Part shown: one piece after another, positions 1 through 64,000 of the stretch
How the letters are laid out: every line of letters starts with the position of its first letter
How positions within the stretch are numbered: the first letter of the stretch is position 1
Source: a virus
Lineage: Duplodnaviria > Caudoviricetes
DNA length: 64,000 bases
IMG/VR virus record: IMGVR_UViG_3300027917_004314
Strand: one strand, 5' to 3'
The notes under the pieces: model-generated
Seen by the model: the letters and a program-made list of their open reading frames with translations, nothing else
Told to the model about the DNA's origin: nothing
Databases searched by the model: none
Translations under genes and position numbers: made by a program

Positions 1-1227
1 AGCACTGCTACTTTCTATAGCCCATCCGCACAATTTACATCTGAAGATGTTGGTCAAGGCAAAGAGCTTGATTTCCATAATACTGCTACTGATAATGAAG
101 GTAGATGGACAATCAGCGCCATTACAGACGAAAACACAGTGACAATTACCAGAGCATCCGGATTTTTCGTATCGGAAACTAATCTGAAATGGCAGTTGCT
201 GTTGCCTGGTAGTGATTCACAAAGGGTACTATTTACAACCGACCTAGCGTTGGCAGCGACACAGGGACTTAGAGTCTCGTACATTGATGAACGAGACGCC
301 GATTTCTTTGATGCTAACTGGGCAGCAGCCCTTGAGGTCCTAGAAACACAGGATATACAAATTCTTGTGCCGCTGCCAACGCAGACTTTTTCTGCAATCC
401 AGCAATCGTTTAGAGTTCATGTTGAAACAATGTCTACGACATATTATAAACGTGAACGAGTATTGCTCACGGGTGCATTAGAAGGTCTAACAGTTCAACA
501 GGTATTGGGTAACGAGCTAGCAGCACCAGAAGATATAGGTATACTAGAAGGTATCCAGGGAGATGATGCTGAAGAAGTCCTAGATGGAAACATCGAAGAC
601 CTTGCAGATTATGGTGTGGCGACTAATTTTGGCTCCACTTACAGGGTTGTATATTTCTATCCCGATGAGATTATCAGAGTCATCAATGGTACGCGCACAA
701 CAATTCCTGGTTATTACATGGCAGCAGCTGCTGGGGGTTGGTTAAATGGCGAGCCCAACATTGCAATGCCGTTAACTTTTAAGACTCTAGTAGGATTTAC
801 CATTCTTAACGATAATATATTTAAGCAAACAGAACTAGACCTTATGGGAGATGGCGGTATCACGGTTGTACAGCCAGTTACGGGTGGTGGAAGAGTATTG
901 CATGGCAAAACAACCACTCAGAGTGGAAACGCAGAAGAAGAGGAGATTTCTATTGTCTTCATTAGAGACCACATTGCAAGAACAATGCGTCGCAGTTTTC
1001 AGGCATTTATTGGCCAACCAGAAGATCCTACGCTTATACCTTCCATGACGGCAAGAGCAATTGCATTGTTGAATGCATTTGTCTCACAGAATCTGATTAC
1101 TGCTTACAGAAATCTGTCCGTATCTAGAGATGACGTAGAGCCAAGACAATACAATATAGTTCTAGAAGTACAGCCTAACTACCCAGTGAATTGGATCTTC
1201 ATTGACATCTCGGTTGGACTCTTTTAA
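1..1227 (+). CDS. Tail sheath protein (5'-partial, C-terminal domains)
   Basis: Frame 1 is open from base 1 (STATFYSPSAQF...). C-terminus HGKTTTQSG..EEEISIVFIRDHIAR...LLNAFVSQNLI...YNIVLEVQPNYPVNWIFIDISV matches the sheath C-terminal domain pattern. It directly precedes the tube genes. Confidence 0.9.
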   Translation, partial: STATFYSPSAQFTSEDVGQGKELDFHNTATDNEGRWTISAITDENTVTITRASGFFVSETNLKWQLLLPGSDSQRVLFTTDLALAATQGLRVSYIDERDADFFDANWAAALEVLETQDIQILVPLPTQTFSAIQQSFRVHVETMSTTYYKRERVLLTGALEGLTVQQVLGNELAAPEDIGILEGIQGDDAEEVLDGNIEDLADYGVATNFGSTYRVVYFYPDEIIRVINGTRTTIPGYYMAAAAGGWLNGEPNIAMPLTFKTLVGFTILNDNIFKQTELDLMGDGGITVVQPVTGGGRVLHGKTTTQSGNAEEEEISIVFIRDHIARTMRRSFQAFIGQPEDPTLIPSMTARAIALLNAFVSQNLITAYRNLSVSRDDVEPRQYNIVLEVQPNYPVNWIFIDISVGLF

Positions 1228-1249
1228 TCGGGATGATTTATAAACACAA

Positions 1250-1858
1250 ATGACTTATCCAGCCAGCGGAAGTATTCTAAATTCCAAGATCAGCAGTGGA
1301 CTCTCAACACAAATCACAATTAAGGTGGGGAGAGTCACTGTTGGTGCAATCCAACAGCTGGTGGTAAATCAGAATCGCGACATGAATTGTTGGGAAGAGA
1401 TCGGCACGGATGGAGTCGTGGAGATGCATCCAAAAGGTGCAGCACGTATAGAATTGCAAGTGACTAGAATAGTATTCGACGATCTTAGACTCCCAGAAGC
1501 ATTTGCAAGAGGATTTATAAATTTGCAGGCGCAGAGGATTCCGTTTGACATCCAACTGATTGATAGATCAAGCTCAAGCGTAAGCTCTAATGCAATTGTA
1601 CATATTTTTAATAATTGCTGGATTAGTACATATAGCCCTACGTTTAGGGCTGACAATTTTTTGATTTCAGAAAATGCCACCATATTAAGTGAGTATATCA
1701 CCTCAAATCGCGATGCCGAAAGCGCTGTGTATGGCGGCATAAGAGGAATTCCTTATGAGCGCGATAGCATAGAAAGATCTACCGATGTTAATGGACAGAG
1801 AGGAAGATTGGAGCCGACTGGTTTAGGCTCCGCAATAGGTGGAAACCTAAGAGATTAA
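1250..1858 (+). CDS. Tail tube protein, paralog 1
   Basis: About 200 aa after the sheath; TQITIKVG..TVGAIQ..., WEEIG, TRIVFD, FDIQLID, FNNCWI pattern typical of contractile tube proteins. Confidence 0.8.
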   Translation: MTYPASGSILNSKISSGLSTQITIKVGRVTVGAIQQLVVNQNRDMNCWEEIGTDGVVEMHPKGAARIELQVTRIVFDDLRLPEAFARGFINLQAQRIPFDIQLIDRSSSSVSSNAIVHIFNNCWISTYSPTFRADNFLISENATILSEYITSNRDAESAVYGGIRGIPYERDSIERSTDVNGQRGRLEPTGLGSAIGGNLRD

Positions 1859-1888
1859 TAGCCACATACTATTGGAGGTTTTAAAACG

Positions 1889-2521
1889 ATGGCATATCCT
1901 TTGACTGGCAGCACTTTAAATAGTACCATAAGTACTGGTCTATCTACCCAAATTTTAATTAAGGTAGAGAACGTGACCGTTGGTGCCATCCAGAATATTA
2001 CTGTTAATCATACTAGAGATCTGGAAAGGGTCCGAGAAGTTGGTCTTGATGGCGTACTAGAAATTGTGCCAAGGGCTCCAACACAATACGAAGCAACCGT
2101 GACTCGTATCGTATTTGACAGATTGCGCTTGCCGGAAGCCTTTGCTAGAGCATTTATTAATATTAAATCGCAGCTTCTGGCATTCGACATTGAGATTATT
2201 GACCGCACCAACGGGGATGGAGAGGGAGCAATAGTACACAGACTGTCAAACTGTTGGTTTAACAGATATAGTCCGCGATACCAAGCTGATAATTTCATCA
2301 TCCAGGAAGATGCAACTTTGTGGATTGAAGATATCAGCACAACTCTAGGAACTTCGCAGGCTAGCGCCGTAACAGGTGGTGCACGTGGTGTTCCATATGT
2401 CAAGGATAATCTTGGCAGAGAACAACAGACTGATTCTGGGGCTGGCGGAGATGCCGCTGGCGGCGGATTCAGAGGCACTATGGATGTTTCTGGTATTATT
2501 ACGGCTGCAGCTGAGGAATAA
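1889..2521 (+). CDS. Tail tube protein, paralog 2
   Basis: Clear paralog of 1250-1858 (shared GLSTQI.IKV..VTVGAIQ, TRIVFD.LRLPEAFAR.FIN, NCW, ADNF.I.E.AT); GGAGG RBS upstream. Confidence 0.8.
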   Translation: MAYPLTGSTLNSTISTGLSTQILIKVENVTVGAIQNITVNHTRDLERVREVGLDGVLEIVPRAPTQYEATVTRIVFDRLRLPEAFARAFINIKSQLLAFDIEIIDRTNGDGEGAIVHRLSNCWFNRYSPRYQADNFIIQEDATLWIEDISTTLGTSQASAVTGGARGVPYVKDNLGREQQTDSGAGGDAAGGGFRGTMDVSGIITAAAEE

Positions 2522-2537
2522 TAATCATAAATTTATT

Positions 2538-2563
2538 GACGGGGACAAATGTCCCCGTCTTTT
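2538..2563 (+). terminator. Rho-independent terminator after sheath-tube-tube
   Basis: Perfect inverted repeat GACGGGGAC-AAAT-GTCCCCGTC followed by TTTT, 16 nt after the tube-2 stop. Confidence 0.75.
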
Positions 2564-2662
2564 CCCCCCCTTCTATTTCTGCAGAATGGAAAACAATACT
2601 AACTTCTTACAATCCATAATAATTTAACCACGCCCTTATGGGGTATTAGTAGAGGTGTATAA

Positions 2663-3130
2663 ATGGTAGAAATGAAACATAAAGTGTTGGGGACTGTGGG
2701 CGCCCCAAAAGAACAAGAAAAAAAGCCTGAGCTTCCGGCCATGACTGATATCGATCTCAAGTCTCTAATTGAACTTGGTTGTGTTAGAGACTCAGTTCAG
2801 ATAGGCAACTTATCATTTACTATGAGATCTTTAAATGCGGCGGAAAAATTATTGCTGGCAGATTTAACTGCGCCAGATAAAACTGATGCAGAGTTATTTG
2901 CGTTTAATGCCAAAATGCTAGCCATATCAATTGAATCAGTAAATGGTAAGCCGTTTGAATCGCTGCACCCGAGCTACGCACCAAAAATGTCAGAATCGGA
3001 AAAAACAGACATAAAGGTTGATCTTATTAGTGCAATGCAAACTCCGGCTATTGCCATGTTGCTCGAGTTTTATCAAACTATAAGTGATAGGTGTGAGGCT
3101 CAATTTACTGTCGAACAAGTAAAAAACTAG
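2663..3130 (+). CDS. Tail assembly chaperone (lambda gpG-equivalent)
   Basis: 155 aa between tube and tape measure genes; ends in slippery GTA AAA AAC TAG. Confidence 0.75.
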   Translation: MVEMKHKVLGTVGAPKEQEKKPELPAMTDIDLKSLIELGCVRDSVQIGNLSFTMRSLNAAEKLLLADLTAPDKTDAELFAFNAKMLAISIESVNGKPFESLHPSYAPKMSESEKTDIKVDLISAMQTPAIAMLLEFYQTISDRCEAQFTVEQVKN

Positions 3131-3154
3131 CAGAGGAGCCTGGGCATCGGCTCC
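3121..3154 (+). other. Programmed -1 ribosomal frameshift signal (A AAA AAC + hairpin)
   Basis: Heptamer A-AAA-AAC at 3121-3127, 7-nt spacer, stem GGAGCC(3135-3140)/GGCTCC(3149-3154). The -1 frame is open (KLAEEPGHRLRWKL) straight into ORF 3163-3546. Confidence 0.85.
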
Positions 3155-3162
3155 GCTGGAAA

Positions 3163-3546
3163 TTGTGCAAATTATTTAAGCTACCTGTAGATCACGAGAA
3201 ATTAAACACTATAAATGATGCTCAACTGGCTTGGTACCAGTTACAAGGAATGTTGGACGATAAAGATAATTTTGAGTTGTTAAGAGATGTGGCCGAACAT
3301 AATGCTATGTTCTTGAACCCTGATGGAGTAAAACAAATTAGGGAGGCACGAGACAACTCATATGAAGTTTCAGAAGAGGATTTTGATACACTGTTAACGG
3401 AAGCTTTTGGCCGCCCATTGCCAAAAGTAAGTGAAGACGATAAGAAGAGCCTCGCGGATTTAATGTGTGAAGCTCAAGGAATTGCAGATGTTAAGCCATA
3501 CTTGGACATAGAGCTAGATGAAGTAACTTTTACCCCGTTTGAATGA
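3163..3546 (+). CDS. C-terminal part of frameshifted tail chaperone (gpGT/gpT-equivalent)
   Basis: Only a TTG start with no good RBS; in the -1 frame of the upstream chaperone; immediately precedes the tape measure gene. Confidence 0.75.
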   Translation: MCKLFKLPVDHEKLNTINDAQLAWYQLQGMLDDKDNFELLRDVAEHNAMFLNPDGVKQIREARDNSYEVSEEDFDTLLTEAFGRPLPKVSEDDKKSLADLMCEAQGIADVKPYLDIELDEVTFTPFE

Positions 3547-3561
3547 GAGGTGTCATGACAT

Positions 3562-5799
3562 ATGGCCGATGAAACCCTCCTTGCTGATCCAAATATAATT
3601 GATCGCATAAATAAAACCAAAGAAGCAATTGCTGAACTTGCAGAAAAAGAGAAAAATCTGATTACCGAATTTGGTAGATTAGATGATAGGACGCGTGCGG
3701 TAACAAATCGTCTTATGGATATGCAAAAAGCCCTTCAAGATTTAATTGCTTCTTTGCCACCTTCTCAAAGGGGAATAATTAGTTTACAAAACGAAATACA
3801 GAAGTTATCCGCTGGATTTGATGATAGCACCAAATCAGTATTTGGTTTTGTTGAATCAATAGGTGGTGCAATACTAAACAATGCTAAGGAGCTTGGTAAA
3901 GTATTTGCACTTTCTGGTAAGGAAGTGCGCGGTTTTGTAGATCCCCTGGGTGAAGCAAGATTGCTCTCTAGTGAAAACACAACAGTGCTTGGCGGCCTGC
4001 AACAAGCAATGAGCAGGTTATTAGCCGCACAGCGCAGTTCAAGAGTTGCTTTTACACGATTGGGTTTAAGCATTAGAGACGCAAATCGATTTAGTGAACA
4101 GTATCCGCAATCGTTAAGGGCCATGTCAGCAGGGTTTTCTTTGTCTACGAAGAGCCTTGATGAAATGGTGAAGAAGATGAGCGGTGTGCCACCAATTTTA
4201 ACCAGCAACGAAGCAGGTTTGCGTGGGGTAAATAACCTGCAATCAGTAATGGTAAGATCTACTGCTGAACTAGCCACTACTATGGCTGCTTTTGGTAAAT
4301 CTGCCCAAGATGCAGCCGATTTTGGTGTTAGGGCATGGTTTGATTTTAACCAAACAACTAAAGAAACAACCAGATTGATGGAACTTGTGAATCAAACTGC
4401 CGTGCAAAACAATGTGGACCTTGGAAAAGCATCAGAACAAATAGCTAGGGCCAGTCAAAGTATGGGCATATTTGGTGGTAAAATTACTGCCTCTGCCAGA
4501 ATCTGGCACACTTTTATGGGTTCTCTAAGAGAATCAGGGGTTCCAATTAATGCCATTGGCAGTATGGTTGCCGATTTAACAGACAAAATGGCTTCTATGA
4601 CCACTCAAAACAGGGCTTTTATCGGTTTAATGAGCGGAATGGCTCGCGGTAGAACTGCTCTTGGCGGTGCTCTACAAATGGAAGTAAATATGAGAACGCC
4701 AGGTGGTCTTGAAAAGAATTTAGAGGCCATGACTAGTACGTTATCTAGATTTGGCGGCGGCCGCGTAATTACTTTAGAACAAGCAGCTAGAAGCCCTCAG
4801 CTTGAGATGCAGTTTGTTTTGCAGAGACAAATGCTTGGCAAACTGACTGGTATCACTACCGCTGAACAACAAAATAGAATCTTAGAAACGTTGGAAAAAG
4901 TACAGCGGGGTGGAATTTCACGTATACAAGGATCTAGAGAAATTCAATCTGCCATGGAGAAAGGTAAAAACATACAGGAAAGAACACTTACTGCGATGGA
5001 AAGGATTGATTTGACCGTTAGGGGGATAATAGGCGGCAAACTAGATAAGCTTATCAGTGCTGTTAATGAAACTTTTACGGGTGAAGGTGTTGGTGAAAGA
5101 GGCAGAATACAAGAGCGCGGTGGCTTACAAACATTACAAAGAGCAATGACGATGGAACCTGGTCCTGCTAGACAAAACCTGCTGCGTGCTGGATTACAAG
5201 GTATATTTTCACAACTAAGAAACATAGGGCCGAATGTGCGTAGGGCCGATGTACCAGCACCAGGTGAGGCCACAGTGTCAGAAATTTTTAGAGATGTGCG
5301 CAGAGCCGCCGAAGCTGGGCGTTATGGTGGCGCTCCGCCAGAAATGCCGGTACCAAGAGAAGTTACTAGGCCACCAACATCTCCATTTTTGGCGGCTACG
5401 CCAGGAAGAAGGGGAACTGCAGCACTGCCTAGATTTAGAGCAATAATTCCTCCCGCTGGGCCAGAACAAAGGGTAGCACAACAAGGAAGTGTGGCCAGAA
5501 TACTGTCAGAAGCTTTGAGTCCACTAAGAAGAACGGCTGGGCCCGACATAGGGAGAATGATAGAAGCTATTGGTCCGACAAGACCTGTTGCTGCTCCACC
5601 AGAAAAAAGAACTCCAGAAGTGACACCTGCTGCAGTTACAAGAGGCGCTGGCGGAGAGTATAACATTAACGTACGGGTTAGCAGTGATGTTCCTTTAGGT
5701 CAAGCCGGTATGGACAACTTTATTGAAAAACTAGCAGATGTTATAAAAAAAGACATGGAAAGTTTTTCAATATCTTCTATACTAGGACATAGTGATTAA
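3562..5799 (+). CDS. Tape measure protein
   Basis: 745 aa, largely helical Ala/Gln/Met-rich with N-terminal coiled coil, canonical position after the chaperone pair; Pro/Arg-rich C-terminal quarter. Confidence 0.8.
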   Translation: MADETLLADPNIIDRINKTKEAIAELAEKEKNLITEFGRLDDRTRAVTNRLMDMQKALQDLIASLPPSQRGIISLQNEIQKLSAGFDDSTKSVFGFVESIGGAILNNAKELGKVFALSGKEVRGFVDPLGEARLLSSENTTVLGGLQQAMSRLLAAQRSSRVAFTRLGLSIRDANRFSEQYPQSLRAMSAGFSLSTKSLDEMVKKMSGVPPILTSNEAGLRGVNNLQSVMVRSTAELATTMAAFGKSAQDAADFGVRAWFDFNQTTKETTRLMELVNQTAVQNNVDLGKASEQIARASQSMGIFGGKITASARIWHTFMGSLRESGVPINAIGSMVADLTDKMASMTTQNRAFIGLMSGMARGRTALGGALQMEVNMRTPGGLEKNLEAMTSTLSRFGGGRVITLEQAARSPQLEMQFVLQRQMLGKLTGITTAEQQNRILETLEKVQRGGISRIQGSREIQSAMEKGKNIQERTLTAMERIDLTVRGIIGGKLDKLISAVNETFTGEGVGERGRIQERGGLQTLQRAMTMEPGPARQNLLRAGLQGIFSQLRNIGPNVRRADVPAPGEATVSEIFRDVRRAAEAGRYGGAPPEMPVPREVTRPPTSPFLAATPGRRGTAALPRFRAIIPPAGPEQRVAQQGSVARILSEALSPLRRTAGPDIGRMIEAIGPTRPVAAPPEKRTPEVTPAAVTRGAGGEYNINVRVSSDVPLGQAGMDNFIEKLADVIKKDMESFSISSILGHSD

Positions 5800-5819
5800 A
5801 TATTGGAGTGTACACAAAT

Positions 5820-6602
5820 ATGGCGAGTGAACATATCACTAGAGAAGGTAATCTGCAATCTCCAGATATAATTGCCGAAAACCCGCAGCAGCCTAAGGGT
5901 GCGCGTATTCGCCAACTTATCCGATGGCGTGTTCCGGGATTAGGATTTGTAGATATGTATATTAACCCACAAAATATGGACATTACGGAAAAGAAAGTGA
6001 TACAGAAGCAGCGTACGAAAGGTGGATATATTGTTCAGTACTGGGGAGAAGAACTGATGACAATCCGTATGTCTGGATCAACAGGAGCGTCTGGGATTGA
6101 AGGTATAAATGTTTTACGTAAAGTATATAGAGCTGAACAAGATTCTTTCTTACAAGTGGCGCAGAGCTTAGCAGACAGAGTGAACTCATACACTGCTGGT
6201 GGCAACATCGCAAATATTATTGCCCAGGGGGCTGGCCAATCAGCCAAAGATTTGTCTGGCAGTATCAGCGGCGGTCTAATCACCGGTCTATTAGGCGGTG
6301 GCTCTAGTCCATCGTTGTTGCCAACTTTGGGTTCACTAGCGGTATCTGTAGAGTTATTCTATCAGGGATGGGTGTTCAAAGGATTTTTTGAAGAGTTTAC
6401 TGTTAGTGAAAATGTAGCCAATGGGCCGGGCGTGTTTAATTATAACCTAAGTTTTACTGTCCTAGACAGAAGAGGAGTTAGAAGTAACTTTATGCCTTGG
6501 CATCGTGACCCGACAGAAAAGGACCAATCAGGTAATCCAGTTGGATATAGGAAATCTGATGCAAAATCTACTCCAATGAGTTTTGGTGATATTGAGGAAT
6601 AA
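5820..6602 (+). CDS. Tail tube initiator / baseplate-proximal tube-fold protein
   Basis: MYINPQNMDITEKK..QRTKGGYIVQYWGEEL.TIRMSG and FKGFFEEFTVSE...FNYNLSFTV resemble tube-initiator proteins. ORF track starts at 5808 GTG; ATG at 5820 follows GGAG. Confidence 0.65.
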   Translation: MASEHITREGNLQSPDIIAENPQQPKGARIRQLIRWRVPGLGFVDMYINPQNMDITEKKVIQKQRTKGGYIVQYWGEELMTIRMSGSTGASGIEGINVLRKVYRAEQDSFLQVAQSLADRVNSYTAGGNIANIIAQGAGQSAKDLSGSISGGLITGLLGGGSSPSLLPTLGSLAVSVELFYQGWVFKGFFEEFTVSENVANGPGVFNYNLSFTVLDRRGVRSNFMPWHRDPTEKDQSGNPVGYRKSDAKSTPMSFGDIEE

Positions 6603-9600
6603 TGTCTATTATTTTATCAAGTCAGGCAAATGTATCTACCGATGATGGTTTAAATATCCTTGGAGATTTTGGTAAATCTATAGGAATCCCGGGATTCCCG
6701 GAGCCACCAAATTTAAATAGCCCAGTTGCTAGCGGTTTAGAATCTTTAAAAAACGCTGCCAATGACGTATTGAATAAACTTCTTGGAAAAACAAACCAGG
6801 AGGCATGGGATTTAAATTTTGTTGAAAGTGGTAAACAAAGAATAGCAGGCGGAAATGTACAGGGAGGAAAAGTCCCGCCACTAGAAGAGGCAAATATAAG
6901 GCAGGTATATAGCCAAAGTCCGCACGTAAGCGTGATAATCAAAAAGCGTGCCTTTTCTTCTTTAAAAAATTTATACAATCCAATCTTTATGGATCCATCA
7001 GAGCAGTGGTTGTTTCGTGCCACCAAAAGACTGATTTCCAATAAGTGCGCTGAAATAGCCGATTATGAGAGGCTCACTAAGATATTGGAACTAGATGAGC
7101 TTGGCGCCAGCCCAGGTACCATTATTGCATCACTTGTGTCCAGTCTGGCAGAAAACACTGGTATTACTACAGCATTTACCTCTGCCATGCATTTGCAGAA
7201 GGCCGCATATGATAAACAACCACCAAAACTCACTACATATTTTGTTGACCACGACCTACCGGTGCTTGAAGAGCTAGGTGCCGGCAACGGCATATTTGAG
7301 ATCACCATGGTATCGGATGTCAACACCAGCTTGAGTTTAGACGGTTCAGGTGCCTGTAATTTCAATATAGAAGATCCATATCGCATATTGTTTATCACTG
7401 AGCAAGACATAGAATCTGCCCTACAGCAGACAGCTTTATCTAAATTTGTCGATGTTGTGAGCAACACTGCTTCTGCAGCACTAGAAAATGCGCAGATAAG
7501 GGATTCATTGCTCAGTAAAGCTAGAAAAGAAAGAGGTAAAAGCGAAATAAGCTTCACCGCAAACGTAGGTGGGGGGTTAGATATCGTTGCCGTCATAGAC
7601 GCCATCGGTTTTCAGATTACTCCGGATAATCTGAGTGATGTGCCTGAAACTCACGCCCTTGATACAAATGAAGAAGAGCTTTTCGAAGGTGTATACGAGT
7701 CTTTGAAAACATATCAGGCCGCAATGAAAAAGAATCTTTTGAACGGACTGAGCAATATTCTTAACTCGGGTGCTAAGATAAGAAGCCAGATGGAATATGC
7801 TCGCAAGAAAATGAGGTTATTCTATTTGGGGAAGTCTATTATACAACCTATGGACGCTGTACATATCCTCATGGATAGTGGAACCAGGCGACTTGGAGAA
7901 GGTGACAATGTTTCAATAGATAAGAACCAAAATATACTTACTGCAGAGGGACGCATCAGCCTTGCTAACGACGTATTAGGACTGGGCGATGACGCGATTA
8001 TAGATGATGATCTTCTCAAAATGGAATGGGAAAGAGAGGGTCAGCACATGCGGTTTACAGATTTCAAAAAATTGCGCATGATGCAATCTAGCGGTGAGGG
8101 CGGCACGCATGTATTCGGCGGATTAGTTAACACAGTAACTGATAGATATGATGCTAATTCTGGCAAATTTGTACTTTCAGTGGCATGCAACTCAAATATG
8201 GAATGGTTAAAAATTTCAAAGTATAATCAGCAACCATCATTGGATCAAACACAGGGCATAGTTTATGACCCGCTGACCCCGTTTGATTATGAAACGGATC
8301 CTGCTACTGGTCTTCCGACAGGGAAACCAAAACTCAGTGACGCGAATGTGATAGCTGGTACGTGTAAAAGGTATTTTGATAATGGGCCAAGAATTGGCAC
8401 TACGCTTGAAACGATAGAAGATATGGAGCAAGATGTCAGAAGGTTGGGTGGGAATGTAATTACACTATATCAACACGCACCAGGTTTGCTCTATAAGTGG
8501 AAAGAAGGCATCCAAACTGCCACATATAATCTCTCGACTGTGGATCCGCTTGACGGATCTCTAGTGGACGGCAAACAGTTAAGAAGAGATGTGGGCTTCT
8601 TCGCATCTAACACTCCGTTTGACAACCTTGATGCGGCTAATATTATCAGCCTGTTAGTTACAGGATTTCCGTATGATCCTGCAAAATTTGTGCAATCCGC
8701 GATTAATAATGGGTCGTTTAACATAGATACGACCCTGAATAGCACGAAACATTATTTTCATACCTTTTTGGACGTGCAAAGGTCCCTTAATTTTGTGCAT
8801 GGCGGTTTTGTACCATTTAAAACTCTCACCAGCAGCCCGGCCGCATTGGCAAAAGCAATAAACCTACAACAACAATTAACCGACAGATCTTCTAGACTGT
8901 CTCAATTACGCACTCAATTAGCAGCTAGTTCAGACAAAATTTCTCAACTAAAAGAAATGAAGCAGGCAGACCAGCGACTTATGGATGCTTTAGATAAGAA
9001 ATTTGGTGAAACTAGTAGAACTTTGGATGAACTTGAAAATGAAATTATGGGCTTTAAGGAAAGTGCCGAATGGCTAAAGGGCGGCGTACTAGAGGTGGCC
9101 GGCAACGATATTTCATTTGATTTAACTGGCGGCGCAGACAATTTTAAGTTGTTTTCTGATAGACTTACACATGCGTCCTTGAGAAGGAGAGAGCAAATAG
9201 TAAACGGCCGGGACACGAATTTTCTGATCGTTTCGGATGAATACGACAAAGATTACGATATACAATCCTTTATATTGAAACTAAAAGAGCAGGCTCCAAG
9301 CTTTTGGAAATCTACTTATATGTCGGTATATCAAATGTGTCAAGAAGTGGCAAAGATATTGAACTTCGAGTTGTTCTGTAATAGTCAGGGTCATATTGAA
9401 TTTAGGCCACCACAATATAATAGAACTCCAGTCTCTGTATTCAATCAGATGGTTACATTAAGTAAAACATCTGGAATTAAAATTTTTCCGGATTTTCTTG
9501 CCAGTTTGTACCAAAGCAGAGAGCAAAGTCTAACTAACGACATTATTGTATTAGAGTGGGAGATACGTCTTAAAGCAGCGTTGCTTGGGAAAAAGACACT

Positions 9601-11365
9601 TAAAGAGGTGCAAGACCTCACGTCTAGTCTTACATCTGCCGGAGGCTATAGAGTAGATGGTGGCATCATATTTATCACTGAACAGGTTGATAAACTAAAG
9701 AAAGCTGCTGCAGAGAGGAGTTCTATTAAAGAGCCGCCCGATAAGAAGGCGCTGCAGGCTCGTATTAAAGAGGCTGCTGCTGCATCAGTAATCGATGTTA
9801 ACGGTGGCACTTTCACCGCAACGGGTCAAAAGAATTTACAAGCCACATATCTAAACAGAGAGGGATCCGTATCTGATGACGCTTTGAGCACTTTGGCGAC
9901 TGAAGCAAGCCAAGAAGCATATAAAAAAGCAAGAAATGCGCTTGTTAAATTAACAGGCAAAAGGCCACAAAGTTTCGACGAATTTGATAAAGCAAAAGTC
10001 GGAGCCGTAAGAAATGGTCAAAGCACACCGGCAAGTGATATTGCACGAATTATTTCTGATATCGGGGAGCTGATAAGTAGAAGAGCCAAATTGCTAAAAA
10101 CCCTTAAAAGAGTATTAGAACAAAACATTGAAATTGGATACGTAAATGAAGATGGAACATTTAAGGTGTCCGCTGCTAATTTTTTGAGCACCTCGGCCTT
10201 CAAAGAATCTGATATGTTCTCAAAACTAATTGAAGAAGATTCAAAACATATACTTGGTCATATGTCTGGAAGCAGATTTATCATTAAAGACGAGCATATC
10301 ATTGCATCTACTTTTGAAGAAAAACCGCCTGCACTCACAAATGTAACGGTTACTGGTACGGAGCCAATAGTGGGAGAAGGTGGTGGTAATTTGGCAGGAG
10401 TGCCAGTATATACCGCATTCGGTGTTGATTTTGACATGTGGCGACAATATGGTTGGCGCGGCGAGCAGGCTTTTGATAAACCATTTTTGTGGAGTGCAGA
10501 AGCACAATGCGCACCATACGCAGTTATGTTGCTGTCTAGACAGAGGAAAAATATTGTTACAGGTACAATAACTGTGATGGGCAACGAATATTATCAACTC
10601 GGAGATGTAGTATATGTAACGCACAGGGAAATGCTTTATTATGTAGATGCCGTACAACATGAGTTCTCATATACTGGAGGTCTTAAAACAACACTAAAAT
10701 TGGTTTATGGACACCCGCCCGGAGAATATATACCAACACCCTTGGACATTATAGGAAAAAATCTAACTGCAAAAGGTAGAACGCAAGGCGCCTATAGAAT
10801 TAGACGGGATAGACCGGGTTCCGACGTGCTGTTGGGTACCATACAATTCAGGAAAAATTCTAGTAGTGTCGATCTATTGGAGGGTGCATACGGTGTAAAG
10901 AATTTTATGGAGCTTGTTAATGCTTCATTAACTGCGCGAGCAGATAAGAACATAGATGAGAAAAATCCACTCATTAGTGCAAGAATTTATATCATGTCGT
11001 TTGGACGTAATAAAAAACTTGGAGAAGCGAGGGCCCACATTGTAAAAAGTTGGTTCGCAAACCCCTATTCACCTATTGAACCGCAAGATGGAATCGGGGC
11101 TGTTGGTGGTGTGTCACAGCTAAACGTAACAAATAGAACTTCCAAAATAGACGAAGACCCTAAAAATTATGCCATTCCAGAGAAACTGGTAAAGGTTCAA
11201 ACTATTGATCAGTGTTCTGAGAAAGCGCAATTAACGCCTGCTGAACAAGATCTAATAAACAAAGGCATTACTGCTAATCAAAAATCCATTGCGCTGGATA
11301 ATACGTTAAACAGCGTAATAGAAATACGTTTGCGGGAGCCGCCAACTGGAGGTTGGAAAGACTAA
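6602..11365 (+). CDS. Baseplate hub protein (T4 gp27 / P2 gpD / VgrG-N-like) with large insertions
   Basis: 1587 aa; hub-like segments CQEVAKILNFELFCNSQGHIEFRPP and GTITVMGNEYYQLGDVVY...YYVDAVQHEFSY..GLKTTLKLVYG; position before the spike. Confidence 0.7.
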   Translation: MSIILSSQANVSTDDGLNILGDFGKSIGIPGFPEPPNLNSPVASGLESLKNAANDVLNKLLGKTNQEAWDLNFVESGKQRIAGGNVQGGKVPPLEEANIRQVYSQSPHVSVIIKKRAFSSLKNLYNPIFMDPSEQWLFRATKRLISNKCAEIADYERLTKILELDELGASPGTIIASLVSSLAENTGITTAFTSAMHLQKAAYDKQPPKLTTYFVDHDLPVLEELGAGNGIFEITMVSDVNTSLSLDGSGACNFNIEDPYRILFITEQDIESALQQTALSKFVDVVSNTASAALENAQIRDSLLSKARKERGKSEISFTANVGGGLDIVAVIDAIGFQITPDNLSDVPETHALDTNEEELFEGVYESLKTYQAAMKKNLLNGLSNILNSGAKIRSQMEYARKKMRLFYLGKSIIQPMDAVHILMDSGTRRLGEGDNVSIDKNQNILTAEGRISLANDVLGLGDDAIIDDDLLKMEWEREGQHMRFTDFKKLRMMQSSGEGGTHVFGGLVNTVTDRYDANSGKFVLSVACNSNMEWLKISKYNQQPSLDQTQGIVYDPLTPFDYETDPATGLPTGKPKLSDANVIAGTCKRYFDNGPRIGTTLETIEDMEQDVRRLGGNVITLYQHAPGLLYKWKEGIQTATYNLSTVDPLDGSLVDGKQLRRDVGFFASNTPFDNLDAANIISLLVTGFPYDPAKFVQSAINNGSFNIDTTLNSTKHYFHTFLDVQRSLNFVHGGFVPFKTLTSSPAALAKAINLQQQLTDRSSRLSQLRTQLAASSDKISQLKEMKQADQRLMDALDKKFGETSRTLDELENEIMGFKESAEWLKGGVLEVAGNDISFDLTGGADNFKLFSDRLTHASLRRREQIVNGRDTNFLIVSDEYDKDYDIQSFILKLKEQAPSFWKSTYMSVYQMCQEVAKILNFELFCNSQGHIEFRPPQYNRTPVSVFNQMVTLSKTSGIKIFPDFLASLYQSREQSLTNDIIVLEWEIRLKAALLGKKTLKEVQDLTSSLTSAGGYRVDGGIIFITEQVDKLKKAAAERSSIKEPPDKKALQARIKEAAAASVIDVNGGTFTATGQKNLQATYLNREGSVSDDALSTLATEASQEAYKKARNALVKLTGKRPQSFDEFDKAKVGAVRNGQSTPASDIARIISDIGELISRRAKLLKTLKRVLEQNIEIGYVNEDGTFKVSAANFLSTSAFKESDMFSKLIEEDSKHILGHMSGSRFIIKDEHIIASTFEEKPPALTNVTVTGTEPIVGEGGGNLAGVPVYTAFGVDFDMWRQYGWRGEQAFDKPFLWSAEAQCAPYAVMLLSRQRKNIVTGTITVMGNEYYQLGDVVYVTHREMLYYVDAVQHEFSYTGGLKTTLKLVYGHPPGEYIPTPLDIIGKNLTAKGRTQGAYRIRRDRPGSDVLLGTIQFRKNSSSVDLLEGAYGVKNFMELVNASLTARADKNIDEKNPLISARIYIMSFGRNKKLGEARAHIVKSWFANPYSPIEPQDGIGAVGGVSQLNVTNRTSKIDEDPKNYAIPEKLVKVQTIDQCSEKAQLTPAEQDLINKGITANQKSIALDNTLNSVIEIRLREPPTGGWKD

Positions 11366-13623
11366 TGACACGTAAACATGTGACAAGCGTTATTCGTCTG
11401 GCAGAAATAACGAGCGTAAATTATGAAGATGGCGTTGCGTTCACAAGATGGTTAGATGAAGGTCAAGAGATTGGGCCAGTTATTCCCATACCACATCCAA
11501 CAGCCAATAAGGGTGGTAGTGGTATCTTCATAGGGATAAAAGTTGGCACTGTTGTGGCATTAGCGATGGCATCTTATCAGAGATGGATTCCAGTACATAT
11601 CATCCCAATTAGGGCCTACTATGACGACGATGTATCTGATATTCCAGAAGCACACTACGATGATGTTGGATTCCCAGTTATTGGCGAAGGGGAAATAGTT
11701 TTGCAGGGTCCATCTGGAGGCCTGCTTGTGTTTGCTAATGATGAGTCCATTTATCTAGAAAACGAGTATGAAGAGGGGTTTATATATAGTGGGAGAGACG
11801 ATAGTACTAGGTGTCTTATACATACGTCTCCTCCAGTTTCATATAATGTCTCGCACGCTGGACTCGAAGTAAAAGGTATTGTTAGGCGTGACGTTAGAAT
11901 GGAAGACAACGAAGAAGATTACTCAGATTTTCTAACGGATATCGAATCCGAGGCCATACTTGAGGAAATTGGCTGGGATTACAGCAGAAAAGTAGCATAT
12001 GTTTCTAGAAACACTGAAGAAACTGGCGCAAGTGGTAGTGGCAGCATCCAAAACAAAAATTTTAGAAATCCAGCATTTGTTGAAGAAAGAAACATATTAT
12101 TAGAATCTGGTAGGAAATGGAATGTAGGGACATTTGACGAAGAATTAGCCAGATTTCAGCAGCCTCTTAAAGCACTTAATGACTTTGAAGATAGGTCAGA
12201 ATATCGAAGTAATGCCCTTGGATTGTCATTGGCAAATCCAAACGAGCTGATTGAAGAAATTAAAGGGACGGTTGTGGATCTGTTTGGTAACCCTGTAGAT
12301 ATTAATCGAAACATTATCGGCACTCCGAGCGGAAAGACTGCCAAAGAACTATTACTAGATACTGTAGAAAAAAATAGGCACACAATTGCCTATCATAAAG
12401 AAATAAATGTACGCAAGGGTTGGGCGTATAGAGAAGCGGTTGTTAGCACAAAAAAGCCAATTTTGCTCACAGATGTTCCAGATATTTTATCCGCCGCAAA
12501 CAATGCCAGAGATAGAAGCAAATGGTTCGTCGATGTAGATAAGGAAGGCCTAACAAAAATTAACATACCTGCAAGTTCAGAAACTGGCAATGTGCCATTG
12601 TTGACTAGATATGAAAATTCTAGTGTAATAGAAGTTGATAGTAGCGGCAAACCAACAGGCAAAGCAAGAGGTGTTGAAGACGCTCAAAAAATATTTAGAA
12701 ACGAGGCGAACCGGGACATATTTCTAGATCAGTTCGGCCCAGGCGGAATTGAGCTAGAGCCCTATGGTCCAGATAACAGATTAGCTGGATGGGATACCAG
12801 TTGGACAGATAGTGAACAGCAAGTTCTGGATTTAGAGATACAATCAGGAACAGCATTTCACGACATAACACAGACCGCTAAAGCACTACTTAATGAAAGT
12901 ATTAATAAAAATTCATCTACAATAGCATCAGACGTTATAAATAATGAATCTACCCCAGTGGAAAGCGACATACCAGCTGTAGCTAGCCCTATCAACCGGT
13001 CGATTCCAAAAGCTGAAACATCTAAAGCAGTTAGGGACGAGAAAACAGGGCTTGTGAAAAACCAACCAAATGCTGGTGGCCGCAGTGTTCATCTTAATCT
13101 TGATGGAAGTTTTGAGACATCAATAGGTGCCAACACTATCGACAGAATATCATGGACTTTGGATACTGCCGGTGCCCTGGTAGCTAGACTTGGCAGAGAC
13201 AGATCGGGAAGAAGTGCTATTATACATACTGATGGAACTATAGCTGTGGAAGTTGGGGGATATGATTTTATTGGAGAATCTAGCAACGACGAAGTGGATA
13301 CCAGATTTGTAGGTCGTGGAGATAATAGAATCGCGGCACTACCACTTGATCAAACTAGGTTCCGTGGCGGTAAGATTGTTATACGAGTTAGAAGAGCAAA
13401 TGCTGCAGGAACGGGCCCTGATCAGCAGGGAGATGATCATTTGGTTATTATAGATGACACGGGCGTTACAATAGAATCTGCCGGTGTTATGAATTTTGTT
13501 AGCAAAGCAAACATGACTTTCAAGAGTGAGACCGGCATTGTTATTATAGATGGCGAAGCTATCCAATTTTATGAACAAAACCCCAGGTATTTAAACCGGT
13601 CCACAAGACAACTAATACCGTAA
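11365..13623 (+). CDS. Baseplate central spike (gp5/gpV-like)
   Basis: N-terminal OB-fold-like SVIRLAEITSVNYEDG...GIFIGIKVGTVVALA; C-terminal short beta-strand repeats (VHLNLDGSFETSIG..., IIIDDTGVTIES..., VIIIDGEAI). TAATG coupling to hub (track start 11353). Confidence 0.7.
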   Translation: MTRKHVTSVIRLAEITSVNYEDGVAFTRWLDEGQEIGPVIPIPHPTANKGGSGIFIGIKVGTVVALAMASYQRWIPVHIIPIRAYYDDDVSDIPEAHYDDVGFPVIGEGEIVLQGPSGGLLVFANDESIYLENEYEEGFIYSGRDDSTRCLIHTSPPVSYNVSHAGLEVKGIVRRDVRMEDNEEDYSDFLTDIESEAILEEIGWDYSRKVAYVSRNTEETGASGSGSIQNKNFRNPAFVEERNILLESGRKWNVGTFDEELARFQQPLKALNDFEDRSEYRSNALGLSLANPNELIEEIKGTVVDLFGNPVDINRNIIGTPSGKTAKELLLDTVEKNRHTIAYHKEINVRKGWAYREAVVSTKKPILLTDVPDILSAANNARDRSKWFVDVDKEGLTKINIPASSETGNVPLLTRYENSSVIEVDSSGKPTGKARGVEDAQKIFRNEANRDIFLDQFGPGGIELEPYGPDNRLAGWDTSWTDSEQQVLDLEIQSGTAFHDITQTAKALLNESINKNSSTIASDVINNESTPVESDIPAVASPINRSIPKAETSKAVRDEKTGLVKNQPNAGGRSVHLNLDGSFETSIGANTIDRISWTLDTAGALVARLGRDRSGRSAIIHTDGTIAVEVGGYDFIGESSNDEVDTRFVGRGDNRIAALPLDQTRFRGGKIVIRVRRANAAGTGPDQQGDDHLVIIDDTGVTIESAGVMNFVSKANMTFKSETGIVIIDGEAIQFYEQNPRYLNRSTRQLIP

Positions 13624-13632
13624 GGAGAGAAT

Positions 13633-15654
13633 ATGGCGGCACCAAACCTGCCCGTTGTACCACTATTACCGTCTACTGGCGCTCGGCCTTTAACATATCC
13701 AGAGTTATTGGATAAATTAAAGTGCGTATGTACCGCTGGCGCACAAATACGACCATCTTCACTGCCGAGTGCTACAGTCGACTTGGCAGATATTATCGCA
13801 GATCACGCTAGGTTTTTAACTATCTTCACAGCTGGGTTTGGTATTATAACGGTGGTGTTAAAAATGATAGCATGTATTATTGACGTGCTATGCGCCTTAA
13901 TGAATCCGTTTTCTGTTATATCTGCTTTAATTAGATTGTTTGGAACATGTTTACCAGATTTTATTCTCATATTCCCGCAATTTGCCATACCTGCCAAGAT
14001 TATTTGTATACTAAAAATTATCTTGGCAATTTTGGAATATATACTTACAGTCATTGTTCCACTGATACAAGAAATTATACAGAACGTTGAAGGTTTAATC
14101 AGATCCATAGACGACAACAATGCACAAGGAATAGCGGCCATATCGTTCAAAATTGCGACATTGATTAAAGAACTATATAGTGTGTTGGGGATCTTTGAGG
14201 CGCTATCTGCAATATGGGCCATGATCAAGTTGTTTTTAGACGCTGGAATAGGAATCCCATGTGGCGGTTCAGGTGGCTCATGTGAAGGGTGTGCAGATGA
14301 TCAATGTAATGATACGCTTAGAGAGTCAAACATTACTGGTACTGATGGTGTGCTTTCTTTGAGCTATATAAGTTCCAGCAGTTACATAATCAGATTTTAT
14401 TCGAACTCTAAAAAATCCAATTTTCTGGATCTGCGTGGCTTTTTCCCAAGGGGGTTGAACTACAGTGAAATTGAAGATGAAGATGATCTTCCATATGTTA
14501 TAACTGTAGATGGAACAGCATACGCTATGACTGGCATAAATTCTAGCGGTACTGCTACATTATCTTTTATTAACCAACCATACGAAACAGACGGTTACTT
14601 ATCTGGTATGGTTTCTGGGGTTTCTTTTGTTGACCCCTTGGATATACGCTTTGGTGTTGATACGCAAACATTTTTACCATCGTATGCAGGCACCCGCTAT
14701 GTAGAATTAATAGACAGAACGAACGCTTCTTTCGCAACGGCTAATAATGGAACATGGCGCATTGAAGAAGTATATGATAGCAATAATGTGCGCTTAAGAA
14801 GATCAGATGATTACTGGCGCTATAGCGGCGGGGCTAACCCAGCAAACCATCTAGACTGGAAATTGTTGCCAGCAACTCCTTCTGCTGGATCTAATAAAAC
14901 ATTTGATCTTGAAATAAACCATAATGAACTTATAAGACATAACGTAATTGGTGCTGGATGCCACCCAGCTATTAAGGCAACCTTAGATGCATTTAATAAT
15001 AGATTTCCTGACGCAAGTAATCTCACGCTTCCAGAGTTGCCAGATTTCGATTTGTTGTTATCTGAGTTGGATACATGTTTAGCTGCTGTTGGTCCAGAAG
15101 ATGTGACCACAGACTACGTATTAGATAATTATGATTCTATTGCGTCGGGTGCAGCAGCTTTACAAAGTTGTATTGCTGGACCTATGGAAAATTTCACATC
15201 TGAGCTTACCGATTACGTAGAAGATATATACCCTAGAATTTTCGACCCAGAAAACTCTACTTTAGAAGCAGAGCCGCTCATTCAGGTGGTCGGCGAATAT
15301 GTTGATGTTACTTTAATACCATATGATATTAATGGGAATAAATTGGCGCAGACATTGCCAGTTGGTATTATAGAGGCAACAATCTTTAGCGATGTAGGAG
15401 TATTATCGTCGACACAAGAGGTGCTTGACGAGAATGGTGACTCTACTGGTGATTTTGTGGCAACCTTAACCAGTTATAAACCAACTACGGTGAAGCTTAG
15501 CGCACAGGTTGGTGGTAAAGACGTCGCTGATTTTAACGGTTCAACTTTAGTAAAGCGCATAGTAGAAGTTGAATTCGTAGCACCCGAGGTACAGAGAGTA
15601 CCAGCCATTGAGGGTGACACCCCAGAACCGCTTGGCGTAGGTAAAACGGAGTAA
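13633..15654 (+). CDS. Uncharacterised baseplate-region protein: hydrophobic helical N-terminus, Cys motif, Ig-like C-terminus
   Basis: 673-aa ORF with GGAG RBS; residues ~60-205 very hydrophobic; C-x6-C-x2-C-x4-C; C-terminal Ig-like pattern (VTLIPYDINGN...G.FVATLTS). Confidence 0.55.
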   Translation: MAAPNLPVVPLLPSTGARPLTYPELLDKLKCVCTAGAQIRPSSLPSATVDLADIIADHARFLTIFTAGFGIITVVLKMIACIIDVLCALMNPFSVISALIRLFGTCLPDFILIFPQFAIPAKIICILKIILAILEYILTVIVPLIQEIIQNVEGLIRSIDDNNAQGIAAISFKIATLIKELYSVLGIFEALSAIWAMIKLFLDAGIGIPCGGSGGSCEGCADDQCNDTLRESNITGTDGVLSLSYISSSSYIIRFYSNSKKSNFLDLRGFFPRGLNYSEIEDEDDLPYVITVDGTAYAMTGINSSGTATLSFINQPYETDGYLSGMVSGVSFVDPLDIRFGVDTQTFLPSYAGTRYVELIDRTNASFATANNGTWRIEEVYDSNNVRLRRSDDYWRYSGGANPANHLDWKLLPATPSAGSNKTFDLEINHNELIRHNVIGAGCHPAIKATLDAFNNRFPDASNLTLPELPDFDLLLSELDTCLAAVGPEDVTTDYVLDNYDSIASGAAALQSCIAGPMENFTSELTDYVEDIYPRIFDPENSTLEAEPLIQVVGEYVDVTLIPYDINGNKLAQTLPVGIIEATIFSDVGVLSSTQEVLDENGDSTGDFVATLTSYKPTTVKLSAQVGGKDVADFNGSTLVKRIVEVEFVAPEVQRVPAIEGDTPEPLGVGKTE

Positions 15655-15657
15655 TAC

Positions 15658-17283
15658 ATGTCAGATATTTCTAATAAAGACTCACGGGCAAATTTTGATG
15701 TCATTGCTTTTGCTAAAAGTATCTTATATGAAGTGGATGCTGTCAGGGCTTTTAGTAAAACATCAGATGATAAAACTGAAGGGCAGGTACAAACATACAT
15801 AGAGTCTAGAGTTAATGCGTTTTTTAGACTTATTGGCTTGCCAATGTTCGTAGAAGTAAAACCGAAAAACGAGCGCAATGCAAAGGTAAAGGCCGAAGGG
15901 TTTTCCGGCGAGCAAATACTGACCCCAGGATTTTCTAGAACTGTAAGTCCGACATTAGATTCAGTATACAATATTGTAAACAGTACAAAAGTAGAGATCA
16001 GCAAGGAAGCACAAAGCAGAGAGTCATACCTACTTAAAATAGAAAATAATATTGGCACACAAAAAATGAATGACGATATGTTAGAGGCCCTAAAGACTCC
16101 CATACCTTTACAGGCTAATGTAGTTGGCATGGTTGGCGAAAGCGGGCGTATAGTTCAGAAGAAATTAAAACCACTTATGACTGTACGTTTGGCTGACGGA
16201 GTGTTGCCACGCAGAAATGAACTAGCAAGACCGTTTTTATCGGAAAAAGATGATGACAAAATTGATTCAGATACGATATTGCCCAAACCATTTATCGAAA
16301 CTGTCATACGCATACGGTTGGTTGAAGCTGGAGGGGGAGGTGATGCGGCCAACAGAGAAAAGGTAAGTGATTTTCAGAATTCTATCAAAGCGGCGCTAGG
16401 CCGAGATAAAGACGGCGATGACATATTTGATCAAGTGTTTTCTAACTATAAGAAAGCATTTAGCGAAACGGATGTGCGAGAGGATTTTATTTTAAGTAAG
16501 TTGCTCGGAGCACTTCAACTGTTAGCCAATAAGTGGGTAAATATTAAAAGAAAACAAACGCGCTTGGCAAGCGAAATAGAATCTAATATCCTTATCAAAA
16601 CATCGTCTGCAAAATCAAGTCCGTTTGCCAGGAGAGCAAGTATTTCAACGACACTGAGTAATGATTCTACATTAAGTAAAAAGATCAGGCATGAGTCAGA
16701 AAAAATAGCAGTTGAGGAATCATATTTAAGTTTACTTACCTCAGATGATGTGGCTAGGTCCTCGGCCATTACACCGAAAGTTGCGGCAACTAAAAATACT
16801 GCAACCAGTGCACTTAACAGGCCGTTCACTGAAATAATGAATAATGACCTTACTCAGTTTAAGAAAAACTTGTCCAACCTTAACAGAACAAAGAAGAAAA
16901 AGGCAGCAGAGCTAGATAAATTAAGAATTGAGTTAGAAATGATGACCGGTGAGTTTACTGGGCTATCGATTCCAGATGTGATTATTACTATGACAGCATT
17001 ATTTTTGATAACTGACAAAGACTTGCTGGGACTTTTAGATTCCAAGACTCTCAAAGAAATGGAAAATGATGACATTCTGAAGAGGGCACTGGAATCCGTA
17101 GGGTCGCCGACAGATACTATCACAGCTGTAGCAAATCTTGGTCTTGTTGTTGACGATCTATATACCTTGTTGAAAACAAATATTGCTATAGTGGTAGACA
17201 GGAAAACTAAAACAAGCGTAACCAGTCGCGCCAATAGAAGAAAAGCTAAATCAACTAAAAGGAGCGTTAATTATTCCGAGTAA
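15658..17283 (+). CDS. Hypothetical tail/baseplate-region protein
   Basis: 541-aa, largely helical/coiled-coil ORF within the structural operon; no recognised family. Confidence 0.5.
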   Translation: MSDISNKDSRANFDVIAFAKSILYEVDAVRAFSKTSDDKTEGQVQTYIESRVNAFFRLIGLPMFVEVKPKNERNAKVKAEGFSGEQILTPGFSRTVSPTLDSVYNIVNSTKVEISKEAQSRESYLLKIENNIGTQKMNDDMLEALKTPIPLQANVVGMVGESGRIVQKKLKPLMTVRLADGVLPRRNELARPFLSEKDDDKIDSDTILPKPFIETVIRIRLVEAGGGGDAANREKVSDFQNSIKAALGRDKDGDDIFDQVFSNYKKAFSETDVREDFILSKLLGALQLLANKWVNIKRKQTRLASEIESNILIKTSSAKSSPFARRASISTTLSNDSTLSKKIRHESEKIAVEESYLSLLTSDDVARSSAITPKVAATKNTATSALNRPFTEIMNNDLTQFKKNLSNLNRTKKKKAAELDKLRIELEMMTGEFTGLSIPDVIITMTALFLITDKDLLGLLDSKTLKEMENDDILKRALESVGSPTDTITAVANLGLVVDDLYTLLKTNIAIVVDRKTKTSVTSRANRRKAKSTKRSVNYSE

Positions 17284-17290
17284 TTAATTT

Positions 17291-17728
17291 TTGAAAATGT
17301 CATTTGATTTAAAAATTGAAAATAACAATTTGAATTTAAATCCCGACGGATCATTACAGACTGTTCACGATAATAATAAATTAGCGCAGGATGTTGTAAA
17401 AGGGATACTGACACCATTGGGCTCTAATAAGTTTTTTAGATGGTATGGTAGCATGATAAGCGCGCGAGTTGTTGGAAATATTTTATCGGCATCACAAACA
17501 GAAGCAGAAATAGAAAGAGCGATATACAATACTTTAAGTAATTTAATAGCTTTACAGAAGGTACAGGCACGCACACAGTATGTTTCTGCCGGAGAAACCA
17601 TCGCTGCTATTAAAAACATAACGGCGGCCAGAGACCCAGTAGATCCAAGAGAATGGGAAATCACGGTGTCGGTTTTGACCAGAAAACTAACACTTGTGGA
17701 AGAGACTTTTAGCTTGAGGGTGGTATAA
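17291..17728 (+). CDS. Baseplate wedge/sheath-initiator, gp25-like
   Basis: 145 aa; DLKIENNNL..., Q...K.ILTPLGS..F..WYGS, RDPVDPREWEITVSV pattern; precedes baseplate J. Confidence 0.75.
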   Translation: MKMSFDLKIENNNLNLNPDGSLQTVHDNNKLAQDVVKGILTPLGSNKFFRWYGSMISARVVGNILSASQTEAEIERAIYNTLSNLIALQKVQARTQYVSAGETIAAIKNITAARDPVDPREWEITVSVLTRKLTLVEETFSLRVV

Positions 17729-17731
17729 CAC

Positions 17732-20700
17732 ATGGTAACTTTTAAAAGCTTTGATAACATTGTCCTTGACATGGTGCAACAACTTAGGTTAACACAGCCT
17801 AGTTTGGATACCAAACCTGCAACGGTGGCCAGAGATCTTATGATTGATCTGCAGGCACAACAAGTGTCAGAAATCTATGAGGCACTTAGAGAAATTGCCG
17901 CATTACAATCGATTTCTAATGTTACTGGGCAAGACCTCACAAACTATGCATCCAACTATGGTGTTACTAGACAAAGCGGAACGAAAGCAATAGGAACTGT
18001 TGTTTTTACATTCAAAAACATAGACTCAGATATTACCATTTCTGCCGGCACTTTGGTGAGGACAGCAAACGGCCTTCCATTTTCAACTGTTTCCGCAATC
18101 AACATAACCACCTCCCAAGCAAATTCATTGCGCGCCACCGCCACACGACTGCGCGATCGGTTAAATACGGCTGGTATTACAGATGAATTTGCTGTAGAAG
18201 CTTCTGTGGAAGCAAACAGCGCTGGTTCAATCGGCAACATTGCTTCTTATTCTATTACACTTACAAATGCGAGTGATGCTAATAATGTTACAAACTTATC
18301 TTCATTTACTGGCGGTTCAAATTTAGAAAGTGACGCTGCGCTAAGGTCGCGTATTCTCGCAGCATTTGCTGGCACAAACGTAGGTACAGCTGTTGGTTAT
18401 AGAAGTATAGTATTGAATCTTGCTAGTTCTATAGATGCCCTGGTAGTTGAGCCCGGTGATCCATTGATGACAAGGGATGGCACGGTTACTGTTGTAGATT
18501 CTAATGGGACTGTGACTGTATCAGAACCCGGAACAGGAGGTAGGGTTGATATCTATATCATGGGAGAAAACCTGCAATCTGCTACAGATAGCTTCGTCTT
18601 CAATGACTTAAGTGGCAGAGGAGACCCTACGGATTCCAATAATGATTTTATTATGGGTCAAAGCAGCTTGACTGCTGATACTAGTTTAACACTAAATTCT
18701 AGAAGGGTAGCAACCTTGTCTGAGGGTGCAGAGATACCAACACAACCGGTGTCTAATATAGTATCAGTTAGTGGCAGTTCCTCTGGTCCTAATTTTGTAG
18801 AACAATATACTGACTCGGCAGGAAACCTACAAGGGAATTATGCATTAGTTAAAGATACTGGCGCAGCTGGTGGTAGCCCATTTGGTTTAGACAAATTTGT
18901 ATGGACTTCTGATCGAATAGAACTAGAAGGAGAGTCGGCTGTAAAAGGAGAATATAATAGCATTGACGAACTTACTTTTACAGATATATTAAAAGTTGGA
19001 GCTATAGACCAAGAGGTCCAGGTTACCAATGAAAATTCGTCTGTTTCAGCCTCTAACAGAAGTTATATAACTGTCAGCCACACGCCTGTTAAAACTGTAA
19101 CCAGAGTTTTTAATCTAACGACTGGCGAGAGGTATACAATTATCGATCAGAATCCAGATGGTTCTGGTAGCACAAATACTACTGGACGGGTTCAAATTAG
19201 TGGCAGAACACTGCCAACGGCTAGTGATATATTACAGGTTGACTATATTTGGGTTTTTCCACATGACCAATATGTTGACTTCGATAATTTTGACCCAAGA
19301 GATACGCTAGATGAAGCACAAGATTCGGTAGAGTGGGGATTCTCAAACTACATTAGAGACGAAATTACAACGGCGGTGCTAGATTCGTACAATAATCTGA
19401 CAGTCACTACTACATATCCGATTAGTCGTATACTTTCCGTTAATACCTATGAAACGGAAGTGGCTGTAGTAAGTTCTCAGAGCACCATGACAGTGTCAAA
19501 GGCTGTGAGCAACATACACAGCATCACAGATACGACACTATCTGGAAATCCTGAAATTTATAATACAAGCGCAGGCGATGGCAGTTATTCAAATTTGGTA
19601 ATTACTTTGCCAACCGACACCATAGCGGAGTCTGGGGATTCTGCTACTGTGATATATAATTTGGTAGATATTTCAGATGTAGATGGATATGATGTTGCTA
19701 CCGCCTTGAACAATGTTATCACCCTCAATCCTTATACCGTCGTGTCGACTGGGACAAGTGTAAGAGTCAATTATGTAGCAGATTTCCTTAATATAATGCC
19801 AACTACCAACATATCGGCGCTTCCTGTGTCAACTGATGGATTTAATTCTTTTCTTGACGTTGGTGGTTACCAGCCGGTACAGAACACCTATTCGGGTAGT
19901 ACGGTAGTAACAAATCAGAGAAGGTCGCCTAGCAATCTGAGTGTAACTACCTCTAGCATACCGGATAGCGGTACGCTTAGGATTGTCGGTACAACAATTA
20001 ATAAGGTTACAGATGCCGTATTTACTTCGACGTCAACAAATTTGGATTTCTCAGTTCCAATTAGAGTTTCAGAAGGCTTGTCAACTAGCGCCATCATTCC
20101 TAGCACAATATATATAGCCAGGATTGTGTCACTAGAAGAGGTAACATTATCTACTTCAAATGAGGTGCAGACTGTTGTCACAGACTACGATCTTACCAAC
20201 TATGCAATTAAGAATTCTCGATGGGATCGGGCCAATGCTATAGAACAAACCGCTCTATTGGCAACAAGGGCGCTTTTAACATCAACGGAGACTAATACCG
20301 GCAGTCCGATTCGTACAGGTACGATTCTACGTGCTACTTTCTATTATGCCAAACAAAATGATTCAGAGGATTTATTTTACTCGCGAAATGGCACGGCTAT
20401 CACAGATAAAAGATTTGGGGCTGTGTCTTCGATTAGTAGAATAGCCGGCTTCCAAAATTCTAGCGGCACCGTCAGCGGCAGAGTCTTAATAGATTCTTTT
20501 AACCAGCCACTACCCAATATAACATACCTTGTCGATTATGATTATACAGCCCCGAAAGAAAATGAGAGAATTACAATAAATTTCGAATACAATAAATTAA
20601 TTGTAGATGCAACACAAGCTGTAGAAAATGGCCGCCCCATTACTGCCGATGTTCTAAGCAAAGCGGCCACAAAAATAGAGCTGGACGTAGAGGCCGTTAT

Positions 20701-20971
20701 TATTGTATTAGACAGTTTTAGTAACAAAGAAACAACGGTACAACAAGATGTTACAAACAACATTTCTGCTACGCTAAATGCGTCGGCGCTTGGAACAACG
20801 CTAGATAAATCTGACATTTCTGCTAACGCATATAATGTGGCCGGATTGGATAGGATAAGAATCACCAGGTTTAACAAAACTGGTGTTTTAGGAACTGTAC
20901 TCAGTGTAACTGCGCAAAAAAGTGAATATCTGGCGGCCGGAACGGTTACCGTTACTGTGGAGGAACGTTAA
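17732..20971 (+). CDS. Baseplate J-like wedge protein with large internal insertion
   Basis: YGVTRQSGTKAIGTVVFT, GSIGN, GGSNLESDAALRSRI, RVDIYI (N-core) and RPITADV...VAGLDRI...EYLAAGTVTV (C-core) are baseplate-J motifs. Confidence 0.85.
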   Translation: MVTFKSFDNIVLDMVQQLRLTQPSLDTKPATVARDLMIDLQAQQVSEIYEALREIAALQSISNVTGQDLTNYASNYGVTRQSGTKAIGTVVFTFKNIDSDITISAGTLVRTANGLPFSTVSAINITTSQANSLRATATRLRDRLNTAGITDEFAVEASVEANSAGSIGNIASYSITLTNASDANNVTNLSSFTGGSNLESDAALRSRILAAFAGTNVGTAVGYRSIVLNLASSIDALVVEPGDPLMTRDGTVTVVDSNGTVTVSEPGTGGRVDIYIMGENLQSATDSFVFNDLSGRGDPTDSNNDFIMGQSSLTADTSLTLNSRRVATLSEGAEIPTQPVSNIVSVSGSSSGPNFVEQYTDSAGNLQGNYALVKDTGAAGGSPFGLDKFVWTSDRIELEGESAVKGEYNSIDELTFTDILKVGAIDQEVQVTNENSSVSASNRSYITVSHTPVKTVTRVFNLTTGERYTIIDQNPDGSGSTNTTGRVQISGRTLPTASDILQVDYIWVFPHDQYVDFDNFDPRDTLDEAQDSVEWGFSNYIRDEITTAVLDSYNNLTVTTTYPISRILSVNTYETEVAVVSSQSTMTVSKAVSNIHSITDTTLSGNPEIYNTSAGDGSYSNLVITLPTDTIAESGDSATVIYNLVDISDVDGYDVATALNNVITLNPYTVVSTGTSVRVNYVADFLNIMPTTNISALPVSTDGFNSFLDVGGYQPVQNTYSGSTVVTNQRRSPSNLSVTTSSIPDSGTLRIVGTTINKVTDAVFTSTSTNLDFSVPIRVSEGLSTSAIIPSTIYIARIVSLEEVTLSTSNEVQTVVTDYDLTNYAIKNSRWDRANAIEQTALLATRALLTSTETNTGSPIRTGTILRATFYYAKQNDSEDLFYSRNGTAITDKRFGAVSSISRIAGFQNSSGTVSGRVLIDSFNQPLPNITYLVDYDYTAPKENERITINFEYNKLIVDATQAVENGRPITADVLSKAATKIELDVEAVIIVLDSFSNKETTVQQDVTNNISATLNASALGTTLDKSDISANAYNVAGLDRIRITRFNKTGVLGTVLSVTAQKSEYLAAGTVTVTVEER

Positions 20972-23900
20972 TGGCTAATAACCTGCGCATTCAAAGACTG
21001 GCGGTTAAAAGTAGCACTTTATTAGAGTTGTCTTTTAACTACCCTTTGGATTCTGGTATAGGAATTAACAACATAACAATCGAGGGTGCTAGCGGTGGCA
21101 CCAGTGATGCAACCATTTTATCAGTATCTGTATCTACAAACATCTTAAGTATTAGTGTCAGGCCACTTATACCAAGGGCGCATTATAAACTTACTGTGCG
21201 GTCTACGTCTTCTCAAACAGTCACTGGCGTGCATGGGCAACCATTTCTTGAGGATGGTGCCACAAATGTTGTATTTTTTGTTGGACAGCAAGAAGAAAAT
21301 GTTGTTAGAGATGATATTCTTGGAGAGCTTAATAATGGCATTTACAACACTGATGAGGGGACGTTAATTTTTGATACAATCGACGCCGGAGCGAAAGAGA
21401 TTTTAGTTAACGGGCAAATCGCCGGTGAAGTGCGAAGCGCTAATTATGTCTCCATTGAAGTAGCAGACGAAATATTGACGAGAGGAGAAGGCCCATTTGA
21501 CAGGTTTGCCAATGAGAGTGTTTTTCAAGTGTTAAGGGTTGGTTCCACGTCCACCGGAGCATCTGCTGCAGCCTCCATATCTTTTGCCGAATTTCCGTCT
21601 GATCCTGTTAGTTTACAAAGGGTATTGGTTGAAGACGAAGAGGTGTCAAACACATCTAATGATGCGAACAGTTTTGTTGGGTTAGATATTAGTTTGTCAA
21701 AAAGTCCTGTTATTCAGCTAACATCTCTTACTTTAACTAGAGATACAACTACATATACATATGATATTAGCGCCTATAAATATGGTGTAAAAGAAAGTAA
21801 ATATGATACAGATAACTCATATCAAGCTATAGATCTCGATGATAATCAAATTAGATTAAGTAGCGCGGCTGTTGGACCAACATTCCCATTCCCACAAGGC
21901 AGCGATACAATTACTGCATCGTATTACTATAAAAGGGAAGGTAGGATTGTAGAGTCAGACACTGTAGAGGTATACACTCCGGTTGATATTGTAAGGGAAT
22001 CAGTACCCGCTGTATCAGTGGCATTTACACTTGGCAACGCGCCAATCATTAATAGTGCTGGTGACATCCCAACTTTGAACGGCGTTACCTGGCTTGATCC
22101 CGGACAGAATTTTGATCCAACAAAAAAGCATGCTGCCTTTACAACAGAACTAATTTACAACACATCAAACTTACCTAAGGCGCCAGGCGAATACTCAGTA
22201 AACTACTCAACAGGTCAGGTTATAGTCTTTGGAGTAGACGGCAGTGGCGTAGATGGTACAACTGTAACGCCGCCGGTAGCATCTTATAAATATAAAAAAG
22301 TTTTTCAAGAAGGTTTGGATTATAGATTTTTCTCAGACATAAATGAAATAGCATCACTGCCAGGCAGAGACCTTCGAGATGGTCCCGGAACTGTTGCATT
22401 TGAATATGAAGATACGTTTGCAGATGGCTCAGATTTTGAATTTTCTTCCCACATCGAGGTTATTGATGAGAGAGTTAATAACAATTTAATTGATACAATA
22501 GGATTGAAAACTACTTATAGCCCTGTAAGAGAAGTGTTTAGAATATTTAATGAAACAACCGGCGAAATCTATACTACCACAAGGATAAATGGAAATGAGG
22601 TATATTTTTCTTCTGTGAGCCCACCAAACACTGTAGATGTCTCTCGTGAAAGAGTCGAGTTTGATCAAGTAATTCAATCGCAATTGGTAGTTACAGATGA
22701 ACTTACCATAGCTGGTAAAGCATTTGTTGCTTTTAGGATACTATTTACTGATTCAGATATTATGTCCGCATCTGGTAGTTTTATCGGGGCAAGTTTTAAC
22801 AGCTCTTTAACGTTTTCTGACACCACGATATTCGAAGATGAGTTCTTTTATGACCCAAACGACACCGTAAACGAAAATTTAGCGAGACTGCAGAACGTTG
22901 GCGATTATATGGTTAATTATGAGTCTGGTATTGTATATGTAGCTGCCACTTCTGGATCCAGCACAGCTGTTGGTGATGCATCATATCGTCGCGGCAAAAT
23001 TAAAACCAGAAACGACCATATTATCCGTGTCGACGATGTGTATAGAAGCGCAAGTGTGACAGCTGCAAACACCGAAACTATGACTGTTGGTACGGTTAGT
23101 GATACCACGGTAGATATTACAAATCTGTCTCATGTGGGTGAGCGCACTGTAGATGGCGCCACTATTGACGTTTCTAGCACTTCAACTATAACGGTAAGTT
23201 CAGATATATTCAGATTGTCGCATGTCTATCAGGTTACAGATTTGCAAACCAGATGTGATCCGATAGATTTTGCAGAAAGTGCTGTTGTTTCTTCTGGCAC
23301 TCCAACTGTAGTTACATTGGATGAATATGGTGTGGCAATTACGGATGATAATTACGGATCCGGCTTGTTGGTGAAAACTGCCGGGTCTAGAGAATATGTG
23401 GAAGCCGAAAGAATATCAACAATGTTTGCTGCAGGCCTAGCAACATTGGTTTCAGCCATTAGTGTGAATCCTCTAGATGATACGACCAATTACTATTCGC
23501 AAGGCGCCGACGGATACATTGATGCTGTAACTAATAGGATTTATTTGCCGACAGGGTCTGGTATCGCTGGCAGTTTGGTGGAAGCCACATATAAGGTAGC
23601 TTTACGCCCCGGCGCGTCCGTATTGGTAGACTATATTACAGGCGAGATGTTTATAGATTATACGTATACTACTGATGAAATATTAATTAGCTACGAATAT
23701 GGGGATAATGTATTGGATTGGAGTATCTCAGATTCCCTGAGTTCTGGTACTGAATATTATGTGACCTATAGATATGGTGCGCTGAGGCAACCATTGGTGG
23801 ATAATTTTGGGGTTTTAACCAGTCTGGAAGAGCTAGCTACCATACCAGATGCATTAGATAGAGAAACTTATCGTAATGCTGTATCTGGCTCACTCCAATC

Positions 23901-26900
23901 ATTTATTAAAGGGCCAACAATTCCGGCTATAGAATTGTTGGTCGAGGCTTTTACACAGATAACCCCCAACATTACCGAATCTGTTTTCTTAGAGTGGATT
24001 TTGGGCAGAGATTCTCTACACTTAATGGAAATGGAATTATCTGCTGATAGCGACGATGATTTGCCGACCTATGCTCCTGGCAAGTTTGGCAACGGTTTGC
24101 TGCTAAACAAAGCGGGACAAACGGCTACAATTCCAGCTAATTCTAATATAAGTTTCCGCGAGGGTACGTGGGAGGCTTTTGTAACCCCAGAGTGGAAGGG
24201 GATAGATAATGATGCTACTCTGACATTTGATATACTTTTTGATGGACAAGAGCGCCTCAATAATATATTTATCGGAGCAGACGCCGCTAACCCAACAGAG
24301 ATTCCGTTCTCGTTGGATAGCACTGACCCAAGCGTGCTGGGTAGACCCAGCAATTTACATTCAGCAACTGGATATTTCATTTGGTTTGACACGTCAGCAA
24401 GCAAATGGCGCATGCGTAATAGGGCTCCCATATCTGAAAGCCGTTTGTTTTCTGGCAGGATTACAACTTCAGGCGAGTTCCATGACGTAAAAGTTGCTAG
24501 TACTGCAGATGGTTACGATGGATATGACGGCTATGAGATAAATGAAATAAACGATTCTCTAAGATCGACAAACGAAACTATCAGATTTAGTTTTGTCGTA
24601 GACGGATATGATTCACTTAACATGGCGTTTGATGCCTATGACGCGTATAATGGAGATATTGCAGGGTTTGATGGAATAGATTTTACATCGGACGATATAC
24701 ATTATTTCTTTGATACCGGATATTTAGCGAACAGGTGTCGTATGTCATTGTACAAAGATGGCAAGGGGTTTCTTCGTTATAGAGTTTATGACGGCATTGG
24801 CCGCGTCAAAATGTTAAGTCACAACATTAATGATTGGGGTCTTAACGAAACTCACCACATTGCAACGTCATGGAAAATAGGCACTATAGAAATGAAAGAC
24901 GAGTTACACTTATTTGTGGATGGCGAAGAAGTTCCTAATACATATAGATTTAGTGGTTATTTAAGCGTGCCGGGTAGCTCGACACTATATATGGATGAGG
25001 CTTCAGAAATTCTAATTAGCTCTGTATCCAGCCCAACAATAGGTGGCATTGATCTTTCCACCACATCTGGGTCTGATATTGTATCATCTGTTGGTTCGGA
25101 TTTCAGTTCGGTGACGGTTGGTAGCAGATTTTTGATTCTAGATAGTACTGCTGATGGCGTTGCCACACAAACATCGCCGTATGTTTATGTGAGATCCATA
25201 CCGAGCCCAACATCTCTGCAACTGGAGACGGGCCCACCAGGGTCTGGGACACCATACAATGCGGTTTCAACTTTAGACGATGTAAGATTTTCTGTGAACC
25301 CGCTTACTTTAGAAACAGTAAGTGACCCCGAAATAGAAAGAATAAGAGTATTTGAGTTAGACACTGGCGGACTTGAAACAGAGCTTTATTCGCCATCAAC
25401 GCTAACTCCGGATTACGGATTTACAGAAGATGGATACAACGATATAGTTAATATTTATAACGGTTTGGCCGTAGGTTCGAGCGTAGTGTTGAAAACTTAT
25501 GGTCTAAACATCCAACGATGCATCAATTATGCGTATGTTTGGCCAGACAGATTGACAAATTTGCTAAATGTTGTGACACCTCCGCCAACAGCTATTTCTA
25601 AAATTAATGTCACCAATTTAATAACTAGGCGAACATCTGTTGGTTTGGGCACATTCGCTCTGATAGCGACTATAGTGGGTGGACACATAGTACCTGTGTT
25701 GACGTCAAACCTGGAGTTTTGTCAACCATCTAATACCATAACTGGCAGAAGACTTACGGCAACATTGTCTGGGGATAATATTAGTTTCTCTGGACTCAAT
25801 CGGATATTTATTATCGGATCAACGTCAGATGGCTATGGCTTAGAAACTATAACCTTTACATCTACTGGTAAACAAACAACTACCGGTTATTTCACAGAAA
25901 TTACAGATATTATAGCATCATTTACACCTATAGATTCTAGCAGAGATGCCGGAAGCGTTGAAATTCGAGAAGCCGTCCCTATAAATTGGCAAGAAAATGA
26001 TGGCTATTATGCAGAAATACATCTGTCAGTACGGGAGCAGAATGGCATTAACGGCACCGCCACAGTAGGAACTGGCAGGGTAAGAGACGTTTCTGCTAGA
26101 TTTGGGGAAGAAGATATTGGTAAAACTTTCAATATAGATTCGCCTGGTTCTATTGCTGGTGTATACACAGTACAAGATGTCCCACTAGATCCATCTGGCA
26201 CAGTAAAAGACTCAGATACGGTAATTTTGGACACAACGTGGGGGGATGGATATTCTAGCATTCAATGGCGGCTACTTACCACTTCCTATGGTGACAGTGG
26301 TTTTGCCAACGGACTGCTCACTTTTGAGACTGTTGGCACAGGCGGAGATCCATTTTTGCTTAGAAGTTGTTGGTACGAGGTAGACCACCCTGCATTTCTG
26401 ATTATTCCGTGGGATCAAATCCCAGATAAAATATATGTCGGCTCTGACATGAATGGAGAAAACCAGGCAAACGCAGTTATAGACGAGATGCGTATATTAG
26501 ATGAGCTGTCGGTTGACACTGGCCTTGGGGAATCTGCACCAAGTTCCGGAAGGTCCATAACAACAGATTCTTTGGTAGTGGAGGAATTTACGGAAACAAC
26601 TCAAACGCTCGGATTATTCCATTTCAATGATGACGTTACAAATAGCGCTGATTTCTGGTCCAGTTTTTCTGGCTCGTACAGACAAAGCGAAAACAGCGTT
26701 AATAGCAATTTTGAGCAATCTGGGGTGTTTATTTATAATCAGCCACTACAGTATGATAACGCATCCATTTTTAACAATGATGAGGGCACGATTGAATTTT
26801 GGATTAGTCCAATTTTGGACGGGTATAACGACCCGACAATTAGATACTATGTAGATTTGTCACCAGATTTGCAAGCTGCAGCGACGGCAGTTTCGGCGTT

Positions 26901-27783
26901 GATAGTACCACTACCGTCTAGGGCCAGATCAGTAAGCTCTGTAACTATAACGGGCAGTGATACCAACTATTTCACGAATGGTAGCCTATCTGCAGATGGC
27001 AATACTGTCACTCTTGGGCAGCCACTTCCAGGAAATGTCCGTGATGTTACAGTTACATTTGTGCCGATAACCAGTCAGGGAGATAGATTTAGCATTTTTA
27101 AAAATGCAGCTAATTCTTTAATACTACGCGTAATTGCTTCCGGAATCACATATCAGATTACAGTGCCGATATTCTGGAAAAAGAATACGTGGCATAGAGT
27201 TTTCGTGGGTTGGGATCTGAACAATTTAGATAATCAGGATAGACTTATTATGTTGGTAGATGGAATGGAAACCGGGACTGCCCAGTATAGCAGTGACTCT
27301 GTCGTGCTAGGCTCCAGCAAGGTAGGGACTCGGGCTGCTAGAAACATTATGACTGACATTAACCTTGTTGATTCATTTAATACGGTTAATATTGGCGCTG
27401 ATTTTGCGGGTCAATACTCGGCATTGGCAAGAATTGATAATATGAGATTTTCTAGTGAGTTAAGAACAGTTACATATCTGGGTGGTGAAGGACCAGGTCA
27501 ACTACTGGGAAGAGATTTAATATATACAAGTAATACTGATACAGCACAACCAGTTGTTAGTGATGCGCTTACACGATTGTTATTAGATTTTGACACTACG
27601 CAGACCGAAGTAGAAAATCTAATCACTATAAGAAATGCTACTACTGGCATATTCGACTTTTTTGTAGAAGTTATCGATACGTTTAGCCTTGCAGATACGC
27701 AACTGGCGCACGATTTGATTGAAGCACTAATTAATAGGATAAAGCCGGCTCACACCAGAGCTTTTGTGAGCTTTACGAAATAG
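20971..27783 (+). CDS. Giant baseplate wedge (gp7/gpI-like) protein with LamG/ConA-like domains
   Basis: 2270 aa; wedge core (LVDNFG..., RETYRNAV...GPTIPAIE) and terminal INRIKPAHT; LamG signatures GTWEAFVTP/HHIATSW/LFVDG/IDEMRI and GTIEFWISP/WHRVFVGW/LVDG/IDNMRFS. Confidence 0.7.
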   Translation: MANNLRIQRLAVKSSTLLELSFNYPLDSGIGINNITIEGASGGTSDATILSVSVSTNILSISVRPLIPRAHYKLTVRSTSSQTVTGVHGQPFLEDGATNVVFFVGQQEENVVRDDILGELNNGIYNTDEGTLIFDTIDAGAKEILVNGQIAGEVRSANYVSIEVADEILTRGEGPFDRFANESVFQVLRVGSTSTGASAAASISFAEFPSDPVSLQRVLVEDEEVSNTSNDANSFVGLDISLSKSPVIQLTSLTLTRDTTTYTYDISAYKYGVKESKYDTDNSYQAIDLDDNQIRLSSAAVGPTFPFPQGSDTITASYYYKREGRIVESDTVEVYTPVDIVRESVPAVSVAFTLGNAPIINSAGDIPTLNGVTWLDPGQNFDPTKKHAAFTTELIYNTSNLPKAPGEYSVNYSTGQVIVFGVDGSGVDGTTVTPPVASYKYKKVFQEGLDYRFFSDINEIASLPGRDLRDGPGTVAFEYEDTFADGSDFEFSSHIEVIDERVNNNLIDTIGLKTTYSPVREVFRIFNETTGEIYTTTRINGNEVYFSSVSPPNTVDVSRERVEFDQVIQSQLVVTDELTIAGKAFVAFRILFTDSDIMSASGSFIGASFNSSLTFSDTTIFEDEFFYDPNDTVNENLARLQNVGDYMVNYESGIVYVAATSGSSTAVGDASYRRGKIKTRNDHIIRVDDVYRSASVTAANTETMTVGTVSDTTVDITNLSHVGERTVDGATIDVSSTSTITVSSDIFRLSHVYQVTDLQTRCDPIDFAESAVVSSGTPTVVTLDEYGVAITDDNYGSGLLVKTAGSREYVEAERISTMFAAGLATLVSAISVNPLDDTTNYYSQGADGYIDAVTNRIYLPTGSGIAGSLVEATYKVALRPGASVLVDYITGEMFIDYTYTTDEILISYEYGDNVLDWSISDSLSSGTEYYVTYRYGALRQPLVDNFGVLTSLEELATIPDALDRETYRNAVSGSLQSFIKGPTIPAIELLVEAFTQITPNITESVFLEWILGRDSLHLMEMELSADSDDDLPTYAPGKFGNGLLLNKAGQTATIPANSNISFREGTWEAFVTPEWKGIDNDATLTFDILFDGQERLNNIFIGADAANPTEIPFSLDSTDPSVLGRPSNLHSATGYFIWFDTSASKWRMRNRAPISESRLFSGRITTSGEFHDVKVASTADGYDGYDGYEINEINDSLRSTNETIRFSFVVDGYDSLNMAFDAYDAYNGDIAGFDGIDFTSDDIHYFFDTGYLANRCRMSLYKDGKGFLRYRVYDGIGRVKMLSHNINDWGLNETHHIATSWKIGTIEMKDELHLFVDGEEVPNTYRFSGYLSVPGSSTLYMDEASEILISSVSSPTIGGIDLSTTSGSDIVSSVGSDFSSVTVGSRFLILDSTADGVATQTSPYVYVRSIPSPTSLQLETGPPGSGTPYNAVSTLDDVRFSVNPLTLETVSDPEIERIRVFELDTGGLETELYSPSTLTPDYGFTEDGYNDIVNIYNGLAVGSSVVLKTYGLNIQRCINYAYVWPDRLTNLLNVVTPPPTAISKINVTNLITRRTSVGLGTFALIATIVGGHIVPVLTSNLEFCQPSNTITGRRLTATLSGDNISFSGLNRIFIIGSTSDGYGLETITFTSTGKQTTTGYFTEITDIIASFTPIDSSRDAGSVEIREAVPINWQENDGYYAEIHLSVREQNGINGTATVGTGRVRDVSARFGEEDIGKTFNIDSPGSIAGVYTVQDVPLDPSGTVKDSDTVILDTTWGDGYSSIQWRLLTTSYGDSGFANGLLTFETVGTGGDPFLLRSCWYEVDHPAFLIIPWDQIPDKIYVGSDMNGENQANAVIDEMRILDELSVDTGLGESAPSSGRSITTDSLVVEEFTETTQTLGLFHFNDDVTNSADFWSSFSGSYRQSENSVNSNFEQSGVFIYNQPLQYDNASIFNNDEGTIEFWISPILDGYNDPTIRYYVDLSPDLQAAATAVSALIVPLPSRARSVSSVTITGSDTNYFTNGSLSADGNTVTLGQPLPGNVRDVTVTFVPITSQGDRFSIFKNAANSLILRVIASGITYQITVPIFWKKNTWHRVFVGWDLNNLDNQDRLIMLVDGMETGTAQYSSDSVVLGSSKVGTRAARNIMTDINLVDSFNTVNIGADFAGQYSALARIDNMRFSSELRTVTYLGGEGPGQLLGRDLIYTSNTDTAQPVVSDALTRLLLDFDTTQTEVENLITIRNATTGIFDFFVEVIDTFSLADTQLAHDLIEALINRIKPAHTRAFVSFTK

Positions 27784-27796
27784 GAGGAATTTTCTC

Positions 27797-30670
27797 ATGG
27801 CAACCAGACGTCTAGACGTAGATGTTCCACGCGTGAATTGGTTTGATGGATTGAGCGTTACTGAAGATGATATGGATGATGAGCAAAGTAGAAATATTGG
27901 CATAGATGCCGCGACCGTGAATAATTTTTTCGGCAGCGGTGTGCTTAACCATTCTTTAGCTGATACGACATTTTTGGACACCGATTCGCTCAATTCACAG
28001 CAACAGGCGTTACTAGATGCTTATTCATTTGACGGACAAAACGTTTATATAGGTTCATCCCTTACAAGTGTATCCGACGAGGTACAGGGTGTGCAAATTG
28101 CGGTGACGCTTACAGGTGTAGATTTGGATGGAACGGAATCTACAAAAGTGTCTATCATAGGAGATGAATTTGGAGATAACCTTATTCATGATGATTTAAT
28201 ATTCCATGAAAATGGCACTCAAATAACAAGAGGTAGATATAATAACCTGCGCTCCATCATATTTAACGACTTTTCCGGCAATCTGAGGGGTAGCCGCGCC
28301 CCAGCAAGAGAGTCATCAGATGTATATGAAGAGCTGGTCGGAAGGTGTGTAGTTCGCGAAGCTCGTTCACTAGAAGTGTCACCAGATCCTATAATTGCCT
28401 CACAAATGGACCAACCAACCAGGTTTTTTAATAGTTTCTCGCCGGCACAGGTTGGTGACACTGTAAGCTCTATGCTACAGGATGCCATTGGAGCCGACAA
28501 ATCTGTTGCTGACCTTGGTATTGGATTTTTGGCAACAGCCTCTAGATCGTTAGCGCCTAATGATGTGAGCACGATGGTTGGCCAGAAATTTCTGGCTAAT
28601 GGGTCTAACATACAAAAAGTATCTATTTTGCTATCAGTGAAGGAAGATACTACTGTTCTTCCTGCCGATGCCTATAACTGGTCTGGCTCAATTACTATGA
28701 CCATATATGAACTGCAGACTGATGTGTCATGTCCGACTGACCCAGTACCAGATAATGCCGTTGATTTTGATCCAAATCCAACAATAATTACACAACTTTC
28801 ACTGGATAGTGATGACTTAGAGAAACAAGGAGTTGTGCTGACAGATGGATATGATGCATACCAAATTGTTGACTTTGTGTTTACAGGCTCTCCCGTCTCT
28901 GATCCGCTGCGGACAGCAATTGAAACCGACAGATATTATGCTATAGCAGTCCACAGGTCCGGTGACACTAGTGTGGGCACGTTGGTGTTGGCAGAAGTTC
29001 CCCACCAGGTGACACATGGATATATGATAGTATACGACGGAATCCAATGGGTAAATGTGACTGACAGTGATATGTGGTTTGCAATATATGGCGATTATGT
29101 CAAAATGGCGGATGGCATTGGATATGATGAGGGTGTTGGAGTGGAAGTTCCAAAGATTAAAGAAGACGATACCAACACAGAAGTGCCGTATGTAGAGGGG
29201 TTCCATTCATATTATACAGTGACAAGAGATGCATATAATTATGTAATTATGGAGACTCAAAACGAGTTTTCTGACCCCGTGCAAGATCAGAGAACCGGCA
29301 ATAATGTTTACTCTAGAATTACTCCTATGCCGTCGTTTTCGCTTAACAGTTCTTCACAGCTTTCATCCCTTTTGGTGTCAGAACCATCTCCTGTAATGCT
29401 GGCGTGTGCAAGAGATCAGAATGCCAGGGGCAACCCTGCTTCCATCACTGGCACAATGGATTTGATTGGATTAGTAACTAGCAATGAGCTTAATATGTTA
29501 AACCCCGATGCGGATCTGTTAAATAATAATTTGGTGGGCTCTACGATAAAACCGGATAGTGCTGGGTGTACTACAGAATACAGGATTATAAGTGCTACTG
29601 AAGTCGACGATGCTTATGGCGATACAAACGGTGACGGCGAAATAGGCACAAACGATTACACACTTATAGATGATTGGCTGAGCAAATATAATGTTTATTT
29701 AATAACACTGCCGGTTGGTTATCAGAAAATAAGTGCATCAGATGCATATTTCCAAGGTGAAATTGCGGACGGAGAGCTAGATGTGTTGCAACTGCTCAGG
29801 GCTGATGTAAATGACGATGGTTATGTTGGGGCCGATGACTCTGCACTAATACAATCTTTTGTAAATAGAGAGATTTCAACGTTTCCGGCAGGGTCTACAT
29901 TTCCAAGATTGAATATAAAAGTCGAAAGCATACTTGATCCGCTTACTACAAGCGTGAATATCCCAGCTACGTGTCCTGGGTATTCTACTGCGCCATATAG
30001 CGTTTTGACCTGGGAGATAGATTATTTCGCCACATGGATACCAGATTTGTTAGTTGTACAGGACACCAGAAGAGAAATGCCAACCACTTTTACTGATGAT
30101 GTTGCGGCATGTGATGGTGGAAAAAATAATTTCTTTGTGCCGGGAGATCTGGTAATTGGTGAGCTGCAACTTAACCCAGACGGGACACATTATTCTGTAG
30201 ATTTCGAAATGAATCATTTGTCGTTAGATATTCCAATCACGGATTCATATGGTAACGCAACTTTTGTCGATGGCTATACAGGAATACTATTGTTTGACAA
30301 TTTTGTGGCCGAAACTTCAAACGGAAAAACGTTTTCTGGTTTTGATGCAATGAAATACGCTGATGGTACATATGTGCAGTTGACTGATTTTGCAGATGGT
30401 AAAGTTAAAATTGCTCCGTGTATACAATCAACAGCCAACGGCTTTGACGCACCTTTTGGTAGTATAATAGAAGATATTGTCGGAATGTATTATGACCCTG
30501 CTACGTCGCTAATGACTTTATACCTCGATAATCTTTTCGATGATGGTTATGAATCACGTCCAGCGCTTAGTACAAAAATTCTTGTATCGGTATATCTAAA
30601 AAGGGCTGGGTTTAAAAATGACACAAGAACGGTAACTATGGGCCAAATGAGAACATTGCTCGACATATAA
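27797..30670 (+). CDS. Baseplate/tail-fibre attachment protein with dockerin-like Ca2+-binding pair
   Basis: N-terminal RVNWFDG..VTEDDMDDEQ resembles the R.NYF.GQ.L...D...EQ start of contractile-system baseplate/fibre proteins; two dockerin-like repeats internally. Confidence 0.6.
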   Translation: MATRRLDVDVPRVNWFDGLSVTEDDMDDEQSRNIGIDAATVNNFFGSGVLNHSLADTTFLDTDSLNSQQQALLDAYSFDGQNVYIGSSLTSVSDEVQGVQIAVTLTGVDLDGTESTKVSIIGDEFGDNLIHDDLIFHENGTQITRGRYNNLRSIIFNDFSGNLRGSRAPARESSDVYEELVGRCVVREARSLEVSPDPIIASQMDQPTRFFNSFSPAQVGDTVSSMLQDAIGADKSVADLGIGFLATASRSLAPNDVSTMVGQKFLANGSNIQKVSILLSVKEDTTVLPADAYNWSGSITMTIYELQTDVSCPTDPVPDNAVDFDPNPTIITQLSLDSDDLEKQGVVLTDGYDAYQIVDFVFTGSPVSDPLRTAIETDRYYAIAVHRSGDTSVGTLVLAEVPHQVTHGYMIVYDGIQWVNVTDSDMWFAIYGDYVKMADGIGYDEGVGVEVPKIKEDDTNTEVPYVEGFHSYYTVTRDAYNYVIMETQNEFSDPVQDQRTGNNVYSRITPMPSFSLNSSSQLSSLLVSEPSPVMLACARDQNARGNPASITGTMDLIGLVTSNELNMLNPDADLLNNNLVGSTIKPDSAGCTTEYRIISATEVDDAYGDTNGDGEIGTNDYTLIDDWLSKYNVYLITLPVGYQKISASDAYFQGEIADGELDVLQLLRADVNDDGYVGADDSALIQSFVNREISTFPAGSTFPRLNIKVESILDPLTTSVNIPATCPGYSTAPYSVLTWEIDYFATWIPDLLVVQDTRREMPTTFTDDVAACDGGKNNFFVPGDLVIGELQLNPDGTHYSVDFEMNHLSLDIPITDSYGNATFVDGYTGILLFDNFVAETSNGKTFSGFDAMKYADGTYVQLTDFADGKVKIAPCIQSTANGFDAPFGSIIEDIVGMYYDPATSLMTLYLDNLFDDGYESRPALSTKILVSVYLKRAGFKNDTRTVTMGQMRTLLDI
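29612..29863 (+). other. Dockerin type I-like duplicated Ca2+-binding motif
   Basis: AYGDTNGDGEIGTNDYTLI and RADVNDDGYVGADDSALIQSFV fit GD[VL]NxDGx[VI]xxxDxxxh. Confidence 0.7.
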
Positions 30671-30686
30671 TTCGGAGGTTTAAGAG

Positions 30687-32300
30687 ATGGTAACTGCATC
30701 TATAGTAATTTCGCAGGCCGGTAACCCGCCACCTGGTGGTTATGTTAGCGGCAGCAGAACAGACCTAGATACATCTGGGTTGGTAACTTTAACTAATGAG
30801 GATAATACTGGCGTTATATCATGGACATGGAAACTTATATCTATACCTGATGGTTCCTCGGTATCTTTATCTGGCGGCGCCACTTCTACGGCCACTTTTA
30901 CACCAGATGTAGATGGCTCATATTTGATACAACTTGCTGTAAACGGACATATTAAAGCTAGAGCAGTGGGCTCTGTTTTAACGTCTAATAATATTAGACT
31001 TATTGCGCGTGGAGAAACAGATGAGGTCGAAGGTAGCTGGACTCAGGCTGTGAACAACAATTTTGTTTTGTTAGAGGCGCTCGGCGCTGGTGGTGTTGGG
31101 GCACATGCTCTTGGTGGTTCAGTGCATACTGCCGATTCGCTTGCTGACCTTAATTCGAAAATTTCGGATGCTACACTGGATGATTCTAGTAATTCTAGAC
31201 CACCATCTGGCTCTGCGGGAGGACAGTTGGGCGGGACATATCCTAACCCAGACGTGCGTGGTATAAGGGAAACTAGTGGACCAACTTTGTTGACCATTGG
31301 TTCCATTGCAGATGGAGAGGTGCTGACAAGAAGTGGTTCTACTCTCACTAGTACCGCTGGCGGAGGTGCTGGTAACACTCTCGATCAGGCCTATGATGAG
31401 GGCGGCGGCGGAGTAGGCAGATCAATTACTGTAGATTCTGGCCCAGTTTTTATGGATGCTAGTGGTGCTGGAGCACTACAACTTGATGGATATCTTACCA
31501 TAAAAGAAATATCATCGCCAAGCGCATTAGGATCAAGCGGTCTTGTATACTCTAAAGACGTCTCATCAATTTCTGAACTGTTTTATATGGATGACGGTGG
31601 CCAAGAAATACAAATTACTGATAATGGCTCTGTTGTTGGCGGAGGTGCTGGTAATACACTTAATCAAGCTTATGATCAGGGAGGAGCGGGTGCTGGTAGG
31701 TCAATCACAGTGGATGCCGGCCCAGTTTTTATGGATGCTAGTGGTGCTGGAGCATTACAACTTGATGGATATCTTACCATAAAAGAAATATCATCGCCAA
31801 GTGCATTAGGATCAAGCGGTCTTGTATATTCCAAAGACGTCTCATCAATTTCTGAACTGTTTTATATGGATGACGGCGGGCAGGAAATACAAATTACCAG
31901 TAATGGAGCGGTGTCTGGTGGTGGTGGTGGCGGAGACGGATATGGTGACAGATTCTTAATTTTTTCTGATGATACAGAATTTACAGAAACAAGTAGCAGC
32001 CCAGTAACCAAAAAAACTTTTCGTCTGGTGAATGATTCTGATCAAGCTGCTACAACATATCGAATAGTTGTAGGGATTTGGGGAGAGACTGGTGATACCG
32101 CAAGGTGTACGTTTGTAGTAGATAGCACTAGTAATTATGCAGAGACTACTGCGACTTCGGAAACTATTAAGTCAATTGAGGTTACTGCAACTGCCACTGA
32201 AGACGACCCTATGACGGTAAATATTCAGTTATCCAGATCAGTGGGCAGCACAGACGATGTACATATAAAATATACAGATGTTTATGCAATTTTCTCATAA
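30687..32300 (+). CDS. Tail fibre/appendage protein with PKD-like N-domain and duplicated 93-aa module
   Basis: [13 protein letters not shown]...[19 protein letters not shown] (PKD/Ig-like); [11 protein letters not shown] fibre-type motif; two copies of [14 protein letters not shown]...QEIQIT.NG. Confidence 0.65.
31359..31916 (+). repeat. Tandem 279-bp intragenic duplication
   Basis: Units start at 31359 and 31638; cores 31440-31597 and 31719-31876 differ at only about 4 synonymous C/T positions. Confidence 0.9.
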
Positions 32301-32317
32301 TAGGAGGTAGTTCAAAT

Positions 32318-33436
32318 ATGGCTTGGACAGCAACTGGAGGTGGAGACCATGGTGGGGATGATTGGATTATAACCGTTCCAACGGACGTTGGAGGAACACA
32401 TACCGGCGTTGGAATTTTTAGACTGCAAGCAGCTATTACTGTCATATCAAGTTTTTCTATATCGTGTGTCGAAATGCAAAAGACCGGCACTCCATGGTCA
32501 ACTAGCGGTGTCGTTACTGTCACTGCCACCAGATCAATTGATATATATAGACATTCATCAAACGGTGGCAATGGTAGTAACGGAGCCTATGCCGGTGGAA
32601 CTGCTGGCGCAAGTGGTGGTAGTGGCGGAACTGGCTCGCCAGGTGGTGAGTGTGGCGAATGTTGTAACGGTAATACTGGTGGTCTTGGAGGCCCTGGTCT
32701 TAACGGCGGTGGCGACACTCCAGCTGGAAATGGTGGTGTGGGGGGTAGCGGAACTGCCGGTGGTTCTGGTAGCAACATCACACTAACTGCAGTTAAGATC
32801 AGCTATGACACTCTATCTTGTTCTGGCGGTTCTGGCGGCAATGGTGGAAGCGCGCCAGGCGGTTATGGTGGTTCTGGCGGCAATGGCGGCAATGGTGGTA
32901 CTGGTGGAGATGCAGAAGATATTGGATGTCCTGGCACGCCGTTCGACGGTGGCGATGGTGGGCAGGGTGGAGATGGCGGCAATGGCGGGCAGGGTGGCAA
33001 TGGTGGCTATGGCGGCAATGGCGGTTCTGGCGGCAATGGCGGCAATATTACTTTACGCCATGGACTCCCCGCTAGCACCTACTTAAATGTAGTTGTCGGT
33101 TATTACAATAATGGTGGGTCCGGTGGTAGCGCAGGTACTGCAAGTGCTGGCAGTGGCGGTGCCCTTGGTTTAGGAGGATATGGTGGCTCCGGTGGCAGTG
33201 GCATTAATGGAGGCTCTAACGGAAATACTGGAGCACAAGGTACCAACGGAAATAACGGTTCTTCTGGTAGTCCGGGCTATGGTGGGAGTCCAGGTGGTAG
33301 TGGTAGCAATGGAACATACAGAGATAGCGAGTGGACAGGACCAGGTGGTCCAACTGAAACAGTTGCTATGGACGGACGCGCTATTTATCAAGAAGGTGGG
33401 TCTTATGTACAACGTTTTAGGACATCCTTTTTCTAA
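32318..33436 (+). CDS. Glycine-rich (GGxGGxGG) putative tail adhesin
   Basis: 372 aa dominated by GGNGG/GGSGG/GGYGG repeats, with ECGECC motif; last gene of the structural block; AGGAGG RBS. Confidence 0.6.
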
Positions 33437-33457
33437 GATTAAAGTAATAAGTTTTAT

Positions 33458-33488
33458 AAAGGGAGAGCAGAAATGCTCTCCCTTTTTT
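33458..33488 (+). terminator. Rho-independent terminator ending the tail module
   Basis: AAAGGGAGAGCA-GAAA-TGCTCTCCC-TTTTTT: 9-bp stem, GNRA loop, U6 tract. Confidence 0.9.
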
Positions 33489-33570
33489 CTGTAAATAAGA
33501 TAGCAGATGTGCACCTTAAATCTATTAATAAAATTTCATTATTGTGTCAGTTTTCTTTAGGAGATGGAGT

Positions 33571-33792
33571 ATGGATGAAAAATTAAGTAAAAACAGCAAT
33601 ATACGTAAGCAAATTAACATCCGTTTAGAAAAGGAACTCTATGATTTTCTCGTACAGTATTCAAGAGACAATTATAAAACGGTAACCGCAACGGTTCGTG
33701 AAATGATAGCTGCTCTATATAAAGAGCATAAACAGCCAGTCGTGGTTAATGAGCGTGGTGAGATAGTACCAGTTAATAAAAAAGGAAGATAA
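33571..33792 (+). CDS. Ribbon-helix-helix (Arc/CopG-like) DNA-binding protein
   Basis: RKQINIRLEKELYDFLVQYSRDNYKTVTATVREMI fits the RHH beta-strand + two-helix pattern; ATG 33571 after AGGAG (track start 33544). Confidence 0.75.
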   Translation: MDEKLSKNSNIRKQINIRLEKELYDFLVQYSRDNYKTVTATVREMIAALYKEHKQPVVVNERGEIVPVNKKGR

Positions 33793-33794
33793 AT

Positions 33795-36700
33795 ATGAAA
33801 ATTAGAGTTCACGGGATGTTAGGAACTTATCACTCATGGTCGCTAACTACACAGGCTTTAGTACGTGCTATGGTAAAGATCGGCGGCCATGAAATATTCC
33901 TAAAATCTACAAACAATCTAGAGAACTTTCCAGAAGATTTGAAAGATTTGTTGCTTCCGGGATATCATGGTGCCCTAGTTCAAGGGGATGCTAATTATAT
34001 TGATGGGCAAGGCAATGAAATAACAATTACGCCGAAAAATAGAGAACCGGAAATCAGAGACTTAAACAGGCCTTATGATTTGGAATTTTGTTATACGATC
34101 CCCTACCAACATCCAAGACGATTTTATCCAGAATCAAGGTGTAGGGCCGTTGTATGGAACTTTGAAAGCTCTATTTTACCACCTGGCTGGCATTATTATT
34201 CCAGAGCAGTCGACTATATGCTTCCATCTAGCCAATTTTCATACGACATATTCGCTCAAAATGGTATACCAGAAGAAAAACTTGTTGTGGTGCCACACGG
34301 TGTAGACACCAACATATTTAATCCTGATATTCCTCCGTTCAAGTTAAAGACTAAGAAACGGGTGAAATTATTACATAATGCTATTCCACATCACAGAAAG
34401 CTACATGAAAGGGTTATTAAAGGATATATCGATACGTTTACTGGCAATGACGATGTATGCTTAGTGCTCAAAACAAAATTTGTGAAGCCACCCAAGGAAA
34501 AGCCGTTTGAAGTAGATGTTAAAGAAATTCTTACCAAAGCTTTGCAGGGAAAAAGAAACCCACCAGAAATCGAAGTAATTAATGACAAATTTATTTCAAA
34601 TATAGGGTCTCTTTATACTGCCTGTGATGCTGTAGTTAGTATGAGTTCCACTGAAGGGTTTTGCCTGTTGCCAGGTACGCCCGTGGATACAATTTATGGC
34701 ACAGAGTCAATAGAAAATTTATCAACAATAGATCAGGTTTATACTCACCTTGGAAACGCAAAATATATTTCATCGGTAATGAGCCGTAATATTGACGAGG
34801 AAATTGTAAAGATGAGACGTCATGGCTGTGATGATTATTTTTGCGGTACGATCAACCATCCTCATTTGGTAGTGAAAAGAAAAAACAAGAAATTTTCTAC
34901 GTTAAAAAAAGACATGAGAGAAGGAAAACTTGAAACACAATGGGTTGGTTTAAAAGACGTGGAAAAAGGAGATTTAGTGGTTATTGCTAAGCCTAAATTA
35001 AATTTTCCGCCCCAAACAACAATAGATTTAAAAGATCATCTGCTTTGGTCAACTTTTGAAGAAAAAAACGGCAAAATTTGGCTGAAAGGAAGTTTTAAAA
35101 AAAGCAGTGGAAATAGTTCTCTGCGCGAAATAGCAAAACGTGCGGGTTGTTCTATTCAACATGCGTCGCAAGTGGTAAATGTGGGCACACATTCTAATAC
35201 CGATTTTAACAAAAATATAATTAAAATAGCAAAAGAGCTTAAATATGTAAAACCACAGCCAATTAAGTTCAATCGGTTTATTAAAATTGACAGTGTATTG
35301 GCCCAATTTTTTGGGTTATATATAGCAGAAGGCTCGGTTTCCGGCCTGAACGCGAAATCTTTTAACATAAATTTGCACGATGATGAAAATTATGGGAAGG
35401 ATTTAGTTAGATCCATATGTAAGCGTTTTGATATGCCGTTTTGTGAAATTAAATATGGAAAAAAATACCAACTTTCTGGGTCAAGTCACATTTTTTCCAT
35501 ACTACTCTCTCGCTTATTTGGTTCTAACGCACTTAACAAAATGATACCGTTTGCTATGTTAAACACTTCTTTTATTAAAGATATTATTCATGGCATATTT
35601 TATGGCGATGGAAGCGCGTCCAGAGGAAAATATTCATTTTCAACGTCTTCTCGCACATTGCGCGACCAAATTTTTCAAGTACTTTTGCACCATGGCATTT
35701 TTTCTAATTTAAGAACAGACAGACGTAGGGAACATGAAAACTACATAATAGAAATAGCTAGCACCTATAACGAAAAATTCAGTGACTTTGCAAATCCAGT
35801 AAAATACACTAAAAAAATAAAATTATTGAATACAAACAAAAACAGTGCAATAATTGAGGGTCGTGACCATTTCCTAGTTCCAGTCAGAGATGTTTATAAA
35901 GAGCACCACAAAGGTACAGTATATAACTTGGAAGTGGAAGATGACTCAACTTTCAATTCCTTAGGTATGAGCACACACAACTGTCTCCCTCTCCTCGAAG
36001 CTCTGGCGTGCGAAAAACTAATAATTGCCCCCAGACACGGCGGCCAACTCGATTTTCTTAACGACGAAAATTCTATACTAGTAGACACAGGTGAAATGCA
36101 GGCTCCCGCAACCATGCAGTATTGGGGTTATATGAAAGGCGCCGTTGTAGGCGATCCAGATATAGAACATTACAAGGAAATGTTAAAACACGTATATGAC
36201 AATCTTGACGAAGAAAAAAATAGAATACGTGAACCGGCTAAGAAAACCGTGAACAAGTTCACCTGGGAAGCTGCCGCGCAAATGATTTTGGATCTCCCAA
36301 TACCCGAAAAAAGTTTTAAGCTTCATAGCAAAAAAAGAGTTCTATATATAGTTCCATATAAGATGGTTGGTGGTGGGGAAGTGTGGATTAGAGAAGCCAT
36401 ATCCAGGTTAGATAGAGCAAAATATGAGCCACATGTGGCCTTGGTTTCGGGCTCGTCGCCCGAATTAGAAAAGCTGTTTGAAGGATTGGGCATAACCATA
36501 GAAGATTTATCTAACAATCTAACAAAAGATGGTGCTTTAAAGTGCTTAATAGAAGCCGGCAACTACGATATTATTCATTTTTATAATAGTGTTGGCGTGT
36601 ATAGAATAATACGAGAAGCGTGTCGTCAAATGGGGTTTCGTGGTCGTGTCGTAGAAACCGTACACAGTGAATTATTGTGGGCTGATTCTATGTCTAAAGT

Positions 36701-37400
36701 GTCCTCACGCGAGCAATTTGTTAGTGTTATTGCGGCTGTATCAAACGCTATGGCACGGAAACTTCTAAGCATGGGCAACAAAAATGTGGTATCTATGCCC
36801 CAACATGTAGATTGGAACAGGTTTCTTAATCTTGAAAGATCTAAAGATATTTTAGAAAAACACAGCATTCCAAAAAATTTTGTTGTAGGTTTTGTTGGCA
36901 GATTGTCCCCAGAAAAAAACATACCGGCTTTACTAGAGTGCGCTAGAATACTTCGCGACGTGTCTTTTGTTGTGATCGGAGACGGGCCTCAAAAAGAGCC
37001 TCTTAGCCAGATAGCCAGAGAGCTAAAGAATGTTTTCTTTATGGGCCGAAGGACAGATTTAGAACGCTGGTACCCAGCATTTGATCTGCTAATGTTGCCT
37101 TCAACAATGGAAGGTATGCCATTAGTGGTATTAGAAGCCATGGCTTCGGGAACACCAGTTGTGGCGTCAGACGTCGGCGCAATGTCGGAAGTTGTTTTAG
37201 ATGGCATTACCGGTAGTTTGGTGTGGAACCCAAAGAATCCGGTTTTATTTGCTAATGTGATTAAATCCTTTAAAACAAATAGCGTCTTGTGGAATAGGTG
37301 CTCTGCTAACGCTAGAATGGTGGCTGCATCTCTCAGAGAAAAATCTAATGGATTTAATATAAATCATCTTTATAGAATGCTTGAAGGAGGGGGCAACTAA
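33795..37400 (+). CDS. Tandem GT4 (GT-B) glycosyltransferase containing an intein
   Basis: Module 1: VVVPHGVD, CLVLKTK, EGF/CLPLLEALAC after splicing. Module 2: VGFVGRLSPEKN, EGMPLVVLEAMASGTPVVASDVG. Confidence 0.9.
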   Translation: MKIRVHGMLGTYHSWSLTTQALVRAMVKIGGHEIFLKSTNNLENFPEDLKDLLLPGYHGALVQGDANYIDGQGNEITITPKNREPEIRDLNRPYDLEFCYTIPYQHPRRFYPESRCRAVVWNFESSILPPGWHYYSRAVDYMLPSSQFSYDIFAQNGIPEEKLVVVPHGVDTNIFNPDIPPFKLKTKKRVKLLHNAIPHHRKLHERVIKGYIDTFTGNDDVCLVLKTKFVKPPKEKPFEVDVKEILTKALQGKRNPPEIEVINDKFISNIGSLYTACDAVVSMSSTEGFCLLPGTPVDTIYGTESIENLSTIDQVYTHLGNAKYISSVMSRNIDEEIVKMRRHGCDDYFCGTINHPHLVVKRKNKKFSTLKKDMREGKLETQWVGLKDVEKGDLVVIAKPKLNFPPQTTIDLKDHLLWSTFEEKNGKIWLKGSFKKSSGNSSLREIAKRAGCSIQHASQVVNVGTHSNTDFNKNIIKIAKELKYVKPQPIKFNRFIKIDSVLAQFFGLYIAEGSVSGLNAKSFNINLHDDENYGKDLVRSICKRFDMPFCEIKYGKKYQLSGSSHIFSILLSRLFGSNALNKMIPFAMLNTSFIKDIIHGIFYGDGSASRGKYSFSTSSRTLRDQIFQVLLHHGIFSNLRTDRRREHENYIIEIASTYNEKFSDFANPVKYTKKIKLLNTNKNSAIIEGRDHFLVPVRDVYKEHHKGTVYNLEVEDDSTFNSLGMSTHNCLPLLEALACEKLIIAPRHGGQLDFLNDENSILVDTGEMQAPATMQYWGYMKGAVVGDPDIEHYKEMLKHVYDNLDEEKNRIREPAKKTVNKFTWEAAAQMILDLPIPEKSFKLHSKKRVLYIVPYKMVGGGEVWIREAISRLDRAKYEPHVALVSGSSPELEKLFEGLGITIEDLSNNLTKDGALKCLIEAGNYDIIHFYNSVGVYRIIREACRQMGFRGRVVETVHSELLWADSMSKVSSREQFVSVIAAVSNAMARKLLSMGNKNVVSMPQHVDWNRFLNLERSKDILEKHSIPKNFVVGFVGRLSPEKNIPALLECARILRDVSFVVIGDGPQKEPLSQIARELKNVFFMGRRTDLERWYPAFDLLMLPSTMEGMPLVVLEAMASGTPVVASDVGAMSEVVLDGITGSLVWNPKNPVLFANVIKSFKTNSVLWNRCSANARMVAASLREKSNGFNINHLYRMLEGGGN
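34662..35981 (+). mobile_element. Intein with LAGLIDADG homing endonuclease (440 aa)
   Basis: Starts CLLPGTPV (block A); GTINHPHLV (block B); FFGLYIAEGS and HGIFYGDGS (LAGLIDADG); VYNLEVEDDSTF...THN followed by +1 Cys. Confidence 0.95.
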
Positions 37401-37404
37401 TTGA

Positions 37405-38934
37405 ATGGAAATTTTACAGCCTTCATGGAGAGGCAGATCTACGAACATAAGGAAAGACGCTAATGGTAGAAAATATACAGCAATGGTCGGCAAAAATTCG
37501 TTGTTGTATATTCCCATTCATGTTAAAGAAAAGTCCAATTACCGGGTTACCATAGAGCTATGCCGAGAAAGCGGCAACGGTATTGTTTTTTGTAATATAT
37601 ACGGTAACAAAAATTTTGACTTTCCTGCTAAGAAAATAGAGTGCAACGACGAGAATTGGTGCACATATGATATAGATATTGAAACAAAGTCCTTTCCTAA
37701 AACGGTACCAATGATGTTTAGGATATGGAGACCAGATAATGGCACTGGTACTGTGTTGATAAGAAAAGTTATTGTGGAGCTTTTAGAAAATAAAGTTGCT
37801 ACTGACGGAGACCCAATAATAGTGTCGACAGAAAATGTTGTGCCAATGCAACGCAATATAAGGCGCCATGTAAAATCAAATGCAAAACATGGCACCGGGG
37901 CGAGACCAAGGTCTAAAGTTAGGTCTGGGAATCGTAAACTTGGAACGCCACCTCATCAAATTGCTAGGGGATCACCGCACAGGAGAAAGCCAAGGCGACC
38001 AAAAGAAATTAAACCAATACTCCCTATTGGTAAGTTTATGCCAGAAGTAGACGAGTTGACTGCTGGAGAAGATGGAATTAAAAATTCTGTTATTATATCA
38101 ATTAGCAACAGGAGAGAGTTTTTCGACAGGACTCTGCTCACTTATGCCAAACAAACCATGCGCAAAGAAGAGTTTGAGTTGGTCGTCGTAGACGACGGCA
38201 GCACTGAAGATATTCTTGGGTTGTGTAAACAACATGCAAAAAAGTCTGGCCTACAGTTTCAATACATTAGAGCCGATTCAAACAGGGGCACGGTGCCACA
38301 ACGTGGATGGACGCCAGCTCTCACAAATAACATAGGGTTTCGGAAAGCTCGCGGTTCTGTGTTTATTATAACTGGGCCAGAGACCCTGCAGCGCGAAACA
38401 AACATGGAGAGAACGTGGTATGTGTGTCATGACCCTGTGTGTATATATGGGATAGTTTATAAATCTGATGCATCTTTTGTTGATGCAATTAGAAACAATT
38501 CCAGGTGGGTTGGATATGAGCATTTTACACACCTTATACGCAAATATACAACAAACCTAGAGCGACCTTCAACTGGCGGATTTTGGTGGTATTATGCGGC
38601 AACTAGAAAAGAATACATTATGACAGTCCGTGGCGTTGATGAAAGGTTTATGTTGGGCATAACTGCTGAAGACGATGATTTTGCAGAACGTATGAGATTT
38701 TTAGGGTTGAAGCTCGCACATGATTTCGAAATAATAGGAATACATCAAAATCACTCGCGTGAAGACAGAACATCTACAACACACGGATGGCGCTTTAATG
38801 AAACCAAATGGCGCAATATGCGAGCCCACAATATGAAACTTTTATATGATCGAAAAAGATCTGGTGATCCAATCGTCAATAAAGGCATTGACTGGGGGAC
38901 AGACATAGCGATATTGGATATGGAGGTGTTTTAA
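37405..38934 (+). CDS. GT2-like glycosyltransferase with N-terminal beta-sandwich and basic linker
   Basis: FELVVVDDGSTED, ITGPET, DERF..G..AEDDDF, GIHQNH (GT2/GT7C-type); N-terminal 130 aa CBM-like. Confidence 0.8.
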   Translation: MEILQPSWRGRSTNIRKDANGRKYTAMVGKNSLLYIPIHVKEKSNYRVTIELCRESGNGIVFCNIYGNKNFDFPAKKIECNDENWCTYDIDIETKSFPKTVPMMFRIWRPDNGTGTVLIRKVIVELLENKVATDGDPIIVSTENVVPMQRNIRRHVKSNAKHGTGARPRSKVRSGNRKLGTPPHQIARGSPHRRKPRRPKEIKPILPIGKFMPEVDELTAGEDGIKNSVIISISNRREFFDRTLLTYAKQTMRKEEFELVVVDDGSTEDILGLCKQHAKKSGLQFQYIRADSNRGTVPQRGWTPALTNNIGFRKARGSVFIITGPETLQRETNMERTWYVCHDPVCIYGIVYKSDASFVDAIRNNSRWVGYEHFTHLIRKYTTNLERPSTGGFWWYYAATRKEYIMTVRGVDERFMLGITAEDDDFAERMRFLGLKLAHDFEIIGIHQNHSREDRTSTTHGWRFNETKWRNMRAHNMKLLYDRKRSGDPIVNKGIDWGTDIAILDMEVF

Positions 38935-39779
38935 TGTCTGCTATTTGTATGCTTTTTAATGGTGGCATGTATGCAATAGAAGGCTGGGTGTGTCACTACA
39001 CTCTGCACCAACTAGATCCCGATCTCAAGGTGTATCTATTATGTATAGATAATGAAGTATTGGAAAAGGCAAAAACGCTGGTGGATAAAGGTGTTGTGCC
39101 AATTTCATTGCATGATTTTGAAAAAACGTATCCGAAATTATTAAATATTAAAAATTCTAGGGCTTTGAAGGAATATATTGTCACAATGAAGCCCTTTTTG
39201 CCTGAGTACATTTTTAATAACTTTGGAGAAGAGAAGTTGATTTTTGCAGACTCGGACATTGCGTTTTGGAATGATCCGTCCGAAATTTTTGAAGAGCTAG
39301 ATAAATGTTCTTTTTGGGCTAAAGATCATGAAATTGAACCACCAAGAAGTGCTGGCCGGTTTAATGTTGGTTTGCTAGGATACAAAGATGACAACAATTG
39401 TAGAACCTGGCTTAAGTGGTGGCAAGAAAGATGTATTGAATGGTGTCAATGGAGAGCACATAACGGTAAATTTGCAGAACAGGGATATTTAAATATATTA
39501 CATGATAACCCATCAAAGTTTAACGGATTTACATCCATAAAACATCCAGGCGTTAATCTAGCTCCATGGAATATATCGAAACATACGGTATATCAAGAAG
39601 ATAATAAACTAAAGGTGGATGGACAAAACCTAATTTGTTATCACTACCATGAATTTGAAATAACGAACAGAGGTTATCATCCCACGGGCTGGAAGTTGCC
39701 GCCTGGTACTAAACAACTAATCTACGAAAAGTATTTTGGGCTGGTTCAAAAATCTATGAGTAATATTTTGTGGAGATAA
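38934..39779 (+). CDS. GT-A fold glycosyltransferase (GT8 / nucleotide-diphospho-sugar transferase-like)
   Basis: LIFADSDIAF DxD motif, GRFNVGLLG, EQGYLN, HPGVNLAPWN, LICYHYH. Confidence 0.75.
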   Translation: MSAICMLFNGGMYAIEGWVCHYTLHQLDPDLKVYLLCIDNEVLEKAKTLVDKGVVPISLHDFEKTYPKLLNIKNSRALKEYIVTMKPFLPEYIFNNFGEEKLIFADSDIAFWNDPSEIFEELDKCSFWAKDHEIEPPRSAGRFNVGLLGYKDDNNCRTWLKWWQERCIEWCQWRAHNGKFAEQGYLNILHDNPSKFNGFTSIKHPGVNLAPWNISKHTVYQEDNKLKVDGQNLICYHYHEFEITNRGYHPTGWKLPPGTKQLIYEKYFGLVQKSMSNILWR

Positions 39780-39783
39780 TCCC

Positions 39784-40686
39784 ATGAAGATATCCTTTGG
39801 TATGATTGTATTTAATGGCGATTACGTATTAAACGAACTGTTGGAAACTATTTATAGTTTTGCACATGAAATTATAATTTCAGAGGGGCCGGTAAAACAC
39901 TACCAAAAACAGGGCCTAAAGGAATCAACGGATAATACCGTAGAAATTATAAAGTCTTTCCCTGACCCAGCTAATAAAATAAAGCTATTACAAAACCAAT
40001 GGGCCAATAAAGATGCCATGTGTAACGCGTTTTTAAAACACATGACAGGTGATTATGTTTGGCATGTTGATTCTGATGAGTTGTATAAGCCAGAAGATAT
40101 TGAGAAGGTAATTAAGTATTTGGAAAAAAACAAAAAAACATGTTTTTCTATGTCTTTTAAACTAGCATCATTTTATGGTGGCTTTCAAAGACAGATTTCC
40201 GGTTTCGAAGAAACATTTGAGGTACACAGAATCAAAAAAATTATTCCAGGGAGATCTAGGTGGATCACACATAGGCCGCCCACTATGCTGTGGCCGCCAA
40301 CCGGCAAAAAATGTAGGGATATGGGTCATGTTGACCATAATGTAACAGACACATGGGGCGTCAGGATTTTTCACTACTCTTTTGTTTTTCCAAAACAGGT
40401 TAAGGCGAAAACTAAATATTACTATGATCGAGATCCACGAGGCATAGTCCCAAACTATTGGGATAAACTATACGTTCCATGGATGCGTGCAACAACAGGC
40501 GAAGAAAAGCATAGAATTGAAATGCCGACCAGAGGAGTACATGTGTGGCTGCCACACAGAAGGGGTGATGCTTTTACAAAAGAATTTGATGACAAGCACC
40601 CAGCAGCAATAGAACAAGCCATACCGGCGTTAGAACAAAGAATCTTAGATGAAGGCAGAGACTTGGGTATATGGCCGCGAAAATGA
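39784..40686 (+). CDS. GT2-like glycosyltransferase
   Basis: KISFGMIVFNG...EIIISEG...STDNT...DYVWHVDSDELY...IFHYS. Confidence 0.75.
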   Translation: MKISFGMIVFNGDYVLNELLETIYSFAHEIIISEGPVKHYQKQGLKESTDNTVEIIKSFPDPANKIKLLQNQWANKDAMCNAFLKHMTGDYVWHVDSDELYKPEDIEKVIKYLEKNKKTCFSMSFKLASFYGGFQRQISGFEETFEVHRIKKIIPGRSRWITHRPPTMLWPPTGKKCRDMGHVDHNVTDTWGVRIFHYSFVFPKQVKAKTKYYYDRDPRGIVPNYWDKLYVPWMRATTGEEKHRIEMPTRGVHVWLPHRRGDAFTKEFDDKHPAAIEQAIPALEQRILDEGRDLGIWPRK

Positions 40687-41609
40687 AAATATACTCAGAT
40701 AAACGCTATTTAAAAAACCTGAAACACATTAGGCCGATACTAATGCCTTTCTGGGGACATGATGAAGACCATACTGCTCCAACTGCCGGCCGTTTCGATG
40801 ATTGGATTTCAAATGGACCTAATATATTCGAAATGGTTTCATTAGAAAACGCAGATATTGTCGTATACCCAATGGACCCAACAATAGATAGGAATGGTTT
40901 CAGGAGATTTCAGGAAGACACAAAAGATAAAAAAATCGTTGCTTTTTTTAATTCAGACTCAGATGAAATTCTTTCTTATAAGGACGGTGTGTACATTTTT
41001 AGAACATCTTTTTATAAATCGACACAACGTCATTCAGAATTTGCAGTACCAGGGTGGAGTGAAGATTGGGGAGCTTTTAAGCCTAGGTCTTGGGGCGAAA
41101 AGCCTGTTGTGGGCTTTTGCGGTCAGGTCCACAGGCCACAAATTAGGGCACGCAGTTTAGCTGTGCTCGAAGCAGATAAAAAAATAGAAACACATTTTAT
41201 TAAAAAACGTGCCTTTTGGGGTGGTTGGATTGATCGTGGAAAAAAGCCGCATGATGGTAAGATGCTTCGTAATGAGTTTGTTAACAACATAAAAAATAGC
41301 GATTATACCGTATGTGCAAGAGGTGGCGGCAATTTCTCGTATAGGATTTACGAGACGCTCATGAGTGGAAGAATCCCTATTTTTATTGACACAGACTGCG
41401 TGCTTCCATATGATTTTATCGTTGACTGGAAAAAAGAATTTCTGGTTGTTCGAGATACTGATATAAATCTGTTAGGGGCCAAACTAATAGAGTTTCATAA
41501 TTCAATACGCGAGCGTTTTGAAAACCGACAAGAACATATGAGGAAACTGTGGGAACAGTGGATTTCACCAACCGGGTTTTTTACAAACTTTAATAAACAC
41601 TTTGAGTAA
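40683..41609 (+). CDS. Exostosin-like (GT47) glycosyltransferase
   Basis: VGFCGQ, SDYTVCARGGGNFSYRIYETLMSGRIPIFIDTDCVLPY; ATGA overlap start (track 40671). Confidence 0.8.
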   Translation: MKIYSDKRYLKNLKHIRPILMPFWGHDEDHTAPTAGRFDDWISNGPNIFEMVSLENADIVVYPMDPTIDRNGFRRFQEDTKDKKIVAFFNSDSDEILSYKDGVYIFRTSFYKSTQRHSEFAVPGWSEDWGAFKPRSWGEKPVVGFCGQVHRPQIRARSLAVLEADKKIETHFIKKRAFWGGWIDRGKKPHDGKMLRNEFVNNIKNSDYTVCARGGGNFSYRIYETLMSGRIPIFIDTDCVLPYDFIVDWKKEFLVVRDTDINLLGAKLIEFHNSIRERFENRQEHMRKLWEQWISPTGFFTNFNKHFE

Positions 41610-41618
41610 GGAGCTAAA

Positions 41619-42266
41619 ATGAAGGCTACGGGCGACAGCTGGAAACATGAAGAAATTCCGAAAAGGCAGTATGAGTTGACTAGCAAAGAATTAGATGATT
41701 TAAAAAATAACGAGCCACACATTGTGTGGCAAACTATTTGTGACACCATAAATGAACATATACCAAGTGAGATTAAAACGGTATTAGATTTTGGTTGTGC
41801 TTCCGGTTATTTCTACGATGTTTTTCGCCACCTGCTTAAGAACATTCTTGGATATGTTGGAGCAGATTATTCAGATGAAATGGTTAAGCTTGCACGACAA
41901 AATTATCCAGATGTTTATTTTTTTGTTGATGATGTAAGAAACATAACCCTACCAGATAAATCTCAAGATTTCGTTTTTTCTAATGCTGTTTTAGAACATG
42001 TTCCAGAATGGCGAAAGGGTTTTACAGAACTGTGTAGAATAACGTCAAAATATTTAATGCTAAGCAAGATGCCCACTGATGATGAATCTTTTAGTACCAT
42101 TGAGAAAGAAATATATGGCGGTATCCCGGTCTTTTTTAATAAATTTAACCGTTCTGATATTATCGAATTGGCACGAAACGAAGGTTTCAGCCTAGTATGC
42201 GAGAAAAAAACGCACCCGGCCGCAAACAACATATATAGAATTTTCGTTTTCAAAAGAGAGGAATAA
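41619..42266 (+). CDS. Class I SAM-dependent methyltransferase
   Basis: VLDFGCASG, GADYS..MV, DFVFSNAVLEHV. Confidence 0.85.
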   Translation: MKATGDSWKHEEIPKRQYELTSKELDDLKNNEPHIVWQTICDTINEHIPSEIKTVLDFGCASGYFYDVFRHLLKNILGYVGADYSDEMVKLARQNYPDVYFFVDDVRNITLPDKSQDFVFSNAVLEHVPEWRKGFTELCRITSKYLMLSKMPTDDESFSTIEKEIYGGIPVFFNKFNRSDIIELARNEGFSLVCEKKTHPAANNIYRIFVFKREE

Positions 42267-43217
42267 ATGAAAGTTTATTGCATTATAACAACAGTAGCTT
42301 TTTGTCAGCTATCCTGTCCATTCTGTAGGGCTGGTAATGCACTTAGGAAAGAATATGATTTTGTTAAGCGTGGCAAGATGTCTGCAGAAACATTGACAAA
42401 TATAATGGACAAGGTTCCTTTTACGAAGTGTAACTACCACAATTGGGGAGAACCGCTGCTGCATCCGAACATAGTGGAATTTGTGGAGGAAGGTAAGCGA
42501 AGAAATAAAATGATAGAGCTGCACACCAATATGCAGAAAATGACACCAGAAACGGCCGAAGGCTTTGTTAAGGCGAAAATAGATATAATTTCAGTATCTT
42601 GTGATGGTACGACTCAAGAAGTGTATGAAAAATATCGTGTTGGTGGGAACTTAGAAAAGGTGATTAAGGGCGCAGAGTTACTTGCTCATTTCAAAAAAAA
42701 GCATAACTCAAAGTTTCCACACATCAGGTGGCAAATGGTTGTAAACAAACATAATCAACACCAAGCCGATGAGTTCAAACGCTTTGCATTAAGCCATGGG
42801 GCTAACACTGCGGTATGTGCTGATATGTATTCTCAGACTCCCGAGGGTTGGTTTAAAATTAAGGAGTATGCTACAACCGACAAAAGGTGGAAAGCGGTTA
42901 AAGTAATAGGAACGGTTACAAAATGTAATGAGCCAAATCACCGGTTTGCCGTAGACTGGAATGGTGATGTATATACGTGTTGCAACACAGTAGGGATAGA
43001 AAGTTATAAAATGGGCAACATAAACGAGCAGAGTTTTGAAGAGATTTGGCATGGAGACAAATATGAATATGTTAGAAGGTTTTGTAAAACTGGCAAACCA
43101 GAAGACAATGGTTTCGAAATACAATGCCACGCATGTTTTGACAAATTCCCTAATGATAAGATGAGAAATGGTGATATGTGGGCACGTTGTTTAGCTGCTC
43201 GTAAAAACGCGGAGTAA
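42267..43217 (+). CDS. Radical SAM / SPASM-domain protein
   Basis: CQLSCPFC, WGEPLLHP, HTN, SCDG; C-terminal C...VDWNGDVYTCC..MGNINEQSFEEIW...C..C. Confidence 0.9.
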   Translation: MKVYCIITTVAFCQLSCPFCRAGNALRKEYDFVKRGKMSAETLTNIMDKVPFTKCNYHNWGEPLLHPNIVEFVEEGKRRNKMIELHTNMQKMTPETAEGFVKAKIDIISVSCDGTTQEVYEKYRVGGNLEKVIKGAELLAHFKKKHNSKFPHIRWQMVVNKHNQHQADEFKRFALSHGANTAVCADMYSQTPEGWFKIKEYATTDKRWKAVKVIGTVTKCNEPNHRFAVDWNGDVYTCCNTVGIESYKMGNINEQSFEEIWHGDKYEYVRRFCKTGKPEDNGFEIQCHACFDKFPNDKMRNGDMWARCLAARKNAE

Positions 43218-43219
43218 CA

Positions 43220-44653
43220 ATGGTTTCGGTTATAAAACTGCTTGGTGTGGAAAGGTCTGCCACTACTTACTGTCAGTGGCTAATAGTAAATAATTTTGAT
43301 AATGTAATAGTAACGGTTGCCGCACTGGGTGGTAAACACTATATGTTGCCCGACTATTTCCATACCATTGATTGGGTAGATGGTACAGCTCCGCCACAAA
43401 AGGAGTTGGTCGATAAGGTTATATCTGGGTTAAAACAAGAAATAGGTAAAAATTGGAGTGCCAGGCATGGCATACCATGGGATTGTACTCCAAAACGAGC
43501 AAAAAGCTGTGCACATACTTCTACGCATGCTGAAAAGCATGTTAAAAAGGCTTTGGAGATGTCATCAATCAAATTTGTTTTATGTACTAAAAACCCATAC
43601 AGCTGGTTTCTAAGTTCACTTAGAAGGTTTAAGCCAAAAAATAAAAAACATTCGAGAGAGCGGCTTATAAGAGAAAGGGTCGGCGGTTGGGTCAGGAGAA
43701 ACAAAAAATGGCTGGAATTTTATGAAAAAAATGAACAAGTATCTTTTATTTTTAAATACGAAGATGTGTTGGCCAATCATACAAAAATTCTAACGCAATT
43801 AGAACAAAAATTAAAGTTGACAAAAATCGACGAAAATTACAAAGATGTTGCAAAATATTTCTTGTCATCCGGAAAACTTACAGCAAAGCGCTTTGATAGA
43901 ACATATTATACTAAACAAAAATTTATGGGGGAGTTAAGTCAAAAAGATATTAAAATTTTTGAGGATGTTTTGCCAAAGGATTTAATGGATAAGTTGGGAT
44001 ATGAAATATACCAAGAGTCTGAGGTGGCAAAACGACCGGCACAAAAACAAATAGTAGTGGCAGAGACAAATGAAATAACTAAAGCAACAAAGTCATGGGA
44101 AGAACGCCTGAAAGAAATAAGAAACCATCTTAAAAACGACAAAGTGTCAAATTTTAAACAATGGGGTGTGATTAAGCAGACCATGCTGGTTTCAGAAGCA
44201 AAATATAACGATTTTTTTCAAATTCTAGAGGAACACGTAAAGTGGCCTTCTTACAAACAAATCATTGAGTTCGGAGCCGGATTTGGGTGTTTGTGCAAAA
44301 TGATATTTGAAAATGGATTTGGCGGCACATATTATACCTTTGATTTTCCAGAATTGCTGCAACTTCAAAAACACTATTTAGAAGGGCTTAATGTTAAGTT
44401 TACAAATAATTTTCATGAATTGCCAACTATACAAGATGACTCTTTGTTTATATCCGTTAACGCGTTAGAAGAGGCTCCTCAAAATGTTAGCAAGCGCATG
44501 TTTGAATACATCATGGATTGCAGAGATTTTATATTTAAGTTCTGTGCCGGCTCGCGTCAATTTTCAAATTTCTCTAACAGTGTCGATAGGGAATGGATAA
44601 GCATAAAAAATTTCGCGAATCGCGCACATATATTAATAGGCAAGAGGAAATAA
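43220..44653 (+). CDS. Sulfotransferase-like domain fused to sugar O-methyltransferase-like domain
   Basis: N: LGVERSATT (5'-PSB), KNPYSWFLS (3'-PB), FKYEDVL. C: IIEFGAGFGCL, YYTFDFPELLQLQKHYL. Confidence 0.7.
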   Translation: MVSVIKLLGVERSATTYCQWLIVNNFDNVIVTVAALGGKHYMLPDYFHTIDWVDGTAPPQKELVDKVISGLKQEIGKNWSARHGIPWDCTPKRAKSCAHTSTHAEKHVKKALEMSSIKFVLCTKNPYSWFLSSLRRFKPKNKKHSRERLIRERVGGWVRRNKKWLEFYEKNEQVSFIFKYEDVLANHTKILTQLEQKLKLTKIDENYKDVAKYFLSSGKLTAKRFDRTYYTKQKFMGELSQKDIKIFEDVLPKDLMDKLGYEIYQESEVAKRPAQKQIVVAETNEITKATKSWEERLKEIRNHLKNDKVSNFKQWGVIKQTMLVSEAKYNDFFQILEEHVKWPSYKQIIEFGAGFGCLCKMIFENGFGGTYYTFDFPELLQLQKHYLEGLNVKFTNNFHELPTIQDDSLFISVNALEEAPQNVSKRMFEYIMDCRDFIFKFCAGSRQFSNFSNSVDREWISIKNFANRAHILIGKRK

Positions 44654-45925
44654 ATGAAAAATATTGAAAGGCTGCGCGGTGTAATAGATCTATTTCTTGA
44701 AAATTCAGAGCGTATAAATAGCAAAAAAGAACATAAATATTGGTATCCGCTTAGCATGGCTGTGTATGGTGTGGATGAAATTTTAGAGGCGTTAGATTCT
44801 ATGTGTTCATTTCGCACCACAATGTGGGAAAAAACTGAGCAGTTTGAGAAAATGTTTGCACAATATATTGGGTGTGCTGAAGCTGTTATGGTAAACAGTG
44901 GTTCTTCGGCTGACCTTATATTGACACACCTATTAAGAAAAAAGGTTGGCAGCGATTCAGATAAAAACGCTGTTATAATGCCAGCTGTGACTTGGCCCAC
45001 TCAAATTTGGTCTACCATAAATGCTGGATTTGATGTACGACTAGTGGATATTGATCCAATAACATTAAATATTTGTTATGCTGAGCTGGAAAAAGCTGTG
45101 GACGATCGCACAGCTGCAATATTTTTGGTGCATTTAATGGGCAACCCGTGTGACGCTGATAGAGTTAAGAGTATAATAGGTGACAGAGACATAGAAATAT
45201 TAGAGGACTGTTGTGAGTCGTTAGGGGCGACCATATGTGGTAAACACACTGGAAATTTTGGTTTTGGTGGCTCATATTCTTTTTTCTTTTCTCACCATAT
45301 GACGACCATGGAAGGTGGTATGATTGTCCTCAACTCGCCAGAATTGGCTGCGCAGGCACGCATAATGAGGGCTCATGGATGGACGAGGAACGTTGAATTT
45401 AGTGGTTACGGGGACATAGATCCAAGATACACTTTTGTAGATGATGGATTTAACCTCAGACCCACAGAATTACAGGCTGCTTTTGGACTGCACCAGTTGA
45501 AGAAACTGGGCGATTTTAATAGGAAAAGAGAGATTTTATCTACTAAATTTTTTGCATATATAAGTAGAAAAAAATGGGTGCATTGTCCTATTAGCTTCGG
45601 CCAACCATCTTGGTTAGGATTACCAATTATAGTAAAGCGTAATGCTCCTTTTTCCAGAAATGAGATGGTACGATATCTTGAGTCGCAGGGAATTGAGACC
45701 AGGCCTATTGTTGCTGGGAACTTGATGCGTCACCCAGTAGCTTCAAAAGTAAAAATGGAAATATTTGGTACACTTGATGGCGCAGACAGGATTCATGATT
45801 GCGGATTTTATATCGGATTATCACCAATGTTTGAGGAACACCACATCGATAGGCTCACGGAAATATTTGATGCTTATTTAAGAGTTTATGGAGACGGAGA
45901 GTATGATATCAGGACCACATATTGA
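44654..45925 (+). CDS. colD: GDP-4-keto-6-deoxy-mannose 3-dehydratase (ColD-like, PLP-dependent, DegT family)
   Basis: SFFFSHHMTTMEGG (His where DegT aminotransferases have the Schiff-base Lys), LEDCCES, RAHGWTRN, GIETRPIVAGN, N-terminal YPL. Confidence 0.75.
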   Translation: MKNIERLRGVIDLFLENSERINSKKEHKYWYPLSMAVYGVDEILEALDSMCSFRTTMWEKTEQFEKMFAQYIGCAEAVMVNSGSSADLILTHLLRKKVGSDSDKNAVIMPAVTWPTQIWSTINAGFDVRLVDIDPITLNICYAELEKAVDDRTAAIFLVHLMGNPCDADRVKSIIGDRDIEILEDCCESLGATICGKHTGNFGFGGSYSFFFSHHMTTMEGGMIVLNSPELAAQARIMRAHGWTRNVEFSGYGDIDPRYTFVDDGFNLRPTELQAAFGLHQLKKLGDFNRKREILSTKFFAYISRKKWVHCPISFGQPSWLGLPIIVKRNAPFSRNEMVRYLESQGIETRPIVAGNLMRHPVASKVKMEIFGTLDGADRIHDCGFYIGLSPMFEEHHIDRLTEIFDAYLRVYGDGEYDIRTTY

Positions 45926-46619
45926 TGATTTGCCGACTGATGATGGCATGGAAAATAAAACTGTCGTACTGATGATAACATGTAGGCGCTACGAACAAGC
46001 TTGGGATCCGTTTGTAACGTTGTTTAAAAGGTATTGGCCAGATTGCCCATATAGATTTGTGGTCGGTACAGACTTTGGTACGATAGACGGCGTAGAGACA
46101 ATTACTATAGGAAAAGATTTGGGTTGGTCAGATAATTGCATTTATCTACTTGAGCAGTTAGAAGAAGAAAGGGTTATCTTATTTTTCGAAGATTTTTTAC
46201 CTATGGCACCATTTAATACTGAACGTATAAGAAAATTGGTCCGGCACTCGTATGACCACGATATTGGCTGTCTGCGGCTAGCACCTTGTCCAGGTCCTAC
46301 GGCACCATGGGACAAAACAAAATCGCTTGGCGTATTACAACCACAGGACCCGTACAGGCTATCTTTGCAAACAGCGTTGTGGAAAAGAACTCTTTTGTTA
46401 GATTTACTGCAGCCTGGAGAAACTGGGTGGGCCACTGAAGTAAAGGGTACGGTTAGAGCCAGCAAGCGAACCGAGCCTTTTGTTAGCGTGTGGAGAGGAG
46501 AATCTCCGACTCCATATTATATTACTGCAATAGTCAAAGGTGTGTGGCAAGACAAAGCATTAGAAATGCTAGCTAAGGAAAAGATACCTATGGATAAAAT
46601 TACTAAAAGAATTAAATAG
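45888..46619 (+). CDS. Putative GT-A fold glycosyltransferase
   Basis: VLMITC..Y, W..NC..L..L, VILFFEDFL, SLQTALWKR; context. Confidence 0.5.
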   Translation: METESMISGPHIDDLPTDDGMENKTVVLMITCRRYEQAWDPFVTLFKRYWPDCPYRFVVGTDFGTIDGVETITIGKDLGWSDNCIYLLEQLEEERVILFFEDFLPMAPFNTERIRKLVRHSYDHDIGCLRLAPCPGPTAPWDKTKSLGVLQPQDPYRLSLQTALWKRTLLLDLLQPGETGWATEVKGTVRASKRTEPFVSVWRGESPTPYYITAIVKGVWQDKALEMLAKEKIPMDKITKRIK

Positions 46620-46627
46620 AGGTATGT

Positions 46628-47560
46628 ATGTCTGGCAAACTAGCGTCTATACTTATTCCAACGCGTAATCGATTTGATAGCTTACTTAAAGCTATCAACT
46701 CTATCGTGAACACCACCAAAGATTTGTCTAGAGTAGAAATTCTAATTAGATTTGATGAAGACGATGAAAGTTCAATCTCTAGAATAAAAGAGTTGCCAAC
46801 AGATGAAATCGATATTAATATAATAATCGGTAAACGATACAAATATGAAGAGTTGCACCGATATGTTAATGAGATGTGTGAGGAAACGAAGGGAGAATTT
46901 ATAGTTTGGTTTAACGACGATTGTATTATACAAAGCAATGGCTGGGATGACATCATTGCAGAATATATAGGGAAAACAATTTGTTTTTATCCCAACAATA
47001 AAAAAACTGGGTCCGGGAATATTTTCCCGATAATAAGCAGAAAAATTTATGAAACGTTGGGGCATTTCTCTTTATCTCAGCAGGTGGATACTTGGCAGGC
47101 ACATGTGTGTAATAAAGCTGGTCTGGAAATTAGAAGAGATGATCTTGTATTTATACATAATAGAAAACAATCATATGTGTCAGATGAAAACAGACAATCG
47201 ATTCTAAACAAAACACGTCGAGTATGGAACAAAACCAAGAAGAAACGACTGGAAGATGTGGAAAAATTGAAAAAGAAATTTGGAAGGGCAGAAAAACCAG
47301 CGGCAGATAAAAAGAAAAAAACTGCAGATAAAAAGAAAGTTGATCAAAAAACGACAAAAGCACAGAAAAAGGTTGAAGATGCAAGAAAAGCCGCAAGAGC
47401 GGCTCGCTGGAGAAAAGATGTAGCAAGAAAAGAAGCTGCAAAGAAGAAAGCTGAAGAGACGGAAAAAATAGAAGAAGCTAAAAAGGCTGCTCGTGCGGAG
47501 AGATGGAAAAAAGCCGCCGCTAAAAAGGAAGCTGAGGCGGCAAGAAAAAAGAAGAAATAG
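46628..47560 (+). CDS. GT2-like glycosyltransferase with Lys/Ala-rich C-terminal tail
   Basis: SILIPTRNR, EILIRFDEDD, FIVWFNDDC; last ~95 aa KKAARA.RW.K repeats. Confidence 0.8.
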   Translation: MSGKLASILIPTRNRFDSLLKAINSIVNTTKDLSRVEILIRFDEDDESSISRIKELPTDEIDINIIIGKRYKYEELHRYVNEMCEETKGEFIVWFNDDCIIQSNGWDDIIAEYIGKTICFYPNNKKTGSGNIFPIISRKIYETLGHFSLSQQVDTWQAHVCNKAGLEIRRDDLVFIHNRKQSYVSDENRQSILNKTRRVWNKTKKKRLEDVEKLKKKFGRAEKPAADKKKKTADKKKVDQKTTKAQKKVEDARKAARAARWRKDVARKEAAKKKAEETEKIEEAKKAARAERWKKAAAKKEAEAARKKKK

Positions 47561-47570
47561 GGGCAAACAG

Positions 47571-48416
47571 ATGAGATATTTAATCTTAGGTTCAGAGGGA
47601 CAGATAGGTAAACACTTAGTTCAATATGTGCGTCGACAAGGGCACGAAGCCATTGAATACGATATTAGGAGAGACAGACATCAAGACCTAAGACTGTTCG
47701 GGCATGAGAGAGATAGAAAACGACACATCTTAGAAAAAAGTGTTGCAAACTGTGACTTTATATTCTTTTTGGCGTGGGATGTTGGCGGGAGTAAATATCT
47801 CTCTGGTGCAGAGTCGTCATTTGGTTTTATCCATAATAATACGGCAATAATGAATGAGACATTTTTCATGCTCAAAAAATACAAAAAGCCATTCATATTT
47901 ACATCTAGCCAGATGGCAGCGATGGCACATTCGCCCTATGGCAACACTAAACTGGTAGGAGAAAGATTTACTAGAACGCTTAATGGCATATTTGTCAGAT
48001 TATGGAATGTGTATGGATACGAAAAAAAGGTAGATGAAAGATCACATGTAATTACCGATTTTGTTAACATGGCTTTAAACGACAGTATAATTAAGATGCG
48101 AACAGATGGTGCTGAGACCAGACAATTTTTGTACGTAGAAGATTGTTGCGAGGCCTTGTTTGTTTTAAGTAATTTATATGACGAAATGCCAAGGTGCAAT
48201 GAATTTCATGTTTCAAGTTACGAATGGACCTCCATAGAAAAAATTGCTGAAATAGTATCTACACTATGTAGTTGTAAATATATTAAAGGAATTTCAAAAG
48301 ACGACGTACAAATGGCTATCCAGCACGACCCAAACAAAAATATTTTAGAATACTGGAAACCTAAAATTTCAATTGTTGAGGGAATCAGTTGCATTATCAA
48401 AAAAATGAAAGGTTAA
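47571..48416 (+). CDS. NAD-dependent epimerase/dehydratase (extended SDR)
   Basis: MRYLILGSEGQIG, FFLAWDVGG, YGNTK, RLWNVYG, RQFLYVEDC; ATG 47571 (track 47493). Confidence 0.8.
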   Translation: MRYLILGSEGQIGKHLVQYVRRQGHEAIEYDIRRDRHQDLRLFGHERDRKRHILEKSVANCDFIFFLAWDVGGSKYLSGAESSFGFIHNNTAIMNETFFMLKKYKKPFIFTSSQMAAMAHSPYGNTKLVGERFTRTLNGIFVRLWNVYGYEKKVDERSHVITDFVNMALNDSIIKMRTDGAETRQFLYVEDCCEALFVLSNLYDEMPRCNEFHVSSYEWTSIEKIAEIVSTLCSCKYIKGISKDDVQMAIQHDPNKNILEYWKPKISIVEGISCIIKKMKG

Positions 48417-49108
48417 CTGGGCTAATAGAAAATAAACGTGTAGTTTTGGTGGGTCCTGCACAATATTTGGTTGGTAGGGGTTTAGGCAACGCAATAAACG
48501 AATATGATACCGTATGTAGGGTGAACTATATGGCGCCGTCTAATTTTGTTTCAGATTATGGCAACAGAACTGATATAATGTTTTACAATTGTGCTACTTT
48601 AAGCTTGGAACAAATGGAGCAGCATTTTGAAAAATACCCCGATTTCACTGAAAATCTTAAACTTACAGTATGTCCAGTAGTTAAGGGGTTAGGGCCTGAC
48701 AAGTGGACGGAATGGCCTTCAGATTATATAGCACCGGTTGTCACAAATTTTAATAGCATAAATAAATATGGAATTGATTTTCATTGGATTGGAATGTCAA
48801 ACTATAGATATTTATTTGATGTAATAAACTGTCGTGAGCCTAGTTCTGGACCATTATCGATGAAGATAATATTAGAACACAACCCTAAAGAATTTTTTAT
48901 CACTGGGATAACCTTTTATCTTGATGGAATTGAAAATTCGTATTTTAAAGATTATGCTACAGAAGCGAATGGGTATCGTGGCCCAGGTCATCCACAAAAA
49001 AAACAAATAGAATTTTTTAAAAAATGTGTCCTTAGAAAAAATGTGAAAATTGACTCACATTTAAATAGCTTATTAAAAATAAAACATAGTAACGTAAAAA
49101 TCATATAA
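48389..49108 (+). CDS. GT29 sialyltransferase-like protein
   Basis: Sialylmotif L-like RVVLVGPAQYL..RGLGNAINEYDTVCRVN...FVSDYGNRT; sialylmotif S-like PSSGPLSMKIIL...FFITGITFY. Confidence 0.7.
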   Translation: MHYQKNERLTGLIENKRVVLVGPAQYLVGRGLGNAINEYDTVCRVNYMAPSNFVSDYGNRTDIMFYNCATLSLEQMEQHFEKYPDFTENLKLTVCPVVKGLGPDKWTEWPSDYIAPVVTNFNSINKYGIDFHWIGMSNYRYLFDVINCREPSSGPLSMKIILEHNPKEFFITGITFYLDGIENSYFKDYATEANGYRGPGHPQKKQIEFFKKCVLRKNVKIDSHLNSLLKIKHSNVKII

Positions 49109-49126
49109 AGTTGGGGGTGGCATAAA

Positions 49127-49720
49127 ATGGATTTCAGCGTAAACTATTTGATCGATAAAACAATTAACGGAACGGGAGATATTGATGCCCACCTAATGAC
49201 ATTGTTTTCGCTTGCTTTGAGCATAAAAGCAAAAAATATGGTTGAATTGGGCGTGCGGCTCGGTCATACCACAACTCCTCTATTACTAGCAGCTCAAAAA
49301 CTAAATGCAAAGCTTTATTCTGTTGATATTTTAAATCGGGTGTGGGACATTCCTTTCCCAGAAGAGTTGACGAGACACTGGGAGTTCCACGAAAAAGATT
49401 CCGTTAAATTTTTAAATCAATGGGACAAGAACACACCCATTGATTTAATTTTAATAGACGATTTACACACCTACGAACACGTCGCCCAAGAGCTTAAAAT
49501 AATAAGAGATTTGGTTACTCCGAGTAGCATTGTATTATTACACGACTTAATGTATGCCAATTGGGAACCAAAATATCATACGGACAGAGTAGCCACAGGT
49601 CAGTGGGCTAATGGTGGTCCCTATAGAGCCGTAAGCGAGCTGGATAAAGAACTTTGGGAATTTTCTACAATCCCCTCTTGTAACGGCCTAACGATTTTAC
49701 GGAAAAGGGGTGATAAATGA
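49127..49720 (+). CDS. Class I SAM-dependent methyltransferase (Methyltransf_24-like)
   Basis: VELGVRLGHTT, LYSVDI, IDLILIDDLHTYEHV, IVLLHD. Confidence 0.8.
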   Translation: MDFSVNYLIDKTINGTGDIDAHLMTLFSLALSIKAKNMVELGVRLGHTTTPLLLAAQKLNAKLYSVDILNRVWDIPFPEELTRHWEFHEKDSVKFLNQWDKNTPIDLILIDDLHTYEHVAQELKIIRDLVTPSSIVLLHDLMYANWEPKYHTDRVATGQWANGGPYRAVSELDKELWEFSTIPSCNGLTILRKRGDK

Positions 49721-50766
49721 ATTTTGATATTCTGCGAAAACACAATGAAATGCCAGGAGCTAAAAAAGTGTTTTTTGTACCCATAAATACTGGGCAATTA
49801 GATCTATATGAGGGGTTTATGGCCAATGGTTTCGAATTATATTCATTAAATTTTGGCGGTATTAAAGGTTGGAGCGAGAGTGTTTATATGAAACGCCGGG
49901 GTGAGATGGATAGTGTTTTCTTAAAAGCATGTGACGACATCAGACCAGATTGGGTTTATATGATGTTAGACAGTGCCCGTCTTTCTCCTGGTGCTATCAA
50001 AAAGGCTAAAAAAATATTGCCAAACGCTATATTTACGAATTGGACCGGAGATGTGAGAAGAGAACCAAAGCCATTTGTTGTAGAGCTTGGAAAAATTGTC
50101 GATATTACCTTAATTGTGAGCACAGGTCAATTGGAACAGTATAGACGCCATGGTTTAAATCGTGTGGAATTTTTGCAAGCCGGGATAGATACTGGTAAAT
50201 TTTTCCGTATGTCTGAAAAAGAGAGAGAAGTTCTAAGAAAAGAACTGAAACACGATGTGGTATTTTGTGCTCATAATACCACAGCTCATCCTGGTTCTGC
50301 ACAAAGAAACGAAATTGGCATCAAATTATCTAAACTTTATGGTAGTCGTTGTGCTCTATATGGTGGGGGTTGGAAAAAATGTAAGGCAAGTGCTCGCGGA
50401 CCTATTCCATATTTTGACCAGAATAAAGTGTATAACGGATCAAAAATTGTTATTAGTATAAACAATTATAATGATATAGAAATGTACTTCTCTGCAAGAC
50501 AGTTGGCAGCTATGGGTTCTGGAACCATAACAGTTTCTCGTTATATCCCCGGCTTAGAAAAATATTTCGATAACGGGCACGATTTGGTGTGGTTTACAAC
50601 TACCGATGAATGCATGAAACTCGTTGATTACTATTTAAAAAACGAAGATGAAGCTCGCCAAATTGGAATTAACGGTGCTAAAAAAATACAAGAATGTCAT
50701 TCTAGGGTAGAGTTTGTTAGAAAAATAGCAACGCAACTGGGTTTTCTGGGACAGAAGGAACTCTAA
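49717..50766 (+). CDS. CgeB-like GT-B glycosyltransferase
   Basis: DVVFCA, VYNGSKIVISIN, SARQLAAMGSG, LEKYFDNGHDLVWF...LVDYYL..EDEARQIG..G. Confidence 0.75.
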   Translation: MNFDILRKHNEMPGAKKVFFVPINTGQLDLYEGFMANGFELYSLNFGGIKGWSESVYMKRRGEMDSVFLKACDDIRPDWVYMMLDSARLSPGAIKKAKKILPNAIFTNWTGDVRREPKPFVVELGKIVDITLIVSTGQLEQYRRHGLNRVEFLQAGIDTGKFFRMSEKEREVLRKELKHDVVFCAHNTTAHPGSAQRNEIGIKLSKLYGSRCALYGGGWKKCKASARGPIPYFDQNKVYNGSKIVISINNYNDIEMYFSARQLAAMGSGTITVSRYIPGLEKYFDNGHDLVWFTTTDECMKLVDYYLKNEDEARQIGINGAKKIQECHSRVEFVRKIATQLGFLGQKEL

Positions 50767-51698
50767 TGTTAGACTTAATTATTTTTATAGTAAGCGATGG
50801 CCCACACGCAACGCCAGATATTTTAACGAAAACAGTTTCATCAATAGAGAGTACTATCGGATTGGTTGAGTATAAATATTATTTAGTGTTGAGCGCACAA
50901 CAGGAAAAAGTAATCTTAAAAATGATCAAAACGGGAACGCTAAATAAAGAAAAAATTTTAAAGATTAAAAAATCTATAGGTTCGTGGGCACATGAATATA
51001 ACCAGTTTTTTGATTCGTGTAAAAAATTAACAAAATATATCCTTTATTCCCACGATGATTTAATTATAAGAACAAAAGATTTTTTTAATACTACTATGAG
51101 ATTAATTGCTGGAAAAGAAAAAGAGATAGGGTGGATCACTTTTACTGGTGATTTTTACTATCGTATTTTGGGGAGACCCTGGGCTGTTTCGGCTAGACCA
51201 GGATTTCATACGGACAAAGATAAATGGCCTTATCTTTTTGAATGCCACCGGTTTAATGACTCTCATAGGGGCAAATCCAAAGAAAACCTACACCTGTTAG
51301 ATATGCCAAAATCAGGAAAACTTGTTAAAATTCACGCGCCGTATATGCACTTTAATATCGTAAGCGTTGAGTCGATGGAAATAATAGGTCCCTGCGAAGA
51401 GTGGACATTATATCCGCACTTGAACGATGAAGATTGGGGGCTTGAGGCTCTTAAGAAAAATTTATGGAATATATGGATTCCTGATGTTTATTATACTCAT
51501 CCAATCAATTTTCACAAACGTAAAGGTGGCAACCGCTGGACGGAAGAGGCTCATGCCGGATTTATTAAAAAATGGGGTTTTGATGAAGGTACAAATAATC
51601 CTACTGCTGTACAAATTGAAGAAATAAAAGCAGAACACAAAAACAACCTGATCCCTTGGTCGTTGAATTATAATACATATGATTGGCAATACTTATGA
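50766..51698 (+). CDS. GT2-like glycosyltransferase
   Basis: YILYSHDDL DxD-like motif, EIGWI, DEDWGLEA, VYYTHP, FIKKWG. Confidence 0.6.
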   Translation: MLDLIIFIVSDGPHATPDILTKTVSSIESTIGLVEYKYYLVLSAQQEKVILKMIKTGTLNKEKILKIKKSIGSWAHEYNQFFDSCKKLTKYILYSHDDLIIRTKDFFNTTMRLIAGKEKEIGWITFTGDFYYRILGRPWAVSARPGFHTDKDKWPYLFECHRFNDSHRGKSKENLHLLDMPKSGKLVKIHAPYMHFNIVSVESMEIIGPCEEWTLYPHLNDEDWGLEALKKNLWNIWIPDVYYTHPINFHKRKGGNRWTEEAHAGFIKKWGFDEGTNNPTAVQIEEIKAEHKNNLIPWSLNYNTYDWQYL

Positions 51699-52471
51699 CA
51701 AAGAAAATTTCCACTATGGATGACTATAAATGCGGAGCAATAAACGATGGCATTCAAAACATTGCCTATGCGACAGAATATCATAACAGAAGGAAAGATC
51801 AGAGAAGGTCGTTTTCGTTGAATTTACTATCTCGTATCGGATTTTTGTCAAAAAACATGAATTTTATATCTTTATGTTGTGGATTTGCCGGCGAAGAGTC
51901 TTTGTTGGTGCCACACTTCGCAAACACGGTATTATTGGACCAGCATCCAAAAACTATTGATTTGACCAAACAAATATACACAGCCTTCTGTTTGACTGAA
52001 AGGGTGGAATTTATTGCTAAGAGTGTTCAGGAATATGTCCCGGAAAAGAAATTTAATATAATTTATACTTCTAGCCCATCTGATTGGATGAAAAACCCAG
52101 TAGGACCAATGCCTGAGCACTATGCGAATTTTATATCAAAGCACCTACATAATTGTGGAGTTTTCATTGCAAGACTTTATGGTGGTTCATATACTCATAA
52201 TGGAAACAAAGAACATCTAAATGATGAAAATTTTTGTAGCGATATGAATGAATACATTAGTAAATACGGACTAGAGATAATTGAATGGGAAGTTTGTCCT
52301 GAGCGCATAGAATCGAATGTTTTAATAATCGGGAAGTCAGCTGCACTGCCGATAATAAAATTTGATCAATTAGATAGTGGTGTAAGCTCTTGGACGCAGC
52401 CAAAACCCGCCCATTTTGCGTTGAGATCTGCTCACTCTATCCTTAAACAACAAGGGGATTTAGAAAAATGA
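51695..52471 (+). CDS. Putative class I SAM-dependent methyltransferase
   Basis: ISLCCGFAGE motif I-like, VLLDQ, KKFNIIY, LHNCGVFI; ATGA overlap (track 51683). Confidence 0.6.
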   Translation: MTKKISTMDDYKCGAINDGIQNIAYATEYHNRRKDQRRSFSLNLLSRIGFLSKNMNFISLCCGFAGEESLLVPHFANTVLLDQHPKTIDLTKQIYTAFCLTERVEFIAKSVQEYVPEKKFNIIYTSSPSDWMKNPVGPMPEHYANFISKHLHNCGVFIARLYGGSYTHNGNKEHLNDENFCSDMNEYISKYGLEIIEWEVCPERIESNVLIIGKSAALPIIKFDQLDSGVSSWTQPKPAHFALRSAHSILKQQGDLEK

Positions 52472-53844
52472 AAATATTGTTAATAGCATACGACAACGGC
52501 TCTCATCTTAATTTGTTTCCAATAGGAATTGGGTATATCGCTTCAGTTCTACTGAAAAAGGGTCATAAAGTAGTAATATATAATCAAGATATATACCATC
52601 ATTCTCCGAAACATTTGACAGATTTTCTTGATAATCATAATTTTGATGCTGTTGGTATGGGGGTTGTTGGTGGATATTATCAGTACAAAAAATTATTAGA
52701 AATTTCGAACGCCATTAATAATTCCAAAAAGCGTCCTCTATATATAATAGGGGGTTATGGACCAACACCAGAGCCAGAATTCTTTTTAAAAAAAACTCGG
52801 GCGGATATTGTTGTTATGGGTGAAGGCGAAGATACTATTGTTGAGCTATTTAGTGGCAAAAATTTGTATGATGTTAATGGAATCGCTTTTAGAGACCAAA
52901 ATGAGATAGTTATTAATGAGCGAAGAAAGCTGATCCGTGATTTAGACAGCATTCCTTTTCCAGCCTATGAACTTTTTCCGATGGAGATTTATAGGCTAAA
53001 GAGGGTCCCAAACACGACCCTCACAGACTTTGTTGTACCGATGGTTTCTGGTCGGGGTTGCAAGTTTAAGTGCAATTTTTGTTATAGAATGGATAAGGGA
53101 GCGCGTGAGAGAAGCAATGAACATATTGTAGAAGAAATGAAAATGCTTAAAACAGATTATTCTATAACAGTAGTAGATTTTTGTGATGATTTACTTATGT
53201 CATCTAAAAATAGAGCCATAGCGTTGAGCCAAGAAATAATAAGTGCGAACCTAAATATGCGGTGGCATTGTAATGGTAGGCTTAATTACGCCACCCCTGA
53301 TGTGATAAAAATCATGAAGGAGGCTGGCTGCGTGTATATAAACTACGGAATAGAGTGTTTTGATGACGGTGTTTTAAAAACCATGAATAAAGCTCTAACG
53401 ACAGAACAAATAGTAAAAGGTATTAAAGCCACTTTAGAACATGGAGTAAGTCCAGGGTTTAACATTATCTTTGGAAATATTGATGAAGATGAAAAAACGC
53501 TTAAAAAAAGTGTAGATTTTCTATTGGAATATGGCGATTGGGCAGAAATGAGAACTATAAGACCTGTAACTCCGTATCCTGGCTCTCCTTTATATTATTA
53601 TGCCCTAGAAAAGGGTTTGTTAAAGGATGCCGAAGATTTTTATGAGAATAAACATATTAATTCGGATCTACTGACAGTTAATTTTACCAAATTGTCGGAT
53701 GAAGACTTTTATAAATATTTATACGAAGCAAATAAAAAATTGATCAGGGCTTATTTGGATAAAAAAATGGAACTAATAAAAGGAGATATGGATAAGTTAT
53801 ACTGTGATTTAAATGTCAATTTTAGGGGATTTCGAGATGTATGA
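52468..53844 (+). CDS. Cobalamin-binding radical SAM protein (class B methyltransferase-like)
   Basis: N-terminal PIGIGYIASVL, IIGGYGPT, VVMGEGE; SGRGCKFKCNFC; FCDD; GIE; PYPGS.LY. Confidence 0.9.
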   Translation: MKILLIAYDNGSHLNLFPIGIGYIASVLLKKGHKVVIYNQDIYHHSPKHLTDFLDNHNFDAVGMGVVGGYYQYKKLLEISNAINNSKKRPLYIIGGYGPTPEPEFFLKKTRADIVVMGEGEDTIVELFSGKNLYDVNGIAFRDQNEIVINERRKLIRDLDSIPFPAYELFPMEIYRLKRVPNTTLTDFVVPMVSGRGCKFKCNFCYRMDKGARERSNEHIVEEMKMLKTDYSITVVDFCDDLLMSSKNRAIALSQEIISANLNMRWHCNGRLNYATPDVIKIMKEAGCVYINYGIECFDDGVLKTMNKALTTEQIVKGIKATLEHGVSPGFNIIFGNIDEDEKTLKKSVDFLLEYGDWAEMRTIRPVTPYPGSPLYYYALEKGLLKDAEDFYENKHINSDLLTVNFTKLSDEDFYKYLYEANKKLIRAYLDKKMELIKGDMDKLYCDLNVNFRGFRDV

Positions 53845-53887
53845 AAATGAAGAAGGTTGTTTCACAAAGTGTTAGGGAGGATTCAAA

Positions 53888-55336
53888 ATGGAATTACGTT
53901 ATAAAATGGGGCAAAAATACAAGCAGGGTCAAATTGTTGAAAAAGAATGTTTTAGTGGTAATAAAGCCTTGGCAGTATGGTGTTTATCAATGCGAAATAA
54001 ATATAATATTAAAACTGTAATTGAGACTGGAACAAACTTCGCCAAAACTACAGAGTTTTTTGCTAATGCTTTCGAGAAGGTATATACTATAGATATACAA
54101 GAAGAATTCACTAAAATGGCTAGAAAAAAGTTTTCTGGAAAAGAAAATGTAGAGTGTATATGTGGCAATTCTTCTAAGGTGTTAGCTTCTCTTTGTGGCA
54201 AAATACCAAAAGATGAAGTCGTTTTATTATTTCTAGATGCTCATGGTAATTATGAAAAAGATTTAATTGATGTGGGTGTTAAAAATCGGTCTAAAAAAAG
54301 TCTTGAATATTATCCAAAAAACGCCACACAGTTTAATCCCATATGTGTGGAACTTGACACTATTTCTCAACATTTGTGTGGGAGGTGTGTGCTTATTATA
54401 GATGACATACCAAGTCCATATTGTAATCCCAACGTGCAATTTGGACAGTTCAAAACAAGCCAATCAGGTTTTCGTAACATAGTGTCTAAGTGTTTTCAAA
54501 AAAAATATAAAATGAGAGATACTATGGTGCGTCTAGGAAATAAAAGAAAATCTTCTTTGATTATAGAGCCGGATAATATAAAAAGGGGTGTGTTTATTAC
54601 TGCAAGAGTGGACTCAAAGAGGTTGCCAAGAAAGCATCTCTTAAAAATCGACGGCAAACATTGCATAGAACATGTTATGGAAAGAGTTAAAAAATCAAAA
54701 CGAGCAGATAAGATAGTGTTATGTACTACCACATTAGATCAAGATAAGAGGCTCTGTGAAATTGCGAAAAAGTATAATATTAGTGTTTTTAGGGGAAGTG
54801 TTGTTGACAAGTTAGACAGGTGGAGGGGCGCCACTGAAAAATATGATATTGATTTTTTTGTAACTGCAGATGCTGATGATTTGTTCTGTGATCCTGAATT
54901 AATTGACCTAGCTTTTGATCAGTACGATAGGACTAAGGCAGATTTTATAGAATGGGACCAAGATAATTTTATATGTGGTGCTTTCACATATGGGATTTGT
55001 TCTGATGCTTTACGTTTTGTGTGCGAAAACAAACAAACAAACAACACTGAAATGATGTGGGTTTTCTTTGATAAAAATCATTTCAAAAAAGAAAAATTAC
55101 AAAATGTGCCGAAAATATTTATGCGGCCGGAGATACGAGCCACACTAGATTACGAAGAAGATTTTGAATTTTTTAAGAAAATATATTCTTACATGGAAAA
55201 TAAAGAATTTACTTTAAAAGACGTTGTCTCTTTAATAGACGACCACCCAGAAATTATAAAAATAAATAATGCTAGACACCACGATTGGAAAAAAAATCAA
55301 GAAAAAGAGTTAAAACATGTCAACGAAAATCAATAA
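53888..55336 (+). CDS. Fusion: SAM methyltransferase-like domain + acylneuraminate/SpsF-like cytidylyltransferase
   Basis: N: VIETGTNF..TT, VYTID, LFLDAH. C: ITARVDSKRLPRKHLLKIDGK..IEHV..R, FRGS..DKLDR, TLDYEEDF. Confidence 0.8.
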   Translation: MELRYKMGQKYKQGQIVEKECFSGNKALAVWCLSMRNKYNIKTVIETGTNFAKTTEFFANAFEKVYTIDIQEEFTKMARKKFSGKENVECICGNSSKVLASLCGKIPKDEVVLLFLDAHGNYEKDLIDVGVKNRSKKSLEYYPKNATQFNPICVELDTISQHLCGRCVLIIDDIPSPYCNPNVQFGQFKTSQSGFRNIVSKCFQKKYKMRDTMVRLGNKRKSSLIIEPDNIKRGVFITARVDSKRLPRKHLLKIDGKHCIEHVMERVKKSKRADKIVLCTTTLDQDKRLCEIAKKYNISVFRGSVVDKLDRWRGATEKYDIDFFVTADADDLFCDPELIDLAFDQYDRTKADFIEWDQDNFICGAFTYGICSDALRFVCENKQTNNTEMMWVFFDKNHFKKEKLQNVPKIFMRPEIRATLDYEEDFEFFKKIYSYMENKEFTLKDVVSLIDDHPEIIKINNARHHDWKKNQEKELKHVNENQ

Positions 55337-56504
55337 AAAATATGCGGGTAAAGAATTAGATTACCTGACTAAAGTATTAAATTCAGAAAGTTGGTCGTCT
55401 ACTGAAGGTTCTTGGACCAACACCCTAGAATCTAAATTTGCTGAAAAGTTTAATGCCAAATATGCGATTGCAATGAATAGTGGCACCTCGGTTTTACACG
55501 CTGCGTTGGTTGCTTGTGGTATTCGACCAGGCGATGAGGTTATTACACCAGCACTAACTGTTTTTATGGATACAAGTTCTATTATACACTGCAATGCTAT
55601 TCCTATTTATGCTGATGTACAAAAAGATACATTTAATATAGATCCAGCAGATGTGCGTAAAAAAATAACTCCAAAAACCAAGGCCATTATAGCCGTATCA
55701 TTATATGGACTAGAATGTGATATTCCTGCTTTGATGAAAATAGCTAATCAATATGACTTATATTTGATAGTAGACAACGCTCAACATATGGGAAAACACA
55801 AGGGTCATATCACCACATATTCATTTGAAAACAGCAAACATATTTCCTGCGGGGAAGGTGGTATTGTTATTACAAACAGCCAAGCTATGGCTTCGTGTAT
55901 GAGAAAACTAAGTAATCATGGTTTTAAAAATAGTACTGCCAAAGAAGGTAGAATTAAATTAAATTTAGATGAGTTTCAAAGTCCACACTATAAAAGACAC
56001 AGCATGATAGGATGGAATTATAGACTTTCAGAATTCTGTGCTGCTGTGGCTTTGGCACAACTAGAAAGAGTTGACGAATTAGTAGCTCGTAGAAGAAACG
56101 TGGCTAAAGCGTATATGGATGTAATAAATGAGGAACACTCAAGTTTAATACCACAGTTCCACAATTTAGATCATACGTATTGGACTTTTGCGGTTAGAAT
56201 GTATAACTGGAAAGCCTTTCGTAAACTATATGTTTCCAACGGAGGTGATGGTTTTTATGGTGCTTGGTCTGTTCCGTATTTAGAACCAGCGATGCAGAAT
56301 AGAATGTTTGTCAGGATTAATCCCAAAATATATAAAGATGTCAAATACGAGGGCAAAATTTGCCCTGTAGCGGAAAGTATTCAACCAACAATAGCGCAGT
56401 TTAAAACAAACTATAGAGTCGAATCGGAGATTAACGCTCAAATTGGAGCTTTCAGAAAAACCATAAGGAACTTGAAAGCGCCCCTAGGAGGTTTTTATAA
56501 ATGA
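55317..56504 (+). CDS. DegT/DnrJ/EryC1/StrS family sugar aminotransferase
   Basis: NSGTSVLHAAL...PGDEVI, VDNAQ, YSFENSKHISCGEGG with intact Lys, GWNYRL. Confidence 0.9.
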   Translation: MSTKINKKYAGKELDYLTKVLNSESWSSTEGSWTNTLESKFAEKFNAKYAIAMNSGTSVLHAALVACGIRPGDEVITPALTVFMDTSSIIHCNAIPIYADVQKDTFNIDPADVRKKITPKTKAIIAVSLYGLECDIPALMKIANQYDLYLIVDNAQHMGKHKGHITTYSFENSKHISCGEGGIVITNSQAMASCMRKLSNHGFKNSTAKEGRIKLNLDEFQSPHYKRHSMIGWNYRLSEFCAAVALAQLERVDELVARRRNVAKAYMDVINEEHSSLIPQFHNLDHTYWTFAVRMYNWKAFRKLYVSNGGDGFYGAWSVPYLEPAMQNRMFVRINPKIYKDVKYEGKICPVAESIQPTIAQFKTNYRVESEINAQIGAFRKTIRNLKAPLGGFYK

Positions 56505-57340
56505 AATTGGAAAATTTTCCTTATTTTATAGGAGAAATTGGCATTAATCATAATGGAGATTTACAGATTGCCAAGCAGCTGATAGATGCCATCTCTGCGT
56601 GTGGTTGGCACTGTGCCAAATTTCAAAAAAGAAATCCAGACGTGTGTGTCCCTGAAGAGCAAAAAATAAAAAAGCGAGCCACGCCGTGGGGAGAGATTAC
56701 TTATTTAGAGTATAAACACAAAGTGGAATTTCGGAAAAAAGAATATGAATATATAGATATGTACTGCAGAGAAAAGCCGCTTGATTGGTCTGCTTCTGTT
56801 TGGGATTTAGACAGCCTTAATTTTATTATAGATTTTGACGTGCCCTTTATTAAAATTGGTTCAGCGATGTTAACCAATAATGATTTAATTATAGAGGCTG
56901 CAAAAACTAAAAAACAGCTTATAGTTTCAACTGGAATGTCGACTTTAGAGGAGATAGATAACTCATTTAATTTAATTCTTAAACACGGGCTTATACCAAT
57001 TTTGATGCATACAAATGCTAGTTATCCGACTCCACCTGAGGAGCTAAATCTTAAAATAATTCCTATGCTTATAGAGAGGTATAAGTGTGTTGTGGGGTAT
57101 TCTGGGCATGAAAAAGATCTAGAACCTACTGTGATTGCTGCTGCTCTTGGTGCAAAAGTAATTGAAAGACACATTACCCTTGATCACAACATGTGGGGTA
57201 CAGACCAAAAAGCAAGTCTAGAAATAATGGGCATGGATATACTTAAAAAAAGAATAGATGCTATAGATACAATTTTGGGGTCCGATGAAAAATATATAAC
57301 TCCCAGTGAAATATCTATAAGAAAAAAACTCCGAGGTTAA
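56501..57340 (+). CDS. neuB: N-acetylneuraminate (ulosonic acid) synthase family, lacking C-terminal SAF domain
   Basis: IGEIGINHNGD, AKFQKR, IKIGS, VSTGMS, HTNASYP, GYSGHE, GAKVIERHITLD; only 279 aa. Confidence 0.85.
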   Translation: MKLENFPYFIGEIGINHNGDLQIAKQLIDAISACGWHCAKFQKRNPDVCVPEEQKIKKRATPWGEITYLEYKHKVEFRKKEYEYIDMYCREKPLDWSASVWDLDSLNFIIDFDVPFIKIGSAMLTNNDLIIEAAKTKKQLIVSTGMSTLEEIDNSFNLILKHGLIPILMHTNASYPTPPEELNLKIIPMLIERYKCVVGYSGHEKDLEPTVIAAALGAKVIERHITLDHNMWGTDQKASLEIMGMDILKKRIDAIDTILGSDEKYITPSEISIRKKLRG

Positions 57341-57343
57341 AAA

Positions 57344-58018
57344 ATGAAGATCATTATAACAGGCTCCGAAGGAATAATCGGACAGAAGCTAGTTCCATTA
57401 CTTACAGGTAATGGTCATAAAATTGTTAAGTGCGATAGGGATTTGGGGCATGATCTTTCCGATAAAAAATGCGTGGAGAGTTTTTTTGAAACACACCGTG
57501 CCGATGCCCTGATAAATCTATTCGCTCTGGATGATAAATTAACAAATAACACAAAATCTGACACGGTCTGGGACTTTTCTTTAGATTTATTCATGGAATA
57601 TATGGAAACAAATGTAGTATCGCTTTTTTCTGTGTGCCGAGAATTTGCCAAACATAATGATTCTGGGAGTATAATAAATTTTTCGTCGATTTATGGAGTA
57701 GTTTCTCCTGATTATTCGTTATATGAGTTAAACAAACATAAACATATTGGCTATTGTGTGTCTAAAGCAGCAGTTCTTCAAATGTCAAGATATTTAGCAG
57801 TTCATTTAGTGCCGTGTAGAGTAAACAGTATCGTTTGTGGGGCAATTGAAAACAAGCAAGAGTTAAAATTTGTTGAACGTTTTTCCAAGCGAGTTCCAAT
57901 TGGCAGAATGATGAGTGCCGATGAATTGGTTGGTTTGGTAGAATATCTCTGTTCTAATAAGTCATCTTATTGTACTGGCGGAGAATTTACTATTGATGGT
58001 GGATATACCATATGGTGA
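57344..58018 (+). CDS. Short-chain dehydrogenase/reductase
   Basis: IITGSEGIIG, GSIINFSSIYG, YCVSKAA, RVNSI..G, GRM, YCTG..FTIDGGYT. Confidence 0.85.
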   Translation: MKIIITGSEGIIGQKLVPLLTGNGHKIVKCDRDLGHDLSDKKCVESFFETHRADALINLFALDDKLTNNTKSDTVWDFSLDLFMEYMETNVVSLFSVCREFAKHNDSGSIINFSSIYGVVSPDYSLYELNKHKHIGYCVSKAAVLQMSRYLAVHLVPCRVNSIVCGAIENKQELKFVERFSKRVPIGRMMSADELVGLVEYLCSNKSSYCTGGEFTIDGGYTIW

Positions 58019-58022
58019 AAAA

Positions 58023-58901
58023 ATGATGAAAGTTTCCGTAGTTATTTCAGTTTGTGATAATCGAACCAATTTTTTTGAGAGATCTCTACATACGTGGTCT
58101 AATCAAACTCTACCAAAAAATGAATTCGAGTTAATTATTGTAGATGATGCCTCACGTGATGATATCAAGGATCTATGTTTTAAATTTCATGAAGAAACCG
58201 GCATGCAATTTCAATATATTAAAATAGATAGCTCTAAGTGTGACGTACCAATAACGACCTTTTTACCCATACTTACTAATAATGTGGGAATTAGAAAATC
58301 TAAAGGTGATGTTATCGTGATAACTGGACCGGAGACTTTACAGGGAAAAGGAAACTTGCTAATAGCCTCTAGCATGATTGATAGGCGAGAATGCGCATAT
58401 GGTCTGTGTTATAAATCTAACACTGAGTTTGTTGGAGAGTTGGATAAGAACTGGGATAAATATAAAGATTTACATATGTCTGGCTTACTCAGAATGAAGG
58501 GGGCTGCTGTTTCTTGTTTGACGCGTCCTCCGCATCCACCAGCATATTGGTATATAATGGCAGTAGCAAAGAAACATATAGAGCGGATTGGAGGAGTAGA
58601 TGAGGCTTTTGGCACTGGTTATTGTGCTGAAGATGATGATTTTGCAAATAGAATGCGTATGTCGGGCATAATACCCGTTTTTGAACATAAAATTATAGGT
58701 ATACATCAAGATCATTCAGCCCAAGATGCTAAAGATAAAGTACACTCAGTAAGAAACGAGGAAAGGGGAAGACGCCTTAGACAAAAAAATATAGCGCTCA
58801 TGAGAAAAAACTTACGTGAGGGAAAAATGATCGCTAATCAAGATCATGTTTGGGGAGATGAAAAAGTCATAACTTTTTCTGAAATGTGGTGTCAAAAATG
58901 A
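58023..58901 (+). CDS. GT2-like glycosyltransferase (paralog of 37405-38934 C-domain)
   Basis: FELIIVDDAS, ITGPETLQ, GGVDEAF, AEDDDFANRMR, GIHQDH (track start 57993). Confidence 0.8.
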   Translation: MMKVSVVISVCDNRTNFFERSLHTWSNQTLPKNEFELIIVDDASRDDIKDLCFKFHEETGMQFQYIKIDSSKCDVPITTFLPILTNNVGIRKSKGDVIVITGPETLQGKGNLLIASSMIDRRECAYGLCYKSNTEFVGELDKNWDKYKDLHMSGLLRMKGAAVSCLTRPPHPPAYWYIMAVAKKHIERIGGVDEAFGTGYCAEDDDFANRMRMSGIIPVFEHKIIGIHQDHSAQDAKDKVHSVRNEERGRRLRQKNIALMRKNLREGKMIANQDHVWGDEKVITFSEMWCQK

Positions 58902-59467
58902 AATTACATCTAGGGTGCGGCGCGATACTTTTAAAAGGATATATTAACGTGGATATCGATCCTAAATATTTGACAAAAGACGCACCTTTTGAAATCTTAG
59001 AACAAAACATCACTACTATTGAGAAATATTATAAACACGAATTTTGTAAAGGATCTGGCGTTTGTGTCGCCGACGTTAAAGCAGCCATCGATGATCTTCC
59101 GTTTGATGCTGAATCCTGTGACGAAGTGGTTCTTATACATGTTCTGGAACATGTCCCTAGTTATAATGTAACTAAGGTTTTAAACGAAATTAATAGAGTA
59201 CTTAAAAATAAAGGAACATTCCATTTAGGTGTGCCCGACTTAAAAGAAACTGCACGAGGCTTAATTAAAGCGAAATCTCCTGAAGAAGAAGATTGGTATA
59301 TGAGATTGATATATGGTACACAAAGAAGCGAATGGTCACATCATTATTGTGGGTACACAGAAAGAACTATTAAAAACTTGGTCTTTGATCATGGGTTTGC
59401 TGGATATGAGAAATTACCCAATATTAACTTTTATCCTGCTATACATTTTAAAACTTTTAAGGAATAA
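58898..59467 (+). CDS. Class I SAM-dependent methyltransferase (type 11-like)
   Basis: MKLHLGCG, GYINVDI, LPF, HVLEH, RVLK..G; ATGA overlap. Confidence 0.85.
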   Translation: MKLHLGCGAILLKGYINVDIDPKYLTKDAPFEILEQNITTIEKYYKHEFCKGSGVCVADVKAAIDDLPFDAESCDEVVLIHVLEHVPSYNVTKVLNEINRVLKNKGTFHLGVPDLKETARGLIKAKSPEEEDWYMRLIYGTQRSEWSHHYCGYTERTIKNLVFDHGFAGYEKLPNINFYPAIHFKTFKE

Positions 59468-59578
59468 GGCAACATTCAGTGGGGTCCACAAGAAAATAAA
59501 CATTATGAAAAATAAGTTATCTGATGAAGAGTTTATAAAATTATGTTGTTTGGTATCAAAATATTCGGAGAAAAGATA

Positions 59579-60520
59579 ATGAAAATATTAGTAACTGGTG
59601 GTACTGGATTTCTTGGAAAATATGTTGTAACGGAAATCGAAAAAAGAAAATATAAAATAAAAGCAATTGGTAGTAATCATGACCTTACTCAGTTTGGTGT
59701 GGCTACAAAAATTGTTGACAGTTACCGCCCAAATGTGATAGTGCATTTGGCAGCTGCGTGTGGCGGAATCAAGGCAAACATAAATTGTCCTGGAAACTTT
59801 TTTAGAGATAATATATTAATGGGGATTAATATAATAGACGCTGCACGTTTATTAAAAGTAGAAAAAATTATATATGTTGGTACAACATGTAGTTATCCTA
59901 AAAATACTCCTGTTCCATTTCGTGAAGAAAACATATGGAGTAATTTCCCAGAAAAAACGAATGCTCCATATGGCATTGCCAAAAGGGCTTTGCTCGTTAT
60001 GTTACAAGCATATCGAAAACAATATGGATTAAATGGTATCTATCTCATACCGTCCAATCTATATGGACCTGGAGACCATTTTGATTTAGAAAATTCTCAT
60101 GTTATTCCCGCACTTATAAGAAAGTTTTATGAGGCAAAAATAAATGGGGAAAAGGCTGTGGAGATTTGGGGTACTGGTAATGCTTGTAGAGAATTTCTAT
60201 ACGCAAAAGATGCTGCCACAGGCATCGTAGATGCGATGGAAAAATATAATGGGAATGATCCTGTTAACTTAGGAACCGGCTGCGAAATTTCAATTCGCGA
60301 TTTGGTTACACTTATTAAGAAAAAAGTCGACTTTAATGGCGATATTGAATGGAATACTAAGATGCCAGATGGTCAACCCAGACGTTGCTTGGATGTATCC
60401 AAAGCTGCAGAATTTTTTGGTTTTCGTGCCTCGACCTCTCTTAGTGATGGGCTAGATGAAACAATTCAGTGGTATATTGATAATAGGGAAAATATTTTAA
60501 AAGGAGAAACAGAAGCGTGA
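59579..60520 (+). CDS. fcl: GDP-L-fucose synthase family (Fcl/WcaG; possibly ColC-type)
   Basis: ILVTGGTGFLG, HLAAACGGI..N, TCSYPK, YGIAK, PSNLYGPGDHFD..NSHVIPALIRKF, REFLY, DGQPRR.LD. Confidence 0.9.
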   Translation: MKILVTGGTGFLGKYVVTEIEKRKYKIKAIGSNHDLTQFGVATKIVDSYRPNVIVHLAAACGGIKANINCPGNFFRDNILMGINIIDAARLLKVEKIIYVGTTCSYPKNTPVPFREENIWSNFPEKTNAPYGIAKRALLVMLQAYRKQYGLNGIYLIPSNLYGPGDHFDLENSHVIPALIRKFYEAKINGEKAVEIWGTGNACREFLYAKDAATGIVDAMEKYNGNDPVNLGTGCEISIRDLVTLIKKKVDFNGDIEWNTKMPDGQPRRCLDVSKAAEFFGFRASTSLSDGLDETIQWYIDNRENILKGETEA

Positions 60521-61530
60521 AAAAGAAAACTGCATTAATAACTGGCGTTGCTGGACAGGCTGGAAGTTATATGGCTGAGTTTCTTTTGGAAAAAGATTAT
60601 GAGGTTGTTGGTGTAATTAGACGAAACGCAACGAGAAATTTAGGCACTGTAGCCCATTTAGAGAGCGAAATAGATATAGTAGAGGGCGATGTAACAGATA
60701 TGTCTTCTATGTTGAAGATAATACAGGATGTCCGCCCAAAAGAATTATACAATCTTGCTGCTCAATCTCATGTCCATACAAGTTTTGAACAACCCGTGGC
60801 GGCAATAAATATTAATACGCTTGGGGTAATTAATATATTAGAAACAGTTAAGGTATTAGGGTATTCTACCAGAATATATCAGGCTAGCACTTCTGAATTG
60901 TGGGGGTCTTCGCCCCCGCCCCAAAATGAAGAAACAATAATGCAACCACAATCGCCTTATGCCATAGCTAAACTGGCGGCTCATTGGTTAGTTAAACTTT
61001 ATAGAAAAGCATATAAAATGTATTGTTGCTGTGGCATAACTCACAACTTTGAAAGTCCCAGAAGAGGGCCGCTTTTTGTTACAAGAAAAATTTCGATGGG
61101 CGTCGCAAAATGTCTACAAAATTCCAAATACAAACTAAAACTGGGCAATTTAAATGCTCAAAGGGATTGGGGATATTGTCCAGATTATGTGAAGGGCTGG
61201 TGGCAAATGCTTCAACAAGAAACGCCCGATGATTTTGTTTTTGCCACAAACGAAATGCATTCCGTAAAAGAGTTTTGTGAAATAGCGTTTTCACACGTAG
61301 GTTTGAACTGGGAAGATTATGTAGAAGTAGATAGATTTCTTCGGAGACCAGCAGAAGTAGAGGCTTTGTGTGGCGACTATTCTAAAGCTAAAGAAATTTT
61401 AGGTTGGGAACCTAAAATAAAATTTGAGGAACTGGTTAAAATTATGGTTGAACATGATTGTAAACTTTTAGGAGTATATCCAGATGCGAGTGATAAACAC
61501 GACTGCGAAACTGAACCTATGTTTGAATAA
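60517..61530 (+). CDS. gmd: GDP-mannose 4,6-dehydratase
   Basis: ALITGVAGQAGSY, YNLAAQSHV..SFEQP, YQASTSE, SPYAIAK, ESPRRG..FVTRKI, LGNLNAQRDWG. Confidence 0.95.
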   Translation: MKKKTALITGVAGQAGSYMAEFLLEKDYEVVGVIRRNATRNLGTVAHLESEIDIVEGDVTDMSSMLKIIQDVRPKELYNLAAQSHVHTSFEQPVAAININTLGVINILETVKVLGYSTRIYQASTSELWGSSPPPQNEETIMQPQSPYAIAKLAAHWLVKLYRKAYKMYCCCGITHNFESPRRGPLFVTRKISMGVAKCLQNSKYKLKLGNLNAQRDWGYCPDYVKGWWQMLQQETPDDFVFATNEMHSVKEFCEIAFSHVGLNWEDYVEVDRFLRRPAEVEALCGDYSKAKEILGWEPKIKFEELVKIMVEHDCKLLGVYPDASDKHDCETEPMFE

Positions 61531-61786
61531 AAAATTAAAATTCCACCCAGATTATATAAAGTGGTTAAGTACCTGGGACTCAAATATTACTAGAAGTCCA
61601 ACATTTATAATTCATGATTTTTGCTTTTCAGATAAGCATAAAGCATTTTGGCTCAGGTTGTATTGCCAAGGACGTACGAAAGATTTGGAATATTGGATTA
61701 CGCCGGACAATAAAATGTATATATTGCCGGGAGTAACTACATTTTTAAGAAATTATGATGGTAAAGTATTTATAAATACAGAGTAA
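61484..61786 (+). CDS. Small hypothetical protein (start uncertain, possibly TTG 61523)
   Basis: Fills the gap after gmd; distant similarity to the next ORF. Confidence 0.5.
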   Translation: MRVINTTAKLNLCLNKKLKFHPDYIKWLSTWDSNITRSPTFIIHDFCFSDKHKAFWLRLYCQGRTKDLEYWITPDNKMYILPGVTTFLRNYDGKVFINTE

Positions 61787-61790
61787 AGGA

Positions 61791-62054
61791 ATGAAAATTC
61801 TAAATACTGATAAATTTAAAGTAGAGATTGGGGATAAAATAGAATTAAATCACAACTATAAAAAAATTTTAAAGAATTATAAAGATACTTTTTATATTGT
61901 AAAAAATATAACATATGTTAAAGAAGAGTTGTGGTTGGAAGTTTTAGATTCCAGTGGAAAACCATGGTTTATTGATATAACACCAAACAACAGACTTTTG
62001 CCGAAAGAAAAGTTCATGAACTATAAGGGTAGAGTAATAAGGAAAATAAGGTGA
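61791..62054 (+). CDS. Small hypothetical protein
   Basis: 87 aa, AAGGA RBS; N-terminus paralogous to the next ORF. Confidence 0.6.
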   Translation: MKILNTDKFKVEIGDKIELNHNYKKILKNYKDTFYIVKNITYVKEELWLEVLDSSGKPWFIDITPNNRLLPKEKFMNYKGRVIRKIR

Positions 62055-62395
62055 AAATTGTAAATCCAAATAGATTTTTAGTACGTGTCGGTGATATGTT
62101 AGAATACAATCAAAAAGCAATAGATTATATTAATGTTTTCAAGAAAAAATTGGGGCATAAAATAATGCCTTCTGCCCCTGAACTTAATAAGCAAAATCCA
62201 ACTGTTAAAAAATATGAAAAAGGTGTGGCTAGTAATGGAGAAAAATTTATAGAATTGTGGGTTGAACACAATGATAAATATACTGGATTTTCTGGTGTTG
62301 TTTGGGGTCCAAAAACAGATGTGTGGTGCCTAGATTTAGATGGCAGCATTAATGGATGTCCAGATCCTTTGTTTAAAAGGAAAATTGTAAATTAG
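62051..62395 (+). CDS. Small hypothetical protein
   Basis: 114 aa, GTGA overlap; MKIVN..RF.V.VGD.LEYN. Confidence 0.6.
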   Translation: MKIVNPNRFLVRVGDMLEYNQKAIDYINVFKKKLGHKIMPSAPELNKQNPTVKKYEKGVASNGEKFIELWVEHNDKYTGFSGVVWGPKTDVWCLDLDGSINGCPDPLFKRKIVN

Positions 62396-62405
62396 GGGGA
62401 GATTA

Positions 62406-63206
62406 ATGTCTATTGGAATATTTGTGCCCTGTTTTAATGTGAGACCTTATATTAGAGAATCACTAGAAAGCATTTTAAAACAAACTTACAAAGATTGGGA
62501 GCTTGTTATTATAGATGATTGTTCTACAGATGGTACTTATGAAAAACTTAAAAGTTTTCGTACGTGGCTTTCTGATGATAATTTCTCCATTCATCAAAGA
62601 GAAAGTCATTGTGGCTTAATAGGTAAAGTTAAAAACGAGGCCATCTCCAAGTTTACTAGAGAGCATGAATATATATGTCATGTTGGCTCAGATGATATAA
62701 TACCAGAATATTGTTTACAAGTATGTGTAGATTATATGGATAAACATCCAGAAATAGGAGCGTGCTGTGGAAACTTTGTATGTTTTGACGACCAAGGTAA
62801 CAAATGGACTTTTCCGCATGTGGCAAACAGCGGAGACTATGATCCAAGTGTCCTTCTTCGATATATGTGTTTATTTCCCCACAGATTTTATCGTCGGTCT
62901 GTGGTAGAACAAGTTGGTGGATATTCAAATGAACTTAGTTCTGCTGTTGATTATGACCTTGCTTTAAAACTAGATGAGGTAACTCAAATACATAGAATAA
63001 AAGATCCAATTACATATTATTATCGGCAACATGCACAGCAAGTTTCTACAAGAGCGCGACCCGAACAGGATGCAAATGCTAAAAAAGCCTTAAAAGCTGC
63101 CCTTGAGAGAAGAAATATAGATGCGATTGTTAAAAATGAAAAAATGCCCTTTGAAATTAAATATATAGAAGAAGAACATTTTATATGGGGAGGCGGCGGT
63201 GAGTAG
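62406..63206 (+). CDS. GT2 family glycosyltransferase
   Basis: IFVPCFN...YIRESLESILKQTYKDWELVIIDDCSTDGT, HVGSDD, VGGY, AVDYDL, YYRQH. Confidence 0.9.
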   Translation: MSIGIFVPCFNVRPYIRESLESILKQTYKDWELVIIDDCSTDGTYEKLKSFRTWLSDDNFSIHQRESHCGLIGKVKNEAISKFTREHEYICHVGSDDIIPEYCLQVCVDYMDKHPEIGACCGNFVCFDDQGNKWTFPHVANSGDYDPSVLLRYMCLFPHRFYRRSVVEQVGGYSNELSSAVDYDLALKLDEVTQIHRIKDPITYYYRQHAQQVSTRARPEQDANAKKALKAALERRNIDAIVKNEKMPFEIKYIEEEHFIWGGGGE

Positions 63207-64000
63207 AAAGAAAAAGACGAAAATCTTAGTGTGTGGGTCGGCCCAGTTTTTGATATCAAATTTTATACGTTACATTTTGTATAGGTCACAAGATTATAAC
63301 ATTGTAAGCGTAGATAATTTAGAAAAGCCATCCGACATTAAAAGAATTTATTTTCATAAAAATCATAGGTTTTATGTTGGTGATTCATCCGATGAATATT
63401 TTATAGATAGGATATTTTATATAGAGAGGCCTAATATAATAATATGTGGCGATGAACAGCTTGATTATGAAAAATTATTAAAAACGGCGCAAAATTTAAT
63501 TAAATTTAATGTGCCTATTATTACAATATCTCCAACCGTATGTTGTGGTGAAGGAAATGATTTATATGGGATCTATAGCTCTGTAGATAAATTTATTACA
63601 ACTAATAGAGGTATGGTAATAAGGTTACCAAATAGATTTGGAATGCGACAAAGACCAAGTATGCTTGAAAAGCAAGGAGTAAATCTGGCGTATATTATGG
63701 GCTGCGTTTTAAATAAAATTTATTTTAAAGTTAATAATGTTGAGTTACCTTGGGTATATGCTGAAGATGTTGCATCTTTTCTTTGGTATTCAATAGAGAA
63801 TTATCAAAAGGGCGAGACCATTTATATGCCGCCGCTTGGATTGAAGAGTGGTAAAGATATAGTTGAAAAAGTAATTGAAATGTATAACTTAAAGTCTGTT
63901 CCACATTGCGTTGAAGAAATTCCTAATGCAAATTGTGGTAATGAAGTTTATCGTATGGTTGGATGGATTCCAGATTCACAAGATATGGAGCATGCTTTAG
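63199..64000 (+). CDS. Degenerate NDP-sugar dehydratase/epimerase-like protein (3'-partial)
   Basis: Not in the ORF track because it runs off the window. Translated by hand from GTG 63199: KILVCGSAQFLISNFIRYIL..DYNIVSVDNL, FYVGD, RLPNRFG.RQ, LPWVYAEDVA; open to 64000. Confidence 0.65.
   Translation, partial: MSRKKKTKILVCGSAQFLISNFIRYILYRSQDYNIVSVDNLEKPSDIKRIYFHKNHRFYVGDSSDEYFIDRIFYIERPNIIICGDEQLDYEKLLKTAQNLIKFNVPIITISPTVCCGEGNDLYGIYSSVDKFITTNRGMVIRLPNRFGMRQRPSMLEKQGVNLAYIMGCVLNKIYFKVNNVELPWVYAEDVASFLWYSIENYQKGETIYMPPLGLKSGKDIVEKVIEMYNLKSVPHCVEEIPNANCGNEVYRMVGWIPDSQDMEHAL

Follow-up and report, generated by a model that had tools for sequence, protein, structure and literature searches.

The huge phage described here probably sugar-coats its own tail, since a smaller counterpart of its membrane-free block of sugar-building enzymes, which comes straight behind the tail-fibre genes, occupies the equivalent position in ~95% of the huge-phage contigs related to it. 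The window, i.e. the whole stretch of 64,000 nucleotides analysed, belongs to a ~461-kb contig of an uncultured phage from marine sediment, is represented in DNA metagenomes only, and carries all its large ORFs on the + strand. On balance, the glycan island that follows the tail genes appears to be a phage-autonomous, exporter-free glycosylation system, ancestral in the distal-tail region of a large clade whose huge phages measure 300-480 kb. What is new is the placement of a GT4 glycosyltransferase (GT) gene right behind the fibre genes, which is conserved in both directions of survey. If this reading holds, the surface chemistry of the particle would be diversified, for instance for shielding, stability or adhesion.

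The contractile tail module occupies positions 1-33436, with the gene order of Bacillus phage G gp178-189. An earlier note on this DNA had described a complete contractile tail block; contractile it is, but the window edge truncates it at the 5' sheath end.

1..1227 (+): tail sheath, C-terminal 408 aa, gene start upstream of the window (phrog_279 tail sheath, 3.5e-20)
1250-1858 and 1889-2521 (+): two paralogous tail-tube-like virion proteins (phrog_985 virion structural protein)
2663..17283 (+): inner tail and baseplate genes (synteny with relatives G001 and G002, 38-67% identity)
2663 and 3163 (+): putative chaperones, judged by position
5808 (+): tube-initiator-like protein (weak PF23980 match, below the Pfam cut-off)
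6602 (+): 1587-aa protein, role judged by position
13633 (+): 673-aa protein with four hydrophobic segments (hydropathy scan), role judged by position
17291-17728 (+): sheath-initiator-like protein (PF10934, 2.6e-4, weak, below the Pfam cut-off)
17732-20971 (+): Baseplate J wedge protein (PF04865, Baseplate_J, 4e-25)
20971..33436 (+): outer baseplate and fibre proteins, four ORFs (Pfam)
33458..33492 (+): intrinsic terminator closing the tail operon, a hairpin with a 12-bp stem (33458-33485) and then a T-run

The sheath fragment shares 72% identity with the sheath ORF of G002 (853 aa), the tube-like paralogues occupy the same position as phage G gp179/180, and the closest cultured match of the region 17291..20971 is phage G gp188. 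The outer baseplate and fibre ORFs encode proteins of 2270 aa (Laminin_G_3), 957 aa (dockerin-like Ca loops), 537 aa (PKD-like) and 372 aa (Gly-rich), in which the motif D[GAS]Y was observed 26 times against 3.2 expected. The terminator hairpin is the stand-out one within 24-44 kb, and equivalent hairpins were found in G001, G002 and the related locus L009.

Directly past this terminator, 32 tightly coupled + strand genes extend from 33573 to ~64050, in keeping with the earlier description of about 30 coupled genes on the same strand after one terminator.

33518..33530 (+): promoter-/operator-like motif AAATCTATTAATA, with a core, TCTATCAATA, that recurs in relatives
33573-33794 (+): 73-aa ribbon-helix-helix-like (RHH) regulator heading the island, assigned by sequence pattern, no family match
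33795..37400 (+): double GT4 glycosyltransferase, 1201 aa (PF00534, 1.5e-38; PF13439)
34662-35981 (+): LAGLIDADG intein inside the first GT4 domain (PF14528, Hint, Intein_splicing)
37405..41609 (+): GT2 (37405), GT8-like GT-A (38934), GT2 (39784) and GT47/RXYLT1-like (40671) genes (Pfam)
41619, in region 41619..44653 (+): class-I methyltransferase (Pfam)
42267 (+): radical-SAM/SPASM enzyme (Pfam; best NCBIfam matches to peptide or cofactor maturase-type enzymes)
43220 (+): sulfotransferase-methyltransferase fusion (Pfam; NCBIfam NanM-like sugar O-methyltransferase match)
44654, in region 44654..49108 (+): RfbH/ColD-like PLP enzyme (NCBIfam RfbH, 4e-77)
45888 (+): ORF without family match (Pfam search)
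46628 and 47493 (+): GT2 and SDR epimerase (Pfam)
48389 (+): GT29-like (Pfam; ST6Gal1 match of 7.5e-5 in the PDB)
49127 and 49717, in region 49127..53844 (+): CmcI-like O-methyltransferase and CgeB-like GT (Pfam)
50766 (+): GT2_5-like, weak (Pfam)
51683 (+): class-I methyltransferase (Atlas 0.97)
52468 (+): B12-binding radical-SAM enzyme (Pfam, NCBIfam)
53888, in region 53888..58018 (+): fusion of a methyltransferase and a CMP-sugar cytidylyltransferase (Pfam; NCBIfam KdsB/PseF-like)
55317 (+): PseC/LegC-like aminotransferase (Pfam; NCBIfam PseC, 1e-56)
56501 (+): NeuB-like synthase (Pfam; NCBIfam NeuB, 5.6e-65)
57344 (+): PtmA-like SDR (Pfam; NCBIfam FlagModPtmA, 3e-18)
57993 and 58886, in region 57993..64000 (+): GT2 and methyltransferase (Pfam)
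59543 (+): GDP-fucose-synthase-like (NCBIfam Fcl, 1.6e-87)
60517 (+): GDP-mannose 4,6-dehydratase (Pfam)
61484-62395 (+): three small ORFs
62406 and 63199 (+): GT2 and SDR-like (Pfam), the latter to ~64050, the island end being read from an identical contig (L002)

The GT complement amounts to 12 domains in 11 ORFs (Pfam, NCBIfam, Atlas), so that the earlier figure of about 12 GT genes stands for domains and not for ORFs. The six GT2-type ORFs (37405, 39784, 46628, 50766 (weak), 57993 and 62406) and the GT8-like, GT47, GT29-like and CgeB-like genes were recovered as described; the supposed two GT4 genes are one fused ORF interrupted by the intein. The intein junctions (EGF/C...HN/CLPLLEA, slashes marking the junctions) fall within the EX7E catalytic motif, which both GT4 domains and almost every distant homologue retain, and the G002 orthologue is without the intein. 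A further putative GT-A enzyme was not confirmed, ORF 51683 being a class-I methyltransferase and 45888 matching no family. The GT8-like protein reaches an Atlas score of 0.98 with viral GT8 clusters, the GT47/RXYLT1-like one has a weak exostosin match in the PDB, and the sulfotransferase in 41619..44653 (Atlas 0.84, structural TM 0.77 to sulfotransferases) is a lead only. The NDP-sugar pathway genes and tailoring enzymes reported before are indeed present, the former belonging to GDP-6-deoxyhexose and nonulosonic-acid routes and the latter comprising two radical-SAM enzymes beside methyl- and sulfotransferases (Pfam, NCBIfam). Region 53888..58018 is predicted from sequence to encode a partial nonulosonic-acid pathway, with NCBIfam scores that all lie below equivalog cut-offs; no PseB/LegB-grade dehydratase, N-acetyltransferase or NeuC/PseG-type hydrolase was found among the recognised families in the island.

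The linkage between fibre and GT genes extends across a large clade, where tail block and island co-occur. Public data hold ~90 GT4 clusters, and in 51 of the 54 loci found with GT4 the gene lies right behind fibre homologues, which are relatives of the 2270-aa and 957-aa proteins. The reverse survey with the fibre protein placed GT4 downstream in 62 of 67 loci, with a median gap of 839 nt, and this synteny persists to ~30% identity. In two exceptions, L090 and L094, the fibre homologue is followed by additional fibre genes and by one of GT8-like type; GT4 follows ~10 kb further along the contig of L094 (as locus L034), and the contig of L090 ends earlier. GT4 identity and fibre-protein identity correlate only weakly across loci (rho 0.24-0.37), which counts against the virion reading. 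The order of fibre, GT genes, tubulin and helicase recurs in G002 and six distant loci, and an RHH ORF with the pattern RKQINIRLE..ELY.FL..Y.K.NYKTVT..RE.IA.LY lies 5' of GT4 in all six genomes compared. As for the motif at the island head, G002 contains seven copies of TCTATCAATA against 0.8 expected, mostly located between genes and in sense orientation, with one copy 35 nt 5' of the sheath gene and another 5' of the island; the pattern is similar in G001, L026 and L027, and in both G001 and G002 the motif precedes sheath gene and island alike. Copies in G002 also lie ahead of non-structural genes (thioredoxin, APS kinase, HNH), and the motif thus does not establish 'late' timing. Taken together, the GT4-after-fibre synteny, the recurring gene order, the RHH gene and the shared motif partly support glycosylation of the virion.

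Under this reading, the tail operon would terminate and a promoter of the tail-sheath sequence class would drive the RHH gene and ~31 translationally coupled genes. Soluble enzymes would then produce activated sugars (GDP-6-deoxy- or 3,6-dideoxyhexose, CMP-nonulosonic acid and possibly others), to be assembled by ~12 soluble GT domains, the clade-conserved double GT4 acting first, and the glycan would be tailored by methyl-, sulfo- and radical-SAM enzymes. The likeliest acceptors would be the products of the outer baseplate and fibre genes just 5' of the island, modified while still in the cytoplasm, either ahead of tail assembly or in its course. The gene set combines a conserved core with variable cassettes, which also counts in favour of this reading, and the window carries an expanded, 30-kb form of a 5-14 kb core.

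The membrane and export genes on which glycan loci commonly depend were sought in the window and beyond. Initiating transferase (PGT), Wzx, Wzy, ABC exporter and GtrA families are absent from the window (Pfam, NCBIfam), and no island ORF has a membrane-like segment, as judged by a Kyte-Doolittle scan (19-residue window, threshold of at least 1.6), a crude predictor and not TMHMM; segments above this threshold are confined to four tail ORFs. This agrees with the earlier note, which had seen no exporter, initiating transferase or membrane GT. The flanks are phage and not host chromosome: the island is followed by tubulin and a UvsW-like helicase (read from the identical contig), and no export or membrane genes come after it. 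In a 79%-complete relative of 318 kb, Bac_transf gave no match and no Wzx-, Wzy- or ABC-2-permease-shaped ORF was found, its sole polytopic ORFs being an EamA transporter ~130 kb away and M50 peptidases.

The main rival to virion glycosylation, which we consider rather unlikely, is remodelling of the host envelope, where the soluble enzymes would act on a glycan of the host that is attached to lipid or wall (O-antigen, capsule, teichoic acid or S-layer glycan) and the host would perform initiation, flipping and export; superinfection would then be blocked, or the cell surface altered, during a long infection. Most GTs of O-antigen and capsule loci are without membrane segments, and the hydropathy result is compatible with this. 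Moreover, GTs with lipid-linked glycans as their substrates, among them O-antigen enzymes and the prophage enzyme TarP, which modifies wall teichoic acid and counts in favour of remodelling, are soluble too, with initiation and export supplied by the host, so that missing membrane segments do not discriminate between the readings. The step that the earlier note took from soluble enzymes to virion proteins is not valid on its own, although synteny lends its conclusion partial support. The closest solved relatives of the GT4 enzyme in the PDB include PglA, TarM and WaaG, which work on lipid-linked or wall-polymer substrates, as well as WbnH, but also protein glycosyltransferases such as SdgB (which we take to be PDB 7EC1). 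The variability of the cassettes between relatives resembles serotype loci, and the published view of jumbo-cyanophage GT clusters is one of host-surface modification (PMC7824862). However, a post-fibre position kept both ways throughout a deep clade, in ~95% of its loci, is unexpected for sporadic accessory genes, the island shares its promoter motif with the sheath operon, and fibre and GT genes are interspersed in L034 and L090. Furthermore, no phage-encoded flippase or exporter was found in the island or in the 318-kb relative, though such a complex new glycan normally needs a matched Wzx/Wzy or ABC system.

Two other readings bear on the target of the enzymes. It is quite improbable that function is split, with the conserved core (GT4, CgeB-like, GT2, SDR) serving the tail and a later-acquired cassette of ~17 kb (38934-57340: nonulosonic acid, GT47, GT29, sulfotransferase) serving another target such as the host surface. 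Such a history would fit a cassette that is missing from G002, where the island measures 14 kb vs 30 kb here, and that varies in content among relatives, and also a GC content that falls from 0.42 in the tail to 0.39 (33795-38934), 0.37 (cassette) and 0.35 (57340-64000). The cassette is nevertheless translationally coupled within the same operon, contains no internal terminator or TCTATCAATA-type motif copy, and its GT8-like, GT2 (39784), GT47 and 45888 genes recur at the same place in other close relatives. A target outside both virion and envelope is very improbable; the sugars would then go to phage DNA, to a peptide or small molecule, or to some other phage structure inside the cell. Hypermodification of DNA by phage GTs has been described (Pyle 2024, cited in PMC12619734), the replication-type genes tubulin and UvsW adjoin the island downstream, and the maturase-type matches of the radical-SAM/SPASM enzyme would, together with a GT2, suggest a glycosylated peptide. 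Yet the window contains no hydroxymethylase, thymidylate-synthase-like gene or DNA-base-modification kinase, 12 GT domains plus the genes for nonulosonic acid, deoxyhexose, sulfation and methylation go far beyond known systems for DNA or peptide glycosylation, and the conserved partner is a fibre gene rather than a replication gene.

Glycosylation of the virion has precedents among phages, one being XacN1, a 385-kb Xanthomonas jumbo myovirus that encodes GTs and in which at least two virion glycoproteins were detected by experiment; unlike the window phage, it has two GTs only and no reported island or tail linkage (PMC5852040). XacN1 was absent from the GT4 and Baseplate J matches in cultured-phage searches. 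As is predicted for the island, the mycobacteriophages Che8, Corndog and Myrna encode soluble GTs and methyltransferases, and Myrna-type (cluster C) phages share a distant Baseplate J relative with the window phage. The mycobacteriophage GTs reportedly modify virion proteins within the cytoplasm and need neither lipid carriers nor exporters. They are few, draw on host sugar nucleotides and target C-terminal extensions of capsid and tail-tube subunits, whereas the island has 12 GT domains, whole sugar pathways and tailoring enzymes and is genetically linked to distal fibre genes. Glycosylated mycobacteriophage virions are thus a further precedent (Freeman 2023, cited in PMC12619734).

Jumbo cyanophages such as P-SSM2 and S-SSM6a carry large LPS/capsule-type clusters (Iyer et al. 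2021, PMC7824862) that are likewise exporter-free and polymorphic among related phages, and that encode both NDP-sugar enzymes and several families of paralogous GTs. These are described as sporadic and read as host-surface modification during pseudolysogeny (PMC7824862), in contrast to the fixed post-fibre position of the island across a deep clade and the promoter motif it shares with the sheath operon. The flagellin nonulosonic-acid islands (pse/leg/ptm) and the Bacillus spore crust genes (cgeB, sps) also use soluble enzymes to glycosylate a protein assembly without lipid carriers, and share with the island a NeuB-type synthase, PseC/LegC-type aminotransferase, CMP-transferase, PtmA-like SDR and CgeB-like GT; the island differs from these bacterial systems in that no Maf-type transferase was detected in it and its pathway is incomplete by recognised families. 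Giant eukaryotic viruses, of another realm and host domain, resemble the island by description, with virus-encoded nucleotide-sugar pathways, many soluble GTs and methyltransferases, and exostosin/GT47-like and multi-domain GT enzymes. In the Mimivirus and Megavirus fibril glycosylation clusters, virus enzymes decorate particle proteins in the cytoplasm. A further precedent is the capsid glycan of chlorovirus PBCV-1 (as cited in PMC5852040). To the chemistry of these giant-virus systems the island adds nonulosonic-acid, sulfation and radical-SAM enzymes, and it is tied to a contractile tail.

Every substantial ORF of the window lies on the plus strand, and no tRNA genes were found in it. The tail gene order parallels gp178-189 of Bacillus phage G, which is also the nearest cultured relative (28% identity in the Baseplate J protein). 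The tail genes are followed by a terminator with a 12-bp stem (33458-33485), the sole strong one across 24-44 kb, and then by a 73-aa ribbon-helix-helix-like (RHH-like) ORF (33573-33794) and 31 more ORFs, which overlap or are separated by gaps of at most 76 nt.

Features of the tail module and of the head of the glycan-synthesis island
1-33436, plus strand: contractile tail, from the C-terminal 408 residues of the sheath (phrog_279, 3.5e-20) onward
Within 1-33436, plus strand: two tube-like paralogues
Tail block: candidate tube initiator and sheath initiator (weak matches)
Tail block: Baseplate_J protein (4e-25)
Distal tail: 2270-aa protein with Laminin_G_3
Distal tail: 957-aa protein with dockerin-like loops
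Tail block, after the 957-aa protein: two further distal proteins
33518-33530: motif with core TCTATCAATA (window copy AAATCTATTAATA), after the terminator and ahead of the RHH gene
34662-35981, in ORF 33795-37400: LAGLIDADG intein, junctions EGF/CLLPG...THN/CLPLLEA (PF14528, PF13403, PF14890)

The tail module is common to three relatives (G001, G002 and L009/G003), at 38-72% amino-acid identity, and in each of them the double GT4 comes after the fibre genes. Public data contain about 90 sequence clusters of this glycosyltransferase, many of them on contigs of 250-460 kb. A GT4 profile scan of IMG/VR gave 58 loci, 54 with enough upstream sequence, and homologues of the 2270-aa and/or the 957-aa protein were found directly upstream on the same strand in 51 of these; the three loci without them have the weakest GT4 matches. 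The reverse scan with the 957-aa fibre protein returned 79 loci. Sequence reached far enough downstream in 67 of them, and GT4 was present on that side in 62 (median gap, 839 nt). In two of the five exceptions, L090 and L094, the fibre homologue is followed by additional fibre genes and a GT8-like gene; on the contig of L094 the GT4 is located about 10 kb further on, according to locus L034, and the contig of L090 stops before that point. The earlier note had described tail block and island together on this one stretch, and their co-occurrence in related large phages is borne out by both counts. GT4 and fibre-protein identities are only weakly correlated across loci, and therefore no co-evolution is claimed. 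A megablast of 30000-50000 (20 kb) against GenBank phages returned no match. When the last fibre gene or the intein-bearing GT4 was used as a single protein to scan viral contigs, nothing was retrieved either, and scans based on alignments were required.

In G002, a 318-kb relative, the tail is followed by a 14-kb island, a tubulin gene (78% identical) and a helicase gene (67% identical). The core common to G002 and the window comprises the double GT4, a methyltransferase, a CgeB-like glycosyltransferase, a radical-SAM/SPASM enzyme, GT2 enzymes, a GDP-fucose-synthase-like (Fcl-like) SDR, GDP-mannose 4,6-dehydratase (GMD) and a further SDR; beyond this core, the window has about 17 kb more (38934-57340). 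The same layout occurs in three further contexts with other accessory genes, namely sulfotransferases, FdtA, GT47 and an intein-bearing GMD. In six distant loci, where GT4 is 30-40% identical, the 56 ORFs scanned downstream of it included 15 of GT2 type, nine of GT1 type and six CgeB-like, together with three each for epimerase/dehydratase (SDR), tubulin and UvsW-like helicase; exporter families were absent from the top 25 families. The order of island, tubulin and helicase is kept in G002 and in distant relatives.

Free-standing LAGLIDADG homing-endonuclease genes separate the fibre genes from the island in three loci (L026, 5293-6060 and 8893-9768; L027, 6014-6775; L009, about 9140-10000), and mobile elements seem to have a hotspot at this junction. 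Among cultured phages, the closest relatives of the first GT4 domain are the paired glycosyltransferases of Streptomyces phages of about 130 kb (25-27% identity). The pair has three tRNA-Thr genes as neighbours and the portal gene nearby, as in Blueeyedbeauty (L165, 4809-8152), and is a possible tractable model.

With regard to gene content, Pfam, NCBIfam and Atlas searches recognised 12 GT domains in 11 glycosyltransferase ORFs. Two of the domains, both GT4, share a single ORF; six ORFs are of GT2 type (one weak), and the GT8-like, GT47/RXYLT1-like, GT29-like and CgeB-like types have one ORF each. The additional putative GT-A enzyme that the earlier note had listed was not confirmed by these searches. 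GMD, the Fcl-like SDR and an RfbH/ColD-like PLP enzyme together indicate a 6-deoxy or 3,6-dideoxyhexose. For nonulosonic acids, the island encodes a PseC/LegC-like aminotransferase, a NeuB-like synthase, a PtmA-like SDR and a cytidylyltransferase fused to a methyltransferase; matches to a LegB-like SDR for the 4,6-dehydratase step are weak, and neither an acetyltransferase nor a hydrolase was recognised among the island families in Pfam and NCBIfam. Set against a complete pathway (4,6-dehydratase, aminotransferase, N-acetyltransferase, hydrolase/2-epimerase, NulO synthase and CMP-transferase), the one in the island is, judged by its recognisable genes, partial. Since all NCBIfam scores of the island enzymes fall under the equivalog cut-offs, the exact sugars cannot be named. 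Tailoring enzymes include five or six methyltransferases, a probable sulfotransferase-methyltransferase fusion, taken as a lead only, and two radical-SAM enzymes, one radical-SAM/SPASM and one B12-binding. PDB searches with the GT4, GT47-like, GT29-like and CgeB-like proteins retrieved generic or weak relatives only, which, as far as sequence similarity goes, do not indicate the acceptor class.

The 239-aa GT29-like protein (48389-49108) contains a eukaryote-type sialyl-motif-L region (PF00777, 4e-8; ST6Gal1, 7.5e-5), and its gene adjoins the nonulosonic-acid genes, which is unusual in a phage. Two small ORFs of 87 and 114 aa (61791-62395), located between GMD and the last GT2, are adjacent paralogues with similar N-termini and gave no family match. 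GC content is 0.41-0.45 to about 34 kb and 0.33-0.39 thereafter (tail, 0.42; 33795-38934, 0.39; 38934-57340, 0.37; 57340-64000, 0.35); the difference between tail and island is small in G002 (0.447 vs 0.434).

The intein of the first GT4 domain has the features of class 1 (Cys1, C-terminal His-Asn, a +1 Cys, and Hint and LAGLIDADG domains) and interrupts the EX7E motif, across which an intein-free orthologue has continuous sequence. This motif is conserved in both GT4 domains and in nearly all distant homologues. The intein is found in G001, L009 and about 20 of the about 90 GT4 clusters, and is absent from G002. In locus L027, an intein lies inside the GDP-mannose dehydratase.

The RHH-like ORF (62-73 aa) always precedes GT4 in the six genomes compared, and its product is a candidate regulator of the island. 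The motif upstream of it recurs in relatives: the exact 10-mer TCTATCAATA has seven copies in G002 (0.8 expected), mostly intergenic and oriented with the downstream gene, and the looser CTAYYAATA has 25 (8.2 expected), 15 of them in the intergenic 13% of the genome. In G002 the sheath gene has a copy 35 nt upstream and the island is preceded by another, a pairing also seen in G001. The form TCTAYYAATA, strongly enriched at intergenic sites in sense orientation, is located at 302594, 267939, 55186 and 52993 in G002, and at 8094 and 46478 in G001. The motif also precedes the thioredoxin-DHH and APS-kinase operons of G002, and so would mark a promoter class, not necessarily a 'late' one, that serves tail and island as well as a possible PAPS supply. 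These operons (G002, 52292-52840 and 53923-55162; locus L012) encode an APS kinase (PF01583, 2.8e-62) and a thioredoxin/DHH phosphoesterase, which may provide phage PAPS supply and pAp removal for island sulfotransferases. Counts of sigma-70-type promoters are equal to chance.

No island ORF contains a hydrophobic segment of at least 1.6 in a 19-residue Kyte-Doolittle scan; in the window, such segments are confined to four tail ORFs. One tail-module protein (13633-15654) has four strongly hydrophobic segments within residues 58-202, which its G002 orthologue keeps, and it is a candidate membrane-inserting ejection component. Pfam and NCBIfam searches found no initiating polyprenyl-phosphate glycosyltransferase of the WbaP/Bac_transf or WecA type in the window, and no Wzx, Wzy, ABC-2 or Gtr family in the island. 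Moreover, none of 57 related loci showed a polytopic membrane ORF in the 10 kb that follow GT4. At genome scale exporter absence was examined in G002, which is 79% complete: PF02397 (Bac_transf) has no match there and matches in 10 of 14 control genomes, and its polytopic ORFs are limited to M50 peptidases and an EamA-type transporter encoded some 130 kb away from the island.

The island ends about 50 nt beyond the window, as read from a public contig (L002) that is identical over the last island genes, and is followed about 140 nt past the window end by a TubZ/PhuZ-like tubulin and a UvsW-like helicase (L002, 4660-8235). The GT4 of the window is on a 460,921-bp contig; the DNA comes from marine-sediment metagenomes, and the sequence occurs in DNA metagenome runs only. 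A host chromosome or eCIS was rejected as the source, given that both flanks and the genome content are of phage type (tubulin, UvsW, RtcB, Ro60, sheath, contigs of 300-480 kb), even though G002 bears the IMG/VR label 'provirus'. The earlier note had named a host flank and adjacent exporters as findings that would count against virion glycosylation, and with phage genes on the flanks and exporters lacking from the island, the neighbourhoods of its relatives and G002, neither applies.

The best fit to these data is a system for glycosylation in the cytoplasm that is linked to the distal tail, for which virion proteins would, on balance, be the likely acceptor. The main argument for this is the fixed site beside the fibre genes, found in both search directions and across a deep clade. 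Solubility is not an argument alone, because glycosyltransferases acting on lipid-linked glycans are soluble too, and this bears on the main rival, in which the products would remodel the host envelope through the initiation and export machinery of the host. Jumbo-cyanophage clusters have been interpreted in print as serving such remodelling (PMC7824862); here we regard it as unlikely, though as a serious candidate. A split-function model is improbable, and a DNA or small-molecule target slightly more so. In phage DNA glycosylation or hypermodification, a base hydroxymethylase or an equivalent base-activating enzyme adjoins the glycosyltransferase; no thymidylate-synthase-like or DNA-modification family was found within the 64 kb. 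For virion glycosylation itself, precedents are the glycosylated particles of XacN1 (PMC5852040) and those of mycobacteriophages, cited as such in PMC12619734.

The tripeptide D-[G/A/S]-Y is enriched in three fibre ORFs (20971-32300; 26 observed, 3.2 expected) and across the G002 genome (126 vs 40 expected; regions 216-231, 270-287 and 312-318 kb), and is mostly kept between orthologues, with a tandem DGYDGYDGY among the copies. Since some copies sit in dockerin-like Ca-binding loops, its role may be structural rather than that of a modification site. A far-reaching version of virion glycosylation, which we consider doubtful as a whole, would have GT4 initiate on baseplate and fibre proteins throughout the clade, in an exporter-free system devoted to the distal tail, possibly at the conserved acidic D-[G/A/S]-Y (tyrosine O-glycosylation or sulfation), and lineage cassettes extend the chains to complex methylated, sulfated and nonulosonic-acid-capped forms; this would amount to a new protein-glycosylation system, a new sequon and a hypervariable particle 'serotype' locus.

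Phage virion glycosylation and jumbo-phage glycosyltransferase clusters are already known kinds. New here are the scale of the island, its nonulosonic-acid, sulfation and radical-SAM content, the clade-wide fibre-GT4 linkage, the conserved RHH gene and promoter-like motif at its head, and the GT4 intein. To our knowledge, glycosylated particles are documented in few phages only, each relying on one enzyme or a few. If the virion reading is right, glycosylation would be ancestral and conserved in a clade of huge phages that is large and distributed worldwide, and elaborate in the phage of the window, at up to 30 kb or about 7% of the genome. It would bear on host recognition, degradation resistance and defence avoidance of huge phages in sediments, as well as on how 'LPS-like' gene clusters in jumbo phages are generally read, and glycoengineering would gain a source of soluble glycosyltransferases, of enzymes for sugar tailoring and of an intein-gated GT4. 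The pairing of fibre gene and GT4 provides a concrete, testable enzyme-substrate hypothesis that is independent of the uncultured phage.

Compared with O-antigen and capsule loci, the island has the clustered NDP-sugar genes (GMD, Fcl-like, RfbH-like, NeuB-like, CMP-transferase) and 12 GT domains, and in the island and the relatives checked it lacks the initiating transferase and either a flippase with polymerase or an ABC-2 exporter. It differs from the gtrABC cassettes of serotype-converting phages in having no GtrA flippase, GtrB bactoprenol glucosyltransferase or membrane Gtr(type) transferase. In the mycobacteriophage type, Ser/Thr-rich C-terminal extensions on capsid or tube proteins form a recognisable acceptor tract; the tube paralogues of the window have extensions of about 55 aa without Ser/Thr richness. 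With this type the island shares soluble glycosyltransferase genes beside virion structural genes, as seen from the hydropathy scan and the position of GT4 after the fibre genes.

Follow-up and report, generated by a model that had tools for sequence, protein, structure and literature searches.

The DNA stretch analyzed here, referred to as the window, comprises 64,000 nt of an uncultured huge phage (Duplodnaviria; Caudoviricetes; IMG/VR record IMGVR_UViG_3300027917_004314), and all genes described are encoded on its plus strand. Inner-tail ORFs for a sheath fragment, tube, chaperones, tape measure, and the hub/spike region occupy positions 1..13623 and served as an internal negative control. 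Five further ORFs encode outer baseplate and fiber proteins: a 673-aa baseplate-module protein without a Pfam match (13633..15654), a baseplate J-like protein of 1079 aa (17732..20971; Pfam Baseplate_J, E = 4e-25), a 2270-aa wedge protein with two LamG/ConA-like domains (20971..27783), a 957-aa distal baseplate protein (27797..30670), and a 537-aa fiber with a weak PKD-like Pfam match (30687..32300). The distal baseplate protein carries a dockerin-like double Ca-loop module (aa 605-690; Pfam), and PF00404 is precomputed in most of its homologs.

An initial annotation had noticed by hand count that the tripeptide D-[G/A/S]-Y is concentrated in these five proteins, and our recount over their 5516 aa returned exactly the same numbers (19 DGY, 8 DAY, and 2 DSY). 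The first site begins at nt 14590 and the last stops at nt 31943. The 673-aa protein has one DGY (aa 320, nt 14590-14598) and baseplate J has one DSY (nt 19382) and one DGY (nt 19682). Ten DGY fall in the wedge (nt 23509, 24508-24534, 24601, 25429, 25828, 25999, 26245, and 26818), three of them as a single DGYDGYDGY run at 24508-24534, together with two DAY in a DAYDAY pair (24631-24648). The run, a further DGY, and the DAY pair make up a hot loop region in the first LamG-like domain (24508..24648; wedge aa 1180-1226). The 957-aa protein holds four DGY, six DAY, and one DSY, while the three fiber sites (DGY at nt 31485, 31764, and 31935) include two that are copies inside a 279-nt tandem duplication (31358-31636 and 31637-31915). 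The inner-tail ORFs (1-13623 plus 15658-17728; 5140 aa) contain no DGY or DAY, as had been claimed, nor any DSY, and the glycan island further downstream (9993 aa) has one DAY and one DSY but lacks DGY; the restriction to outer baseplate and fiber proteins holds within the window.

Composition predicts 1.39 DGY in the five ORFs, in line with the earlier estimate of one to two, against the 19 observed (Poisson p ~1e-15), and the excess persists against a first-order Markov expectation of 3.7 (p ~2e-8). When all tripeptides were ranked by over-representation in these ORFs, DGY came first and DAY second. In residue shuffles, the wedge and the 957-aa protein were each significant for DGY or D[GA]Y at p < 0.0002, and the fiber at p = 0.0014; the single sites of the 673-aa protein and baseplate J are not significant alone within the window. 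After collapse of tandem runs and of the fiber duplication, 22 independent D[GA]Y events remained, compared with 2.6 ± 1.6 in shuffles (maximum 9). The excess thus survives correction for composition, Markov dependence, and shuffling.

Codons at the DGY sites differ at all three positions, even inside the DGYDGYDGY run, and a degenerate 9-mer for the motif is seen in frame on the coding strand and nowhere else, which places the signal, and selection on it, at the level of protein rather than DNA. An origin as a methylation or recombination site, or by recent slippage, was rejected on these grounds, as the codons vary and the 9-mer is missing from the opposite strand. A collagen-like G-X-Y reading of the tandem run was likewise discarded, since the spacing of its units is irregular in homologs.

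The DGY excess is common to hundreds of relatives, at about 15 times the level expected by chance. All 120 of 120 wedge homologs are enriched (2-16 DGY each versus 0.3-0.9 expected; family-wide observed/expected ratio (O/E) 15.2), and the same per-protein pattern was found in 73 IMG/VR loci. Orthologs of the 673-aa protein (~700 aa; 61 related loci) hold 102 DGY versus 5.2 expected (O/E 19.5), and the families of baseplate J and the 957-aa protein reach O/E values of 7.3 and 25, respectively. The proteins at positions -2 and -4 in the relatives, which are orthologous to the inner-tail controls, give 0.6 and 1.9. In relatives, the tag is also found on the sheath, a neck-region protein, and a beta-helix protein. 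Tail proteins of T4 (4 DGY versus 1.9 expected) and Bacillus phage G (2 versus 1.9) show no excess, ruling out a generic trait of fiber and baseplate proteins. The genome-wide scan covered a 442-kb relative whose wedge is ~55% identical to that of the window. A search for DGY avoidance by non-virion proteins, which would mark a cytoplasmic enzyme, gave no such signal (16 versus 14.1 expected in G001). Searching the wedge by tblastn against 50,697 deposited phage genomes yielded no matches, and a literature search for the DGY motif, or for DGY together with tyrosine glycosylation, returned nothing relevant.

Specificity is strict. Family-wide O/E falls from 15.2 for DGY to 3.5 for DAY, 1.15 for NGY, 0.98 for DSY, 0.79 for DGF, 0.38 for DGW, and 0.35 for EGY, and permutations of D, G, and Y range from 0.6 to 2.9. 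The D-[G/A/S]-Y motif as originally proposed is therefore narrowed: DGY and DAY stand, and DSY, occurring at chance level, lies outside it. This pattern indicates that both the hydroxyl of Tyr and the carboxylate of Asp are important; by comparison, the third residue is free to vary at the LamG domain's structural VDG turn. Downstream of the motif, K and R are depleted, D is enriched at +1 and +2 past Tyr, and G is enriched; the wider sequence context showed nothing beyond these trends.

Motif sites favor variable loops. Indel-rich alignment regions hold 60% of motif sites versus 13% of other Tyr, and mapping the sites on two AF2 models placed 17 of 22 motif Tyr in predicted loops, outside strands and helices, compared with 37 of 72 other Tyr. 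The models have a pLDDT of 81.5 (wedge, aa 790-1985) and 85.9 (957-aa protein). Confidence is low in the hot loops (pLDDT 54-61), and several isolated sites, at loop-to-strand junctions, are modeled as well ordered. Foldseek comparison of the 1196-aa wedge model with the PDB gave weak multi-domain matches to phage tail proteins only. In an alignment of 105 sequences, the hot-loop equivalents contain one to eight D[GAS]Y units at variable spacing. Motif columns form 81 and 50 clusters in the two families, which indicates positional turnover, and copy number per ortholog ranges from 0 to 16.

Loss is frequent as well. The motif has disappeared at columns kept by 10-12 of 12 relatives, and at least ten DGY-poor wedge lineages are scattered among DGY-rich sisters. 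Loss of the whole tagging system was ruled out for two of these, L070 and L113, in which the upstream beta-helix protein retains 5-8 DGY. The tag can thus be lost from the wedge and move to other virion proteins, and it is dispensable for folding. Taken together, DGY is a short, portable linear motif, with Gly strongly preferred over Ala in the middle, that is kept by selection on probably outward-facing loops of virion appendage proteins throughout a clade of huge phages. It is a protein-level signal specific to a clade and to particular proteins, it requires exactly Asp and Tyr, and most copies occupy indel-rich loops, many of them immediately ahead of a beta-strand. Its arrays vary in copy number and shift in position, with loss in one protein accompanied by retention or gain in another. 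We infer a single common function for all copies, read in trans.

The tagged genes lie directly upstream of what had been described as a glycan island, and Pfam content identifies it as a genuine one. Its first gene encodes a 1201-aa protein (33795..37400; BLASTP and Pfam) that joins two GT4 units. The first (aa 1-290 and 731-837), split by an intein, corresponds to the GT4 that nearly all members of the clade carry beside their baseplate genes; the second spans aa 850-1201. The intein (Hint plus LAGLIDADG; ~aa 290-730, nt ~34662-35985) is inserted in the EX7E motif of the first GT4, and the BLASTP alignment to the contiguous 373-aa ortholog of L018 breaks cleanly on either side of the insert. 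The remaining 29 ORFs (37405..63999) encode, by Pfam, GT2, GT47-like, and GT29-like transferases, NeuB (56501-57340; E = 1e-64), a cytidylyltransferase for CMP-sugars (CTP_transf_3; 53888-55336), two DegT aminotransferases, a GDP-mannose 4,6-dehydratase, epimerases, methyltransferases, and two radical-SAM enzymes, of the rSAM-SPASM (42267-43217) and B12-rSAM (52468-53844) types. The GT29-like, that is sialyltransferase-like, ORF is located at 48389-49108, and the island as a whole has at least ten glycosyltransferases (GTs). NeuB, the CMP-transferase, both DegT proteins, and the epimerases and dehydratases amount to a soluble set for nonulosonic-acid synthesis. TM-like segments are absent from all 30 proteins of the island, each of which is predicted to be soluble, and no Wzx, Wzy, PGT, or oligosaccharyltransferase (OTase) Pfam family, and hence no flippase or polymerase, was found among the island ORFs. 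A tag in variable, probably surface-exposed loops beside a cluster of sugar transferases argues that DGY is a real, previously undescribed surface tag that may be a sugar-attachment site.

A member of this first GT4's orthogroup directly follows the baseplate and fiber genes in 50 of 56 related loci, and GT genes occupy this place in all five genomes that are at least 91% complete. A GT is visible downstream in 48 of 51 DGY-rich loci versus 4 of 7 DGY-poor ones (p ~0.02, a hand calculation that ignores phylogeny). In three lineages with DGY-poor baseplates (L113, L115, and L116), GT2 genes, or both GT4 and GT2 genes, have been lost from this place. Two further DGY-poor lineages, L111 and L118, retain three to four GTs, L070/G006 has kept its GT cluster and lost the tag from the wedge and the next protein, and in L032, although rich in DGY, a GT4/GT2 cluster is missing from the region immediately downstream. 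The GT association is weak, and its link to DGY is circumstantial because DGY-poor lineages with GTs exist. Co-occurrence of DGY with glycan islands, put forward as a test in the initial annotation, proved not to be discriminating for the same reason, and because almost every relative has a GT after its baseplate genes. Complex prediction for the contiguous L018 GT4 and the DGY-array loop of the same phage, run without controls, gave a score of 0.00, which counts neither for nor against the link.

We tentatively regard a role as a putative acceptor of tyrosine O-glycosylation as the most likely function of this trans-read tag. The reader would most likely be one of the phage's own soluble glycosyltransferases, encoded directly downstream of the tagged proteins, which would O-glycosylate the Tyr hydroxyl in the cytoplasm while these proteins assemble or once they have folded. 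Recognition, or a general base, may be provided by Asp at -2 together with the small residue at -1. Sugars made by the island, nonulosonic acid included, would lengthen the chain in the window phage, resulting in a glycan coat on baseplate and fibers whose density is set by motif number and not by fixed sites. The all-soluble island, lacking flippase, polymerase, and OTase, fits such direct glycosylation of a cytoplasmic acceptor. Somewhat more speculative is the joint reading of D-G-Y as the sequon of a phage-encoded, fully cytoplasmic, lipid-carrier-independent Tyr glycosylation that provides an evolvable, clade-wide shield of tail, baseplate, and fibers, here bearing nonulosonic acid, with selection acting on motif number and exposure. 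Several points weigh against glycosylation: the GTs could act on DNA or host structures, non-virion proteins do not avoid DGY, GT counter-examples exist in both directions, and the ordered sites at loop-to-strand junctions would fit a role in structure or binding as well. Regarding the D-[GA]-Y sequon proposed initially, the strict need for Tyr and Asp, the loop placement, and the turnover agree with a sequon, DSY drops out, and the modification itself is a candidate.

Short sequons are known from bacteria. Bacteroidetes O-glycosylate D-(S/T)-(A/I/L/V/M/T), and Campylobacter PglB recognizes D/E-X-N-X-S/T; in both systems, a membrane oligosaccharyltransferase works in the periplasm with a lipid-linked glycan. 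DGY resembles these as a three- to five-residue motif with an acidic start on many unrelated surface proteins; unlike them, it has Tyr as its candidate acceptor and an island without membrane proteins. The motif excess in the presumed substrate proteins (19 versus 1.4; O/E 15.2) and the absence of DGY from inner tail and island are likewise what a sequon predicts. Prokaryotic Tyr O-glycosides do exist on exposed lattice proteins, namely the S-layers of Paenibacillus alvei (SpaA) and Thermoanaerobacter, with two to four known sites per protein and, in the consulted text of PMC2943079, no consensus motif given. According to the same review, the route is thought to be cosecretional, with a specific O-OTase acting on the completed glycan, whereas the window island has no OTase. 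The S-layer route invoked as precedent in the initial annotation, which requires a membrane oligosaccharyltransferase and a lipid carrier, is not supported by an island in which 0 of 30 proteins carry a TM-like segment.

A further comparison is the O-glycosylation of flagellins with pseudaminic or legionaminic acid (FlmG/Maf), a cytoplasmic process in which soluble protein GTs modify the exposed filament surface before assembly or export, on Ser/Thr acceptors and without a sequon (PMC7591256). The island shares with it soluble nonulosonic-acid synthesis and soluble GTs; it differs in that no Maf- or FlmG-type family was found among its Pfam matches at E <= 0.001, and a GT29-like ORF is present instead. 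In mycobacteriophages, virion glycans are attached to the C-terminal tails of capsid and tail-tube subunits (Freeman et al. 2023, via PMC12619734). Phage GT genes beside structural genes, a presumed virion target, and a presumed glycan-coat role are common to both cases. Here, by contrast, the candidate motif is internal, sits on baseplate, wedge, and fiber proteins, and has Tyr as its putative acceptor; the inner-tail ORFs, including the tail tube as labeled in the initial annotation, contain no DGY or DAY, and capsid genes fall beyond the window.

If true, a Tyr O-glycosylation sequon would give phages their first virion glycosylation system guided by a sequon. It would also add a new soluble pathway to Tyr-linked glycans, whose chemical stability makes them interesting for glyco-engineering, and it would show how huge phages mask or functionalize their adsorption apparatus. 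Irrespective of mechanism, the motif is a practical sequence-only marker of outward-facing virion proteins in uncultured huge phages, and its repeated loss and relocation are natural experiments toward finding the reader.

Among the alternatives to glycosylation, a ligand-binding or adhesion motif has some standing, though we consider it unlikely. Here, Asp and Tyr on one face, with a small residue between them, would bind a host glycan, extracellular polymer, or metal ion, and arrays would provide multivalent weak adhesion comparable to Tyr/Asp/Gly/Ser-rich antibody CDR loops. Tags only on outward-facing proteins, in variable loops of LamG/ConA-like lectin-type domains, variable array copy number, and the scarcity of basic residues downstream all agree with this, and fast turnover with lineage-specific loss is expected of host-interaction surfaces. 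Stickiness should, however, follow composition, yet the order D-G-Y alone is enriched; relatives tag sheath, neck-region, and beta-helix proteins, none of which is a receptor-binding tip; and phages at 26-80% identity, presumably with different hosts, carry the identical motif.

Quite improbable is a docking or assembly code in which some other protein of the virion or of its assembly, for instance a decoration protein, fiber anchor, or chaperone, recognizes DGY and binds the tagged surfaces. Several unrelated virion proteins are tagged, as one common reader predicts, specificity is strict, and the 957-aa protein has its dockerin-like module. Assembly interfaces are usually conserved in position, however, whereas DGY sites turn over between 0 and 16 per ortholog; structural docking seldom relies on arrays in flexible loops, and no candidate reader was found.

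We give slightly less weight still to another tyrosine modification (sulfation, phosphorylation, nucleotidylation, or radical-SAM cross-linking) by a phage or host enzyme. The Tyr requirement and the acidic, non-basic context (Asp at -2, D at +1/+2, few K/R) resemble tyrosine-sulfation sites, and the island encodes both radical-SAM enzymes. Sulfation, raised initially, loses ground because the 30 island ORFs of the window contain no sulfotransferase (Pfam E <= 0.001, with unannotated ORFs re-scanned at E <= 1); the island scan at E <= 1 returned neither a kinase nor a Fic domain. The radical-SAM genes lie among sugar-pathway genes, and no orthologs of them occur in the gene clusters shared downstream of the relatives' baseplate genes.

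A purely structural role, in which D-G forms a tight turn and Tyr opens the next strand in these particular beta-sandwich domains, is very improbable and largely refuted by the loss lineages: motif Tyr do lie 0-2 residues from a predicted strand start in 8 of 22 cases versus 11 of 72 other Tyr (p ~0.06), but N-G, the best turn former, is unenriched, as are DGF and DGW, the tag is absent from further beta-rich proteins of these phages and from tail proteins of T4 and phage G, orthologs fold without it, and the arrays sit in low-confidence loops.

Calcium binding touches few of the sites. As the initial annotation had held, just one DGY lies in a Ca loop: that at aa 674 of the 957-aa protein, inside a DxDxDG loop like those of dockerins and EF-hands, is alone in being embedded in D-x-[DN]-x-D-G. 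The DAY at aa 605 abuts the first loop and the remaining sites have no such context, so that Ca loops cover just 1-2 of the 29 sites. In the 957-aa family, the alignment columns at the aa 674 loop read DGV, DGI, or DGY.

Tripeptides were counted in the translated ORFs of the window. DGY occurs 19 times in five outer baseplate and fibre proteins: once in the 673-aa product of ORF 13633-15654, once in baseplate J (17732-20971), ten times in the 2270-aa wedge (20971-27783), four times in the 957-aa distal baseplate protein (27797-30670) and three times in the 537-aa fibre (30687-32300). Together with eight DAY and two DSY, these numbers exactly reproduce the hand count of the initial annotation. 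The inner-tail ORFs (5140 aa) contain no DGY, DAY or DSY, and the downstream island, a cluster of 30 ORFs rich in glycan genes (33795-63999; 9993 aa), has a single DAY, a single DSY and no DGY. In the five tagged proteins, 1.39 DGY are expected by composition and 3.7 under a first-order Markov model. DGY ranks first among all tripeptides there (p ~1e-15) and DAY second, and DGY makes up 19 of 30 GY and 19 of 55 DG dipeptides. The enrichment, for which a comparison with shuffled sequence had been proposed, persists under it: in residue shuffles, the fibre reached p = 0.0014, with the wedge and the 957-aa protein each at p < 0.0002. After tandem runs (DGYDGYDGY, DAYDAY, DGYDAY) and a 279-nt fibre duplication had been collapsed, 22 independent D[GA]Y events remained versus 2.6 ± 1.6 in shuffles. 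This tandem duplication (93 aa; 31358-31915, 87% identity) is the source of two of the three fibre DGY sites. Since codons vary at all three positions of the motif, tandem run included, and the degenerate 9-mer for the motif is missing from the opposite strand, we conclude that the motif is selected at the protein level.

An observed/expected (O/E) matrix computed from 177 wedge and 957-aa-type sequences (313,695 residues) showed strong residue specificity. DGY reached an O/E of 15.2 and DAY 3.5; the values were 0.35 for EGY, 1.15 for NGY, 0.79 for DGF, 0.38 for DGW and 0.6-2.9 for the permuted tripeptides of D, G and Y. The motif thus requires Asp first, a very small residue in the middle and Tyr last. 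DSY, which the initial annotation had counted as a motif member, is excluded by an O/E of 0.98 across the same sequences. No wider sequence context was found beyond K/R depletion and D/G enrichment after the Tyr. The one clearly structural D-G turn is the LamG ‘VDG’ (invariant D2097 and G2098), where the third residue is free (DGE 22, DGY 20, DGT 16, and others).

The wedge had no match among 50,697 deposited phage genomes; more than 150 homologues were found in metagenomes, where their contigs reach 442 kb. When 1.8 billion representative proteins were searched with a profile, only 266 matched, which marks the family as restricted. Each of the 120 homologues listed, the most distant at 26% identity, has 2-16 DGY versus 0.3-0.9 expected. 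Gene order is kept in 73 IMG/VR loci, and the DGY excess is tied to particular orthologues: O/E is 1.9 for the ~750-aa orthologue, 19.5 for the ~700-aa orthologue (ORF 13633 of the window), 0.6 for the ~550-aa orthologue, 7.3 for baseplate J, 12.3 for the wedge and 25.0 for the protein after the wedge (957 aa in the window). The genome of a complete 442-kb relative, G001, assembled here from separate stretches, contains 70 DGY versus 17 expected. A set of 17 ORFs holds 54 of these (baseplate cluster, sheath, a NosD-like beta-helix protein and two array proteins of 658 and 420 aa), and the other 472 ORFs are at expectation (16 versus 14.1). The two array proteins, encoded in virion regions on the minus strand (359419-361395 and 270471-271733), bear dense DGY arrays, with five units in ~20 residues and three in 7; in relatives, the tag therefore reaches beyond the baseplate. 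No excess was seen in T4 (gp5-12, wac, gp18, gp23 and gp34-37; 9008 aa; 4 DGY versus 1.9 expected) or in tail-module proteins of Bacillus phage G (2 versus 1.9), which baseplate J identifies as the nearest cultured relative.

Alignment of 105 wedge sequences groups the motif sites into 81 column clusters, and alignment of 72 members of the 957-aa family gives 50. None of the motif Tyr is fully conserved, and the same column can hold DGY, DAY or DSY interchangeably. The share lying in indel-rich alignment regions is 60% for motif sites, 13% for the remaining Tyr and 17% for residues overall; in the first LamG-like domain, the loops at window aa 1150-1230 bear between one and eight units per homologue at variable spacing. 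In AF2 models of wedge aa 790-1985 (pLDDT 81.5) and the 957-aa protein (pLDDT 85.9), isolated sites lie within loops, often 0-2 residues ahead of a strand, and arrays lie in low-confidence loops. Motif Tyr fall outside strands and helices more often than other Tyr (17/22 versus 37/72, p = 0.048). As previously noted, one DGY lies in a Ca loop, here identified as dockerin-like (aa 674 of the 957-aa protein). The module around it (aa 605-690, nt ~29609-29866) resembles dockerin type I, has two Ca loops and matches PF00404 in most homologues.

A tree of the conserved N-terminal domain places wedge proteins that have at most two DGY at separate points among DGY-rich sisters, which implies at least 10 independent losses. 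In the L070 lineage of related loci, the wedge and the next protein lost the motif at columns kept by 10-12 of 12 relatives, leaving only the LamG structural DG-Y. Two proteins further upstream on the same contig carry 7 and 8 DGY, and the total is 24 versus 29 in a DGY-rich relative. In the L113 lineage, the baseplate module is poor in DGY and a 1930-aa beta-helix protein has five (0.34 expected). The motif is thus unneeded for folding or assembly of any single protein; what is maintained is its presence on the particle, whichever protein bears it.

The island encodes at least 10 glycosyltransferases (GT4, GT2, GT47-like and GT29-like), NeuB and a cytidylyltransferase, two DegT aminotransferases, GDP-mannose 4,6-dehydratase with epimerases, and methyltransferases. 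Nonulosonic-acid pathway genes (cytidylyltransferase, DegT aminotransferase, NeuB) and a GT29-like (sialyltransferase-like) ORF lie at 53888-57340 and 48389-49108; this extension is not among the conserved genes downstream of the relatives’ baseplate genes. Embedded in the island are an rSAM-SPASM enzyme (42267-43217) and a B12-binding radical-SAM enzyme (52468-53844), whose substrates might be sugars or, with lower probability, peptides. Between fibre and glycosyltransferase genes, a 372-aa ORF (32318-33436; 33.6% Gly, GGxGG/GGNGG repeats, no DGY) has no Pfam match and is common to only two related loci. The island machinery appears soluble, because none of its 30 proteins has a TM-like segment and none is a flippase, polymerase, initiating phosphotransferase or oligosaccharyltransferase. 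Such machinery fits an acceptor glycosylated directly in the cytoplasm and is ill suited to surface-polysaccharide export.

Four features point to one shared function, read in trans on exposed surfaces: strict chemistry (Tyr hydroxyl, Asp carboxylate), loop placement, arrays, and the fact that number and not position is conserved among several unrelated virion proteins. We tentatively predict that the motif is a Tyr O-glycosylation site, a reading favoured because the adjacent soluble glycosyltransferases are the most economical reader. Direct binding of an external ligand is a less probable alternative. Docking of another virion protein is unlikely, and some other Tyr modification slightly more so: sulfation, offered by the initial annotation, is disfavoured, as no sulfotransferase was found among the 30 island proteins of the window. 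That the motif is a structural turn is very improbable, since the loss lineages and the unenriched NGY, DGF and DGW refute it in large part.

Full-text literature searches returned no description of the DGY motif. The nearest known systems are mycobacteriophage virion glycosylation, sequon-directed bacterial glycosylation, S-layer Tyr O-glycosylation and cytoplasmic flagellin glycosylation with nonulosonic acids, each of which departs from the DGY case in acceptor, enzyme type or target protein. The residue-specificity matrix with the exclusion of DSY, the loss and relocation lineages, and the wholly soluble island with the evidence against sulfation are new here.

One GT4 orthogroup lies 3′ of the baseplate/fibre genes in 50 of 56 related loci with downstream sequence, usually adjoined by a GT2, and five genomes at least 91% complete have glycosyltransferase matches directly downstream of the wedge. 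The window GT4 (33795-37400) is split by a Hint and LAGLIDADG intein (~34662-35985) that interrupts the catalytic EX7E motif. A contiguous 373-aa orthologue aligns with its two extein segments (aa 1-290 and 731-837), and a second GT4 is fused to it (aa 850-1201). This intein-split, near-universal GT4 is likewise a new finding, as is the mixed covariation of glycosyltransferases with the tag. Among DGY-poor loci, both GT2 genes are gone from L113, L115 has lost its GT4 together with the GT2s, and L116 is without GT4 and GT2s ahead of the next conserved gene. Against this, L111 and L118 are DGY-poor yet retain 3-4 glycosyltransferases, L070 retains the cluster although its wedge and next protein lost the tag, and L032 is DGY-rich with a different neighbourhood. 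Any glycosyltransferase was visible downstream in 48 of 51 rich versus 4 of 7 poor loci (p ~0.02 by hand calculation, uncorrected for phylogeny and constrained by where contigs end). The covariation is thus suggestive and does not establish a link. Inside the L070 cluster lies an Fpg/Nei-like (formamidopyrimidine-DNA glycosylase) gene (22911-23744), kept across one subclade (L049, L055, L057, L058, L064, L065 and L067). In L113 (24716-26071) and L115 (22116-23471), where the glycosyltransferase cluster is reduced, a TubZ/tubulin-like gene and a UvsW-like helicase directly follow the baseplate module.

Follow-up and report, generated by a model that had tools for sequence, protein, structure and literature searches.

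The stretch analyzed here (the window; 64,000 nt) contains a tail module with an adjoining glycosyltransferase (GT) cluster. A gene for a giant baseplate-peripheral protein, P0001, follows a Baseplate_J/gp6-like gene and carries a cluster of Asp-Gly-Tyr (DGY) and Asp-Ala-Tyr (DAY) units in its first LamG-like domain. The relevant features are listed below.

17732..20971, directly 5' of the P0001 gene: Baseplate_J/gp6-like gene
20971..27783, + strand: P0001 gene (2270 aa), carrying the DGY/DAY cluster
24058..25020, + strand: LamG-1, first LamG/ConA-like domain (aa 1030-1350), with ~140 extra residues of strands and loops
24508..24534, + strand: loop 1, DGY-DGY-DGY (aa 1180-1188), codons GAT GGT TAC / GAT GGA TAT / GAC GGC TAT
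24535..24555, + strand: E-I-N-E-I-N-D segment 3' of loop 1 (E1192 97% and D1195 100% conserved)
24601..24609, + strand: single DGY (aa 1211-1213), end of a beta-strand and start of loop 2, codons GAC GGA TAT
24631..24648, + strand: loop 2, DAY-DAY (aa 1221-1226), codons GAT GCC TAT / GAC GCG TAT
24667..24714, + strand: core LamG strand F-D-G-I-D-F ... H-Y-F-F-D, which closes loop 2 (D1234 and D1248 invariant; H1244 and Y1245 >90% conserved)
27797..32300, + strand: genes for two outer tail proteins 3' of P0001 (957 and 537 aa) with excess DGY
33795..37400, + strand: intein-bearing GT4 glycosyltransferase that opens the glycan island (Pfam Glycos_transf_1, 1.5e-38)

The tripeptide cluster and its domain

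The original prediction described six D-[GA]-Y units within 47 codons, written in different synonymous codons and situated in an insertion of LamG-1 that is likely an exposed loop. The sequence reads exactly so for residues 1180-1226, with DGY units starting at residues 1180, 1183, and 1186 in loop 1 and DAY units at 1221 and 1224 in loop 2, and the codons claimed for the three DGY and two DAY units were recovered. The whole of P0001 has 12 D[GA]Y units against 1.06 expected from composition, and 20,000 residue shuffles of the protein gave at most 3 in any 47-residue window and at most 7 in total. DGY is the most over-represented tripeptide in P0001 (10 observed, 0.6 expected). No competing gene was found across the cluster on either strand, and no RNA family was detected by Rfam between 23500 and 25500.

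P0001 has 245 homologs of 2150-2310 aa, encoded on metagenomic contigs, the longest of which is 468 kb. A whole-protein tblastn search of 50,697 cultured-phage records returned no match and PHROGs gave no family for P0001, leaving no cultured relative for comparison.

Pfam recognized a Laminin_G_3 domain at residues 2022-2110 (LamG-2). LamG-1 was assigned the LamG/ConA two-sheet jelly-roll fold from three lines of evidence: an AlphaFold2 model (md5d65fb13d9d; pLDDT 88.3, pTM 0.83), an hhalign comparison with the Pfam-positive LamG-2 of the same protein (94%), and VIA-align matches of the model (Z 10.5-8, ~120 of 321 residues aligned) to LG, LNS, CBM40, and pentraxin domains (rmsd 2.4-3, 107-129 aligned residues), to AbnA domain 4 (with arabinotriose), and to a CBA120 tailspike domain. 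A Foldseek search of the PDB yielded short local LamG matches but none at E <= 0.001, so placing the fold required VIA-align.

Both loops are modeled as coil with lowered confidence (block pLDDT ~75 for loop 1, model residues 151-159, and ~64 for loop 2), and model strand E174-181 stops immediately before the single DGY at 1211. In a homolog with a seven-unit loop (L039), pLDDT falls below 50 in the loop and exceeds 90 in its flanks. The two loops are the most indel-rich part of LamG-1 and are flanked by invariant acidic and His residues (E1192, D1195, D1234, H1244, and D1248). One homolog, P0104, tolerates a 506-aa two-domain insertion inside loop 2, between units, which argues that loop 2 is exposed. 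Models, indels, and this insertion thus predict that the units sit on two flexible, insertion-tolerant surface loops, in line with the location first proposed.

Selection on the tripeptide

D-[G/A/S]-Y units occur in the same two loops in ~200 metagenomic huge-phage homologs (36-100% identity). Their number ranges from 1 to 9 per homolog, with spacers of 0-3 residues (e.g., DGY-V-DGY-SIT-DGY-FPG-DGY). Differences in copy number among relatives are what neutral low-complexity growth by replication slippage, with no selected function, would produce. However, Tandem Repeats Finder at its lowest threshold detected nothing repetitive in the DNA of the DGY units; the neighboring E-I-N-E-I-N-D segment coincides with a 9-nt repeat (24533-24551). 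Codon use was compared for 170 DGY units from 61 distinct homologous genes. Within genes, 12.1% of unit pairs were identical in DNA, compared with 12.5% expected from pooled codon use, so the units are no more alike than random codon draws; only 4 of 23 tandem neighbors were identical, and the DGY triplets of orthologs are written in differing synonymous codons. As codons are scrambled both within and between genes, recent slippage is not the source of the repeat, which is kept as a peptide, as had been suggested. Conservation of D and Y at ~90% in 119 sequences, while adjacent loop residues vary, and the strict residue specificity of the enrichment likewise speak against slippage. Neutral slippage is contradicted by these codon and conservation data, and we give it almost no weight. 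A collagen-like Gly-X-Y repeat was also considered and rejected: there are just three G-Y-D triplets, and homolog spacers of 1-3 residues break the register.

Residue choice is strict. Among 111 full-length homologs, DGY was found 742 times against 62.5 expected (11.9x) and DAY was enriched 3.0x, versus 0.76x for DGF, 0.37x for DGW, 0.30x for DGH, 0.26x for EGY, 0.64x for NGY, and 0.30x for DYG. At individual sites in 119 homologs, D1221 is conserved in 92% and Y1223 in 89%, and the unit at 1211-1213 has D in 91%, Y in 70%, and G, A, or S in the middle position. Free substitution of the Tyr residues, which would have spoken against a selected tripeptide, is not what the homologs show, and the proposal that unit number varies while DGY is conserved holds across them. 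Number, spacing, and codons drift while the residues are retained, as expected if the tripeptide itself is under selection. These data show purifying selection on a D-(G>A>S)-Y motif, not on a DNA repeat or an exact loop geometry, and a strict need for Asp and a hydroxyl-bearing aromatic residue. Two further candidates, the GFP-type X-Y-G chromophore and the splicease X-Y-G site, were set aside for mismatched residue order or spacing, DYG being depleted (0.3x).

The cluster is the main hot spot of the motif in the P0001 family, with aa 1150-1249 (~4% of the length) holding 46-49% of all family DGY. Its placement changes between clades. The loop 1 array is present in 26-37 of 48 near-clade sequences. 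The far clade has largely lost it, and there loop 2 is composed of DGY and expanded to up to seven units; in clade 3 the loop cluster is missing, but DGY occurs elsewhere in LamG-1. Some lineages encode this protein with short loops that contain no DGY. Proteins with more DGY units in the loops tended to have fewer outside them (rho -0.42, p 0.0008, without correction for phylogeny), the pattern that selection on dose instead of position would give.

Some sites nevertheless behave like parts of the fold. A D-G tight turn after a beta-strand, closed by a return hydrogen bond from the Tyr hydroxyl as in a tyrosine corner or Asx turn, or chelation of Ca2+, would need no external reader, and the units would stiffen loops or mediate contacts between baseplate subunits. 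Isolated DGY in P0001 and neighboring proteins mostly follow hydrophobic strand-like residues, DGY 1211 lies exactly at a strand end, several positions are conserved within a clade (e.g., 1487 in 48/48 near-clade sequences and 847 in 42/48), Tyr arises on a pre-existing D-G turn in clade 3, and the hydroxyl requirement suits a tyrosine-corner hydrogen bond. Asx turns, however, also take Asn, Ser, and Thr, whereas NGY, SGY, and TGY are not enriched (0.64-0.75x); arrays of three to seven units with variable spacers are low-confidence coil in the models; sites turn over between clades; and whole lineages lack the motif. We regard a purely structural role as distinctly unlikely. EF-hand, RTX, and thrombospondin Ca2+ motifs do not fit in residue order or spacing.

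Other outer proteins and the glycan island

The same motif marks other outer baseplate and fiber proteins. DGY was observed four times in the 957-aa protein (0.33 expected) and three times in the 537-aa protein (0.18 expected). Pooled homologs of the 957-aa protein from 68 loci contained 390 DGY against 14.7 expected (26.5x). Across 79 related loci, enrichment was 6.4x in gp6-like proteins and 11.7x in two upstream ORFs, and the GT4 enzymes of related loci contained none (2.8 expected).

Enrichment on several unrelated outer proteins bears on whether the Asp/Tyr/Gly-rich loops at the LamG rim bind a host surface glycan or a cation, in which case copy number would tune avidity and spacers would tune specificity. 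Tyr and Asp are typical sugar-contact residues. The nearest folds of LamG-1 are carbohydrate- and ligand-binding modules (Z 8-10.5), the protein lies at the baseplate periphery directly 3' of gp6, its loops are the most indel-rich of the domain, and invariant acidic and His residues flank both. A paratope should, however, diverge among phages of sediment, soil, freshwater, and wetland, whereas one ordered tripeptide persists even in homologs at 36% identity. Its recurrence on unrelated proteins, the arrays' predicted disorder, the displacement of DGY from the loops to other parts of the domain in clade 3, and the lineages with short, DGY-free loops also count against such binding. A putative ligand-binding surface is thus a real but rather unlikely explanation.

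We tentatively favor, at somewhat less than even odds, a putative tag read in trans, probably an array of tyrosine modification sites and specifically of glycosylation sites. The DGY/DAY units would be read by a phage factor, most plausibly a soluble glycosyltransferase encoded directly after the tail genes, for which the GT4 at 33795..37400 is, by inference, a candidate. Modification of the Tyr hydroxyl would take place in the cytoplasm, no later than assembly, and the enzyme would recognize its target by the Asp two residues before Tyr (-2) and the small residue between them (-1); the loop pair would thereby become a dense glycan-bearing patch at the baseplate periphery. The motif has the features of a sequon array: it is short and ordered, with a hydroxyl-bearing acceptor and strict residues (DGY 11.9x), and it lies in flexible segments, predicted to be exposed, in which position turns over at a retained density.

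The genomic setting is in part consistent with such a reader. A GT4 homolog lies 3' of the tail genes in 55 of the 79 related loci, and GT clusters adjoin the tail module in five of five near-complete relatives; every DGY-rich genome checked has GT genes 3' of its tail module. The island ORFs that were scanned include no flippase, polymerase, or initiating phosphoglycosyl transferase family, in keeping with a protein target in the cytoplasm. Two relatives with no DGY excess (L081/L082, 1.3x, and L083, 0.9x) have the same tail module and no recognizable GT gene at that position; a viral-contig scan seeded with the DGY-null homolog yielded only one relative, which was DGY-rich, so that these two lineages make up the negative controls. 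Relatives L080, L086, and L090 have one to three GT genes and a DGY excess of only 2.7-5.3x, and L089 reaches 5.1x with no GT within 10 kb. No single GT ortholog was common to all DGY-rich genomes compared, and island content varies, with NeuB present in none of the five relatives. GT genes and DGY are thus only loosely linked.

We counted this loose link, the lack of a shared GT ortholog, and the variable island against a modification array, together with the ligand- or glycan-binding nature of the nearest folds, the strand-following isolated sites, and the abundance of Ser and Thr. The latter two residues, the usual O-glycan acceptors, each make up ~10% of P0001.

A sulfate or another non-glycan group could also be placed on Tyr, by a sulfotransferase-like ORF, a radical SAM enzyme, or a methyltransferase of the island. 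Tyrosine sulfation typically occurs beside acidic residues, a context that D-x-Y provides, and two radical SAM enzymes and several methyltransferases are among the island's products. The ORF at 43220..44653, however, has no sulfotransferase Pfam match even at E <= 5, although a divergent or host-encoded enzyme might act instead. The remaining island ORFs were assigned to different families, and the window showed no gene for PAPS synthesis. In the 79 related loci, none of the candidate genes was located 10 kb or less from the tail genes. The three-residue cyclophane motif requires a C-beta at its third residue, and the order here is Y-D-G. Such a putative non-glycan modification appears very unlikely. 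A radical-SAM triceptide was rejected in the same way: Gly stands two positions after Tyr in the tandem units, and no radical SAM/SPASM gene lies near the tail genes of related loci.

Comparison with known systems and significance

We know of no tyrosine-directed glycosyltransferase from phages. A full-text literature search for "DGY motif" returned no paper, and one that paired tyrosine O-glycosylation with bacteriophage gave papers on S-layers and on unrelated subjects only. The closest phage system is that of mycobacteriophages, which encode the glycosyltransferases that modify their virions (Freeman et al. 2023, summarized in PMC12619734); the glycans there were found C-terminally on subunits of the capsid and the tail tube. 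In both cases, soluble phage GTs are encoded beside structural genes, and outward-facing virion proteins are the targets there and the candidate targets here. No Tyr tripeptide is involved in mycobacteriophages, whereas the candidate D-G/A/S-Y sites of P0001 lie in internal baseplate loops.

Sequons of cellular glycoproteins offer a second comparison. Bacteroidota O-glycosylation uses the motif D-(S/T)-(A/I/L/V/M/T), in which Asp is likewise paired with a hydroxyl acceptor. Like this motif and N-x-S/T, D-G/A-Y is very short and ordered, is scattered and clustered on unrelated surface proteins, here on parts predicted to be exposed, and turns over in position at a retained density. Unlike in those sequons, the putative acceptor would be Tyr, with Asp at -2. 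Transfer in those systems is extracytoplasmic and relies on machinery of the oligosaccharyltransferase type; for the virion protein of a phage, the cytoplasm would be the site of modification. PMC8698959 cites a three-amino-acid motif for Bacteroidota O-glycosylation. Glycans on the Tyr hydroxyl, at multiple sites of a prokaryotic surface array protein, have a precedent in the S-layers of Paenibacillus alvei (SpaA) and Thermoanaerobacter (PMC2943079); there, few specific Tyr are used, a membrane O-oligosaccharyltransferase transfers a lipid-linked glycan, and a DGY-type motif or tandem array is not described.

The fold invites comparison with binding domains as well. LamG-1 shares its jelly roll with laminin LG4-5, neurexin LNS, CBM40, and pentraxins, which bind ligands and Ca2+ at loops on one rim of the sandwich; unlike them, it has its extra strands and loops and builds its variable loops from a repeated tripeptide. 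Antibody CDR-H3 and minimal-alphabet synthetic binders have flexible Tyr/Asp/Gly/Ser-rich loops on a beta-sandwich. The P0001 loops resemble CDR-H3 in being of variable length, flexible, and dominated by Tyr, Asp, Gly, Ala, and Ser, but CDR loops have no fixed ordered tripeptide, whereas the D-small-Y order is strict across deep divergence here.

In its most specific form, which we consider possible although fairly unlikely, the favored glycosylation reading makes D-G-Y an undescribed tyrosine-directed sequon: huge phages would glycosylate outward virion proteins in the cytoplasm via their own variable sugar islands, and the loop pair would form a patch on the baseplate rim that, like a mucin, bears glycans at multiple sites. 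Shielding of the baseplate and initial host contact are possible roles of such a patch. Modification at these sites would make D-G-Y the first tyrosine-based sequon of a virus and would explain the large, fast-changing sugar-synthesis islands beside huge-phage tail genes. LamG-1, with ~320 residues, a confident model, and six sites in 47 residues, would then offer a small substrate with which to identify the enzyme. If the loops instead bind a ligand, a receptor-binding surface could be built from one repeated tripeptide. Either way, DGY is a simple sequence marker of outward-facing proteins in uncultured phages, a useful one since most structural genes of this group are unannotated.

The D-[GA]-Y array of P0001

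P0001, the giant baseplate-peripheral protein of the window, carries a cluster of six D-[GA]-Y units. The codon listing in the original prediction matched exactly on re-reading.

20971..27783, + strand: giant gene encoding P0001 (2270 aa), which contains all six units
Residues 1180-1188 of P0001: DGY-DGY-DGY (loop 1)
Residues 1211-1213 of P0001: DGY (loop 2)
Residues 1221-1226 of P0001: DAY-DAY (loop 2)

DGY was the top over-represented tripeptide in P0001, and D-[GA]-Y occurred 12 times versus 1.06 expected. Across 20,000 shuffles of the protein, the cluster maximum in 47 residues was three. Tandem Repeats Finder detected no DNA repeat over the DGY units, and no Rfam family or rival ORF overlapped the D-[GA]-Y units. 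A 9-nt DNA repeat (ATGAAATAA x2.1; 24533-24551) encodes E-I-N-E-I-N just past the triple repeat; E1192 and D1195, both from this repeat, are conserved in 97% and 100% of the family, respectively.

The analysis included 79 IMG/VR loci with their DNA. Codons were compared for 170 DGY units from 61 distinct genes. In these units, Asp was encoded by GAT or GAC, Gly by all four codons, and Tyr by TAT or TAC. Identical unit pairs in the same gene made up 12.1%, versus 12.5% expected from pooled frequencies; tandem neighbors were identical in DNA in 4 of 23 cases, and orthologous triple repeats showed synonymous differences. Codons of the units were thus as scrambled as in a pooled draw, bearing out the earlier view that the repeat is held at the peptide level and is not recent slippage. 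Neutral slippage was rejected, being contradicted by the scrambled codons, the lack of a DNA repeat, and residue conservation.

Conservation and turnover of the tripeptide

D-[G/A/S]-Y units between two conserved strands were retained across homologs of 36-100% identity. As the original prediction had anticipated for an alignment of homologs, unit number varied (1 to 9) and DGY was kept; spacers were variable. The near clade of homologs has the triple repeat in loop 1 and DAY or DSY in loop 2; the far clade is missing loop 1 and has two to seven DGY units in loop 2 (e.g., DGY-V-DGY-SIT-DGY-FPG-DGY). Among 119 aligned sequences, conservation was 92% for D1221, 89% for Y1223, 91% for D1211, and 70% for Y1213, with G, A, or S as the middle residue. 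Free substitution of the Tyr residues, named beforehand as the observation that would speak against selection, was not seen in the homologs.

In 111 full-length homologs, DGY occurred at 11.9x and DAY at 3.0x expectation, and related tripeptides were below expectation (DGF 0.76x, DGW 0.37x, DGH 0.30x, EGY 0.26x, NGY 0.64x, and DYG 0.30x). Since DGF, DGW, and EGY were not enriched, and Phe and Tyr swap freely in strands elsewhere in the 119-sequence alignment, the Tyr hydroxyl and the short Asp carboxylate are specifically required. Conserved Asp and Tyr, scrambled codons, and the DGY enrichment support the claim that the tripeptide itself is under selection.

The 742 DGY in the 111 homologs were concentrated (46-49%) within aa 1150-1249, ~4% of the length, and homologs with just three DGY had two or three of them in this hot spot. 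Other sites were kept inside a clade and replaced between clades; near-clade site 1487 was found in 48/48 sequences and site 847 in 42/48. A third clade is without the loop cluster and carries DGY in two other parts of LamG-1. Proteins with more DGY in the loops tended to have fewer elsewhere (rho -0.42, p 0.0008), a value that ignores phylogeny and may reflect a few clades.

LamG-1 and its unit-bearing loops

An AlphaFold2 model of LamG-1 (aa 1030-1350; 119-sequence alignment) had a pLDDT of 88.3 and a pTM of 0.83. Foldseek returned short LamG matches only. VIA-align (Z 10.5-8; ~120/321 residues aligned) matched an arabinanase CBM-like domain, LG domains of laminin, neurexin, and agrin, CBM40, pentraxins, clostridial HCN domains, and a CBA120 tailspike domain. 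The C-terminal core of LamG-1 aligned at 94% to LamG-2, the Pfam-positive LamG domain of P0001, and LamG-1 has ~90 more residues, in the unit-bearing region; the original description of an insertion in LamG-1 is therefore fair.

In the model, the triple repeat (model residues 151-159; block pLDDT ~75) and DAY-DAY (192-197; ~64) are coil, and DGY 1211 lies at the end of a strand. A seven-unit far-clade homolog, folded to test for regular structure, gave coil with pLDDT below 50 at residues 186-206 and above 90 in the flanks. The 2717-aa homolog P0104 has a 506-aa insertion in loop 2 (residues ~1190-1700), with DGY units on either side and two further LamG-like domains inside (precomputed Pfam PF13385, PF02210, and PF07953). 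Because P0104 accommodates this insertion, loop 2 is probably on the surface. Together with the low-pLDDT coil, this suggests that the unit-bearing loops are exposed, as originally proposed. We interpret the array as a selected short linear motif, present in multiple copies on flexible, probably exposed loops. A structural turn or metal motif would suit isolated DGY sites after hydrophobic strands, but the arrays are predicted to be disordered and NGY, SGY, and TGY are not enriched, making this explanation improbable.

DGY-bearing proteins, glycan genes, and candidate readers

All window genes are on the + strand, and the giant gene lies among tail genes followed directly by a glycan island.

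Upstream of the giant gene, + strand: sheath-like gene
17732..20971, + strand: Baseplate_J/gp6-like gene, with the giant gene directly 3'
Between giant gene and glycan island, + strand: two large proteins, family not assigned
33795-64000, + strand: glycan island (~30 kb), directly after the tail genes

No P0001 homolog was found in cultured phages; there were 245 metagenomic homologs of equal length, the longest contig measuring 468 kb. The window comes from a huge, uncultured phage with a contractile tail.

Excess DGY was also seen in the two proteins after P0001 (957 aa and 537 aa), and the sheath, tube, and inner baseplate (~5000 aa) have almost none. Pooled over related loci, DGY in the giant protein was at 11.8x expectation; the ratio was 26.5x in the 957-aa homolog, 6.4x in the gp6-like protein, and 11.7x in the two ORFs preceding the gp6-like gene. 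No DGY was counted in GT4 enzymes, versus 2.8 expected. In the 537-aa protein (30687-32300), two identical ~30-residue stretches around DGY 267 and DGY 360 point to an internal domain duplication. DGY 674 of the 957-aa protein is inside a weak dockerin type I match (residues 607-689; 29612-29863; E 0.0065, below the Pfam cut-off).

The island encodes a GT4 with an intein, at least six GT2, and GT47-like and GT29-like glycosyltransferases (GT), as well as NeuB, a cytidylyltransferase, two DegT aminotransferases, a GDP-mannose dehydratase, epimerases, methyltransferases, and two radical SAM enzymes (radical SAM/SPASM and B12-radical SAM). No family match to a flippase, polymerase, or initiating phosphoglycosyl transferase was found among the island ORFs scanned. 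The island opens with the GT4 gene (33795-37400; 1201 aa), whose product is split by an intein that contains a LAGLIDADG homing endonuclease; matches to Hint, Intein_splicing, and LAGLIDADG_3 fall at residues 290-730.

In 55/79 loci, nearly all of those with enough DNA, the giant gene had a GT4 homolog 3-5 kb further downstream. In five near-complete relatives, GT matches were nearly all clustered beside the tail module and NeuB was absent (5/5). No GT ortholog was universal among DGY-rich genomes; island content varies with its position kept. Some more distant relatives, reached by profile search of 1.8 billion representatives, have short DGY-free loops.

GT genes after the tail genes and DGY excess in structural proteins at loci of the more distant relatives
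L084: three GT genes; DGY 24x
L085: GT4; DGY 18x
L090: three GT genes; DGY 5.3x
L080: one GT gene; DGY 3.1x
L086: two or more GT genes; DGY 2.7x
L081/L082: no recognisable GT gene; DGY 1.3x
L083: no GT gene seen in 6 kb; DGY 0.9x
L089: no GT gene within 10 kb; DGY 5.1x

In L081/L082 and L083, which share the tail-gene order of the window, no structural protein is enriched in DGY, and the stretch from the tail genes to the following module has no recognisable GT gene. The two motif-free lineages are without GT genes at the usual place; the GT-DGY relation is loose and the sample small. These loci serve as the motif's natural negative controls. In the outer clade (L080, L081, L084, and L090), genes for a TubZ-like tubulin and a UvsW-like helicase come after a small sugar module, which consists of a ~330-aa coiled-coil protein and an NAD-dependent epimerase/dehydratase.

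We tentatively favor, at rather less than even confidence, a reader acting in trans on the DGY units, most plausibly a transferase that modifies the Tyr hydroxyl, because the chemistry is strict with free spacing and number, the motif is on several unrelated outer proteins and not on enzymes or inner parts, it was lost in whole lineages, and soluble glycosyltransferases are conserved nearby without export genes. Direct binding through Asp/Tyr loops of a lectin-like domain, the main rival, would suit the LamG fold and baseplate-rim position, but one ordered tripeptide is constant across habitats and the motif is spread over other proteins; we consider it rather unlikely, if less so than a turn or metal motif. 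For sulfation or another modification of the units, no supporting enzyme was found. The island ORF at 43220-44653 (477 aa), considered as a sulfotransferase, had no Pfam match with the cut-off relaxed to E <= 5, so profile search lends that assignment no support.

The nearest known systems are mycobacteriophage virion glycosylation (PMC12619734), three-residue sequons including a Bacteroidota motif (PMC8698959), and tyrosine-linked S-layer glycans (PMC2943079). Unlike the P0001 loops, none of these systems uses D-G-Y. No publication using the term 'DGY motif' came up. The DGY array is a real, specific feature, with a mechanism that is proposed only, and the broader DGY question becomes testable on one small, well-folded domain, LamG-1.

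What the first reader, a model, noticed from the sequence alone, without database searches (positions are those of the whole stretch)
48389..49108. GT29 (eukaryote-type) sialyltransferase-like gene paired with a ulosonate pathway
Both sialylmotif L (RVVLVG...GLGNAINEYDTVCRVN...F.SDYGNRT) and S (PSSG...) patterns are recognisable. Typical bacterial sialyltransferases belong to other families (GT38/42/52/80). With NeuB-like synthase and cytidylyltransferase nearby, the phage could synthesise, activate and transfer a sialic-acid-like cap.
Basis: partly seen in the sequence, partly recalled or inferred. Interest (0 to 1): 0.7.

Follow-up and report, generated by a model that had tools for sequence, protein, structure and literature searches.

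The report
Phage GT29-like CMP-ulosonate sugar transferase
A huge uncultured marine-sediment phage carries a real, stripped-down relative of animal sialyltransferases, and it sits next to genes that make and activate a sialic-acid-like sugar; relatives of this gene are common in uncultured phages but have never been studied.

Summary

It is not "eukaryote-type" in architecture. It has no membrane anchor, no stem and neither of the two conserved disulfide cysteines. Its C-terminal half aligns by sequence only to CstII, and its near-invariant His201 falls on CstII's His188.

It belongs to a large family: 928 clusters at 50% identity and 81 IMG/VR viral loci. Atlas clusters with known taxa are mostly Uroviricota. 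PF00777 was rare in the bacterial genomes sampled (2 of 401).

In 68 of 84 loci the gene lies within 10 kb of a cytidylyltransferase, usually adjacent. One locus encodes the two as a single fused protein. Clades track the neighbouring synthase, and the window's protein sits in the NeuB-linked clade.

It is therefore most likely a cytoplasmic transferase of a CMP-activated nonulosonate. The exact sugar and the acceptor (virion glycan or host surface) are not shown.

Bacterial GT29 was published in 2018, and databases already auto-label such phage proteins. I rate it a new member of a known kind, of moderate interest.

This scan had already flagged the same gene, on the same DNA, from an overlapping window.

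The parts
48389..49108 (+). GT29-like CMP-ulosonate transferase, 239 aa, TTG start. L motif is about residues 17-65, S motif about 151-177, candidate catalytic base is His201.
47568..48416 (+). Extended-SDR (NAD-dependent epimerase/dehydratase family) gene. It overlaps the GT29-like gene by 28 nt and is its conserved upstream partner in relatives.
   Evidence: PF01370 at 77 bits. Homologues with E 1e-68 to 1e-123 lie directly upstream of, or within about 650 nt of, the GT29-like gene in L001, L003-L006, L008, L012, L019, L022, L023 and L026; in L010 a methyltransferase gene lies between them.
49127..49720 (+). CmcI / rhamnosyl O-methyltransferase-like methyltransferase, 19 nt downstream of the GT29-like gene.
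   Evidence: PF13578 at 62 bits and PF04989 at 30 bits. The same neighbour appears in L001, L010 and L013. Protein P0063 is a natural fusion of this methyltransferase type with a GT29-like domain.
53888..55336 (+). Fusion protein. An N-terminal methyltransferase-like domain of about 225 aa is joined to a C-terminal CMP-ulosonate synthetase (cytidylyltransferase).
   Evidence: PF02348 at 55.9 bits on residues 236-360. KdsB and PseF models score far below their cut-offs. The N-terminal domain is a separate gene next to the GT29-like gene in L001 and L002.
55317..56504 (+). DegT-family PLP aminotransferase (PseC/LegC-like).
   Evidence: PF01041 at 253 bits. PseC 192 bits and LegC 186 bits, both below their cut-offs.
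56501..57340 (+). NeuB-family ulosonate synthase, 279 aa, without the C-terminal SAF domain.
   Evidence: PF03102 at 218.5 bits. TIGR03569 NeuB_NnaB scores 219 bits over model positions 2-274 of 329, against 155 bits for PseI.
57344..58018 (+). Short-chain dehydrogenase. It is the last gene of the conserved run cytidylyltransferase, DegT, NeuB, SDR.
   Evidence: PF13561 at 95.8 bits. A PtmA-like hit scores 66 bits, below its cut-off. The same gene order is seen in L010, L012, L013 and L023.
33458..33485 (+). Strong terminator-like hairpin (12-bp stem followed by a T run). It separates the tail module from the glycan island, which runs from 33795 to at least 64000.

Best explanation
The gene encodes a soluble, cytoplasmic glycosyltransferase with the sialyltransferase fold (GT-A variant 2, GT29-like).

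Inferred mechanism:
- The N-terminal Rossmann half, which carries sialylmotif L, binds the CMP part of a CMP-activated ulosonic acid.
- The PSSG...GITFY segment (sialylmotif S) and Tyr177 contact the phosphate and sugar.
- His201, in the near-invariant G-H-x-Q motif, deprotonates the acceptor hydroxyl in an inverting, metal-independent transfer, as His188 does in CstII and the VS-motif His does in GT29.

Inferred donor: the product of the phage's own cassette, made up of the SAF-less NeuB synthase, the DegT aminotransferase, the SDR and the methyltransferase-cytidylyltransferase fusion. That product would be a nine-carbon, probably aminated and methylated, Leg/Neu-like nonulosonate rather than plain Neu5Ac.

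Inferred acceptor: a glycan built by the roughly dozen other soluble glycosyltransferases of the island. It is most plausibly carried on phage particle proteins, which are made in the same cytoplasm.

What is shown: homology, fold, conserved residues, and gene linkage and fusion with the CMP-sugar synthetase.
What is inferred: catalytic activity, donor identity and acceptor.
For: Family and fold:
- PF00777 is above its cut-off in this protein and is the only Pfam family hit in 65 of 65 family members.
- The model is high-confidence (pLDDT 90.9).

Catalytic residues:
- A family profile hits ST6Gal1 at 6e-11, ST3Gal1 at 4e-10 and CstII at 2e-8.
- The C-terminal profile puts His201 on CstII His188 and Tyr177 on CstII Tyr156.
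- His201 is kept in at least 90% of 65 diverse members.

Link to a CMP donor:
- A cytidylyltransferase lies within 10 kb in 68 of 84 loci, mostly adjacent and on the same strand. This was checked with PF02348 on three records.
- L064 encodes one 474-aa protein with the GT29-like domain (14-251) fused to a cytidylyltransferase (253-472).
- An Atlas cluster carries both PF02348 and PF00777.

Donor class:
- The window's protein falls in a supported clade (99/97) of 18 rows. Thirteen of these have NeuB within 10 kb, and four of the other five are cut short by a contig end.
- KdsA-linked rows form other clades.
- NeuB models score above PseI models for the window's synthase.

Cytoplasmic action:
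- None of the 30 island proteins has a membrane-spanning segment, and there is no Wzx, Wzy or priming transferase.
- The island follows the tail module on the same strand.
Against: - No activity, donor or acceptor has been measured for this protein. I found no assay of any prokaryotic or phage member in the papers searched.
- HMMER does not align sialylmotifs III and VS to GT29 proteins. The position five residues after the His is Gln, not the Glu of the GT29 VS motif.
- The pathway in the window is incomplete for Neu, Leg or Pse. It has no hydrolysing 2-epimerase or PseG and no N-acetyltransferase, and NeuB lacks its SAF domain. I could not search the other roughly 400 kb of the genome.
- The cytidylyltransferase's best, sub-threshold, matches are KdsB-type.
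- Nothing ties the enzyme to virion proteins except position and solubility.
Confidence: 0.7

Rival explanations
1. Same enzyme chemistry, but the acceptor is a host cell-surface glycoconjugate (LPS or LOS core, capsule, flagellin, pilin or S-layer glycan). The phage would re-decorate the infected cell to block superinfection or mask receptors, and would not glycosylate its own particle.
For: - The characterised bacterial relatives by fold, the GT42 enzymes CstI and CstII, sialylate LOS (PDB titles; established knowledge).
- Serotype-converting phage glycosyltransferases are well known. One island protein weakly hits a GtrB-like PHROG.
- A soluble transferase could act on lipid-linked intermediates at the inner face of the membrane.
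Against: - None of the 30 island proteins has a membrane segment, and no flippase, polymerase or priming transferase is present.
- The island directly follows the tail and baseplate genes on the same strand.
- A lytic huge phage gains little from changing the surface of a cell it will lyse. This last point is inference.
Confidence: 0.25
2. The donor is CMP-Kdo or another eight-carbon ulosonate rather than a NeuB-derived nonulosonate. The enzyme would then be a Kdo-type transferase, as has been proposed for plant GT29-like proteins.
For: - Other clades of the same family sit directly beside KdsA-type synthases (PF00793 at 197-220 bits) and a cytidylyltransferase.
- The window's cytidylyltransferase scores best, though far below cut-off, against KdsB models.
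Against: - The window has a NeuB-family synthase (218 bits), and no KdsA was found in the island.
- The protein belongs to the clade whose members with enough flank almost all have NeuB. The KdsA-linked rows are in separate clades.
Confidence: 0.1
3. The enzyme adds the ulosonate directly to Ser, Thr or Tyr side chains of a protein, as Maf flagellin glycosyltransferases do, instead of capping a glycan.
For: - Earlier notes of this scan report an Asp-Gly-Tyr motif enriched on the virion surface proteins (e1-5390248, not tested here).
Against: - PF01973 is not hit by this protein or by the 65 members scanned.
- The island holds about a dozen other glycosyltransferases, which argues for a multi-sugar glycan with a terminal cap.
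Confidence: 0.15
4. It is not a glycosyltransferase at all. It would be a pterin-kinase-like (MptE) or SteA-like protein that only shares the fold, or a dead enzyme.
Against: - Sequence profiles hit only sialyltransferases.
- The catalytic His and the L and S motif residues are conserved across 65 members.
- The gene is consistently adjacent to, and once fused with, a CMP-sugar synthetase.
Confidence: 0.03

Closest known systems
Bacterial GT29-like sialyltransferase homologues (Petit et al. 2018, PMC5811610)
   Same: PF00777-type catalytic domain with recognisable sialylmotifs. No transmembrane domain and no L/S disulfide cysteines. Mostly from marine organisms.
   Different: The 2018 set was 23 sequences from Proteobacteria, with no virus or phage mentioned. 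Here the gene is in a phage of about 461 kb. Its family has 928 clusters at 50% identity and at least 81 IMG/VR viral loci. I could not align it directly to the published sequences.
Mammalian GT29 sialyltransferases (ST3Gal1 2WNB/2WNF, ST6Gal1 6QVT/4JS1, ST8SiaIII 5BO9, ST6GalNAc2 6APL)
   Different: Only 14-19% identity in those structural alignments. The phage protein is 239 aa against catalytic domains of about 270-320 aa, with no Golgi anchor or stem. Val18 and Lys167 replace the disulfide cysteines. The His-x4-Glu of the VS motif reads His-x4-Gln. The donor is probably not CMP-Neu5Ac.
Campylobacter jejuni CstII / CstI (GT42)
   Different: The GT42 Pfam model (PF06002) is not hit, whereas PF00777 is. 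GT29 structures score about 3 Z units higher. CstII acts on LOS in a cellular pathogen, not in a phage.
Auto-annotated viral GT29 proteins in public databases
   Same: Same fold and Pfam family. Examples are UniProt A0A6J5NLG3 'Glycosyl transferase family 29 [uncultured Caudovirales phage]', the ChoanoV1 GT29, and ESM Atlas clusters named GT29 with 83-100% viral members where taxa are known.
   Different: These are labels without study. In the papers I searched, none describes the phage family, its linkage to CMP-ulosonate genes, or any activity.
Virion glycosylation by phage-encoded glycosyltransferases
   Same: Soluble phage glycosyltransferases encoded next to structural genes. This is the proposed context for the enzyme.
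   Different: As far as I know that system involves no ulosonic acid or GT29-like enzyme. The link here is positional only.

Membership tests
CAZy GT29 / Pfam PF00777 | Score above the Pfam gathering cut-off | tested here: met
   33.3 bits against 23, E 4.3e-8. 65 of 65 family members hit PF00777 and nothing else.
CAZy GT29 / Pfam PF00777 | Sialylmotif L (CMP-binding Rossmann segment) | tested here: met
   Residues 17-91 align to profile 56-131. D40, R44, N46, D56, G58 and T61 match ST6Gal1's HDAVLRFN...DVGTKTT.
CAZy GT29 / Pfam PF00777 | Sialylmotif S (P-S-x-G ... Y-G-F) | tested here: met
   The family profile aligns PSSG...ITGITF with PSTG...DLYGF of ST3Gal1 and PSSG of ST6Gal1. G154 is invariant; G173 and F176 are nearly invariant (invariant in A1).
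CAZy GT29 / Pfam PF00777 | Motif III (aromatic H/Y-Y-aromatic-acidic) | tested here: inconclusive
   A conserved Y-F-x-G-Y lies between S and the His, but no tool aligned it to GT29 motif III.
CAZy GT29 / Pfam PF00777 | Motif VS with catalytic His (H-x4-E) | tested here: inconclusive
   A near-invariant G-H-P-Q-x-x-Q contains His201, and the position five residues after the His is Gln. The His aligns by sequence to CstII His188. The structural alignment spans the GT29 C-terminus, but residue pairs were not available.
CAZy GT29 / Pfam PF00777 | Conserved disulfide between a Cys in motif L and a Cys in motif S (animal enzymes) | tested here: not met
   Val18 and Lys167 occupy these columns. Bacterial GT29 also lacks them (PMC5811610), so this defines the eukaryotic subgroup, not the whole family.
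CAZy GT29 / Pfam PF00777 | Type II membrane anchor and stem region (eukaryotic enzymes) | tested here: not met
   The protein is 239 aa and its catalytic domain starts at residue 16. The highest 19-residue hydropathy is 1.07.
CAZy GT29 / Pfam PF00777 | GT-A variant 2 sialyltransferase fold | tested here: met
CAZy GT29 / Pfam PF00777 | Inverting transfer from a CMP-activated sialic or ulosonic acid | not testable with these tools
   Only indirect support: adjacency to a cytidylyltransferase in 68 of 84 loci and one natural fusion.
CAZy GT42 (CstI/CstII, Pfam PF06002) | Match to the family's sequence model | tested here: not met
   No PF06002 hit at E up to 10 for this protein, nor at 0.01 for 65 relatives. 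HMMER's filters drop most matches above about E 0.1.
CAZy GT42 (CstI/CstII, Pfam PF06002) | Catalytic His188 and phosphate-binding Tyr156 equivalents | tested here: met
   The C-terminal profile aligns G-H with I-G-H188 and F-Y with F-Y156 of CstII (E 0.007).
Maf / MptE-like (Pfam PF01973) | Match to PF01973 | tested here: not met

The most novel reading that the evidence does not exclude
Huge phages and many smaller uncultured phages carry a self-contained module that makes, activates and transfers an ulosonic acid. With it they cap glycans on their own particles with a sialic-acid-like (nonulosonate or Kdo-type) sugar. The minimal, anchor-less GT29-like transferases of this mostly viral family lie between GT29 and GT42. 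They could represent the pool from which eukaryotic sialyltransferases arose.
Probability: 0.2. Interest if true: 0.8.

Novelty: new member of a known kind. Interest (0 to 1): 0.5.

Why it matters
Sialyltransferases of family GT29 are usually treated as a eukaryotic invention. A 2018 study proposed a proteobacterial origin from 23 sequences. This gene belongs to a much larger pool that, where taxa are known, is mostly viral, and this pool keeps the GT29 core in its simplest form. A proper tree could therefore now test where GT29 came from.

For phage biology, a conserved cassette of synthase, CMP-activating enzyme and transferase beside tail genes predicts that some phages display acidic, sialic-acid-like sugars. 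Such sugars would affect adsorption, stability and recognition.

For enzymology, these are small soluble enzymes without disulfides. They may accept unusual CMP-ulosonates, which would make them useful tools.

One distant member sits in a cultured phage (Stenotrophomonas phage DLP_6), so the idea can be tested at the bench.

Tried and rejected
- **PHROGs:** no family for this protein.
- **NCBIfam:** none.
- **tblastn against 50,697 deposited phage genomes.** The window protein and P0028 gave no match. Megablast of 40-60 kb also gave none. More distant family members gave only weak partial hits.
- **Whole genome of the window:** not held. An exact 42-mer was not found in JGI metagenome contigs. 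The rest of the roughly 461-kb phage could therefore not be searched for the missing pathway enzymes.
- **GTDB scan.** It used a single peptide pattern and found one MAG contig. This is not a measure of absence.
- **Iterated NeuB profile.** It drifted into KdsA-type synthases. This was detected with PF00793 and PF03102 on whole records and corrected by a two-model classification. The raw count of 33 NeuB loci is withdrawn; the corrected counts are 16 NeuB loci and 13 KdsA loci.
- **Sequencing runs:** no RNA holder listed.
- **Promoter scan:** no more sites than in shuffles.
- **Model coordinates** are not exposed, so I could not measure active-site geometry or residue-level superposition on GT29.
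- **No complex prediction** was run, because I claim no protein-protein binding.
- **Literature.** Searches for phage or jumbo-phage sialyltransferases and phage nonulosonate pathways returned nothing relevant.

Full report
**What is there.** The window has all its long ORFs on the + strand. It starts inside a tail-sheath gene (PHROG tail sheath) and runs through very large structural genes. A strong terminator-like hairpin lies at 33458-33485. After it comes a glycan island of about 30 kb that reaches the end of the window. The island holds:
- several GT2 genes, a GT4 gene, a GT47-like gene and a CgeB-like gene;
- methyltransferases and two radical-SAM enzymes;
- two DegT aminotransferases and GDP-mannose dehydratase;
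- a NeuB-family synthase and a cytidylyltransferase.

The protein's own contig is 460,921 bp and comes from marine-sediment metagenomes. No whole genome is held for it.

**The observation.** ORF 48389-49108 encodes 239 aa.
- PF00777 (GT29) scores 33.3 bits against a cut-off of 23 (E 4.3e-8) over the sialylmotif L region.
- phmmer against PDB sequences returns only ST6Gal1.
- The TTG start is secure. An in-frame TGA sits three codons upstream, GAGGG lies 6 nt before the TTG, and homologues start with ATG at the same column.
- The gene overlaps the upstream SDR gene by 28 nt.
- Thirty-two close homologues of 235-257 aa show 26-67% identity. Their conserved L-motif and S-motif residues show that this is a real, selected gene.

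**Fold.** An AlphaFold model built on the homologue alignment has pLDDT 90.9 and pTM 0.91.
- Foldseek's first 29 PDB hits are all mammalian GT29 enzymes: ST8SiaIII, ST6GalNAc2, ST3Gal1 and ST6Gal1, with E down to 4e-8. Campylobacter CstII follows.
- CstII reaches 11.3, CstI 11.0, an MptE-type pterin kinase 11.0 and SteA 11.1. The next unrelated protein scores 4.4.
- The protein therefore has the sialyltransferase (GT-A variant 2) fold and is nearest to GT29.

**Motifs and catalytic residues.** A profile of 65 diverse members hits ST6Gal1 (6e-11), ST3Gal1 (4e-10), CstII (2e-8) and ST8SiaIII (7e-6).
- The alignments cover motif L and motif S. They show Val18 and Lys167 at the columns of the two disulfide cysteines of animal enzymes.
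- A profile of the C-terminal half alone finds only CstII and CstI. It aligns the family's near-invariant G-H (His201 here) with I-G-H188 of CstII, and F-Y (Tyr177) with F-Y156.
- From established work on CstII, His188 is the proposed general base and Tyr156 contacts the CMP phosphate. This is my knowledge, not tested here.
- GT29 motifs III and VS could not be aligned by sequence. The His is followed at +5 by a conserved Gln rather than Glu.
- The protein has no hydrophobic segment.
- These traits match what Petit et al. 2018 reported for 23 bacterial GT29 sequences: sialylmotifs kept, no transmembrane domain, no L/S cysteines (PMC5811610).
- "Eukaryote-type" is therefore the wrong label. This is the prokaryote/virus-type minimal form, with a C-terminal half that looks GT42-like.

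**Distribution.**
- An exhaustive HMMER search of 1.84 billion cluster representatives finds 928 clusters at E <= 1e-3 and 181 at <= 1e-10.
- A pattern scan of IMG/VR confirms 81 viral loci, on contigs up to 316 kb. A few are giant-virus MAGs.
- ESM Atlas neighbours are clusters auto-named GT29. Members with known taxa are 83-100% viral (Uroviricota) in most of them.
- BFVD holds [quoted passage not shown].
- PF00777 was over its cut-off in 2 of 401 sampled genomes of one bacterial phylum and in 0 of 14 control genomes.
- Deposited phage genomes almost lack the family. The only hits were weak ones to two huge-phage MAGs and one cultured phage, Stenotrophomonas phage DLP_6. Its gene AAY80_202 is annotated hypothetical, passes PF00777 (31.8 bits) and matches the family profile at 97.7% probability. 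It sits beside a methyltransferase and a nucleotide-sugar-transferase-like gene.
- I found no paper describing phage GT29-like enzymes.

**Link to the ulosonate pathway.**
- In the nearest viral relatives the gene order is SDR, GT29-like, cytidylyltransferase, then either NeuB directly or DegT-NeuB-SDR. The genes are often directly adjacent.
- In the window, extra genes have been inserted between the transferase and the cytidylyltransferase.
- With an iterated profile, 68 of 84 loci have a cytidylyltransferase within 10 kb, usually adjacent and on the same strand. PF02348 confirmed this in the three records checked.
- L064 encodes a single 474-aa protein with a GT29-like domain followed by a cytidylyltransferase domain. 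An Atlas cluster shows the same combination.
- Other natural fusions join the domain to a second GT29-like domain, to GT2, to GT8, or to methyltransferases. These include the CmcI type that lies 19 nt downstream in the window.
- The neighbouring synthase is NeuB-type in 16 loci and KdsA-type (PF00793 at 197-220 bits) in 13.
- On a maximum-likelihood tree of 64 domains these labels cluster: 12 changes against 28 for shuffled labels.
- The window's protein lies in a 99/97-supported clade of 18 rows. Thirteen have NeuB nearby. Of the other five, four end at a contig edge and L022 (14.4 kb of a 16.8-kb contig) has no NeuB within reach.
- The family therefore looks like a set of CMP-ulosonate transferases with clade-specific donors, and this member belongs to the nonulosonate branch.

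**Which sugar.**
- The window's synthase matches NeuB/NnaB better than PseI (219 against 155 bits). It lacks the SAF domain.
- The aminotransferase scores equally as PseC or LegC. The cytidylyltransferase is fused to a methyltransferase-like domain that is a separate gene next to the GT29-like gene in L001 and L002.
- I found no hydrolysing 2-epimerase, PseG or acetyltransferase in the island.
- The donor is best described as an undetermined, probably aminated and methylated, Neu/Leg-configured nonulosonate. Whether the phage makes it from scratch is open.

**Which acceptor.**
- All 30 island proteins are soluble, with no flippase, polymerase or priming transferase. The island follows the tail module.
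- This favours cytoplasmic glycosylation of proteins, most simply the phage's own particle proteins, with this enzyme adding the terminal acidic sugar. That is inference.
- Earlier notes of this scan report an Asp-Gly-Tyr motif enriched on the virion surface proteins as a possible attachment site. I did not test that.
- Modification of host envelope glycans remains a serious rival.

**Verdict.** Bacterial GT29 is published and viral copies are already auto-labelled, so this is a new member of a known kind. What is new here:
- the size and viral bias of the family;
- its conserved adjacency and fusion with CMP-sugar synthetases;
- the split into NeuB-linked and KdsA-linked clades;
- a cultured-phage handle for experiments.

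I score interest at 0.5.

Noticed in passing
window 33795-37400 (+): The island's first gene, a GT4 glycosyltransferase of 1201 aa, carries Hint, intein-splicing and LAGLIDADG homing-endonuclease domains in its middle. An intein inside a glycosyltransferase is unusual.
   Followed up: no
window 56501-57340 (+): The NeuB-family synthase is only 279 aa and stops at model position 274 of 329, so it lacks the C-terminal SAF domain. Viral relatives have similarly short NeuB ORFs.
   Followed up: partly
window 53888-54562 (+); L001:9268-9990: The N-terminal methyltransferase-like domain (about 225 aa) of the cytidylyltransferase gene is a free-standing gene in a related phage. There it lies between the SDR gene and the GT29-like gene.
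   Followed up: partly
L015:5310-8354, L017:8390-11527, L020:7817-11503: Viral ORFs of 1015-1229 aa contain two tandem GT29-like domains plus long unassigned N- and C-terminal regions. These loci have no cytidylyltransferase or synthase within reach.
   Followed up: no
L025, L031-L039, L051 (IMG/VR contigs): A distant clade of the family sits directly next to a KdsA-type Kdo-8-phosphate synthase (PF00793 at about 200-220 bits). In most of these loci (all but L025 and L034) a cytidylyltransferase was also found. This suggests phage-encoded Kdo-type transferases with a GT29-like fold.
   Followed up: partly
L089 = KU682439.2 116909-117700 (Stenotrophomonas phage vB_SmaS-DLP_6, AAY80_202): A cultured phage's 'hypothetical protein' passes PF00777 (31.8 bits). 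It is flanked by a methyltransferase, a 'nucleotide-diphospho-sugar transferase' and a GT4 gene. It looks unrecognised in the record.
   Followed up: partly
window 46628-47560 (+): A GT2 glycosyltransferase ends in a Lys/Ala/Glu-rich, highly charged tail of about 110 residues. The tail gives a spurious Borrelia_P83 hit. Its purpose is unknown.
   Followed up: no
window 42267-43217 and 52468-53844 (+): The sugar island contains two radical-SAM enzymes: one SPASM-type and one B12-binding methylase or HpnJ-like. They hint at unusual C-methylation or rearrangement of a sugar.
   Followed up: no
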